From Chrysomallon squamiferum (taxonomy: Eukaryota; Animalia; Mollusca), in assembly GCA_012295275.1 (NCBI GenBank), contig CM022665.1, forward strand, positions 44,454,001-44,518,000: DNA of 64,000 nucleotides. The letters are read 5' to 3'. Made by a program: the position numbers and the translations under genes. Under the pieces are notes generated by a model that was not told where the DNA came from, ran no database searches, and worked only from the letters and a program-made list of their open reading frames with translations. This document shows positions 1 to 64,000 of the stretch, one piece after another. The first letter of the stretch is position 1, and each line of letters begins with the position of its first letter.

Positions 1-136
1 TGGTTTTATTACTTGTTATCACGGAAGCAATTTATACATTACGCATTAGCGAGCTCATCTGAAGAACAATCCTCAGCTGTACATTATATCCCATTCCAAA
101 CAGAAACACTCCATGACAAATTAGACAGTTCGGACG

Positions 137-185
137 TGTATATACATACATAGACATACACATAGACATATACATACACATATAC

Positions 186-228
<43 letters not shown>

Positions 229-464
229 TACATATACATAGACATACACATATATATACACAAACACATATACATATACATACATATCTATATATATCTA
301 GCTATATATATATATACACATATATACAAACATTTATATACATACAGAAACACACATATAAACATATATATATATATGTGTATGTATCTATATATATACA
401 CACAAACATTTACATATATATATACAAACACATATATCTATATATATATACATGATATCTATTT

Positions 465-498
<34 letters not shown>

Positions 499-650
499 TA
501 TATATATACAAACACATATATCTATATATATATACATGCATCTATGTTTATATATATATATTCACACACACACATATATATACATACATCTATCTATCTA
601 TATATATATACACACACACACACACACATATATTTATATATATATATATA
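137..650. repeat. Compound TA/CA/TATACA microsatellite tract
   Basis: Direct: (TACACA)n, (TA)n and (CA)n runs. These explain the low-complexity ORFs at 32-760. Confidence 0.95.
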
Positions 651-659
651 AAATAGATA

Positions 660-812
660 CTTTACAACCGTGGGTAAAAACTGCCTGTAGAATTCTAGCA
701 GCAGGCAGCCTCTTTCACAGTTACTCACTTTTACATAAGAACTACGCAACTGAAATATAAATACCGTTTACACTAAAACGCGTTGAGTTGTTGTTAAACA
801 TCTTTTCATTTC
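660..812 (+). mobile_element. Degenerate SINE-like 3' remnant
   Basis: Ends AAAACGCGTTGAGTTGTTGTTAAACATCTTTTCATT, similar to 1883-1925 (AAAACGTGTTGAAATATCGTTAGACAAATTTTCATT) and 52005-52047. Resembles, from recall, the tail of tRNA-derived gastropod SINEs. Confidence 0.45.
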
Positions 813-1417
813 GTATCGGTGCAGCAAACAGATGCATTGTGTATTTTGACTTGCAAGCAAGCTTCAGAAAATTACTTTTTCAAGATAATTTACACGATTT
901 TTCTTGCTGTTTATGATCTACGGCTTGTTAGAACAGGTTTTTCTGAGTATTTTGCTTCCATTTGTCGTCATAATGTTTGTTATATATTTTTTACTTTTTT
1001 ATTTATTTATTTATTTTTTATTTTTGTTTTTGTTTTTATTTTTTTAACTTTTTTATTTTTATTTTTAATTTTTTATTTTTTATTTAAAATTTCTTTTTTT
1101 AATTTTTTTTTATTTTTATTTATTTATTTATTTATTTATTTATTTTTTTTTTTTTTTTTTAGTGTAGCTATTTCAACTGCGTGGGCTGGTGTCATGGACA
1201 AACACAAGTACTTACACCTTGAATATTGACTGATTTATTTATTTGTTTGTTTTGCCCTGCGTTATCAAGTGCAGAAATTTACTTCGCATGTTTTCGTCAT
1301 AAAAAAAAAAAAAAAAAAAAAATGGCATAGTTTAATTACGTTTTACACATAAAACAGCACATAAAGAATGAATGCATATTTACGTCACCCACGGTGTTGT
1401 TAGCATGGTGATGTATA

Positions 1418-1600
1418 TTATTACTGTCGTTGCTGCTGTTGTTGTTATTACTGTGGTAGCTGCTGCTGTTGCTGTTGTTGTTGTTGCAGTTGTTCTTATC
1501 GTTTCTGCTTTTGCTGCTGTTGTTGCTGTTTCTGTTGCTGTTGCTGTTCTTCTTGTTGTTGTTCCTGTTGTTGTTTTTGCTGTTGCCGGTGGTGTTATAT
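1418..1600. repeat. (GTT/GCT)n trinucleotide microsatellite
   Basis: Direct. Source of the poly-Val/Ala and poly-Thr ORFs. Confidence 0.9.
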
Positions 1601-1759
1601 ATATATATATTATTTTAAATAGTCTAAATTCCAGGTTAGATAATAGCAAGTATACGCATAAAGTTAAACGTGACTTCAAGTGGCCTCTCAGTTTGTCTCA
1701 GTGATATCCATGTCACCCAGTCTTTACATAGTCAGCCATTTTCTACACAGACATTGATA

Positions 1760-1927
1760 CTGGTTACAGATAAAACCTGACGCACGATGACTGGCGGGAT
1801 CAATCCGTGTCACTGAAACTGTTAGGTCTGGAGTTATCATTACTTAGATTCAGATATTTGCCGTCATACGACTGTTAATAACAAAACGTGTTGAAATATC
1901 GTTAGACAAATTTTCATTTATTCATTC
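1760..1927 (+). mobile_element. Degenerate SINE-like 3' remnant
   Basis: Tail AAAACGTGTTGAAATATCGTTAGACAAATTTTCATTTATTCATTC matches the other remnants in the window. 5' boundary approximate. Confidence 0.4.
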
Positions 1928-2607
1928 CTGAACACCTACAGCCTCCCATACCTTAGTGATTCTTCGTGTTTCTTTGTATATCTTCGTGTTTCTTCGTGTT
2001 TCTATTCAGTTCTAGCCAGTGATAAACCAATACTTTCAAATAATTTTTTTTTTCTTTTTTCTTTTCCTTTTTCTTACTTTTCTTTCTAACTTTTCTCCTT
2101 TTTTTTTCTCAAAATTTTAGTGTATTTCTTAACCTTTTAATATATATACATCAGTGAAATACTGTATGAAATTTGTGTACACGAACAAATATTTTGCTAC
2201 TGGGTAATCGTGTAATTTAGATTATGCAAACAGATGGGGTCCGTATTTTATACCTGACCCGCGTTTCCAGCATCAAACATTATTGAAATGTTTGTGTTAG
2301 TGTAAACAGTTAGCTCCCCGAACCTATCTCTCGTTGTATTTATGTGTAGTGTAAACAACACTGTTTTGTTTATACTACTTTCTCAGTATGTTTTACTAGT
2401 AAATAAAACTTTATAATATATATCAGATTTTTTTTTGCTAAAGGTTAAATAATTTCTTGAGGTGAAAAAAAAAAATAATAAAATAAAATATATCGGACGA
2501 AGTTTGCGTTTCACATAGTCAGCAGCGTAAAAATATGAGAATCTAAATATGATTTAGTTATGGATAAATATACTAGGTGATTATTGTTAGTCTCATATGA
2601 AATAATG

Positions 2608-2614
2608 TTCTCTC

Positions 2615-2668
<54 letters not shown>

Positions 2669-2857
2669 TGTCTGACTCTGTCTCTCACTTTCTCTGTCTC
2701 ACTCTCTCTCTCTTTTACACTGTCTCTCTCTTGTGTCTCTGTTTTTCTCGCAATCTCTCTCTCTCTCTCTGACTATTTCTTTCTCTGACTCACTGTCTCT
2801 CTCTCTCTTTTACACTGTCTCTCTCTTGTGTCTCTGTTTTTCGCGCAGTCTCTCTGT

Positions 2858-2931
<74 letters not shown>

Positions 2932-2955
2932 GTCTGTCTTTCTCTGTTTCTCTCG
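2608..2955. repeat. (CT)n microsatellite with an internal duplicated segment
   Basis: Long CT runs. TCTCTTTTACACTGTCTCTCTCTTGTGTCTCTGTTTT occurs twice (~2708 and ~2803). Confidence 0.9.
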
Positions 2956-3194
2956 TTATCTATCTGTCCATCTGTAGGTTTGAAACTCTTTGTTTGTTCC
3001 TTTTTCTAATTTTTCCTCAACGCCAGACGGAGATACACCAGGAATACTATTCCAAAAGCAATTACTGGTAGTTGCCATGAATCTGCAAAAAAATATATAC
3101 GTGTCTGCAAAATGTGATAAGAAAGAAAATCACCCCAAGACCAGCACCACTCATCAGTAGAAATCTTCTAATGTCTGTAGAATTCTCTTTCTCA

Positions 3195-3382
3195 GGTTTC
3201 GGGATCTATTCTCATGGGTGCGCTCTTTGTCCTATTTCCCACTGCAGTCAGTGCCCCAGCAATGTTTTACTCAAAGATCGTGATAGGTTAAATCCGTGTA
3301 AATCTGAAGTACAGGTGAAACAGCTGCTAATCATTAAAAGGTAGACTTTGAAGTGTATCTGGTTTCCTCTTAAAAAAAAAAA

Positions 3383-3421
<39 letters not shown>

Positions 3422-3800
3422 TTTAAAAAAAAATAGTAATAATAAAAAAATAAAAAATAAAGTATAATAAAATAAATAAATAAATAAATAAATAAAATAA
3501 AATAAAATAAAATATAATATAATATAATATAATATAATATAATATAATATAATATAACATAACATAACATAATATAATATAGCAGTAGTAATAGTAGTAA
3601 CTGTCGTTGTAGCAGTAGTAGTAATAATAGTAGTAACTGTCGTAATAGCAGTAGTAGTAGTAGGAATAGTAGTAGTAGTAGTAATAGTAGTAACTGTCGT
3701 AGTAGTAGTAGTAGTAGTAATAGCAATAGTAGTAAAAATTAAACAAAGCAAATATTAACGTTTGACATCTGACAACACATTAACTTAAAAATGAGTTACG
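3195..3800 (+). mobile_element. Degenerate SINE interrupted by a compound microsatellite (3372-3735)
   Basis: Body motifs CTATTTCCCACTGCAGTCAGTGCCCCAG...CAAAGATCGTGATAGG...GCTGCTAATC...GGTTTCCTCT, then after the repeat AACGTTTGACATCTGACAAC. Motif order resembles recalled gastropod SINE consensus. Confidence 0.5.
3372..3735. repeat. Compound (AAT)/(AAAT)/(AATAT)/(AGT) microsatellite
   Basis: Direct. Confidence 0.95.
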
Positions 3801-4226
3801 ATATTGAGAGACATTCTTTGACTGACACTTTCGTTCTGTCAAAACTTATCTCGACATCTGCGTCCACGACAGGCGTGCTTGAACAGTTATTTTCAGGAAA
3901 CACTGCAGAAAATGACTTTTGCTGCTTTGTTTCTGTGTGAATTCCTGCGATGACCTATTAACAGCATTTCCTTTACTTTGATTTATTGTGCAAGGTAGAT
4001 ATATATACCAACCATACCTGTCTGAAACTAATTACCACTCGAAAACGTCTTACTTACCTGACTGAGATATGCAGGCAGAAAGTAAATGTGACTGACCTAC
4101 CTTTTCATCCAAAAATGATATATTTTTCAGTAGCATATATATTTTTTTTTTTTTTTTTTCATTTCTTCTTCTTCTTCTTCTTCTTCTTCTTCTTCTGATT
4201 ATTATTATTATTATTAATTTTAATAA

Positions 4227-4278
<52 letters not shown>

Positions 4279-4489
4279 CTTTTTAATCTTGCATATTTAT
4301 TTTATTTTATTTTATTTAAATATTAAATCAGTTTAATTACTGGAAGAAACAAAATATTAAGTATTTTAGTAAATGTACTCTTTATACATACGTCAATACG
4401 TATGTATGTGTATGTTATTTAGGTAAATAAATATATAATTATGTGTATATGTTATGTGTGTGTGTGTGTGTTTAAGTGTGTGTGCGTGC

Positions 4490-4530
<41 letters not shown>

Positions 4531-5190
4531 TGCGTGCATATGATTTGTTGTGGGTTGTTTTGTATGTTTCCTTTTCTTTATTTCTTTTGCCATCGTTGAT
4601 GATTTAAAATAATAAAATAACCGAACAAAGAATACATTTTCTATTAAAAATACTGCCCTGGTTGCTATTTTCTTCTTCTTTTTTTTTTATATCTCCTGAA
4701 GTCAGACAACTTTTGTTCTGTTCAGACAACTACAACAACAAAGAATCATTTAAATAAATTCTTAAAGCTCTCCGGCCGAATTAAATGAGCAAAAATGTTG
4801 AAATTTAAACTTTTAAATCACTCGACATTTTCTTTTTATTAACAATGTCTGTGATATTTATACTTGGCGTGAAGTTTATGACTAAACATTCCTGGCGGTT
4901 TCCTTGGTTACGTTTGAAATTCGACCTTAATATTCAAGCTTTTAAAAATTCGTAACACATGTACAGATTGTTTGTCGCGCAACAACGAGGAATCAGGAAA
5001 CATTAAATAGATGATATACGAGCTAGGAATTGTTGTGGGCTTGCTTGTATTACTGCGGCCTGCTGCTCCGAGTCGAGATTTAGGTGCAAAAGAAAAACGA
5101 AACGAAATTTAAGAAAGACGTAGTAGAGGCAGAGAGAATCTGTTTCTTTATTTTTCTAATAAATGATGAGAGAGAGAAAAAGGCGGAGAT

Positions 5191-5192
<2 letters not shown>

Positions 5193-5261
<69 letters not shown>
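5193..5261. repeat. (AG)n microsatellite
   Basis: Direct. Similar AG/CT arrays at ~9873-9928, 15619-15680, 16556-16620, 18602-18682 and 53897-53961. Confidence 0.95.
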
Positions 5262-5266
<5 letters not shown>

Positions 5267-6111
5267 ACCATAAGAATTAACGATTAAAGTTTATTTTAAT
5301 TTGTTTTTGTTTTATTTGTTTATTTGTTGTTATTATTAGTAGTAGTAATAGTGGTGATAGTAGTAGTAGTAGTAGCTGTTGTTGTTGTCTATGTTATAGA
5401 GAGAAGACTGTATGTAAGAGATATCCTGAGAGACAAATGATAAACGGAGAGATTCATGGTTTGATAGACAAAAAGAAACAGAGAGAAACATACGAACAGA
5501 TGGACAGTCAAACAGATGCTATATAAATAGAAAGAAACAAAACAGACATAGCTTAGTATAACTTCAAGACATTTTAATATAAACGGTTACTAGGCGACGA
5601 TATTAATTCTGCTTAACAATGATACTAGGGACGATTGATCTATCAGTTATCATGACCATGTTAGGCGTGCAGTGAAATATAATAATACTGCTTAATGTTC
5701 CTATTAAACTATTTATTAACATACCGATAAATCCTATATTTAAGGACCTGTTGAAATAAAAAAAAGACTGAATTTCAAAGCACGGCTATCGAAAACTTTG
5801 CCACTATCAAAAACCGGTTTGCACGAACGCCATATTGTCAGTTAGTTAATGAAAAGTTACAAGAAAACTGTTTTATCACAAAATGCGTCCCACCAATAAA
5901 TCAATAAGTAAGTCAATCGGACTATAATACATATTTACAGCTATGAAAGCAAGCTGTATGTATTACTGCTCTCGAGTAAACCAGTTTTGTTACTTTTATA
6001 CGCCTAATAAACTCACTGGCGTGCGCTGAGATTCAAGGTCATTAACGTTTTATGACGTCTGCTATAAAGACTGTTAAAGACAAGCAGTCGTGTATTCTGA
6101 GCACTTCACGA

Positions 6112-6232
6112 AAAGCAATATACTCGTAATGTTTAAAGACAGTCACACATTTAATATAAAAGCAATATGCAATCAGAATGTTTAAAGGGAGTCACTGATT
6201 TATATAAAAGCAATAAACTGTATCGGAATATT
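6112..6232. repeat. ~48-bp degenerate tandem repeat, about 2.5-3 copies
   Basis: AAAAGCAATA...AATGTTTAAAG..AGTCAC recurs at ~48-bp spacing. Confidence 0.7.
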
Positions 6233-6339
6233 ATAACGACGAAAATATGTAGTATATATGTCTGTCTTTAAGTCAGACATTGTAGCCATGAAAGGCATGC
6301 TTTTACAATTACGAGATTATATAACAGTTTATGTCATAT

Positions 6340-6420
6340 AACCATGTCGTTATATTGTGGGTTACTCTTACTGAATCTACGTATCGAGAAAAACACATAC
6401 CACAACCTTTAATAATTACC
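6340..6420 (-). mobile_element. Short SINE-like remnant, reverse orientation
   Basis: GGGTTACTCTT and ACATACCACAACCTTTAATA resemble the reverse-strand SINE core, from recall. Confidence 0.35.
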
Positions 6421-8451
6421 TAACCTCATATATATTAAAGGCAGCCTGTCTAAAAATAATTTAATGAAAAAAAAAAAAAAAAAAATAAAGACGAAAAGAA
6501 ATATAGGCAGTCTATATATAAAAAGAGTCAATCAGTGTAAAAGTATTTTAAAATCAGCACAATTTATATGTTAACATACACACATAAAAAGTTTTTAAAG
6601 GCAAGTAATCAATATATAATTAATTATATGACAGATATTTACTTTAAAAAAAAATTGTATTAAGTTAGGTTATCTTTTTTATGGCTCTTCAGTGTTTTTA
6701 TTTCAAATATAAAGAGCAAAAACGTTGTATTAAGTATCTGACACAAATTTCAAAATTGACGTCCAAAAATAAAATATTTTAAAGACAGATGATCTGTTTT
6801 TGAACTATACGCTTCTAACGTTAATAACAATAATGACAATAAAAATTAAGAAATTTCAAAATTAACTAATGTATTGTTAGTAAACAAAACAAATTAACAG
6901 CTTCCATAAACATTCGTGGAAACACAAAAAATAAAAATAATAATAATAATGATAATAATAGAATATTTGATCCGTAACAAGAACTCTTCATGAAGAGACC
7001 AAAAATATCTTACAGGATTTATTTATAACTAAAACATTCAATAAAACTCATCATATAATAATAAAAATAAAATAATATTTTTTTTTACGCAAGATGAATT
7101 TTGGTTTTCAATACTTTTATGGATTCGCATATTGCAATGTCCATCTATTTTACGAATTGTTTTATTTAATTTCTTTCTTTTTTTTTTGTTGTTGTTTTGG
7201 TTTTTCTTTCCACTCGGGCTGTTGGCTGATTTAATCAACACACGTGATTTTGTTGTGGCGTTTCCCTCACTCGTCACAAAATGACAAACCAGACATCCAC
7301 CTATACGTCATCAACTTCTCCGTCAACAGTTTAACAGGAGATATGTGTTTTTGTCTGCATGTTTGATGACTGATTCTGTCAAACCTCCATCTATATCAGA
7401 ACAAATGTTCCTATGTAATTCTGACAGTTTAGCATTATTGCACTAATAATATCTGAGTTTTGTTGTTATTATTATTATTATTTTTTTTTTTAACCTGAAT
7501 ATATCGGTGAATGTTTGTTTAATGTTATGGCTGTATAAATACCGCGTTAGTGTGAATGTATTATGATTATACGAATTTTTGTGCAGTTAATACGTACGTA
7601 TTTACACATACTTACGTACTTAAACATACATATACATATGTAAATACATATATATATATACATATATACATACATATATATATATATACACTTACAAATA
7701 ATTAAACATCTTTACTTACATACGACCAATGCACACACATGTACACACATACAGAAATACAAATACGTACACATCACACACACATACACATATATAACAA
7801 AAACACTTGCACATATACATACATATATTTTTGTTATTTAAGAAAAATCATGAAAGGTCTATAATATAATACTATTACGTAAAGCATCTGAGTTAAAACA
7901 AAATAACCAAAATATTTAATATGTTTCCCAAATCTGTTATTTAATAACCAAAATGTGCTGAAATTTAACTGAAAAACACGCACTGTCCCTATATATATAT
8001 GTATGTATGTATATATATATATATATATATATATAATGTATATTTGTAACGTAGTATTTGTTAATGGCGGTTAGACTGTCATATCTTAGGGTCTTTCCGT
8101 ATCTATTCCGTCCGTGTGTCAAATGTATTTCCTTGTTTTCCTGCCGTGTAACCTGCTCAGTGAGTATTCACTACTAAATAACAAAAATAACTGCAACATG
8201 ATCCATTCGAGTTTCTTGTTCGTATGCCAGGACCGGAAGTGAATTTCATAAAGTCTGTGTGTGCGTGTGTGTGGAGGGCGTTAATTTAGAGTTTTTTTTT
8301 TTTTTTTTTCAAGATAAAAATGAATTTAATTGCTAAAAATAAATAAATAAAAATAAATAAATAAACTAAAATAAATATATAATTAAAACAGTAAATGAAC
8401 AATAATAATAAAACGATAATGATAATGGTGATGTTAATGATGATGATGATA

Positions 8452-8522
<71 letters not shown>

Positions 8523-9860
8523 CAGCAGTGAAGGATTCAACCACTCTGTAAATCTGTCACTCAAGAAATAATTTAGTGATAAACTAAAAAAAAAATAATA
8601 TGATAAATTTATTCTAATTGCTATTATAAATTGCAATAGAGTAACTTAATTATTTTGATATTAAAAAATAATATAGATAATAAATCGTTAAATAAATAAA
8701 TTAATATGGTCAGTTAACATTTAAAGTCTTAAAAGAGTCTGACATTTAAACCAGTAAGATATTTGATATTTATTTCATTATTTATTTTTTATTTTTTTAT
8801 TTTTTTCCCCCATGTTATTCGATACAACGCTAAACCCAGCACAGTTATATTAGGAACACGCATGCGTATCAAATAACAATTATTATTTCCTGTAAACAAC
8901 TTTTTCTTTATTCTTTTATACTCTCTTTCTTAATATAGAAACGCTCAGCTAAGTTAAAGAATAGTCTTCTTATCGTTTTCTTTTCTTTCTTTCTTCTTTA
9001 CAAACAGATGTTCGCGTGTTAAACAGTTCAGACTGCGGAAGCCACATATAAAACGCCAGGTTCGTGACGTAACCAGATGTTATTAACCAACATTTCTGCA
9101 TTTGTTACGCCGTAGCTTTGTCATCGTCAGAAAACGCAGACGTTATTCATAGGGCGGCGGTCGACTTAAGAATTCAGGTGAATCAATCTAATCAATCCTC
9201 TTTTGTACGTATCAGAATATTAACTCTTTTTTTTTTTTGCCCCTCATAGGCCCGCCTGGTTTCAAAAGAAGGAAGGTGTGTTTAATAGCCATTTGAAGAA
9301 AGACCAAAGATAACGGAAATAGAAATCCGTTCATTTTGATGATTTAGTAAATAAGACGGAATTAGATGTTACAAAAAAAAAAAAAAAAAAATGTGCAAAT
9401 AAGATGGAAGAAATTACGAAAAGGTTTTCGGGTGATAATAGTTACCTGGTGCATATACATACGAGAGTGAGAGGAAGAGATATGAATAGATAGCAAGACA
9501 CGCACGCAAGACAGAGAGAGAGACAGAGACAGACTCACACACAGATAGGACGAACAAAATGAATAAAAACTTTTACAGTGAACTATTTGAATAAATAAAC
9601 CTGAAAAATTAAAAAATAAAAATATCAGTTTTACTTCTACCTATGACTATACCTACACTTGTTACAATGACTTGTAGTTTTCAGTAAGTATAATAATAAA
9701 CCGACAATCTTACAATAAAAGAGAAACAGAGTCTAATAGTATGGTTGTCTTATATCAATTGTAGGAATCAGTATCACATTATTTTCACGGAACCGAAACA
9801 ACAAAATAATATGGTTCTGTGATATATCAACACTGATGCGCTCATCGAAATATTTTGAGA

Positions 9861-9931
<71 letters not shown>

Positions 9932-10520
9932 GTATACAAGTATGATCATTTTTCTTTATTCTTTCTTTCTTTCCTTCTTTAATTATTTATTTTTATTTTA
10001 TTTATTTATTTATTTATTTATTTTATTATTATTATTCTAAATATATATGAATATATGAGAATGAATATGTGAATATAACAGTAACCACTGTAGTGAAAAT
10101 ACAAATATTTATTTTTTCATTTGCAAACAAGTATCATAACAAATTACTTCATCTGTTAATTCAATTTGCAGTTCGATATTCCATTATCTTAAGATTTAAA
10201 GACCCGTTTTGGTCTTATAGTTCGGAAATGGCGTTATCGAGACTAGAAACACGAACGAGAAGAAGAGAAATTTAAACAAACAAAAACAAACGCTTGGGCT
10301 TTTGTCTGTTATCAGAGTCTGCTTGGATGCAGCTCGTGCAAAACTCGAACGCGATAACAGCGTTCATTGTGATCGAGTGGTTCGAGGAATTTCTGTCTTC
10401 TTTTGTCAATCGTTATCATCATTACAGGTTTTGTTATCTCTAACCGACTTCACGTCTTTCAATGGTGTGTTTTCGTTCCCGACATATTTTCGCGTAAAAC
10501 TGCAAAGACAGACAGACACT

Positions 10521-10582
<62 letters not shown>

Positions 10583-10784
10583 CTATGGATTATGACTTAG
10601 TAGCATTAATGAAAATATCCTTGATGTGACCGAGTTAACTGAGGTTAGCAGGTTAGAAGGTTAGGGGAGAGTGAATGAAAAGAAGACGAACCGAATCTGT
10701 ATTAATCCCATCAGTTAACATATGAACACAACTATTTATATACATAAACTCTCACATTCATGTTGTGATATAGCCAACATTAGT

Positions 10785-11000
10785 GATGAATATTTGTTTA
10801 ACGATATTTCATGCATTTTGAAAGTAACTCTTTATTTGGTGTCGGAGATGGGCCTTATTTGTATAAAGATTTTTTGAAAAAAGAAAAGTATTCTATATTC
10901 AGTTTTTGTTCTCACACGTAACAAAATGTTAAAAACGGAAAAGAGAAAAATGGAGCAAGCAGTCTAACCACATGGCTACAACTCTTCTTCAGCATAAATT
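10785..11000 (-). mobile_element. SINE-like remnant, reverse orientation
   Basis: GAATATTTGTTTAACGATATTTCATGCATTTT is the reverse complement of the tail seen at 1883-1925. It is followed by TGGTGTCGGAGATGG and CCACATGGCTACAACTCTT. Confidence 0.45.
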
Positions 11001-13689
11001 TTCAATATTTTATTTCTTTTTGTTTGGATTGGTGCACCTGTACTGAATGATAAATCGATATGTTCATAAAAAAAAATGCAACTCATTATATTGTGATTAA
11101 AAAAATAATAATAAAAATTATTAAAAAAAAAAACTGAAGACATCCCATATGTATTAACTATGTTTAATCCAGTGAAATGTAAAAGAATAAAGAATATATA
11201 TATATATTTTTTTTATTATTATTTATTTATTTATTTGTAATTGTTTCACCTATATAAATCAGCCTAACATTTAAATAGTTGTCTTTTTTTTCTTTCTTTC
11301 TTTTCTTCTTTTTAATAAACGGATATAATAAACCTCACGGCATTAAATAAATACTAAGTAAATAATAAAATAAAGTAGTGTATTGTTTCAGTTATTTTTA
11401 ACAACAATATAAAGCATCACTCATCGCCATTATATGAGTCATCAGTTACACAATTTTTTAAAATGTCATTCATCACAAAGCTAAACAAAAAACCCACACT
11501 TAAATACCTCGCTACTCAGGCGGAGGTTGTTACGTCTTTTTGTAGCCATAATAGCAACACCCATTGATAATTAACACATTTTAACGCCTAATCCAATGAG
11601 GATGTTACGAGTATTGTGTCCCGTTTAAGTTTATTTTAGAGGTTTGTTATTATTCTCTTCTTTGCGGCTAAACAGGTAGTTTACGTTACCTTGAGCAGTT
11701 ACCAGTAGCACTTGCACGTCCGTTTGCCCGCCAAAACCAAAACCGGAAAAAAAAAAAAAAAAAAAAAAAAATCGTCGTCTGATTCACGGCTGTTCGTTGC
11801 TATGTAAACGGTTGAGTCATACGTGCTATGTTTCTGGCTGTTTACGTGGATTTTATTTTTTTATTTTTTTTTTTTTTTTTTTTCATCTTGTATTTAAGAT
11901 TTTATTTATTTATTTATTTATTTATTATTTTTTTTTTTTAAAATCGTCTACCTGATGATGTTTAAAAAAAAATTAATGGGAAGTTGTTTAAATTTTTGGA
12001 ATTTTTAATTTATTATTATTATTTTGTTTTTAATTTAATGTTTTTGTTTGTTTTAATATGAACCTTATGAATTAAAATCAGTGTATACTGAGTGAACTAC
12101 CTGAATGTACAGACGTTTTATTATTACTTTATTTCTATAATAGTAGTAGTTGTTGTTGTTGTTGTAGTAGTAATATATAATAATGATAATTAAAACCAAA
12201 AAACCCCAATAATCTTTAAAAAGAAAATGTCTTTTATAAAAATAATAATAATAATAATAATAACAAATAATAATAACAAAAGTGATAATAATAAATTCAT
12301 TCATATACATACTAATATCAACGAATAACTAGTAACCACCATAAATATATAATATTATTCATCAAAATATAAACAATATACGTTTAAACATTTGTCAGCA
12401 TTTTGGTGTTCATTATTCAGACCTACTCTTGTTGTAGACTGTTTTGGATCATATGACTTTAACATGGCGGCTATGTATAGCATCGAAAGATGGACGTCTT
12501 CCAAAAATCTGTCGCATATTAATTAAAGATGGTACATGAATCATATTAAATCTTTAATTTTATGCAGTAGGTACATCCAGTGGGGGGGGTCCAGTCGGTA
12601 CTTTGTTCCGGGGCTCAAGAGCTTAGAAGAGATCTACAGCAACCACGAGACATCCATCCCCCCCCCTACACTCGAGTACAAGCACTTTCTGCAACCCTCA
12701 GCCCGACATACATTTACATTCACATACACAAACGTCACTATACACCACACTTTCTTTTCTTTCTGTTAGAATTTTGAGAAAAATCTTTGCCCGTCTCGAT
12801 GACCCAAAACAGGGATGACCCTTGGGTACAGCAGTGTTACCATTAGTCCTGAAGTTTACCAATATAATATATTGTGTTATTTGGTGATACACACACACAC
12901 ACATTAACACAATTACATACATACAAAAATACACACATACAACACACAGCAGCAATGGGCTCTATGAAAATTTCTAATCCATATGTGCATTTTGATTTTG
13001 TTTATTATATATCAGTAACGCATTCTTCTCATTCTTCTGTAACGCACTGGGCTTTCATCAAACAAACTGTAATCCTACAGTTTATGATAATAACGTCACT
13101 GTCAGTGACTACTTTGGATTTCGGGTGTAAATTCCACAACAAAATAAACAAACAACCTCTATGGTAATTAGTTTTGTCAACATTGGCACACAATTTTGCA
13201 AGCACGATCACTTGTTAAACAAGAACGGCAATTTGCACGTCATTAGGGTACCACGTGAGATGAAATTTTTCGAAGGCTTAATAAATAATGATGCAATACT
13301 TCTTGTAATTATTATATGCAACTAACTGAAGAAGATTTTTTATTAGCGCGCGTTGCTACCAAAGTGATTTCACTCATTTAGATTTAGTGTCAAAAGCAGA
13401 AGTCTGCATAAATACGTATGGCGCACATTTTGCATCGTCTTATTGACTTTATCAAAATGGAAGAACGATCTCAAAAACGGAATAGAAGAGTTTTCATCAA
13501 ATCCACTCTGTAAACAGAACAGTTTAGCTATGCATGGTTTACGCTAGGCAAGAAAAATCACTTTTCCCTGTAGACACGTGGGTTTTGTAAAGGCGAAATG
13601 AGACGATACGATATAACCAAGCCATTGTCACACACAAAAAGTTAAACATCTACACCACAGCCGTAACTAGACTCTTTTTGAAATGAGGC

Positions 13690-14256
13690 AAAAAAACACT
13701 TAATCGCGTGAAAATTTGGGCGAAGGGTCTGGGGGCCGCCTAAGGCTCCCAAAGGCTCCGATTTGAAAGAATAGAGATTTATATTTTATATTTTTTTTAA
13801 ATAAAATGTTTGGTATTTAGAAAAATTCCAAAGGCATTTTCAAACGGTCACACCTGCATAATTGGTTTCTAATAAAACACGGCCTTTAAGAAAAATTATT
13901 TAACTAAAGGTTTTATTTCAAAGGTTTTACGATTACGTTTGTTTACGATTACTTGCAGCCTGCTTTCAAGAGTTTCGGACCTCTAATTATGTTGGTCTGT
14001 CAATTGTAATCTTTACTGTACATGATTCTGATTATGTACAGTCGGTTATCGTGTCCGTCTCAATTAATTTACGGCAATTGTACGGAACCTGCTTTTCGGC
14101 AGAGAGTAACATGCCGGCAAATTAAAAAAAATCTGAATGGATTCACGATGTACACAGTGACCGAAGGACCGGACCGAATTAGTCGTACCACTGACGTTCT
14201 TAAAATGATAAAACAAATTAAATCTGTTGCTGCAGACTAAAAAAAGAAGAAGAAAA

Positions 14257-14302
<46 letters not shown>

Positions 14303-14402
14303 CAATTTCATGTCATTTTAATCTTTATAAATCGGCACTGGGTCTAAAATGGAAAACCTTGTTGGTCCCAAACGAATCCGATTTTGACAGAGACCACGGT
14401 AT
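13690..14402. mobile_element. Possible non-autonomous DNA transposon (MITE) remnant
   Basis: GC-rich motif GGGTCTGGGGGCCGCCTAAGGCTCCC, an internal hairpin at 14015-14042, and a right end GGTCCCAAACGAATCCGATTTTGACAGAGACCACGGTA resembling a Tc1/pogo-type TIR ending at TA. No matching left TIR found. Confidence 0.3.
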
Positions 14403-15118
14403 ATGCTATTTATTATTCTAAATTAATATATTTCCATGTTACAAAAGCCTATGTGTGTGTCATAAAACTTTACACCCACACACACACAGACGCACACACA
14501 CACACACACACAAACACATATATTATCATACAGGCAACACCCTGAAAAATGCATGAAATTCTCGGTTGATACACGATAAAACATAAATCCATTCATGGTC
14601 ATATTTTAGCTGCGTAAAATAGGTCGCTCCTCGAGCGATATCAAACACCTTAGATAAGTCAACAAAGCCTATATTTTTACCTACGTCAGTGGTTTTTACC
14701 TCGAGTGTCGGTATACGAGCTATTGTATGAATGTCAGCTCTTCATTTTTTCTTTCATTTAATCGCCGGTTCTTTCATTCATCCGCTGAAAAAGTCGCTCA
14801 TTCAATAAACAGTGGTCATCCATTCATTATATTCTTTCATTTACTTTCAGATACTCACACGTCTGTGGATATGGTTTGTAGTAACAGCTAGTTTTTATTA
14901 GTGTAGAGAAACGCTGATGGCAACACTTTATTGTAAGAGTACATTCATTAAAATTTCACCAGCTGCGTAATATATAAGGCAACACTGGTCCCGATGAATA
15001 ATGCTGAGGATGGGTGGATGGCAGGTCCTCCTCGTCCCCCGGACTAAAAGGATATCGACTTACATATCACCTTGGGAAATACGAGATTTTATTTCACATT
15101 CGACCTTATTATTATTAA

Positions 15119-15158
<40 letters not shown>

Positions 15159-15160
15159 TA

Positions 15161-15202
<42 letters not shown>

Positions 15203-15612
15203 TTTTATTTATTTTATTTTATTTTATTTTTTAATGGAAATGCATTTTACTGTTATGCTTAAATATGTATGTATAATTAGATTCGGAAGATTCCGACAAC
15301 TACGCATTAGTGTATTATGGCAACAATAGTTTTATCTAAGCCAGATTTAAATAAGCTGTCCTGGGTTGGTCCACGCATCAAATACCTTTCATTCTTGAGG
15401 CTAATTCTGCTAAACCGATAGCGAGATTTTGCTTTGTCCTATTTTCAGAAAATCACCTATGACAGGTTGTAATGTATCAAATTAACGCAGTATTTAGGAG
15501 TGTCAGTCCACGTTCATTCATAGTCTCACTCGCTGCACCGACAGTTTATGTTTCGTGGAATGTTTCGAAATGAGTTCATTGCACAGAAAGTAGTGCAAGA
15601 ATTATCTTCACC

Positions 15613-15683
<71 letters not shown>

Positions 15684-16539
15684 AATATTTCAGTATATAC
15701 GTATATACATTAACGCATACAGTACTTGAATACAAAAACTGACTTATAATAAATATATAAATAAGTAAATAAAATTCACCACCAAATTAACACATCTAGA
15801 TTTACAGCACAGTCTCAGCATAAAACTGGCCACGGAAATGGCGGATTCCGAGACAACGTCTGGTCTGGCTTATTTCGAGACGTGAGAAAATTAAGAAAAC
15901 GCGACGAAGCATCAAGACGACTCGTTACTCCCCTAAACGCAACAAGTTTACTTTTGGCGATCAACTGTAGCGCGTGCTAACGTAGGCGCGCGGTGTATTT
16001 TTGAAAACATTGTTGTACAAACTTTAGCTTCATCTGCTACGTCACTCTTTTAAATAACGCCTGTTAGTTTTCCATTTCCTTACAATTTTATCAAGGGAAA
16101 ATGAATAAAATTTAAAACAACAACAAACAAACAAACAAACAAACAAACAAACAGACCCAAAGACATGTTAAAGTAATACTGATAAAAAAAAGAGCTTAAT
16201 TGTAGAAACAGAAATAACACACACACACACACGCACGCACAAAGAACGCCCCCATACAAAAAAAAAAACACTTGTGTAAATGTTTCTGTTTTCGCTAGGG
16301 AGAATTAAAAAAGTTAATGACCAAAAATTACTATGATGTTTCACGTTTCTGTGGAAACTATAGATATTTCTATAAGGTATTATAATTATATATCAGACAG
16401 ACAGACAGACACACACATATTTATATCATAAATAGAGAGATATTAGATAGATAAGTAGAAAGATAGATAGATAACATAGACAGACAGACAGACTGATAGA
16501 TAGATAAATGGAGAGATGGTGAAATAGTATTTGTGTGTC

Positions 16540-16622
<83 letters not shown>

Positions 16623-17932
16623 AAAAAGATCATTCTTATTTTATAAATTCCTTCAGTATTTTAATAAACATTCTCGTATTATAATAAACAGAAGTAAGTT
16701 TCAGATAATGTAAATACTGGCACAGTTTCTATGTATTTCAAACATCGGTTGTTTGGCATACTGTAAGCCAGATGGTTACAGTATGTAAAAAAAAAAAAAA
16801 AAATTACTTCATCATCCAAAATCATTACCAGACGGCTGCCATTAATACGAACTGAACTTATGCTTCGTGAGTAGATCGTGGTTCAGAATATGTTCCACAC
16901 ATTTGTCTGTACACCTTCTCGAGACTGGATCCAAAAGGGAAAAAGGCCTGTTGCTTTTTCTTTCGGGGTGGTGGTGGTGGGGGTGAGAGGTGATGGTGAC
17001 CTTTAAACAACGATGAATTAGTTTATCTGTGACGTAATAGTTTGTACACTTCAAATTAATACAGCGATATTTCGAAAACGTATAAATCAATCGATTGATT
17101 ACAGAGTTATTACAATGCTGATTTTTCATTAACAAATCTTCCCATTTAGATCCACCTTCAAACTCCTCTTGATCCGCTGACATTGTTGTTTAATGATTCA
17201 GTTACCTTGATTCGGTTTATTACATTCTTCAGTTTGCATATTTATATCCTCGTAAGAATTACATCACGTGTTCATTTTCTTAATGTGCGTAACGAAACTG
17301 GAATAGTGTTTCCATAAATTAATCAAATAACTGCGCATCTCTGTAATAATTGTTTTTATTATTCTGTTTCGTATTAATGTTAGTGTTGATGCATGTATAT
17401 TTTACTAATTTAAACTGTTATTATTATTATTATGTTTATTTTTATTTTTTTTAAATAAAAATTAATGCTCTTGTAAAATTATTATCAAATTATATGTTGA
17501 GCACAATATTCATTGAAAAAGTTTATAAAAAAGCAACAGTTTCTCTAAGCTTCAAACAACAACCTGTTATTCCAGTGATTACTGTAATATTTTCAGTAGA
17601 AATACCTGTTTATGAGAGTGAGACTGATTCATCTTTTCATTTTCGTATACGCATACTGTTACATGGTGTTTAATTATGCACAGCCCGTTTTAAAAGATTA
17701 AAATAAATGTTCCTTTCATTTTTTAGTATGTCAGTTGGAAGCCATTTCTTGATGTAATTAAAGCAATAAAATTAAATTCAGTACGTTTTTCATGGGTAAA
17801 CTTGAAGCGATACATAGGTAGAAAAACATGTACCGATCCTTACTGCAGAATAATCAAAACCTCGTCTGCATTTTCCTCTTAAAATGTTGTAAACATATTT
17901 GCATCAAAGAAAAGTATTTAACAGTGTTTCTT

Positions 17933-18195
17933 AGAAGAAGAAGAAGACGAAGAAGAAGAAGAAGAAGAAGAAGAAGAAGAAAGGAAAGGAAGAAAATGAA
18001 AAGAAAGAAAAAATTGATGAACTGCGAATTAATTTAATATCATTGTCTTCAACTTGATTGCTTTCAAGATCATCATTATTATCATTAATGTTTTTAAAAT
18101 TATTGTTATTATTGTTGTTGTTGCTGCTGCTGTAGTTCTGTTGTTGCTGTGTTGCTGCTGCTGCTGTTGTTGTTGTTGTTGTTGTTGTTAATGAT
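17933..18195. repeat. (GAA)n and (GTT/GCT)n microsatellites
   Basis: Direct. Confidence 0.85.
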
Positions 18196-18599
18196 GTTAT
18201 TACTGTCGTCGAAAATGTGGCAATATCATGTTCTGACTGCTCTTGCCTTTGGGCGATTTTCTGATAATTCGTCAACCAAGTTTTTCCAAATTACAAGTAA
18301 ATCATTCTGAAAGGTGACATTAATAATGAAATACTCATGATTGTATTGTAATGACATTGCCGTTAATCGATTATGTTGTCATATGTACGAATAATAATGA
18401 CTTTTAGACTACGCGAATGTACATGATTGGGTGAACATGTTTTATATGTGTATGTGTGTGTGTTCGTGAGTATGTGCGCGTTTGCATGTGTGTCTCTGTG
18501 TGTGTGTCCGTACGATCATTTATATATATATATATATATATATATATGCGTATCTGTGGGGTTTTTGTTGTTGCTGGTGGGTTTTTAAAGTTTATATTC

Positions 18600-18684
<85 letters not shown>

Positions 18685-18947
18685 TGTCGATTGTTCACAC
18701 AGTAAAAATCTCTAAACCCTCAAGATATACGTCTGCATATTGACACAGATAAAAACCAGTAGACCAACTCCAGAATCAGCAGTGACGATTTTGTTCAGCG
18801 AGTAAATTCTTATAAACTTTCTGTTGGTATCTTTCACGTGACAACCAGGAGAGTGAAAGAAACATTTAAATTAATCTTTAAAAACTTACTATAGAAAATT
18901 AAGTACGACATGATTATAATACAGATGGATACATGCAAGCTTTGGTT

Positions 18948-18980
18948 GTATATGAATGAATGTATGTGTGTATGTATGTA

Positions 18981-19033
<53 letters not shown>

Positions 19034-19140
19034 ATGTATGTATGTATGTATGTGTGTGTGTGTATGTATGTATGTATGTATGTATGTGTATATGTATGTA
19101 TGTATGTATGTATATTTGAATGAATGTATGTATGTATGCA

Positions 19141-19182
<42 letters not shown>

Positions 19183-19185
19183 TGT
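18948..19185. repeat. (TATG)n/(TG)n compound microsatellite
   Basis: Direct. Confidence 0.95.
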
Positions 19186-21169
19186 ACACGTGTGAGTGTA
19201 TAAGACGTAGAACACCCTTATTGCTTACACCCACTTAGATATATCGCCTATCAAAGCAAACAAAGTGAAGAGAGTTTGATAGCGACAAATGATCGACTGG
19301 TTTTTACATACACTGGTTATAAAGGACGCCTCTAAATCACGCTGGACAAGTAGTCTTACGTTAGACAGTAACGTAAATCTAATTTATCATTGAGAATATC
19401 TCTTGGATGTTTGCCCAAGTTTTAACTGAGTTTTCGCGATCTTGATTCTTTAAGTGGGTGTGCGTGGGTAGCCGGTCTCTTCACTTTCTGACACCTTATG
19501 CTGAAATTTACTAATGTGAAATTTACTAAAATAAATTATGAAATATTACGTTATTTTTGCATCTGCAATGCGACTGTTTGTATTCATACGTTTAATGTTT
19601 CACACAGTTGCGTAAACAAACGTGCGTTATTAATAAACTGGGCACAAACTGGGCACAAACTGGACTCTGTCTTCTAGCTGTTAAAATGTCGTGGCAGTTC
19701 GTACATCCACACAATCTGTGACAAAGAATTTAAGAATCAGATTAATACAAAACTCATAAATTTACACCCACGTGCATTTTATTAATACACATCCCAGGAC
19801 AAATATGCAGCATATAACAGATTTATATGCAACACACAAGAGACACATACGCAACACTCGCAGACACATGCTTAACACACAACAGAGAAAAACACAACAC
19901 AACAGACACATACAAGCAAAATTCACGAGCCAGAGAGTTTTTTTTCACGACATACTTCATCTATTTTCAGTACGTAAAAAATAAAAAAAATAAAAAAAAA
20001 AAAAGAATTAAAAGAAGATTCGTGGAGCGTACATCAATCACCAAATGTTACGCAATACGTCAAGAAAACTATTTTCACTTTTTAACTATAAACGTATAAG
20101 TATTGTAAGAATTTTATCTATGTTGTATGTGGCACAGTCATGTCCTATCACGTACTGATAGTCAAAACACGTGACCTGAATAACCTTTGTCGTTTTGTTT
20201 GCCAGGTACAGTGTCTTCCTCAAGAAAGACACAATTAACCCTTGATATATATACAGAAATGAAACACAACAATCGGTTTTACAGGCTGAAGCAGAATGGG
20301 TGCTGTTAGTGCAGTTTGCCTGTTGTGACGTTTCAGTCTGACTAATTATCCCGTGTTGTATCTGTTCAAAATGTGGCAAAAATCCAAGGCTGTATCTTAA
20401 TTAGAGAGTGAATAATTACCTTATGCTAAAAAGTGATTACGTGCATATCGCATTACTTTATGATCGGTGGTGAAGGTTAATCAAGTACAAATAATAAAAT
20501 CCTTGCCGACCATTAAGTTATACAAAAACAAAAATAATATAGGAATATTATATATATATATATATAAAATTCGAAGCCAGATATTTTTTGCATAATTTAT
20601 AATAAAAACAAAAGTATTTTGATTGATCTGTCGTCAAATGTTATTTTTATTTATTTATTAAGTTTAATGAATATTATTATTTAACACAACAGTTATTAAT
20701 TTAAAATATATATATATAACTTTTCTATAATGAAACTTGAAAATGATGCTACTTTCGGTATACTCATATGTAAACTGACTTTGAGCACAGGTTGGAACGA
20801 GCGTGCTGTAATAAGGTTTAGGTATTCACAGCGTGAAACAGCTATATCTCGCTAATACATGTTAATTCTAGAAGTTACAAATTTACCAACACAGCTACAA
20901 TTACTTTAATCAAATTATAATTTTATAAATACACCAGTGTTGTCTATGAACAATGTTTTAATAGTATTTACTTCGAAGAATTTGTATTAATAATAACATT
21001 AAATGACAAATCAAATTGGTTTTAAAGTTTTTATTTTAATCAAGCTGGGATATAAATAAATAAAATAAATAAATAAATATTTATTTATTTATCAGTTTAA
21101 AATTATTAGAATTGCTTCAGTTTTAGGAATCAATCTTTGAAATATTAGACACTATAAAATGACGATTAT

Positions 21170-21310
21170 TCTCTTTCCCGCCAAATTATCTAATGTCGGC
21201 GTTGTTAATTTCCGGCGGATGTAAGGGCGTACACGAAAATGAGGCATTAAGCCGTAGAGGGATCCTGGTATTGATTGACGTTAGTCCACACCCTTGACGG
21301 CCATTTTGTG
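21170..21310 (+). promoter_or_regulatory. Candidate CpG-enriched promoter of the ERM gene
   Basis: Local GC/CpG rise in an AT-rich background. E2F-type TTTCCCGCCAAA at 21174-21185, ETS-like TTCCGG/GGATGT near 21210, CRE-like TGACGT near 21276, YY1-type CGGCCATTTTG at 21298-21308, then a consensus donor at 21357. Confidence 0.6.
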
Positions 21311-21356
21311 AACCGGTTGGTTGCAGAACAACTCTGTGTATTGGAAAGTTTCTACG
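21280..21356 (+). other. Putative non-coding exon 1 of the ERM gene (start approximate)
   Basis: ACG|GTAAGT donor at 21357. The ATG-containing exon has its own acceptor (TTTTTTAG|23201), so an upstream exon is required. Vertebrate ERM genes also have an untranslated first exon. Confidence 0.6.
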
Positions 21357-23293
21357 GTAAGTTGAATGCAGGCTTCATGGCATGCTATTGCTGGTGCTTA
21401 TTCGGTGTCGGAGGATACTAGTTCACAAGTGTATTTTTTAAACTGTCTGATCAGTGGATTATTCCCGGCGTTCCATGGTATGTGATGGTTTGTCATTAGA
21501 GTGAGGGATGGGTTCATTTTTCTGGGACATTGATTCATGGGAGAAAATATTGATCTTTTATTTTCCATTAATCATTTAATGTGCATAAACAGAATTATTT
21601 TAATTTATCTTTTAAAAATACTTTCAAAGCGCATACAATAACTTCGTTTAAATTAGTTGTTAAATAAGTATTTTAACTTTTTTCATCAGTGCAGTATGAA
21701 AAAGTTCATGCATTTCTAAGTAAGTTATTTTGATTTAACATGTATAATATAAAATAACGTACACCAAAATTTTGGTTGTTCGCTTCCTCATATACGGATA
21801 CATATAACTGTCAAATGTCAGCACATTTTAATTTTGTACATAAATGAATTGCAACTTGCATGGTAAAGGTCGGTTTCCAATTTAATTAGTTGAAGAATGG
21901 ATATTTTGTTTCAGATGACTAAATTTGATATGGGAAGTACATTAGTTTTTATTAATTAAAAGCGTTCGCTTTTATAAAAAAAAAAAAAAAAAAATGAGGC
22001 GTGGTCCAAACGTTTTCAAAAAGACCAATAAAAAGTAATTTAAGTATGATATTAAAATAATTTTAACGATCAAAGGCTACCATTAATTTGATTTAAATCC
22101 GATAACAATTTTTAATACAGGTGTGCACGTCTGTTTTATAATGTAAAAGTTGTACTAGAGTAATAAAATGGGAAGGTAATTCATAATTCATAATAATTTA
22201 AAACTGACATTTCTATGGAGTTACGTCCCTTCAGTTTTTAATTTTCAATATTTTTAAAATCAACGGTTACATTTTTTTATTGAGTTCTCTGACCTATACA
22301 CTTTAACAGTTATCCCTTTTTAATTTACAAACAAATTATTTAAATCAAATGTTTGTGATAGTGTATATTAAGTAACGTTTATTTCCATACAGTGGTATCT
22401 ATACTTGACTTGTATACCAACCATACAACCTGTCATGTATTGAACAAATGACAACAAAGCCCTTCCCTCGATTTATATTGTCATAACATGAATTATTTCT
22501 AGATATATCATGCCTGTTTAAAATGGAAAATCCTTTATCTTATCTGTTGATGATTATTTTAAAAGCAGATTTGTAGTAATCAAACAGAACAGGCAAGGAA
22601 AATAAGCTTCTGCTAGAGTGCCAGTCTTCCTGGTTTTTCTGATATGTTTGTTGTACTTTTACACAACATTTGAGAGCCTAAGTAGTGTGCTCTAAATTTC
22701 AATAGTATGTTTGTTTTGGATAGGAACCAGCAACTGGAAATGATACTCTTATCTTGCATTTTAAATTTAGACATGTTATCAGCACTTACTTTGTTTAATT
22801 GGTTCTCAAATAGGATGATTATTTATCTAGGATAATTATTTTTATATATATATCAAACAACCATACAGTTTTGTCATATACAGATTCATACCAGTTTTAT
22901 TTATTATAAATAAAGCAAACATCAGTGTAAGCTATCAGAAACTTGAAATTAAAAATTAGATGTCTTGTTATTTATTAGTAATTTATAAACATAGCCCATG
23001 TAATAATTGTCTAAATTTCCTGTTATATTAAACATCTGGTTAATAATTATGTGTTAATATAACACTGAAGTGTAATAAAATATTAACTGTATTCTAAAAA
23101 TATGAAACGGGCTAATTGACATAACATTAACATGAAGTAAAATTTAGTGATTCTGTTACCTTTAATTATTATTTTTTTAACTTCTATTTTTATTTTTTAG
23201 GTTTGAGTCGTTAATAGGAGACGCCCAGTTGTGTAGATCAGCTGGTATTTTTTGAAATTTTTTTTTCTGCACTGGTGAGGAAAAACTGCAAAA

Positions 23294-29736
<6,443 letters not shown>

Positions 29737-31676
29737 GTGAACCATACAGCCTTAATTCCTGAACAATTGTCAAAAAAAACAAAACAAAAAAACAAAAAAA
29801 ATATATTAAATAAAAATGAATGGGTTGTTCTACTGCAGGTGTTACTGCCAGCAGACGCAACCATTCGCCTTGCTGCCTTTCTGGAAAGTGCTTTCAAAAT
29901 GGCAGTTTTGTGACAGTGTTTCTGACCAGTCATCATTTAAAAAAGAAGAAAAAACAAAAAAATGTATAATCCATATTAATAACTTTTTATTTTTTTAAGT
30001 TTTTTTTTGGCCTGTCCACTTTCATGATTATGAAACTCAAGGACAACAATGGTCTAGAATTTTTTTTTTTTTTTTATATACATACATATATATATATATA
30101 TATATTGAACAAAAATGGTCTTATTATAAGAGACACTGATTTGTGTAAATTAAAGAATCAAAAATTGCAAATGTTAACACTGATTAGGAAACTGGGTGTC
30201 TTGTAATATGGAAATTTTCATTTCGTAATGTAATCTGAAACCTTTTTTTTTTTTTTTTTCTTTTTTTTTTGTACCACGAATTAATATTTTATAATCAGAT
30301 TGTACAGATAACATTTATATTACAGCGTTCTACAGATTTATATTAATTATTTTTACGCTTGTTTTTTATATACAGGTTGTAGTCACGTCTGGTAATGTAT
30401 GTGAAAGTGGTTTCACCTTGACATTGTTGAATATTAATCCTCTTAAGTATTTTATGTAAATACTTATTTTAATAGCAGTGTCTGTTAACTGATGTCTTTA
30501 ACAAAGAACAGAAAAAGGATATATATGTAAAGTGGAATGTTTTATGAAAAGGTCCTGTCAGTGAAATAAAGTAATTTTATGCCACACGGTTCTGACAGTA
30601 TTCAGTTGGCCTGATGAAGATGGATTTTATAAAAAAAGATGGCTACTGGCAGTCACTTGTGGTTATCTTTTCCACTTAATCACAAGTTTATTTGTTGTTT
30701 CCATTAATAATTATGATCTACCAAGCCGGAAGGCATTTTAGGTTTTTTCTATTTTTTTTATTATTTTTTTTTTGTCTTCCTATGCAAACAAGACTTTTTA
30801 CCTTTTTCAATTTTTAAAAGTAATTAAAATGCAATCAAGTTACAGCTTGTGCGCCCACCAACTGTTTAGAAGTAGTCCAGTATCCTTGACCTGATTGTAG
30901 GTGAATTTTGAGTTTAGTTTAACATGCATCACAAGCAAAAGCATTGCTATAATTTATGTAGTTTTAAGTGTAGTTTACATACTCATCGTAGGATATTAAA
31001 GTTTGGATACCCCTAGAGGAACACTTAATATTTAAAGTGATGAGCATTATGGCTTCCTTCCAGTCTACCTACTTGCCACGAATATTTATTCAGAAATAAG
31101 ACTAATGTAATTTTCAGGTAAATACAACTGCAAGCTTTCCCTGGAAAGACTCTTTAATTAAGAAATTTTTGTGCTATTTTATAATTGGTGCTGAATTGAG
31201 AATCAGTTTTATATGTTGACGACTTACCGCAGACACACAGTTTTAGTAAACACAAATATAAATGATTATTATATTAAACTGTTCATTACTCGGGTTGTGT
31301 ATTGTTTTGTAGCAGTAGTGTTGTAAGTATATCACAGTCCAAGTATGGTCTTCGTTTGACAAAGAATGAACAAACTTTTTCTCTTTGTTTAAAGAAACCG
31401 TTTGCCAGCTTTCATATTTGCATTTCACAACAAGCACATCTAGTATTGAACAAAAACTGTTAATAGATAGTTAATTAATCATTATGTTGTATAATAAAAC
31501 CAATAATTTTTTGGGGTTGGGCAGGATTGCAGTATAATCTTGCTGATAACAAAAATTACTTTTGAGAAAGTACATGTACACAAATACGTGTGGGTGAGTG
31601 TTTTGTATACATGAAGCTTAATGGTAAATTAAATTCTAATGCAACATGAATATGTTTATAGAGATTGTACAGAAAA

Positions 31677-31721
<45 letters not shown>

Positions 31722-32235
31722 CTCCAAAGATTTTTATTCTTGTATTTAAAAATGTAAAAGTAAAAAAAAATGTAAAAAAAAAAAAAAAAGAAAAAAAAAA
31801 AAAAAAAAAAATATATAAAAAAAAAATTAAGGAAGAAAAAGTTGACATTTGGTTTGTTGCTGGTGCATAAAATCAAATTCATGAATAGTTTTTTTCATAG
31901 CTGGTTAAAGCATGCATCACTATGATGACATGGCTGGCACATGTCTTTCTTGTAGAGGCTATATATATCACAAAACCAACATTCACACACACAGAGAGAT
32001 CATATTGTCATAGCCTTCACTTCTCTGAAGTAACGTGGGAAAACAGGAATTTACACAAATCATACTGAAGAAAAAAAATTCAAGGGTAACATTTTAACAT
32101 CCCAAACAGCTGTTGATAAGACATCGGTGAAACAATTATTAGTTTTTTGTTTTTTTTAAGGATTCCAGTTCTCATGCAGAAACTTTGTACCAGTTGTCTC
32201 AACAACCAATATGCTTCAACTTTTTATGGTTGGCA

Positions 32236-32290
32236 AATAAAAATGTATAAACTTGCGTGTTTGTATTTGTTTTTAGTGTAATTTGTTTTG
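32236..32290 (+). terminator. Candidate polyadenylation signal of the ERM gene
   Basis: AATAAA at 32236-32241 followed by a GT/T-rich downstream element (GTGTTTGTATTTGTTTTT). Implies a ~2.5 kb 3'UTR. Other AATAAA hexamers exist upstream. Confidence 0.55.
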
Positions 32291-32758
32291 TTGAACAAGT
32301 TCTCTTCCAGGAACATTCTTCATGGTCTAGTTGAAAAAGGAAAATGAAATAAATTTTTATGTATTTTTATATATTTATTATTTTACCAAATGTTACTGTG
32401 TATTTGTGCAAGAAATATAGAGAAGCAAATGCTTTATGGTTTAGAAATAAATTATAAAACTATACTCTGTATGTAGATAAAAAGTATTTTTTATATTTTC
32501 AAATTACAGTGGAGGGGTTAACTTAAAAATTGCAATAAACAGCTGAAAGTAAATTGGAGGATAACTGATTTGTGATGAAATAGCTAAACAAATGTAATAA
32601 GTCATTAACTGATAGGAAGAATTATAATACTTTGAGATTTTGGGGGTGATGGAGAAAGTTAATGTCAGAAAACAAAAATATTAAACCTCTCCATTTTTGT
32701 GTGTGTTAAATTTTATGATTTGTTCTTTCCATCTTGTGTAGAAAGTTTCTCCAACTGA

Positions 32759-32804
<46 letters not shown>

Positions 32805-34917
32805 TTATTTATTTATTTATTAAAATTAAATTTATTTTATTTTGTTATTATTATTATTTTTTAAATATTATCGTGTAATATTTAACGTCAGGAACGTACA
32901 AGAGATAATGTTTACTGACAGCAAATTAGCCAGCATGGAATGTAAATATTTACCATGAAATACATTTGAAAAGAGAAACGTGTGTGTGACGTTGTTTAAT
33001 GAAATTAAATAGCCAGTCATAATAAACATTACATTAACCTCAGAAAAGCTAAATGATACGCATTTTAATTGGCTCACACATTCGACACACGCAAGCTGGT
33101 GTTGGAACCGACGACAAGCATATACCATTTCTTTTTTTTTTTTTTCTTCTCGTGGTGTAAATGAAATTAAATGACTTAAAATGTTAACTGAACATGTAGT
33201 ATTGTTCAACCAACATTATTTGTAAACTAATTATGGATAGATGAATAAAAGATGATTTTAACTGAAGCACATTGCACCCGTTAACCGTTAACAATAAAAA
33301 TAAAAATAAAAAAACAAAAACAAAATGCAAACAACACGAACAACCACAAAAAAAAAGAGAGAAAAATTGCAAACAACAAGAACAACAACAACAACAACAA
33401 AAAACATCATCATCAACAAAACCAAACCAAAAATAAATAAATAAACTGGCAGCCACAAGAAGAAGAATGAATAGGGGTGTAAGCTAGTTCACGAAAACGA
33501 GGAATATTTGCAACCACAATGAAATAAAATATGGTAATAAACTACTTTTGTTTTGTATTTGATTTTATTAAAATGCTTCTTTTTTTTTTTTTTTTTTTTT
33601 TTTTTCGTTTTTATATTTTTTTGTTTTTTTTTTTTTTAAATACGAAAATATATTTACACATTTATAAAGAATTTAATATTAAACAAAAACATTGCAGGCC
33701 GATATTCGTTATATTTATAGCAAATTTTCGAAACGCCCTCCTACAAAGAAACAAAACAAAAAACAGCAACTAACAACCAAAGAACTATAAATAATTAGCA
33801 TATTTAAATCATTACTAGACAGAAAATTTCTGTTTCCATACATACATAAATCCATCGTCTGTCTGATATCTGACTACATTTGTCCTGTTAATATTTTATT
33901 AAGTATAATCTTTTATCTGTTCTGACATTTACGTTTTGTTGTCTTATAATGTACCTAGACCTATTAATACCATGTTAAAATTACTTACAGTAGCACACAG
34001 TAAAATATAATATACTAAACTACATAGGGTTAATAATTTCGCTTAACAACTAGTCTGTGAAAAAATAAATATATTTTAAAGTAGTAGTAGTGTCAGAAGA
34101 GATTAATGTATTATTTTAAAATATGTTTTAAAGAATTTTCATAATAAAAACAACAAAAACAAAAATCGTCTGACAATCTTTGTTAACTGGTTAAATTTAG
34201 CTATTTGGCAGAGATTTATTTATTTATTTATTTATTTATTTTATTATTATTATTATTATTATCATCATAATTTTGTTTGTGTGTGTGTGTGTGTGTTTGT
34301 TGTTGTTTTTTAAATAAAAAGATCAATGCAGTTTTTCAGTGCAAGGGAAATAACTGTAACTTTTGTAATCGACTAATTTCCGAGTGATAGAAGGGACATA
34401 GAAATTAATAAAAACATAAGCGGCTGAAATTAGTTGTCTGCACAAATTTTGCACAAGTCGGCAGCTGTTTGTTAGTTATTGGTTTAGTGATTGTTCAGAT
34501 ATTAAAAAACAAAAAAACAAAACAAATGTTCTTCGCGATCGGTTAAAACACATATTGACAGTTGCATTTATACCTAGGATTGTAAAACATCTGACTTTGG
34601 TTATTAATTCATCCATAAATATATTACAGCTGTGATATAGAAATTGTGAATGTGACAGTTCGGGAATCAATTACAATCTTCTTAATCTGACTCAATTTAG
34701 CCAACGCCTTTCATATTTATGAAAACAGCAACCTAGAAAACAAAAACAACATCAGACCTAATATTTAAAATAAATAATATCTGGATCAATTCTTATTTGC
34801 AGAGTTCATAATTGAGAGATCATCAACAAACAAAAAACAAGATGAAATTTTGATGAAACATTACATTGATTGTAGTAAAAGAATAGGATATTATTGTGTA
34901 TCGAAATTAAAGGTGTA

Positions 34918-35002
34918 ATGGAAGATGTTCTTAAAAAATTGTATAGAGATGCAGCTGCCCCCAAAATGGTTCCAATCAGAACAGCCTGTTTGGCTGCTGT
35001 TG
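34918..35002 (+). CDS. ARFGEF3 exon 1
   Basis: [28 protein letters not shown], donor G|GTAAGA. Confidence 0.9.
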
Positions 35003-38000
35003 GTAAGATTTTTAAAATGTTATAAATATTTGTGTTCTTTAATCTCTCTGGCTTTCTTACACTACTTCATTCATTTACTCCAACATATAATTGATAGAAA
35101 CAAAGTCAAATAAATGTATCTTATCATTAGAATTTTCTAAAGGAAACTTAATTAGCATCTCAAATTATTTAAGGGATGTGGATAACCGTTTGTTAGTAAT
35201 TGTTTTATGATTTAATATTCTGAAAACTTATATTTGGCAGAAATGCTTGAAGATGAGCAGCTGTTATCAAAAACTCCTGCTTGCGATGTCAGAGAAAAAT
35301 GTTTGGAACCTTTACAGTTAGCTCTGGAATCCAGAGCTAAAAAGCTGTCAGTTCATGTCATTGCAGGTTTGCAGGTAACGAAAAAGAAACATTTTTGTTT
35401 CTTCTGTTAATTAGTTGTAATTAAATTAGGTAATAAAAAGTAGAAGCAGTAGTAACAAATAACTTTAAGATAAATATATTCTGAGCCATATATGTCAGTT
35501 CATGTCATTGCAGGTTTGCAGGTAACGAAAAAGAAACATTTTTGTTTCTTCTGTTAATTAGTTGTAATTAAATTAGGTAATAAAAAGTAGAAGCAGTAGT
35601 AACAAATAACTTTAAGATAAATATATTCTGAGCCATATATGTATATTCAGTAAATATTTCTTAAAAAAGAAGGAATCGAAATATTTACATAACACATTAA
35701 ATCAGATTTTTAAAAAATATTAAATATATTTATTGTCAGTATTTCTAGTAAAGCAATTATTAGTACTGCGTATGTGCCATAACAAACATTTTTACAAATA
35801 GCTCTTAAATAACTATAAATTATTAATTTTCTGTTATTCTTAGGAAATTCTCAAGGATGAAAGATTTCAGTCTAACATTGAGACTGACGATGAAGAAAAA
35901 TGGCTTCCAGTGCAAGTCTTGAATGCAGTCTACTTCACACCAAATCTACCTGAAGAATCTCAGGTAGAAATAATGAAGGTGTGTACTGTGAATAATTCTT
36001 CTTGAGGCATCAGTTAATTCACTGGAACTGTGTAAAACTATCTTCAGTTAAATTATGAAAATGTTTGTGTTATTGATTCAGAAATACAAAATGCTATTAA
36101 GCATATCTTGAATTAAATTATTTACATTACTTTAATTGGTCTAATTAAAATAAATGTTCCGTTCGTTAATTTAATGTTTTATTTTTTGTAAAAAAAACAC
36201 GACACCTCCAAAAACTCCCCTTCACCCTTTCACACATTTATTATTTAATTTTTTTTTATGTATACAATTGTTAGTACTATTTTAACAAGTTTTCTTAATT
36301 CTGACAAATATTTTCTTGTAGTTGCTGCTGAGTATGACATTTTCTATCAGCTGGTGTATGAATGCCAAGGTGATAACAAAAGTGGCTCAGGTAAAACACA
36401 TGATGATTGTTACTTTAACACTAAAGGAAAGTGCAGAATCAAAAATTATACCACATGACTATGTGAGATTGTTAGCTTTTTAATAACGATTAATTAGTAC
36501 AATTTGGAGAAAAAAATTAATAATACAAAAAAAAAAATTAATATGTACTGATGGATAATATTGTGTACTTTTCTGACAGAAAAATCTTACTAGAAATTTT
36601 TCATTTAATTTTTTAATTTTTTAATTTTCTAAATGCTTTTGAGATTGGGCATTAGCATAATTTTGCCCTTATGCATTCTGAGATAAACTTGAAAAATGCA
36701 CTGATTAAGTTGCTAACAGGGTTGGGTTTTTTTTAATGATGATGAAAGCATGCCATAAAAATGTGTATATTAATATTTTTGGCTGTCAGATTAACAGAAG
36801 CAAAGCTCGAGGCTTCAGAAGACACTGACTGATGAAGCCAGCAAATGAACATAAAAGTCTTGTCATCGTCCTTTATCTAGTGTTAATTTTAATTTACACC
36901 ATTTATTGTTTTAATCGTTCTGTTTATGAACTGCACACAATAAGAATGCTTTCTGATCAGCTGTTGCTGATGTAGCACATTACTGCATCTGTCACCATTT
37001 TCTTAAGTGCTGAAGCCATGGCGACATTAAATAATGGCTATTGACTTACAAAAGACATTAACACCTAGCTTACACAAACGCATCTAAAATGTAACTTGAT
37101 GTAACAACTGTTTTCTGTATGGTTATTTACTGGTTGATTTCCCGAGAGATTTTTTAAAGCATTTTTTCATCAGTAGATAATGAATAAGTATTTTATAATA
37201 CAAAATTTGAAAATGTTAAAATTAAGCAATCAATTGTGTATATTGCATTCAGTTTTCATTCAAGAGATTTAAGACATTTTTAAGTTAATATATAGAGTGT
37301 TTATTTTATTTGTTGACTCAATAATTACTGATTAGCTTCAGATCAAGATTTTAAAATTATTATTTTTATTACTTTAAATTTATTTTGGTATGTTTACCAT
37401 GTTGTCCAGTGTTTGTGTTAATGATATATATTAATCTTCATGGTATTGACTAACTGTTAGACATCTGATTAGAAAACTATTAAATATGATTTTAAAAATA
37501 AATAAATTAAATAAATAAATAAATAAAATTAAATCAACAAGACCTAATTCACAAATACAAAATAAAAACAAACAGGCTTCTGGACCACATGCATCCATGG
37601 TGGGGTTTTTAAAAAATATAATCATCACAAACACAAAGTATCATGATTGCTATCTCTCATTAAATTCATTTTGCCTGTTTTTCTGTAAAGAAAACATGAA
37701 TTTAATTTGCAGCTATTTCTTGACTGTTATGGTGCCTCAAGTCGTACTGAGGCAGGAAAAATTGCAGCTGCCAGTTTCAGAGAAATGCTTGGCAGATTCT
37801 GTAGTCATAGAAACCAGGTAAAAGTAGCCAGGTGATGGTTTCACTGAACCGAAACAACCACAAAACCCAGGGTGTTGGTGATGGTGCCTTAACAAACACT
37901 AATAGTAATTAGAAATGAAATAATTTGTAGTTTGGACAAGCATATTTTAGGGCAGAATTTTAAGAAAGTTATTATTTGGTTTTATGAAAAACAAATATAT

Positions 38001-38015
38001 AATGCTTTATCAATA

Positions 38016-38051
<36 letters not shown>

Positions 38052-38290
38052 GTTTTGAGAAGAATTGGCTAAAATGATCAAAACTATATTCAAGAACATT
38101 TTATTACTTTTTTTGAAAGTTTTAAACAGATTTTAAAATTTGTTTTAAAATAAGAAAGACATTTTTTTTTTTTTTGCCCTGAAGTATGCCATTTACTTAT
38201 TTCCTTTTTTTTTTTGCAGCATGCAAGAAATTACCCATCTCCAAAATCTTTTAATTTAACAAGGTTCTGGTGCACAGGTTCCCCTCCCCT

Positions 38291-38328
<38 letters not shown>

Positions 38329-39960
38329 GTAACCCCTCTGCTTAATTTCATCTGTCAGGTGTATATAGAAACCTACTCAGTGAGTTCACCTAGTGTGAGG
38401 AGTGCAGTGCAGGCAGCCATGACCCAAGTGATAAGTAGTTTCACTGAAAAGTTACGAGATGCTGAGAAGCAGGTGGTAAGAACACAGTGGAAATAACGTT
38501 TTAAAATTTCTTTTATTTAAATTTAATTTAATTGTAATTTTTTTTTTAAAAATTAAATTTCTTTTTTTGGTTGTTGTTTTTTAAATTTTTTATTTTACGT
38601 TATTTTTGTTCTTTTTCTTTTCTTTTTCTTTTTTCTTTTACGTTATTTTTGTTACTGTCTTTTATTTTCTTGTCTTGTTTTCTCTTGTCTGTTATATATA
38701 TATTTTTTTTTTTTTAAAATTTATTTTATTTTAAAATTATTAATATTTTAAAAGTTTATTTTATTTTATTTTTTATTTCTGTTGTAACTATTTTTTTAAT
38801 ATTTGCAGTCTGTTTATAATTTAATCTGCATTTTAATTTAATTTAGTTTTATAAGTAGTAACATTTAAAAACATTTTTTTATTATTGTATTTTACTTTTT
38901 GAAAATTTTATTAAATTAATTAATATAATTCTTTTTTTTAAATTATTATTTCAAAGAATTAATTTTTTTTAATTGGCTTTATTATTTTTAATTTTAATTT
39001 TTTGATGATTTTATTTTAGCTTGCATCTGACAACTTGTTTTTTAATCAGACAAAGCTTGTTTTATAATCAATATTTTATTATGAATTATACAAAATGAAT
39101 GTTTAACATCACAATTACTTAAATAAACACCCAGTAATATATATATATTTTTAAAATTACTCTTTATATCTTTATGTTAGATGTTTTGAAGGTATGGTTT
39201 CTTTAACACATTATATGTCGATGGGACAAAAAAGTAAATTTTAGAAAATAAACTTTAAATATGCAAAAATGTATTGTGTTTATGTTATTCAAACTGAAAT
39301 GACCAATAGATCATTAAGTATGGATTATTTTTTATAGTAAATTAAATAGCAATTCATAATTGACAAATTTTTATTTATCTTTAATGTATAATATAATCAG
39401 TTTTAGGTAATAATTGTCATGTCAAGTTTTTACCTCACTGTTTAAATTAATCATTTCTTTATTTCTTATACTTTTGTATTAATTATTTAATGCTTTTTAA
39501 CACTGTGCTGCTTATATCACTTTGACATTAAGCTTCACATTTCAAAAGCACAATAATATTTGTTTTGTAACATAATTCTTGGATAATTGTTAAAACCATT
39601 ATATGCATGTTTAACTTCAAACCTACACTAAAATCAATGAAATTAATTTTTATAAAGATATCCGTATCACTTACATCAGTAAAATCTTTTGATTAGTAAA
39701 ATAAATAAATAAATAAAATAAAAAACTTATAATTTACAGTTTTATTTTTAAAAAAATGTATGCAATACTTTACGACAATAAAAATAATAAAAAACAAACA
39801 AAAAAAACAAACAAAAAACGACTTAATGATTATCTAGCTAACAACCACCAGAAATGCTTAACAAACAAATTTTACAGCTACATTTTGTTTTCTTATCAGT
39901 AACTAGATAACATATATTGGAACCACAGTTCACTGAATATAAAAATTCTGTTGTACTTGA

Positions 39961-39993
<33 letters not shown>

Positions 39994-40226
39994 TTTTCTA
40001 ATTACTATATTTTTGTTTAGCTGGCATGTAACATTTGGTAATTGTTAGTCATGGGACTTGTTCGTTCTAAACGCTACCAGCTGTGTACAGTTGTGTTTAT
40101 TGATTGGTGGGACTGATCAGCCTTTGTAAAGTTAAAGTATTGCTAACTCTGTCAGACATGAGGTTACAAGAGTTACATTGATTGTGCAGTAGTCTGTTAA
40201 AACAAGGTTGTTAGAAAGAAGAACAA

Positions 40227-40293
<67 letters not shown>

Positions 40294-42126
40294 ATTAATT
40301 CATTAATTAATTTTAAAAAATGATGTTATATGGCTTATGTGTATTATATGTATATGGTTATATAATATTTTATTAGTAAAATATATATATATATATATAT
40401 AAACATATATATATGTACACACACACTCACACACTCATATACATACATACATATGTATATACATACACAACAGATACATACATACATATGGTGTTCTCTT
40501 TTGAGATCAATAAATATATAAATCAATAAATTAATAAGTAATAAGTAAATAAAAGTAATAAATCAATAAGTAATAAGTAAATAAAAGTAATAAATTAATA
40601 AGTAAGTAAATAAATAAATACATAAACAGACAAGGCAGAATGATGAAGCTCAATAAGTTTTAAAAATCCACTACATTGATAGCAAAGAAATTTTTATTAC
40701 TCAGAAAGCTGGCTTCTCTGATGAACTGTAAATTATGTGGATTGGAATTTTATCTTTGTTGATTATTGAATAAAGTATTTTGTTCACAGTTAAATTAATT
40801 ATTTTTTCAGCTGAATTGATTAAACAGAATGTTAGTATGTTATTATTGACTGTCTTCAAATCTGCACAAAATGGTTGCACTATATTCAACGCCTAAGGGT
40901 TTTATCTTCATAATCATTTTGTATTGATTTATTTTAAATAAGTATAAAAGTTATATTTAGCTCGTGAATTCTCTACTGCAGTATTGAACACAATTTAAAA
41001 ACTAAAATAATAAGTTACGTGTTTTTACCACACCTGATTGAGTACATGACTGTTTAAACATTAATTATTATAATAACTGTTTTTTAATTGCATAATTGAA
41101 AATAATACAGTGCGAGGTTAACTTAAAGAAATTAGAAATATGCTGTCTGTTTGAGATAATGGTTTTCTGTATTGTTTCAATTCAAACAACAAGACAGCAC
41201 ACAGGATTACAAAACTAGTTGTTCTTACTAGGGTAGTAGGGTTTAAAGAGTTAAATCATCCCCCTTAATACAAAATATCTATCTATATGTATATATTTAT
41301 TTATTTATTGTTGCGTATATGTGTTTACAAAGTGGTAGATTTAAATCAACCTAATTACGTTTAAGACTGTCTTCAAAAGCAGGGTGAAAAATAAATGTAA
41401 ATATAATTTTTAAAACAAAGATAAATACTCTGTTAAAAACATAAATTTACATGTTTCTGTGAAGATTTCAGTCTGGTGTTATTTACATTAATGTCTAAGA
41501 TCATAAATGTACTTATTTTCATGTGTTGCAGGTTAAAGATGGGGATGACATTCTTGCTGATTTTAAAGCCAAAGGTAAATAATTTATTTTTAAAATGCAC
41601 ACATATCATCATCATTTAAATTTTCTAAATCTCGAATTCTTAAAATATTTAACTCAAACCATTGAGATGGACAACATGTAAATACACATAGTATTAACCG
41701 ACTGTTAATTTTTTTTTATATTTTTTTTTTTTTAAAATAATTTTCTGTTTAAAAGAGTTTAAAATGTGTCAATGTTTTCAGAAAGTGGAACAACAACGTT
41801 TGAGAGCCTGATGGAAGATGTGGTGATGATAATAAAATTTCTGGTGGACAAACTTGGAGTCACTCAAAGGTAACACATGTATTTGTTATTTATTAAGTCT
41901 TATGCTAATGTTATTAAAATAGGCTGTATAGTTTTAGCTAGAGACACGAAGAATCAGGTTGAAATACGCTGTGATGCAAGAAAGAGGTTGGTTAATATTA
42001 TTATCAAATGAAAAACACTGTTGATGAATTCCTGTTTTGCTAAATGTTTGTCACTTGTTATAATCATTATGAGTTTCTGTGGAATTTATATTGTGTTTAT
42101 GGGTGTATGGAAGGATGGATGTAAAC

Positions 42127-42164
<38 letters not shown>

Positions 42165-43027
42165 GGGGAATGTGTGTGTATATGCACATATATATTACAA
42201 AGTATATCTGAATGTATGTGTGAATGTATATATGTTTGTATATATGAATGTATATATCGTATTAATACTTAATGTTTGTTCATCATACTTTCTCATGAAT
42301 GTTAATTTGAAATTTCATTCTATGTAAGTATAAAGAACAGTCTGTTACTGCATTCTATAAGAAATGTTGGAACTCTGTTTTCACATTGGTTCATCTGATA
42401 TTGCAGTGCTCCTCAACTGAAGGTTGTTCAGCCTCTGCTTCTGGAAGGAATATATGCTGTTGTTTCTCATGTTCCACAAGAAATCAGACATCATGAAGGA
42501 TTCAAAGAGCTGATATGGTTAGTTACTCTGTACATTTTAGAAAAAAGATAAAATTAGCTTATAGTGCAGAATTTTCAAGACCCTCATATTATTAATATAT
42601 TCAGGGATGTGGCTATAAAAAAAATTCATCAATGAATGAACTGTTATGTGTTTTTCTTTGTTGAATTTTATGTTGCTTAGCAAGTTTATTCTTTCTTGTT
42701 TTTTATTTTTTTTTTTTCTGAGATGGCAAAACAGCACAACACACAATAACACAGTTTCCGTTGCTTGAACAGATACTTTATGAAGCTTATAAAATAAATC
42801 TTAAATAAAATAAACACTGAGAATCCAAAAAATATCACTATTCCGATCTTAGCATCCAATTCTGTACAGATTATCAAAACGTTCTTACCACTCTTACTAA
42901 AATTCAATTTGGTTTTAAGAAAAATTCCATGCTGTTTTTTTTGTTTTGTAGTTTGAATTATTTTTAATAACTGCAGGAAATCCACTCTTACTGTAATCCA
43001 ATTTGGTATTAAAACAAATTCCATGCT

Positions 43028-43061
<34 letters not shown>

Positions 43062-43365
43062 AAATTTGTTTTATTTTTAAAATATCTGTAGGAAATCTCT
43101 GTGTCCATCACTGATCTCATTGCTGGGCAGTCCAAAGATGGAGAAGAGTTCCTGGCATCAGAGATCTTCGTCAGATGAGGTGGGGAGGGGATCTGGGTGT
43201 TCCTCCTCCGCCCCCAGCATCCACACCTCAACAGCTAAAATTGTCTACAGGTTAGTCTACATGCTGTGTCATGTCTAGAGATGATTTTGTATACAGTGTG
43301 TTATGTGTGTTTCTTTCTATTTTGATATTGCATCCATTGTAATTTAGGATTGGGAACAGTCTAGA

Positions 43366-43401
<36 letters not shown>

Positions 43402-43404
43402 CAT

Positions 43405-43440
<36 letters not shown>

Positions 43441-44887
43441 ACACACACACACACATGCCCAGTTCCTGAGATATGAGGGTTCTAAGGTTGGTGGTCACAC
43501 CCATTTTTGGCAAAAATCTCAAAATTCACACACACACATATAACCTGCTTATATATACATATATCGGGTTTAAATTTCTTTTTTTATCTTTTTTAAATTT
43601 AAAATTTAATTTTTTTAATTTTATCTTTTTCTTTTTTCTGTTTCTAGTATTGCATCTGAGCTGGTGAGACTATTATATATATATTATATATACAATTTTT
43701 TTAAATTAAAAAAATGTTTTTTTTTTTTTTTTTTTCCTTCATTTTCTTTCTAGCATTGCATCTGAGCTGGTGAGACTTGTGGGAAGTCTTGGTTCACTGC
43801 GTCCTGTGATTGAATCTCTCTTCCATCGAATGTTACTTTATCCTCCACCCCAGCACAGAGTCGACGCCCTAAAGATTATCCGCGAGGTTGGAAGACATTT
43901 GTAATATCAGATATATATAGCATATTTGTGTTGTATGTCTTGTTAAATAAGATAGAGGCAAAAACCAAAAGAAAACCCAAAATAGTATCCAGAGAAAAAT
44001 AAAAGTATGCTGATTACCTTTAATAAATATACAAAAATTAATAATTAATGATAAGGTGATTTTATTTTACGGTTGGGTGCATTTAATATAAATTGCTAAA
44101 ATGTTGTCAGCTGACACATCCAAGAGATTTTTATCATTTTTTTTATTTAATAATATTATAAGTATTTAATTAATATGCAGTTAGTTGTATTAATATTTTT
44201 GTTTATAAATTCAGTAATTTTTGTACCTGGTGATTCTGAATATGGAACAGGTTTATTTAATAACATTTTTTTTTTTTTTTTTTTTTTTTTAAACTTGTGT
44301 GGATGATCTGTGCTATTTTTTACAGTTTAAGTTTTTTTCTGTTGTTTAGTTGCTTGGATCACCAGAAAGAGTTCTCAGCTTGTCAGGACCTTTTCTTCCT
44401 GAAGATGAACACAAAACAAAGAAGGTCTCTTTGACAGACATTTCACTATTAAAACTGTGAGTAATGTTTTCTTTTAAAGACAGTTTAATATGTATGTCAG
44501 TAATTCATGATAAGAAATTTGACAGACATTTCACTGTTAAAACTGTATGCAACGTTTTCTTTTAAAGACAGTTTAATATACAGGTCTGTAATTTATGATA
44601 AGAGATTTGACAGACATTTCACTGTTAATGTTTTCTTTTAAAGACAGTTTAATATGTAAGTCGGTAATTCATGACAAGAGATCAGTTAATTTTAAACTGA
44701 GTTTCGGGTTTGCATTTTGTAGCATTTCAGTTAAAAAATGGTAAAGGTGAAAACTGATTATTTTTTTTATTTTTTACCCATGACAAAATAAGTAAAATTT
44801 AAAAAATATTTTAATTTAAAATATTTTATAAATGGTTCTGTAAATATATGAAGATTAGTAATATTAAAAACAGTAATAATAATGATG

Positions 44888-44918
<31 letters not shown>

Positions 44919-45114
44919 CTACTAATAATTATAATAATAATAACATTAATAATAACAATAATAAGATCAACAATAATAATAATAACAGCAATCATAATGA
45001 TAACAATAACAATAATTATAAGATATTTTTCTTTAACCATGTTAATAAACACACAAAATAAACTAGTTAATAACAACTAATTTAGGATTTTTGTACAATA
45101 ATAATAATAATAGC

Positions 45115-45163
<49 letters not shown>

Positions 45164-45766
45164 TTTATTTTATTTCCAGTATAATTGACTCTCTGCAGGA
45201 ATGTTGCCACTGCAATGATTCAACTGTGTGTTTCACCAGCATTCAGTGTGTCGACAGTCTTCTGTCGTCATTGGAAACCATCAGCCACGGAGACCTTCTG
45301 TCACCAACTGTCATAGACACTCTCCTGCAGTTTTCTCCATTAGATGACAGCAGTAAATATTTTTATTTAAAAAATGACAACATTAACTTTTTTTTTAAGA
45401 TGGACGAAATGTTTATATAATTTAATTAGAAATTTAATTGTTATGGATATGAATTCAGGATAGTGATCAAAATGTTTGAATATATTTTTGCCTTTTTGAT
45501 GGATATATTCAGGGTTATTTATATATTTTTAAAATTATTATTATTTCTTTTTTTTTAAATTATTTGGCTCATTTAGATTCTCCTAACCAGTGATAAAATA
45601 GATATAAATGGAGAATTTAAAAAAAAAAAGCCACATGTTAGAGATATTTATTTAACTGTTTTATTTCATTTATTCATTTTAATTTTATATGTTCCATATA
45701 TTAATATATATATATACCATAGATCTGGGCCTTATTTTTTAATAGTTATATTTAACACAGCATTTA

Positions 45767-45797
<31 letters not shown>

Positions 45798-46837
45798 TCT
45801 TTTTTTCCCCTATATATTTATGTATTTGATTATTATTATTATTATTATTATTTTTACTATATATGTTTATTATATATACATAATAGATATGTCTGTATAT
45901 TTAAAAAAAAAAAATAATAATATTAATAATCAAATACATAAATATATGGCGGAAAACTGTATTTATATATATATTTAACTTAAATGTCACTGCTTTCACA
46001 TCTAGAAAACGAATCCAAAAATGCCGACGAAAACAACACTCACGAAGACGTCTCGAAAGACACCAGCTTCGAAGACGGAGGCTCCTCCTCGCTGACAAAC
46101 GATGCCGAAAAACGAGTCGAAGACATAATGGAACTACACGTCATCAAGCAAGACAGCATGGAGGTTGACCCAGAACCTGAATATGACGAGCAGGAAGAAA
46201 CCACCATCAACAGCAGTCGCGCCACTCGGATCACAAAAATCTGCCTGGCAGATGTAGGAAGCCAGTCGAGCAGCGAGTACGGCGATGTCATCAACGTTCA
46301 GGAGACAATACAGTCGCAGCTGGCCGAGCAGCAGACGGAGGAGCTCCTGAGGAGAAGGAGCCTGCTGAGGGACAAGTTCGAGGCCATCGAGAGGGAGAAT
46401 GCTCGTAGTTTTGTGGAGGAGCTGCAGAAGATTTTGCCGGACCTGCTGAGGTCGTTTAGTGTACGAGATGTAAATGATACCCTGGAACAGTTCGCCTCCA
46501 ACTTCTGTTCAGGTTTGTTTAATGTCTGGTTTGCCAGAGTTGTAGTCTGTGTTGTAATGATAATATCTTCTGCACTGGAGATTGTAATCGATACTGGATT
46601 TATGATGAAAATAGTTATGGGGAGGTTTAAGTAGTTGCATAGCAATCAGTGTTTTTAGTTGCTGTGGGTGGTGAGTGATGATTTGCAAATGTTCTTTGAA
46701 ATTAACACAAATATCTCAAAAAATACATTTCTCTTTTAGAAACTAATTTATTTAGAAATAATGATAGGAGTTATTATTTTTGTTATTATATTATTATTAC
46801 TATTATTATTATTATTATCATCATCATCATCATCATC

Positions 46838-46881
<44 letters not shown>

Positions 46882-49800
46882 TATTATTTTTATTATTATT
46901 TTTATCATTTTTATTATTATTATTTATATCCTTATTATTATCATCATTTTTATTATTATTATTATTATTATTACTATTATTATTATTTTATTATTATTAT
47001 TATTCAAATATACTACAGTTTTTATAATTTGCTGTATCACATAACTTGCAGTGCACTCTTATCTTTCAAACCATAATAATAATAATAATTTATTTATATA
47101 TTGTATTTTAATTTTTAGCTTTAGTTGAGAAGTGTGACATCAGTAATGGCAATGATTCTGACCTGCAGGCTGCGGCTGCTGTTGTTCTCAACGCTGATGG
47201 TGTTTACATGGCTTCCATATCTGCATTGCTGCTGGCTCTCAAACTGGCTAAAAATGGATATTATGTGACAAAAGATGAGTCGAAACTTCCATACAATGAG
47301 GTAGACTATGTTTTTACCTTGATGCAGATGATATTTTTCATTTTTACGTAAATATTTTAAACATAAAATCTATTCAATTTGTTTTTGGTCTGAAGAAAAT
47401 TCTTTGAACTTGTTAAAGTCGCCCAAGAACTTCAGTATTTAAATAGATATCTAATAAAAAAAAAATAGCAAATATTAAAATATTAAACTTTATTTTGTGA
47501 AAAAATCCCTATTATGGAACCGTTGGTTTGCTACAAATATATGTTAACTCAGAAAAAAATGAGTAAAAGCTTCTGTTTAATGAGGTGATTTTTTAAAAAA
47601 TAATCAAGGAATTTCTAATCTTTAATATCAATATTTTTAACAAGATATATTTTAAAAAATTTTGTGTCGTTTATTTTTTTTTTTTCTGTGAATAAAATTC
47701 TTAGAACTCATTAAAATCACCCCAAGGACTGATTTTTTTTGGTGAAATTATTGTTAAATAAACAAATGGATGCAAGCCAGAGAAATATTTATCTTTGTCC
47801 TATCAAAACTTCACTATTAAAAAGTCATGTTGCATTGGCTTTGAGGTGTGATTTTGAAAATTCAAAAAAAAATTCTTAGTTTTTTGTTTTAAAAATATTA
47901 TATATAATTATCATCTTGTTTTCAGAAAGGTTTTATGGATGAAATACTGAGCAGTGGTTTGTTGCTTTTCCTCTCACCTGCTTGGCTCAGTGAAGTCTAT
48001 GAACAGATTGTCTCCTGCAATATCCTGGAGGCAGCTGGATTCGATCCTGTTGTCTACAGTCCATTAGTGAACATGCTGAAAGGTAAATTTAAGCTTAATG
48101 TTGGTGTTAGTGGAATTAATTTCATGATGTTTGTTGATCGTTCTTGACATAATTATCTTTCCTGAAAGCTAAATTTAAGCTTAATGTTGGTGTTAGTGAA
48201 ATTAATTTCATAATGTTTGTTTAATCTTTCTTGACATAATTATCTTTAAAGGTGTCCCCTTTGCTGATAATAAATAAATAGCCTAAATATATTTGGCATA
48301 TTTTTATATATTTGTTTTCGATAGAGACCTAACTAAGTTAAATTTAAAATTCAGCAGTATAACATTTTTCTGTTATTTTTATGACATGTACAGATGTGTT
48401 AAGAAATCAACTGTTTTTAATCATTATAATGACTGTTTTTCCAATATGTGCTCAGAAATGGTGCAGGCATACAAATAAGAAAGTTAAAACTGAAAGCAAA
48501 CAAAATGTGTATAATCATAAAATACAACATTGATATAAAATTTGTTCTTTATTTTTATAACATGTACTGATATATAGGGAAATTAACTGACTGATAGATA
48601 ATAACTGTTTTTATTAAATGCACTCACAAAATGACAGAAGCATACAAATAATAAAATACAGCAGTTTATATATATATATATATATTTTTTTTATGACTTA
48701 TAAAGAAGTTAATGACCTTGTAACTAATGCCCATTTTTACTAAATGGACTCAAAAATGAAAATGAGACAAGCATACAAATGAGAGACTAAATTGAAAGTA
48801 AACAAAATGCACATAATAATAAAATACAGCAGTAATACGACATTTTTCTTCCTTTTTATGACATACTGAGTTACACATAAAGCAGCTGAAGAATCAATAA
48901 TGTATATTTTTCCTAAATACACTATAAAAAATTATGCTGGTATATAAATAAAAGAGTAAAGCGAAAATAATCAAAATATGTACAATAATAATAAAAAACA
49001 ACAGTAATATAACTATTTTTCTTTCTTTTTATGACATGTACAGATATATTAAGAAATTGATTTACTAATAGATAATTTCCTGTTTTTCCACTATTCATTA
49101 ATAAATGATACTCAAAAACAAGAAATAATAAATCAGAATTATACTAAATAAATATAGACTGCTTATAAGCTGTGTGTATAGTGATAAATATTAATAAAAC
49201 AATAAAATAACAACAGTAATATAACGTTTTTCTTTCTTTTTATGACACATACAGATATTTTAAGAAATTAATTTTTATATACATAATTTCAAGTTTTTCC
49301 ACTATGCATTAATAAATGATACTCAAAAACAAGAGAGAATAAATCAGAATTATACAAACTAGACTGCTTATAAACTGTGTGCATAGTGATAAATATTAAT
49401 AAAATAGTAAAATAACAACAATAATATAACATTTTTCTTTCTTTTTATGACACGTACAGATATTTTAAGAAATGAATTTTTATATACATAATTTCAAGAT
49501 TTTCCAGTATGTACTAATAAATGATACTCAAAAACAAGAGAGAATAAATTGGAATTGTACAAAATGAATATGGATGGCTCATGAACTGTGTGTATAGTAT
49601 TACATATTTTACATTGTTTTTTCTTACAGACATTGATGGACTTGGAAGTCATGAGATTGGAGCTCAGTTGATGAGTGACAGTGTTGATGTTGACAACATT
49701 GTAAATCCACAGTCTGATGGGCCTGCTGCTGAAGCAGGTGAGACTTGAACATAAACTCACTAATCATGTTAAAAAATTACACTGACAGTAGTTATCTTTC

Positions 49801-52800
49801 AGTACTATCAGTAGTTGTCTTTTATATAATTAAATAGATGACGATTTTGTATTTTTTTCCCCTTTTTGTACTGGTTTTTTTGGTTAATTTATTTATATTT
49901 AAATTGGCTCCCACCATCATCAAAGATATTTTTTTTTTACTGTTTTATCCACACCTGTATATAATTGTTTATGAGTAATATGTGTGATCCTGAATACATA
50001 TTTATGTTTTAGATATTATTTTGAATAATATGAATCTGCTTTTTAGATATTATTAAATATATTAACTGAGATGGGATGAAGAAATTGATTGAAATTTCTG
50101 TAAATTTTAACTAAATGTACACAAAATGAATACATTTTGTACATACTTTTCTAGGCTTTTTTTAATTTTAATTTTTTTTTTTTTAACTGAATGACAACTG
50201 GCAGATATGATTACTGGTAGATAGGTATTTTACATTCATAATCTCTCAGTCTTTGATAATTAAGGTATAGAATGTGGTAATTAATGATACAAGAACTTTT
50301 GCATTTCAGGCAAGAAATTATCTAGACATTTATTATCTACTTGCTGGGATGGGATTCTTGACGTGCTGTCTGTTCTTCTCAATGGTAAAAGTTCGTGTGG
50401 AATTAATGTCAGCCTGGGTTTGATGCTAGGCACAGAAGGAGCTAAAGAAGAAAGTATAAAAGCTAGAGATGCAATTTGTCTGAGTTTGACAGGATTGCAG
50501 AAGGCTGCCAATCTCTGCTGCATTCTAGGTTTGGTTTAGACCTGTTGATTTTTTGTTTTTAGTCAGTCATAGGACTCAAAATAAATCTGAAAATTTTTTT
50601 TCCCTTGTAAACTGTTAAAAATGAATTTTTGTTGATACGGTGTGTTTAGCTGAGAAACTCTATTTCTATTAATTGTTAAATATATTAAATATAAAAATAT
50701 TAAATATATAAATAATAATATTAAATAAATAAAAAAATAAATAATGTTTAAAAAATAATAATAAATAAATAATAATTGAAATCATTGAAAATGAATATCT
50801 TGATCTTGTCAGTTAAATAACATTAGAAAATAAAAAAATATAATAATAAAAATATAATATTAGAAAAAATAAACAAAAAATAATTTTAAAAAATAATAAA
50901 AATAAACAAACCAAAAATAATGTTTAAAAAAAACAACAAACATTTAATTCTTTGACAACAAATACTTTAATCTTTTTTCATCTACAACAATTAACATATT
51001 ACAATATAACTTTTTGTTTGAAAAAAAAAAAAAAGAAGAAGATAAAAAAAAATTAATTTTAAAAATATTTGTAACAGAGATTTACTAATATTTAATTTGA
51101 AATACATAAATTTTGTTGGCAGGTTTGCAGGAGAGATGTGGCAGTGCCTTCAACCAGCTAGCCAACACTTCGTGCGTGAAGGAAGATGTGCGAAGTCCGT
51201 GGCCAGGCGAGGCTAAACTTCACGGCAAAACCTCGGTGCTCCCCAACAAACCAAAGCTGGTTCGTCTCCACGCCGTCCATGTTCTCAGCATGGATGTCGT
51301 CATGACAACGGGGATGGAGATGGGGAGCCATTCTGCTGACTGCTGGAAGCATGTGTTTAGGTTGGTGTTATTGTACAGCAGTTGTTTTTTGATTGTAGTG
51401 ATTTTAATATTTTCTGTCTTTGTTGGTTTAATCTATTGTTCAATATATTAAATATGCTGACTGCTGGAAACATGTGTTTAGGTTGGTGATATTGTACAGC
51501 AGTTGTATTTTTTGATTGTAGTGATTTTAAAATGCGGTGTTTTCTGTTTTTGTTTGGTTTAATCTAAAAAGTGATGAAGTAGGTTTTAGATTCATTGTTT
51601 ATGTCAATGTATTTAATAGTTTTCAGCCATATTGTTTTAATTTTTTAATCTTCAGTTAAATACAACAAAATGCTGAAGTCTGTTTTTGATTTGTTTTAGA
51701 TTTCAGAACACTGAATAGTTTTCAGCCATATTTTTTTTTTAGTTTGAGATCATTTGTTTGATATACAGAAAATATTCATTGAAGGAAGGTACTAAGATAA
51801 TGGTTAATTAAAGTTCTTTTTAATTTTTCTCTATTTTCATTAAAATTTAAACAAGAGACAAATTTTTTATTTAAAATATATTTTTTTTAAACTATATTTT
51901 ATGATTTATTATAATTACAGGATTTTGGAATTAAGAACAAGAAGTCATTATTATTTATTACAATACATATCATTGGATCCACACTTTTATTATATGTTTT
52001 AATACTGAATTGTGTTGAGGTGTGGTTAAATAAGTATTTTCATTCATGTGTTGCAGGTGTTGTGCACACATATCAGAGTTGGAACACACGTATTTCAGTG
52101 GAGGAAACAACCAGTCGAATCTGCCCAAAGTTCAACAGGAGCAGAAATCTGACGCAAACGCAGATGAATTGGAGTAAGTTTTACATACAGTTGTTTTGAT
52201 AAAATAGTCTGAAAGAGTCGAAATTTATTCATTTTATTTATCACCTGAAATTTCTTTTTAATTATATTTTATTATAGTTATGATAAAACAGAATATAGAA
52301 TTTTATTTCATTTTATTTATTTTTTAATTTTTAAAAATTTTTTTTAGGTTTGATAAATGAAATTATTAATTTGATTTAATTATGAACTGTGTGTTTAATC
52401 ATAATACACAATTTCTACAAAGGTAGAAGTTTACATTAGATTTAAAAAACATTCATTATTGGTCCAGTAGAAATTAGCCTTGAAATTTTTAAAATACACA
52501 CTCTAATTTCATCATTATATTTGACAGACTGCATACTGTTTTGCCTTCAGGGATGAATGAATGAGGTTTAAAGTTTTAAGAATTCAGAATTACTGAAAAA
52601 TTTATAATGTTATATTTAATTTCTGTATTATAATATTAATTTTTTGTTTTCACAGTGGTAATGACCTGTATTCAGCTTCTGTTTCTGTTATACCTGTTGC
52701 CCCTCGAATTAACGTGGCAGAGCTCATTCGTCAGACTAGTATAGAGTCTGGATGGGAGGGCTCACTTTTAGGAGGAGGGGTGCTCAATTCGTCGCAGGCT

Positions 52801-53893
52801 TCAAAGGCTCTCTGTGGCTTGTCACAAGAAGTTGATCGGTAAGAATTTACTGTGACTGACTTTGTTTTGTTATTCGGTTTGTTTATTCTTAAATAAAATT
52901 CTGCAACCATTTGATTGTTACAATTTTTGTTAAAATGTATTTTTATGCTTTGTCTCTAGTTGAAAAATATGTTACCAGTCCTATATTTAAGCAATGAATA
53001 TTTGCTTCTTTTGTTCCAAGTACTTCAAAAAGTAGTTGTAAATAAGGGTGGTAAAGGATATGGTAATTAAATATTACAATAATTCTTTTTCATAAAACAA
53101 GACTTATCTTAGTTTAAATTCAGTTTGACATCATAAATGCATGTATTTATTAGAATTTTATTTTCTTGATTAAAGTAATATATAAAGAGATATCTTTCAA
53201 GGGTTTCTGAAAAGGGAGTGACATCATTATACTGAATACAACTTCCATTGTTGAAATGAACTTCATTATAAAGATAAAAATATTGGTATGCAAACAATTG
53301 GGCTGGAGGATATGTATGGAGCAAGTCTTATGAATCTGCATAAATATAAACATCATCATATTTTTATGAATTTATTTATGGATCTGCATAATCATGATGA
53401 TGATCATATTTTTTATGAATTTATGGATCTGCATAAATATTGCCATCATCATATTTTTTTACAAATACATAGATCTGCATAAATACGGCCACCACCATCA
53501 TCATATTTTTTTTTTATGAATTTTACAAATTCAGTTATTTTCTTTCAGTCTGTTTGAAGATGCTGCTGAAAAGCTAAATCTTCAGGGACTACTGACATTC
53601 CTCGCGGAGCTTGGTGAATCGAGTCGCGTACAGCTGAGGAAGCTGAAGAACACGGAGTCTTCTGATGGAGTCGGGAGTTGGTCTCGCTTACCAACGAATG
53701 CCCTGCACCTGTACAGACTGCAGGAGGTTCTGATGAAGATAGCACACAGCTCCAGGCCTCTGTTACATCTGATTAGAGTGTGGAGTGTCGTTTCGCCCTA
53801 CCTGGTAGAGGTGAGTGTGAGATACCAGTGTGATATCGAATGTGTATGATTGTATGTGCAGTCTAATTGATATAATAGGTGTGATTGACTGTG

Positions 53894-53966
<73 letters not shown>

Positions 53967-55102
53967 AAATCAACTTTTTAATACCAACTTTATAATTATC
54001 ATTATTCTTATTAGAAAAAAGAAATCTAATTTTGAATACTAGTTTTGTTATATCACTAGTTTTAGAAAAAGAAAATTATAATTAATTATTCTTTTTAGAA
54101 AAAAAGAAAATCTAATTTTTGATACTAGTTTTGTCACATCATTATTCTTTTTAGAAAAAAGAATTGTATTTTTAATACTAACTTTATTATTATCATTATT
54201 CTTTTTAGAAAAATAAAATAAAATATAATATTTAATACTAACTTTATAATACCATTATTCTTTTTAGAAAAATAAAATAAAATTTTTATTACTAATATTA
54301 TTATATCATTATTCTTTTCAGAAAAAGAAAATCTAATATTTGATACTAACTTTATTATTAATTATTCTTAGGAGAAAAAAAAAAAAAAATCTAATTTTTA
54401 ATGCTAACATTATTATTATCATCATGAATTCAGGCAACAAACAGCAGAGACCGGGCAGTGACAAAGATGTCGGTCACCTGTGTTCACGACTTCATTGTGG
54501 CCATGTTGAGTAACCACGAAGAGCTGCCTCACTTCCACATCAACGAGTTTCTCTGTAAGACGTTTGAAGACATGTTGTGTATGGAGATTTGTGACGGTGA
54601 CGTCCAGGATCAGGTCAGTTCATTATATTATAGCATGTTTGTGACCAGACACATTTTTTTATGTTTTTGTTATTATTATTATTTTATTTATTTATTTATT
54701 TTTGTTGTCGTTTTACTTTTTTTTTTTTTTTTTAATTAATTATTTGGTTTAAAATTTCATAAAATTTTTTACAATTTAAAATTTATTTTTTTTTCATTGT
54801 TTTGAAAAAAAATTTTATTTTATTCAATTTTATAACTGTTAGACAGGACATACTAAGCTTTTGGGGAATTATCCTGTTTCGTTTTTTTGCTTACACTAAC
54901 TATTGAATAATGCATTTATTTTTTTTTTTTTTTTTATGTTGAATTTAATTACAGAAGAGCCAGAAAAATAACTATTCAGAAAAACCATCTAAAATATCAC
55001 TTTTTAAAAATGTTTTTTCAATTTATTTATTTATTTATTTATTTATTTATTTTATTTATTCATTTTATTTTGTTTTGTTTTATTTATTTATTTTTTTCTT
55101 TA

Positions 55103-55133
<31 letters not shown>

Positions 55134-55192
55134 TATTTATTTATTTTATTTATTTATTCATTATTTAATTTTGTTTTGTTTTTTATTATTTT

Positions 55193-55235
<43 letters not shown>

Positions 55236-57119
55236 TTTTAATTTATTTATTCATTATTTTATTTATTTATTTGTTTGTTTTATTTATTTATTTATTTTTA
55301 TTTTTTATTTATTTTTATTTATTTTATTTTTATTTATTTATTTTATTTTTTTATTTTAATTTATTTATTTATTTATTTATTATTTATTTATTTATTTATT
55401 TATTTGTTTATTTATTTATTTGTTTGATTTATGTATTCAGATTGTGTGTTCTATCTGTGAGCTGGTTGAAGCGTGCACAGCTCAGATTCACTCTGGGTGG
55501 CAGCTGTTTGGCGCCCTCAGGTCTGTCAAAATAGAATACACCACAAGTGAGGAGGTCAATGAAGCCAGGCAACACCACGTTGCTGCTGTCCTCGATGTCT
55601 TCGAGGTCTTCCTTGACACCAACAACATCCTCGTCTTCGCCAACGCCACAGTGGATTGTATTCTTTGTCTGCTTAGATATGTCCAGGGACCAGGTATGTT
55701 TTCTTCATGTTTGTTAGAATTATTATTTTACTATCTTTGTTTATTTTTGTTTGTTTGTTTGAATTTTAAAATTGTTTTTGATATGTGTAACATGGTGAAC
55801 ACTGTTTGAAATTTAGATCTAATGAGTTAATTATTTGTCTTAGAAATTTATTTATTTATTTTGTTATCACATACTTAGAGCATTAATGAATTTATTTGTT
55901 AATCTTAAAGATTTATTTGTTGATACATCCACATATGTATCTGTTTACTTACTTACATGTACAGCTAAATACTGTCTGCCTACTTATCTATCTGTCACAT
56001 GTTACTTATACACTTCTTCATTTGTGAATTATCTTTCATCTTTTAAAAAGATCTGTTATACATTTCTAAATGATTTAACAGAACATTCATCATTCAGTCA
56101 TTCATTCATTTACAAATTTGTTCATTCATATTTTAATTTTATTTTATAAGTAATTATTTATTTATTTTAAAAGTGAACATCTAGTTACAGAAGAAGAAAT
56201 ATTTCAGACTATGTTTATGTTGACTGTTATCTGTAGATATATTTATCTTATAGCTGACCCAAATGAAAAACCACCTAGAGAAATGTCAAATGGTAGGCTG
56301 TTGCAATGTTTAAATTTCGGTGAAGGGAAGGTGAAAGTATCTTTCTTTCATGAACTGTTTCAGCTTGATTCATTTTAAACTCTTTAAATACCAAAAATGA
56401 AACTTGTTGTTTTTTTTGTTGTGTTTTGCATAATGCTTTATGCACTGTGAATAATTATGTATTTCTTCTTTTTCATAAGTTTTGTTTTTACTTTTGTTGA
56501 AAAAAAAATCAGGTTGTCTTGGTTCATTGCTGTGTTTTTTCTTTTATTATTTATTTTTCTTTTCTTTTCTTTTTTTTAAATTTTTTATTAATTTTTGTTT
56601 GTTTGTTTGATAGTTTAATTATATTTGCACTGCAGACAAGAAAACACTTATTATTTTTATTTTTTATTTTTATTTTTATTTTTTTTCAATTTTTTTTTTT
56701 TTAGTCTACAGCTGTAAGTAAATGAAATAAATATCTGAATATGCATGCATAAAAATAGTTAAAGGTGCAAGAGGTTATGTCAGTATGACATTACTTAAGG
56801 AATGAGGGAAAATAAATAAATACAGTATATTAAACTCAGAAGAAAAGATGCTTATATTGAAATGAATGTAGCCAATATTCCATTATAAGTTTATCAAAGA
56901 TCTTGCATACCTACTTATAAAAATTATATAATAATCTATATCTATATTTATATCTATATTTATATAGATAGATATAGATATACTTTTATATGTTTGAGAT
57001 GTTAAATGTTAATAGGTCTCAGACTAAAGACTCTAATTTCAGTGAACTCGGTGAACTCATTTATTTATTCAGTTGTTGATATTATACAGATAGTGTACAC
57101 ACACACACACACACACACA

Positions 57120-57150
<31 letters not shown>

Positions 57151-60100
57151 CCTAGTCTAGCAATTTTCTGGAAACTCTGTTTCTGTATTCAGATGCTAAT
57201 ATTCCATATATAATATATTTAGTACAGGACAATTAAATTATGTTTTAAATTACAGGTCTGTTTGAGGTGTTAAAGAGGGGTTTCTTAGTCAAGTGTAAAA
57301 TTCAGTTATTGTATTCATATGTTGATATTCCATACCACAACATATCTGATACTTGACCATTAGATAGATTTTTTATTTACAGGTTCATTTAAGGTGTTAA
57401 GAGAGTTTCATAGATTAGTGTAAAACTCAGTTATTGTATTCAGACATAGATATTACATACCACAATATATTTGATACCTGTCAATTGATAAGATGTTTTA
57501 TTTATGGGTATATTTGAGGTGTTAAGAGAGTTTCATAGATTAGTGTAAAACTCAGATGTTGATATTACATACCACAATATATCTGATACCTGACAGCTGA
57601 TAAGATGTTTTAATTCACAGGTATATTTGAGGAGCTAAGTGACGAGGAGTCTGACTCGGGCAGTGATGTCTGCACTCAGGTTGCCAGTGGGGAGAGTCTG
57701 TGTATTCCAGCACTGAAATACCTGCAGCGATGCTGTGATATCCTTGCCTCCATGTGGAAGATGCCAGCCAGCCCCATATTTAAAGGAGCTCATAGGTAGG
57801 AGGTGTTTTCTTGGATTTGATATTTAAAGGAGCTCTTAGATAGGAAGTGTTTCTTGGATTTGATATCTTAAGGAGCTCATAGGTAAAAAGTGTTTCTTGG
57901 ATTTGATATTTAAAGGAGCTCATAGCTAAAAATTGTTTCTTGGATTTGATATTTAAATGAGCTCTTAGATAGGAAATGTTTCTTGGATTTGATATTTAAA
58001 TGAGCTCTTAGATAGGAAATGTTTCTTGGATTTGATATTTAAATGAGCTTAAAGTAGGAAATGTTTCTTGGATTTGATATTTAAATGAGCTCTTAGATAG
58101 GAAATGTTTCTTGGATTTGATACTTAAAGGAGCTTATAGGTGGGAAATGTTTCTTGGATTTGATATTTAAAAGATCTCATAGTAAGAAGTGTTTCTTGGA
58201 ATTGATACATAAAAGAGTTCATAGATAGGAAGTGTCTTCTTGGATTTGATAATGCATTATATAACTCATGAAGCTAACATTACTGTAATCTTATCTTAAA
58301 ACCAAATAAATATCAGACATTAACACCAATTTTTATTTTTTATTTTATTATTATTATTTTTTTTGCTTTCAGAATTCAGCTAGGATCCACAGTTCGTGTT
58401 GTTGATAATAAAATTCCCAACATGAATTTTGAAGCTTTTTCCAAATTCTTCGAAAGTGATGGACCGGTTGCCAAAGAAGATGACACCGCGGGAGAAAAAG
58501 TGTCCATAGTGGACGATGGAATAAGAACTGAGGTTGTGTTTGAAAAGTGTCCCAGACGTCCTGACAGCGAACAGTCCAGTGCCAAACAGCGAGATTCGGA
58601 CCAGGGTTTCGACGCACAGAGTGTCACGTCTGCCGATTCTGGAATGCTGGACATGATGTCACCAGAGCGTAGTTCTGCAGACCCTCTGGAACCATCCAGC
58701 ACTGCTGTGCCTCTCACACTGGACAAGCTGGACAACCATTCTGGAATCTTGCACGTCTGGTTCTTGTTGTTGGACGGACTGGCGACGTCGGTGTCCAGCT
58801 GTCCGAAGACGTTCCAGCCGAAGACGATAGAGATGCTGTTTGATCTGCTGAGATCTGCTGCTGGCGTGCCAGGTTTGTGGCTGGTTTATGTTTATATCTC
58901 AGAGCAGATTGTGGTTTATGTTTATGTCTCAGAGCAGTTTGTTACTGGTTTATGTTTGTATCTGAGAGCAGTTTGTGGCTGGTTTATGTTTATCTCTCAG
59001 AGCAGTTTGTGGTTTATGTTTATGTCTCAGAGCAGTTTGTGGCTGGTTTATGTTTGTGTCTCAGAGCAGTTTGTGGTTTATGTTTATGTCTCAGAGCAGT
59101 TTGTGGTTTATGTTTATGTCTCAGAGCAGTTTGTGGCTGGTTTATGTTTGTGTCTCAGAGCAGTTTGTGGCTGGTTTATGTTTGTGTCTCAGAGCAGTTT
59201 GTGGTTTATGTTTATGTCTCAGAGCAGTTTGTGGTTTATGTTTGTGTCTCAGAGCAGTTTGTGGTTTATGTTTGTGTCTCAGAGCAGTTTGTGGTTTATG
59301 TTTATGTCTCAGAGCAGTTTGTTACTGGTTTATGTTTGTATCTGAGAGCAGTTTGTGGCTGGTTTATGTTTATCTCTCAGAGCAGTTTGTGGTTTATGTT
59401 TATGTCTCAGAGCAGTTTGTGGCTGGTTTATGTTTGTGTCTCAGAGCAGTTTGTGGTTTATGTTTTGTCTCAGAGCAGTTTGTGGTTTATGTTTATGTCT
59501 CAGAGCAGTTTTTTGGTTTATGTTTGTGTTCAGAGCAGTTTGTGGCTGGTTTAAAGCAGTTTGTGGTTTATGTTTATGTCTAGCAATTTCAGAGCAGTTT
59601 GTGGTTTATTTTGTGTCTCAGATTTATGTTTATGTCTCAGAGCAGTTTGTGGTTTATGTTTATGTCTCAGAGCAGTTTGTGGCTGGTTTATGTTTATGTC
59701 TCAGAGCAGTGTGTGGCTGGTTTATGTTTGTGTCTCAGAGCAGTGTGTGGCTGGTTTATGTTTGTGTCTCAGAGCAGTTTGTGGTTTATGTTTATGTCTC
59801 AGAGCAGTTTGTGGTTTATGTTTATGTCTCAGAGCAGTTTGTGGCTGGTTTATGTTTATGTCTCAGAGCAGTTTGTGGCTGGTTTATGTTTATGTCTCAG
59901 AGCAGTTTGTGACTGGTTTATGTTTATAAACTTTTTTTTCTTAATTTATTATTTAGACGTTCATTTTTTGTTGGATTGAGCTATTTTCGTATTTCGAAAT
60001 TGTTATTAAGTTATTATTTATTGTTTAATTTTTGTAAATGAGATCTTTTATAAATGCTTATTTTTTTAATGTTATTATTTTTAATTTTTGTCCTTTCAAA

Positions 60101-61863
60101 ACAGTCTGTTGTTGTAACACAATTTAACCTGTGTTTATTTTTATTAAAATTGTTTCTAAATTTAAATTATTATTATTTTTTTTAATTATTGAAATTGAAA
60201 TTTATTATTATTATTATTATTTTTAATTTGTGAGCTTTCAAAACAGTCTATTGTTTTAACATAATTTAACCTGTGTTTATTTTTATTAAAACTGTTTCTA
60301 AATTTAAAATATTATTTATTGTTTTAATTTTTAAAAAACTGAATTTTTTAATTATTTTAACCTTTTTTTTTTTTTAAAAAAACAACTAAAATTTCTTTTA
60401 TTATTATTATTTTTTTTAATCATTGTGCTTTCAAAACAGTCTATTGTTTTAACATAATTTAACCTGTGTTTATTTTTATCTGTTATTATGTAAAAAAAAA
60501 AAAAAATTACTATTTCCAGGGCCTAGATTTGCAGTGTACTGTGTCAACCATCTGCTGTTGCCGATGCTGCAGTCGTGGTTACGTCAGAGGCTCTCGCATA
60601 CATCGATACTGGGATTCGGGAGCTGTCAACTTCAAGCAGTGCTGTGGACACATGTCAGATCTGGTCGTAGACTTCATTACACAGTTTAAAGGTATTTTGA
60701 ATATCAGTAGTTTTCACTGAAAAATAAAGATTTTAAAAAAATGGTATAAATGGTCACTGCTCTGTTCTCCCACCCAAAAAATTATGGAATGGAATTATTT
60801 ATCTTCTAGTGTGTTTTTAATTTTCATAAAATATTGTTATTGGGGTTAGACTTCATTACACAGTTTAAAGGTATTTTGGATATCAGTAGTTTTCACTGAA
60901 ATAGAAAAAAATAAAGATTTAAAAAATGGTATAAATGGTCACTGTTCCCACCCAAAAAATTTATCTTTGTGTTTTTAGCTTTCATAAAATATTGTTATTG
61001 GTTAAACATATTATTATTATTATTTTTTTTTTTTAAATATTACTGTTTATTTGTTTGTGTAGAATAGGAAATAGCTCACAAGGAAATAAAAACTAAAATG
61101 ATTAATATAAAAAAAAAATTGTTATTTAAATTTAAAATTAAAACAAATTTGTTATTATTTATAGCATCTATACTGAATTACAGCCATCAAGATATAAATG
61201 TTTTTGCTTACCAAAGGATAATGAAATATATTTATGTCTAATTTATAAATTGTTATATACCAGATCATATTAATTTTCTACATTTAGGTTTAGTACATGG
61301 AAATAGATTTTCTTTTCTTAAAGAAATCTCCTGAATATTTTCTTTTCCTTATCCCTTTTCCGTTTTCAAATTTTTTAGTGTGTGTGTGTGTGTGTGTGTT
61401 TTTTATTTTATTATTTTTTTACTTAATGGATTTTTTATTTTTTAATGAATAATATATTTTTTTTTGTTTCATTCTTATTCTAGGTGCTGCAGAAGAGCAG
61501 GTCTACTTGGAGCTGATGTTAAAACAGTCGCTGGACATGATGATAGAGTGCATAGCTCAGCCAGTAGAACATATCTCTAGACTTGGCTGTTCTTGTATCA
61601 GGTTTATATCTAAACAAATATCAGTTATCATTATTTTATTTTATATTTGTTATTATTAAATATTATTACTGAAGATCAAACTGATCTGCCTTTAAGAGTG
61701 GTTTATTTTGTATCTGTTAAATACAGTTTTTTCTTTAATTTTCATTGGTTATTTTATGTTGTTAGTATTATTCGGATATTCCGACCAAATCTGGTTTCAA
61801 ACTTGACAAGTAAATGGTTTGGTACCTGTATTATTATTTACTATTTATTATTGTAAAATATTT

Positions 61864-61896
<33 letters not shown>

Positions 61897-62932
61897 TATT
61901 ATATATTTGTTTATTTATTATTACCTTATTATTATTATTATTTTTATTGTTATTATTAATTTTTTTCTTCTGTTTTACATTCTGAAATAAAATATAGTTT
62001 TAAAAAATGAATATAAATGATCAAAATTATTATAAAATATATGAAATGTATGTGGATTGGGTTTTTTGGTTTTTTTGTCTTTTAATTTTTAATTTTAAAA
62101 ACTAACTAAAAGTTTTTTTTTTTTTTGAAAAGTTATATTTCTTATAAATCATATTACAAAAAAAAAATAAAATACATAACATTTCCATTAATAATAACAA
62201 ATCTTTTGAGCAACACGTTTTGTTTTAAATTATAGAAAAATTATCACAGCATATTTTTTAAAATAAAAATATTTTGAATTTAACATCATTTTCAACTCGT
62301 TATTTTAACAGACACGTTCTTCTAAGTGCTGGTCCCGGGTTTTCTGAGCCGATGTGGCAGATAAGTGGCAAAGCTCTCCAGCGAGCAATGGACGCAACCA
62401 CATTCAGTCTGCGGCAGCTGATGACGCTGTTCCACGTCAACTCCGACAACTTCTACGGCGACATTGGGCAAGTGAAAGTGGCCACGAGAAAGGGCTGTAC
62501 GATTATGGAATGTCTCAGACTGCGACAGCTTGCTCAACAGGTAGAGAAATTAAAGTGAAGTTTAGATATGGAAGTGTTCTCAACACTGAATTAGTTAGTT
62601 TTTAATAATGAAGTTTAAATGGAATGCAGGAAATGATTTTGTGGATGTTGTTAAATTATTTTAATTGAAATTTTTATTATTTTAGCTGAAATTCTGTGTA
62701 ACAGAGAAATAAATTAAATTTTTTTTTTTTTTTAATTTCAGACTCTACAGTAGTATTATTTTAGTATTAAATTGTATCTGCTGCTTTATAATAATAATAA
62801 CAATAACAACAACAATAATAATAATTATTATTATTATTATTATTATTAAAATTTATTGTTATTTATTATTTATTATTATTATTATTATTGTTGTCATTGT
62901 TATTGTTATTGTTATTACTATTAGTATTGTTG

Positions 62933-62987
<55 letters not shown>

Positions 62988-63927
62988 GTTCCACAGATTC
63001 TGTTTTAGACAACAAACCCCCCCCCACCAAAACAAACTAAAACATATCTTTGATATAAAACAGAACTTCAAATGATCTTGGAAAGTATTTAAAATACCTG
63101 TTTCGAAAACTTTTTTTTTTTTTTACAAACAACCTGTCTTTGTCTAATTGTTTCTGCTTATTACAGGTGTTTTTATTGGAAAACCAGGTGTCCAGTATGC
63201 CTCAGGTACAGTTTGACTTGGAGGAAGGACAGTCTTATGTGTTTCTGTTATACCCTCAAAACCACAAAGACAGCCTAAACCCAGACCACATAGTAACAAG
63301 GTAGAGTGGAGTTATTCTAACGTGGTTCTTACAAAAAGAGCCTAAATTCAGATAATTAAATTATAGATGTAACAACTATAATAATTAAAAAAAAAAAAAA
63401 TATTAAAAATTAAAAATATATTTTCAGTTTAAATTCAGTGATTATGGAAACTTTCCAGTGACAAATATTTTGAATGTATTTGTCCAGGGTTTTCGTTTTA
63501 GCAGATAATGTGAATTTAAATTGATTATAGTAATGGTTTAGTTGTATTTTTCAATATGCAAATATTTTGGTGTGTTGATGAAAGAGGATTTACTTTTATA
63601 TCTTTTTTCTTTCTTTCTTTCAAAAACATATATAAGTATTTATCTGAAACAGTCATAAACCTGTGTAACAAATAATTACTTTTTCATAGGATTCTGTTTA
63701 AAAATATAATGATAGGCATCTTATATAGGGAAAGAGCATTTTCTTTTTACTTGTTATATTTTATTATTATTATTATTTATTATTTATTTTTTATTTTTTT
63801 TAACAAACATGAAGCTACTAGTATTTTAAAAATAAATACTTCTTTGCAAGATTCTGTTTAAGAACATAGTGATAGGCATGTTGTCCCATCAGTTTCTTAC
63901 ATTTACTTGTATATACTTTTTTATATA

Positions 63928-63958
<31 letters not shown>

Positions 63959-64000
63959 GTGAAGCTACTAGCATTTAAAAAATAAGTACTTCTTTGCAGG
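34918..64000 (+). CDS. ARFGEF3: Brefeldin A-inhibited guanine nucleotide-exchange protein 3 (BIG3/KIAA1244) orthologue, 5' part: 29 exons, ~1695 aa, continues beyond the window
   Basis: Spliced translation follows recalled human BIG3 throughout: MEDVLKKL..., [89 protein letters not shown]...NFK. GT-AG introns, phases consistent except for one extra base in exon 26. Confidence 0.95.
35241..35374 (+). CDS. ARFGEF3 exon 2
   Basis: [44 protein letters not shown]. Confidence 0.93.
35346..35642. repeat. Perfect 147-bp tandem duplication spanning the exon 2 donor
   Basis: 35346-35492 is identical to 35493-35639. Confidence 0.95.
35844..35978 (+). CDS. ARFGEF3 exon 3
   Basis: [45 protein letters not shown]. 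Confidence 0.93.
36322..36390 (+). CDS. ARFGEF3 exon 4
   Basis: [23 protein letters not shown]. Confidence 0.9.
37713..37817 (+). CDS. Putative alternative ARFGEF3 exon 5a
   Basis: TTTGCAG|105 nt open, phase 0-0|GTAAAA. Encodes [35 protein letters not shown], similar in pattern to exon 5b. Confidence 0.6.
38359..38475 (+). CDS. ARFGEF3 exon 5 (5b)
   Basis: [39 protein letters not shown], donor GTAAGA (alternative GT 3 nt upstream). Confidence 0.92.
41532..41574 (+). CDS. ARFGEF3 exon 6
   Basis: [14 protein letters not shown]. Needed to bridge phase 0 to phase 1. Confidence 0.85.
41782..41869 (+). CDS. ARFGEF3 exon 7
   Basis: [28 protein letters not shown]. Confidence 0.9.
42407..42517 (+). 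CDS. ARFGEF3 exon 8
   Basis: [37 protein letters not shown]. Confidence 0.9.
43092..43250 (+). CDS. ARFGEF3 exon 9
   Basis: [15 protein letters not shown]...[22 protein letters not shown]. Confidence 0.93.
43754..43886 (+). CDS. ARFGEF3 exon 10
   Basis: [44 protein letters not shown]. Confidence 0.95.
44350..44456 (+). CDS. ARFGEF3 exon 11
   Basis: [35 protein letters not shown]. Confidence 0.92.
44430..44682. repeat. ~88-bp tandem triplication spanning the exon 11 donor
   Basis: TTTGACAGACATTTCACT starts at 44430, 44518 and 44606. Confidence 0.9.
45180..45352 (+). CDS. ARFGEF3 exon 12
   Basis: [38 protein letters not shown]... Confidence 0.9.
46006..46512 (+). CDS. ARFGEF3 exon 13 (acidic linker and start of the Sec7-like region)
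   Basis: ...[41 protein letters not shown]. Confidence 0.93.
46786..47003. repeat. (TTA/TCA)n microsatellite
   Basis: Direct. Confidence 0.9.
47119..47300 (+). CDS. ARFGEF3 exon 14
   Basis: ...[29 protein letters not shown]... Confidence 0.92.
47926..48082 (+). CDS. ARFGEF3 exon 15
   Basis: [52 protein letters not shown]. Confidence 0.93.
48340..49600. repeat. Degenerate intronic tandem repeat, ~200-210-bp units
   Basis: AACAGTAATATAAC.TTTTTCTTTCTTTTTATGACA..TACAGATAT recurs (clearest at ~49000, 49210, 49420; older copies at ~48350, 48520, 48820). Confidence 0.85.
49630..49737 (+). CDS. ARFGEF3 exon 16
   Basis: [36 protein letters not shown]. Confidence 0.92.
50310..50528 (+). CDS. ARFGEF3 exon 17
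   Basis: [31 protein letters not shown]...[20 protein letters not shown]. Confidence 0.93.
51123..51360 (+). CDS. ARFGEF3 exon 18
   Basis: [19 protein letters not shown]...[33 protein letters not shown]. Confidence 0.95.
52057..52173 (+). CDS. ARFGEF3 exon 19
   Basis: [38 protein letters not shown]. Confidence 0.92.
52656..52838 (+). CDS. ARFGEF3 exon 20
   Basis: ...[23 protein letters not shown]. Confidence 0.92.
53325..53522. repeat. ~45-50-bp degenerate tandem repeat upstream of exon 21
   Basis: GATCTGCATAAATA...CATCATATTTTT x4-5. Confidence 0.8.
53549..53810 (+). CDS. ARFGEF3 exon 21
   Basis: [21 protein letters not shown]...[36 protein letters not shown]. Confidence 0.95.
53970..54425. 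repeat. ~55-60-bp AT-rich minisatellite filling intron 21 up to the acceptor
   Basis: ATCATTATTCTTTTTAGAAAAAAGAAAATCTAATTTTTAATACTAACTTTATT, about 8 copies. Confidence 0.85.
54434..54613 (+). CDS. ARFGEF3 exon 22
   Basis: [60 protein letters not shown]. Confidence 0.95.
55020..55430. repeat. (TTTA)n tract abutting the exon 23 acceptor
   Basis: Direct. Confidence 0.9.
55441..55693 (+). CDS. ARFGEF3 exon 23
   Basis: [29 protein letters not shown]...[20 protein letters not shown]. Confidence 0.95.
57236..57640. repeat. ~113-127-bp tandem repeat x3-4 spanning the exon 24 acceptor
   Basis: Acceptor-like junctions at 57255, 57382, 57507, with the true one at 57620. Confidence 0.85.
57621..57795 (+). 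CDS. ARFGEF3 exon 24
   Basis: ...[34 protein letters not shown]. Confidence 0.93.
57776..58251. repeat. ~43-bp minisatellite x11 whose first unit spans the exon 24 donor
   Basis: ATATTTAAAGGAGCTCATAG|GTAGGAGGTGTTTTCTTGGATTTG and 10 variants. Confidence 0.95.
58373..58872 (+). CDS. ARFGEF3 exon 25
   Basis: ...[48 protein letters not shown]. Confidence 0.93.
58873..59926. repeat. 30/34-bp minisatellite, roughly 33 units, starting at the first intron base after exon 25
   Basis: Unit AGAGCAGTTTGTGG(CTGG)TTTATGTTTRTGTCTC. Confidence 0.97.
60093..60478. repeat. Three intronic copies of a ~50-bp core
   Basis: CTTTCAAAACAGTCT.TTGTT.TAACA.AATTTAACCTGTGTTTATTTTTAT at ~60093, 60235, 60428. Confidence 0.85.
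60520..60691 (+). CDS. ARFGEF3 exon 26 (contains an apparent +1 frameshift near 60585)
   Basis: [22 protein letters not shown] in one frame, [35 protein letters not shown] in the next. 172 nt between two phase-1 introns. Confidence 0.9.
60668..61001. repeat. ~179-bp tandem duplication spanning the exon 26 donor
   Basis: TAGACTTCATTACACAGTTTAAAG|GTATTTTG at 60668 and 60847. Confidence 0.92.
61484..61601 (+). CDS. ARFGEF3 exon 27
   Basis: [39 protein letters not shown]. Confidence 0.95.
62312..62540 (+). CDS. ARFGEF3 exon 28
   Basis: [16 protein letters not shown]...[18 protein letters not shown]...[10 protein letters not shown]. Confidence 0.95.
63167..63300 (+). CDS. ARFGEF3 exon 29
   Basis: [44 protein letters not shown]. 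Confidence 0.92.
63670..64000. repeat. ~150-160-bp tandem repeat carrying copies of the inferred exon 30 acceptor and exon start
   Basis: GATTCTGTTTAA.AA.ATA.TGATAGGCAT at 63690 and 63850. The upstream flank GAAGCTACTAG..ATTT..TACTTCTTTGCA repeats and ends TTTGCAG|G at 64000. Confidence 0.85.

Follow-up and report, generated by a model that had tools for sequence, protein, structure and literature searches.

The ARFGEF3 locus and its local duplications

The window, the 64,000-nucleotide stretch of Chrysomallon squamiferum DNA analysed here, contains on its forward strand the ARFGEF3/BIG3 gene (34918..64000), represented by 30 coding exons spanning 34918 to 63300 and by the acceptor of the next exon (63998-63999), the gene continuing past the window edge. 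Its introns are GT-AG throughout, the coding exons form one open frame save a one-base frameshift near 60585, in exon 60520-60691, and identity to mollusc BIG3 proteins reaches 84% in one exon. Three junctions were confirmed by an RNA contig; a Pfam search of five single exons returned nothing useful. Exon borders coincide with those of the orthologues where compared, with no new intron or exon. For the later exons, the numbers of the initial annotation are one lower than those of the present model. A micro-exon candidate at 56254-56292 (39 nt, in-frame), without counterpart in homologues spanning the junction, was dropped, and the p values given below remained nearly unchanged.

Duplications were found by self-comparison of the window, with shuffled windows as baseline. 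There are 19 complex local repeat clusters, against 0.2-0.3 matches per shuffled window; 18 lie inside ARFGEF3 and 17 were counted, 54653-55361 (A/T-rich, 65% identity) being left out. BLAST alone detected eight clusters crossing a splice site, and pairwise alignment together with homologue peptides added two. In simulations of 88-160 bp events, intronic duplications were detected at a rate of 0.72-0.92 and those crossing a site at 0.91-1.0, but only 2 of 720 two-copy duplications of 45 bp were detected, so that short events are missed by the catalogue.

The border duplications announced by the initial annotation are confirmed in the sequence, and they are independent events of different ages: ten of the 17 clusters are head-to-tail repeats with a unit spanning an exon-intron border, the arrangement named mirage in amphioxus, and one more starts at the first base of an intron. 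The reading frame is unbroken at every crossed site. All features lie on the forward strand. On the donor side, site 35374 is included in a 147-bp duplication with 147/147 identical positions (35346..35642; 29 nt of exon, spare GT intact, 3-nt microhomology), 44456 in an 88-bp unit present in three copies (44430..44682; 27 nt of exon, the donor of the third copy lost), 48082 in an 86-bp duplication (48076..48247; 7 nt), 51360 in a 121-bp duplication (51334..51566; 27 nt, spare GT intact), 57795 in 11 copies of a 43-bp unit (57776..58251; 20 nt) and 60691 in a 179-bp duplication (60668..61001; 24 nt, spare GT intact). The acceptors crossed are 43092, in a duplication of ~115 bp (42888..43097; 6 nt of exon, spare CAG intact), 43754, in one of ~108 bp (43589..43777; 24 nt, spare AG intact), 57621, in about four copies of a 125-bp unit (57172..57642; 12-22 nt, two spare AG intact and one GG), and 64000, where a ~160-bp unit with two spare copies, one TAG and one CAA (63580..64000), would overlap the exon by ~43-49 nt as judged by homologue peptide. 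A 30/34-bp minisatellite of ~33 copies (58873..59927) begins, as had been described, exactly at the first intron base, 58873, and keeps GT after CA in most units. Four arrays are intronic and end shortly before an acceptor: 48345..49608 (175-205-bp units, 21 nt before 49630), 53328..53523 (45-48-bp units, 25 nt before 53549), 53964..54425 (54-bp units, 8 nt before 54434) and 60006..60479 (units of ~150 bp, 40 nt before 60520). At the duplication junctions there is either microhomology of 0-3 nt or a short stretch of added sequence. Border copies amount to ~12% of the ARFGEF3 intron sequence (2,867/23,891 bp); the process therefore matters for intron growth, and it can mislead gene prediction.

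Contigs from sequencing runs were aligned to 47100-50600 only, from four of nine runs, the small-share runs X7-X9 being left out. In the contigs of all three DNA-type runs aligned, both copies of the 48076 pair are covered with their own flanks, and no contig joint skipping a copy was found in these three runs; neither was a single-copy form seen in the aligned runs. Among the records listed, none bridges the 48076 junction by 31 letters per side. These observations support that the 48076 duplication is real and not an assembly error. The array at 48345-49608 has an extra unit in two runs, and introns in the contigs of other samples carry many substitutions and indels relative to the window. 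That the two-copy events at large are assembly errors, such as two alleles placed one after the other at the point in the exon where they converge again, is very improbable. The perfect identity of one pair, exon overlaps of 20-29 nt resembling assembly word lengths, and the frameshift, which affects a conserved exon at ~80 nt from the 60668 pair and suggests an imperfect consensus, would fit such errors; yet three or more copies occur in 5/11 border events, the 48076 copies recur in three runs, several pairs are diverged by 12-25% and the window contains no N.

Position of duplication ends relative to splice sites

The proposed excess of border overlap over random placement holds in ARFGEF3, where crossing is enriched about twofold (10/17 against 4.7-5.5 expected, p 0.005-0.02), but not in the orthologous loci of other animals (5/16 against 4.4 expected, p 0.46). 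Where the ends lie gives a stronger signal than the crossing itself. Ends fall at 30 nt or less from a splice site in 13/17 events against 2.8 expected (p ~1e-7), a count in a single gene selected for this feature and with distance cut-offs picked after the data were seen. Nine of the ten crossing events overlap the exon by 6-29 nt, five of the six donor overlaps being of 20-29 nt, and a threshold-free measure agrees, the mean quantile of exon overlap being 0.23 instead of 0.5 (p 0.001). Purely intronic events likewise end near sites (5/7 against 1.3 expected). The accumulation of ends near splice sites exceeds both chance and detection bias, the gap between intronic and crossing detection being too small to account for it. 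A G+C clamp, as a candidate barrier, was looked for past the ends on the exon side; G+C there is 0.51 and, for exon ends generally, 0.45 (n = 9).

Orthologous loci were fetched by protein match, with exon borders refined in 28/52 loci; their contigs are metagenome assemblies, several of which look mutually related. Three non-adjacent pairs, restored in a second count, and three clusters outside annotated exons were left out. Ends lie at 45 nt or less from a site in 9/16 events against 4.2 expected (p 0.005), or in 9/19 with the three dropped rows restored (p 0.016), and exon overlaps are short (p 0.024-0.045). The orthologues share the end bias, in weak form.

Random duplication in a duplication-rich region, with long exon copies purged, the true copy of each crossing duplication protected from deletion and this gene as an extreme draw, is a rather unlikely origin of the pattern. 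Duplication density is regional (0 in the first 21 kb of the window, 16 in the last 21 kb), exon overlaps above 50 nt are absent against 2.5-2.8 expected (p 0.04-0.06), the crossing excess loses its significance if crossing copies persist twice as long (p 0.13-0.22), and orthologues lack crossing enrichment. However, with long overlaps purged only 1.8-2.2 crossings among the 17 events would be expected against the ten observed, and the survival gain needed would be far above twofold. Moreover, the four youngest two-copy events, having had little time for loss, all cross a splice site (p 0.016), purely intronic events share the end bias, and this bias recurs in loci that were not selected for it.

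A second, improbable alternative is recombination between very different alleles, in which repair from the homologue would pair correctly in the conserved exon and fail in the indel-rich intron, the aborted tract being rejoined in tandem. The many intron differences among samples fit it, as does the divergence of the 51334 and 60668 copies (~3-4% plus indels), near the allele-level difference, and amphioxus, in which mirages were named, is very polymorphic. But the copies at 35346 are identical, as if derived from a sister chromatid, and the model itself does not explain overlaps of 20-29 nt.

Fate of the spare splice sites

The spare sites reported as decayed were found so, with GT changed to CT at 48169, AG to GG at 57506 and CAG to CAA at 63849, and GT lost in six of the ten spare units of 57776-58251. 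The donor described as deleted at ~44625 corresponds to a 12-nt deletion in the third copy at 44606, a GT persisting at 44624. Outside the two big arrays 9/13 spare copies have an intact splice signal, and in the 43-bp array 4/10; splice signals are thus preserved in part of the spare copies of ARFGEF3 and lost in others, and several of the spare sites match real ones in strength.

Selection against spare GT/AG, as had been put forward, is not borne out, the loss being equal to background after correction for the higher rate at which G changes. Loss by substitution affects 3/13 copies against 1.8-2.4 expected, and 4/13 against 2.3-2.8 when deletion is included; a faster loss than at neighbouring bases was not found (p 0.14-0.44, with the low power of 13 copies). 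The donor G of the 43-bp array shows two derived alleles, compared with 11 for the whole set of 13 G columns, and the five G>A units include three identical copies. At one orthologous locus (L021) AG is kept in 8/8 acceptor units. Nor do the copies appear as raw material for new exons: tested as simple extensions, the intact spare sites add a stop codon in 13/13 cases, and no use of a spare site giving a new open exon or intron was found in ARFGEF3. Among the crossed sites, RNA covers only the first donor at 48082, which is used, the spare there having no GT; contigs cannot measure rare spare-site use. The intact spare sites, among them 35522, 42977, 51482, 57383 and 60871, constitute a natural test of nearest-site choice, for acceptors as well as donors.

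These results bear on the initial proposal of a process special to this genome that seeds duplications on splice sites, with selection removing spare GT/AG and copies feeding new exons, or, in a variant, with the spliceosome or an RNA-DNA hybrid marking the DNA. The proportion of sites crossed, 10/59 in ARFGEF3 against ~5/178 in orthologues (p 0.0005), argues for it, and the donor overlaps of 20-29 nt are near the exon length covered by the spliceosome and the junction complex. The background rate of GT/AG loss, the donor G of the 43-bp array, the acceptors kept at the orthologous locus and the stop codons speak against it, as does the neighbouring ERM gene, which is also spliced and lacks border duplications, so that the proposal as a whole is quite improbable. 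Its genome-specific character is not borne out, given the published amphioxus and human cases together with the end bias in the orthologues of other animals. No ERM duplication crosses a splice site, as annotated, but with two duplications only and a chance of zero crossings of ~0.5 this gene cannot serve as control.

Proposed repair near exon edges and comparison with known mirages

The reading that we tentatively prefer, somewhat short of an even chance, is that mirages arise from ordinary break repair, with ends held near exon edges by some physical feature, and would be tolerated since the intact exon retains the splice site closest to it. The process would start from a pair of staggered breaks, or from copying that aborts, giving a tract of 30-200 bp; after fill-in, the ends would be joined through 0-3 nt of microhomology or with a few bases added. 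Tract ends accumulate in a zone reaching ~45 nt to either side of the exon-intron border, and the barrier might be a nucleosome positioned on the exon or the change in composition between A/T-rich introns and G/C-richer exons. Some pairs would then grow into arrays by unequal exchange, as seen in one array; the splice site beside the intact exon would be used, as it is at one site here and in published cases; and, as far as 13 copies can tell, spare sites appear to degrade at the background rate. The shallow exon reach is likely to reflect limits of DNA repair tracts rather than selection against spare signals. A broader version is doubtful. In it, animal genomes in general would have a mutational bias by which short duplication tracts begin or end no more than a few dozen bases away from splice sites, owing either to exon chromatin or to the splicing machinery acting on the nascent RNA. 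If true, mirages would make visible the influence of exon architecture on DNA repair, and ARFGEF3, with about one splice site in six copied, an extreme case.

Small tandem duplications are made by break fill-in through Pol alpha-primase, CST and end-joining at engineered breaks in mammalian cells (PMC8355091, abstract). They share with ARFGEF3 the head-to-tail arrangement and little microhomology, exon borders being absent from that abstract. By analogy, and from the shape of the junctions as read here, break fill-in is a likely source of the first ARFGEF3 copy. The intron gain reported for tandem or internal duplications of genes (PMC4974935, PMC3443670) also places duplicated splice signals in a gene, but in ARFGEF3 neither introns nor exons have been gained. 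Literature searches, in a collection without most subscription papers, yielded neither a genome-wide test of how duplication ends lie relative to splice sites nor any mirage in molluscs, and the accessible part of the amphioxus huntingtin paper (PMC2206037) contains nothing on mirages.

Human border minisatellites, in the available text of one report (PMC1557585), comprise the 37-bp VNTR of F7 intron 7, CBS, LAMIN B2, PDGF and 6-16. Their first unit lies across the donor and is followed by spare donors; splicing uses mainly the first donor, with CBS and 6-16 also making partial use of the next spare ones. This F7 type is closely matched by the 43-bp and 30/34-bp arrays of ARFGEF3, but the human cases described there have a single array per gene, on the donor side only, whereas ARFGEF3 has many, on both sides.

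Amphioxus mirages, in the parts of the reports seen (PMC3087553, PMC3902484), are known in Adh3, troponin C, the globins BflGb6 and BflGb9, and PGBD5, as donor- or acceptor-side tandem border copies with units of 10-160 bp, 81-100% alike, in which AG/GT is kept in some but not all, length varies and splicing is normal, the authors stating that the mechanism is unclear. Tandem border copies on either side and partly kept splice signals are common to both systems; the differences are that a mollusc is concerned here, a single gene containing ten or eleven unrelated events, and that the copies of BflGb6 include ~100 nt of exon by our own count, against 6-29 nt in nine of the ten ARFGEF3 events, so that shallow overlap is not universal. 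Those same parts contain no test against random placement, which ARFGEF3 now has. Each ARFGEF3 repeat is therefore an ordinary mirage, and what is unusual is their density and short exon reach. To the known cases is added a count against a null, showing that ends cluster around splice sites and hardly extend into exons, strongly here and weakly in other animals, and this count of end positions offers a cheap genome-wide test of the mirage mechanism.

Mirages in the ARFGEF3 gene

The ARFGEF3/BIG3 gene, running from 34918 to the window end on the + strand, carries real mirages (tandem repeats of exon-intron borders) that are unusually dense and whose ends are measurably biased towards splice sites. 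Its 30 coding exons were read with GT-AG at every intron and in a single frame, save for a one-base shift at ~60585 in the conserved exon 60520-60691, probably a consensus error because homologues align there in two frames and switch between them within the exon. In an RNA contig four exons are spliced together where the reading places their borders. Exon 55441-55693 matches the BIG3 of Pecten (84%), Tegillarca (84%) and Patella (81%), which places the animal among the molluscs. The 39-nt in-frame stretch at 56254-56292, bordered by AG and GT and lying between two phase-1 introns, is a doubtful micro-exon, chance or a lineage-specific alternative exon, and no counterpart was found in homologous proteins.

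The window was compared with itself at offsets of 20-500 bp, counting complex sequence only; 19 clusters resulted, versus 0.2-0.3 hits per locally shuffled window (10 shuffles). Eighteen lie inside ARFGEF3 and, with one A/T-rich 65% match left out, 17 events were counted there: 10 across a splice site, one from the first base of an intron and six intronic, with units of 30 to ~200 bp unrelated to each other. Every base change named in the initial annotation is present in the sequence. The density is regional: the first 21 kb has 0 duplications, the following 22 kb has 2 and the final 21 kb has 16. Three long stretches of simple repeat, of (TAA)n, (TTA)n and (ATTT)n (44859-45162, 46771-47110 and 55021-55437), also end near acceptors; being simple repeats, they were excluded from the counts. 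From 21000 to 64000 the sense strand is richer in G than in C across the two genes, and richer in T than in A, a skew that peaks at 52-62 kb and may reflect germline transcription; duplications are densest in the half of the gene where the skew is strongest.

The gene at ~21240-29736, putatively of the ERM family from its reading frame and the initial annotation, had been taken as a control free of exon-spanning duplicates. It contains one complex duplication and one 24-bp minisatellite (28606-28711) that stops a few bases short of acceptor 28716, and cannot serve that purpose, because two such events give zero crossings with a probability of ~0.5.

Placement of duplications relative to splice sites

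For the null model, spare copies were removed and each unit was slid along the collapsed gene, keeping placements that were intronic or crossed one site. The 10 crossings observed compare with 4.8 of 17 expected (p 0.006), or with 5.5 when low-complexity placements were barred (p 0.018); weighting by detection makes it 5.4 (p 0.016), and leaving out the doubtful micro-exon makes it 4.7 (p 0.005). When five short intronic events were hypothetically included, p was 0.013. Detection of simulated duplications of 88-160 bp reached 72-92% when the placement was intronic and 91-100% when it crossed a site; of 45-bp pairs, 2 of 720 were detected. The excess, about twofold, is a weak signal in a gene flagged for exactly that feature, and it disappears if crossing copies persist twice as long (p 0.13-0.22). 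Random placement followed by survival, together with the choice of an extreme gene, is a rival explanation that we consider unlikely. Removing long overlaps by selection would not save random placement, as expected crossings then drop to ~2.

The position of the ends is a stronger signal than crossing itself. The 10 crossing events overlap the exon by 29, 6, 24, 27, 7, 27, 12-22, 20, 24 and ~43-49 nt; given crossing, overlaps of ≤30 nt in nine of them have p 0.00015, and a quantile test free of any threshold gives p 0.001. Among the seven non-crossing events, five have an end ≤45 nt from a site (1.3 expected), and 13 of all 17 have an end ≤30 nt from one (2.8 expected), an excess that persists over cut-offs of 20-80 nt.

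A conserved-exon scan of metagenome contigs yielded 52 orthologous loci in 31 clusters; exon borders were refined in 28 loci and the repeats near them aligned. Crossings there are at the expected level (5 of 16 tandem events versus 4.4, p 0.46), with overlaps of 12, 17, 23, 41 and 51 nt that are short (p 0.024), and nine of the 16 end ≤45 nt from a site (4.2 expected, p 0.005; p 0.001-0.01 over a sweep of cut-offs chosen after the distances had been seen). Restoring three dropped rows gives p 0.006-0.04 for the end bias and 0.045 for short overlap. The initial proposal of a process special to this genome is not supported, given this recurrence of the end bias; what is special here is its strength. 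The density of crossings differs, with 10 of 59 sites crossed versus ~5 of 178 in the orthologues. In two other animals one and the same ARFGEF3 exon has its acceptor crossed by different repeats (55 and 58 bp; L021:1-439 and L010:6112-6238), and the L021 repeat keeps AG in all eight units. At L050:61-1436 a 42-bp array nearly fills an intron, starting 15 nt past the donor and stopping 35 nt short of the acceptor, and in L019 a 79-nt exon-internal piece (1883-1961) is copied 400 bp downstream into the intron (2287-2362), donor not included.

Origin of the copies and fate of spare splice sites

The region is present in nine sequencing runs from three studies, and contigs of four of these runs were compared over 47100-50600. 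Both copies of the 86-bp pair (48076..48247, across donor 48082) occur with their own flanks in contigs of three DNA-type runs, each with its own variants, and no contig joint omits a copy; one contig apparently spans the junction, judging by distances to its end, with no bridging record among those listed. Assembly error is very improbable overall; it may apply to the two-copy pairs at 35346, 51334 and 60668 (donors 35374, 51360 and 60691). The RNA contig uses the first donor of the 86-bp pair. Two of the runs carry one more unit of the intronic 205-bp array at 48345-49608; over this array and over ~50020-50140 the contigs of other runs are deeply stacked and often have loose ends, which suggests relatives dispersed elsewhere in the genome.

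Duplication junctions show microhomology of 0-3 nt or short extra sequence, a form compatible with fill-in and end-joining at DNA breaks (PMC8355091). Chromatin or base composition near exon edges could stop or start the repair tracts, which is the likeliest of the readings considered, at somewhat under even chances. Past the exon-side ends G+C is 0.51, versus 0.45 for exon ends at large (n = 9), a comparison that speaks neither for nor against base composition. A copy crossing one border would cost little, since the exon stays whole and the spare site lies further away. Aborted recombination between divergent alleles is an improbable source.

Outside the two big arrays, GT/AG was lost in three of 13 spare copies by substitution and in one by deletion. 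With G and C differing between copies at ~2x the rate of A and T, 1.8-2.4 losses are expected by substitution and 2.3-2.8 with deletions (p 0.17-0.44; p 0.14 by a simpler count). The selection against spare sites formerly proposed thus finds no backing in a test of little power (3-4 of 13 versus 1.8-2.8), and a splice-linked process with purging of decoys is quite improbable, the losses being at the expected level. The six donor losses of the 43-bp array reduce to two alleles; three of the units share one sequence. The spare donors at 35522, 51482 and 60871 match the real donor in nine bases, and three spare acceptors outscore the real ones on a matrix built from the window's own sites. Use of any of the 13 intact sites tested is predicted to add a stop codon, so it would likely feed nonsense-mediated decay and not the new exons that had been suggested. 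There is evidence for neither selection on spare sites nor new exons.

Relation to known mirages

A genome-wide test of duplication-end position and a mollusc mirage were sought in the open-access literature and not found. Minisatellites spanning donors are reported for human F7, CBS, LAMIN B2, PDGF and 6-16 (PMC1557585). Amphioxus mirages (PMC3087553, PMC3902484) occur at donors as well as acceptors, their genes are spliced normally and their mechanism is described as unclear; they have the same structure as the border duplications of ARFGEF3. The mirage structure itself is known, and the bias of its ends towards splice sites is what can be measured here.
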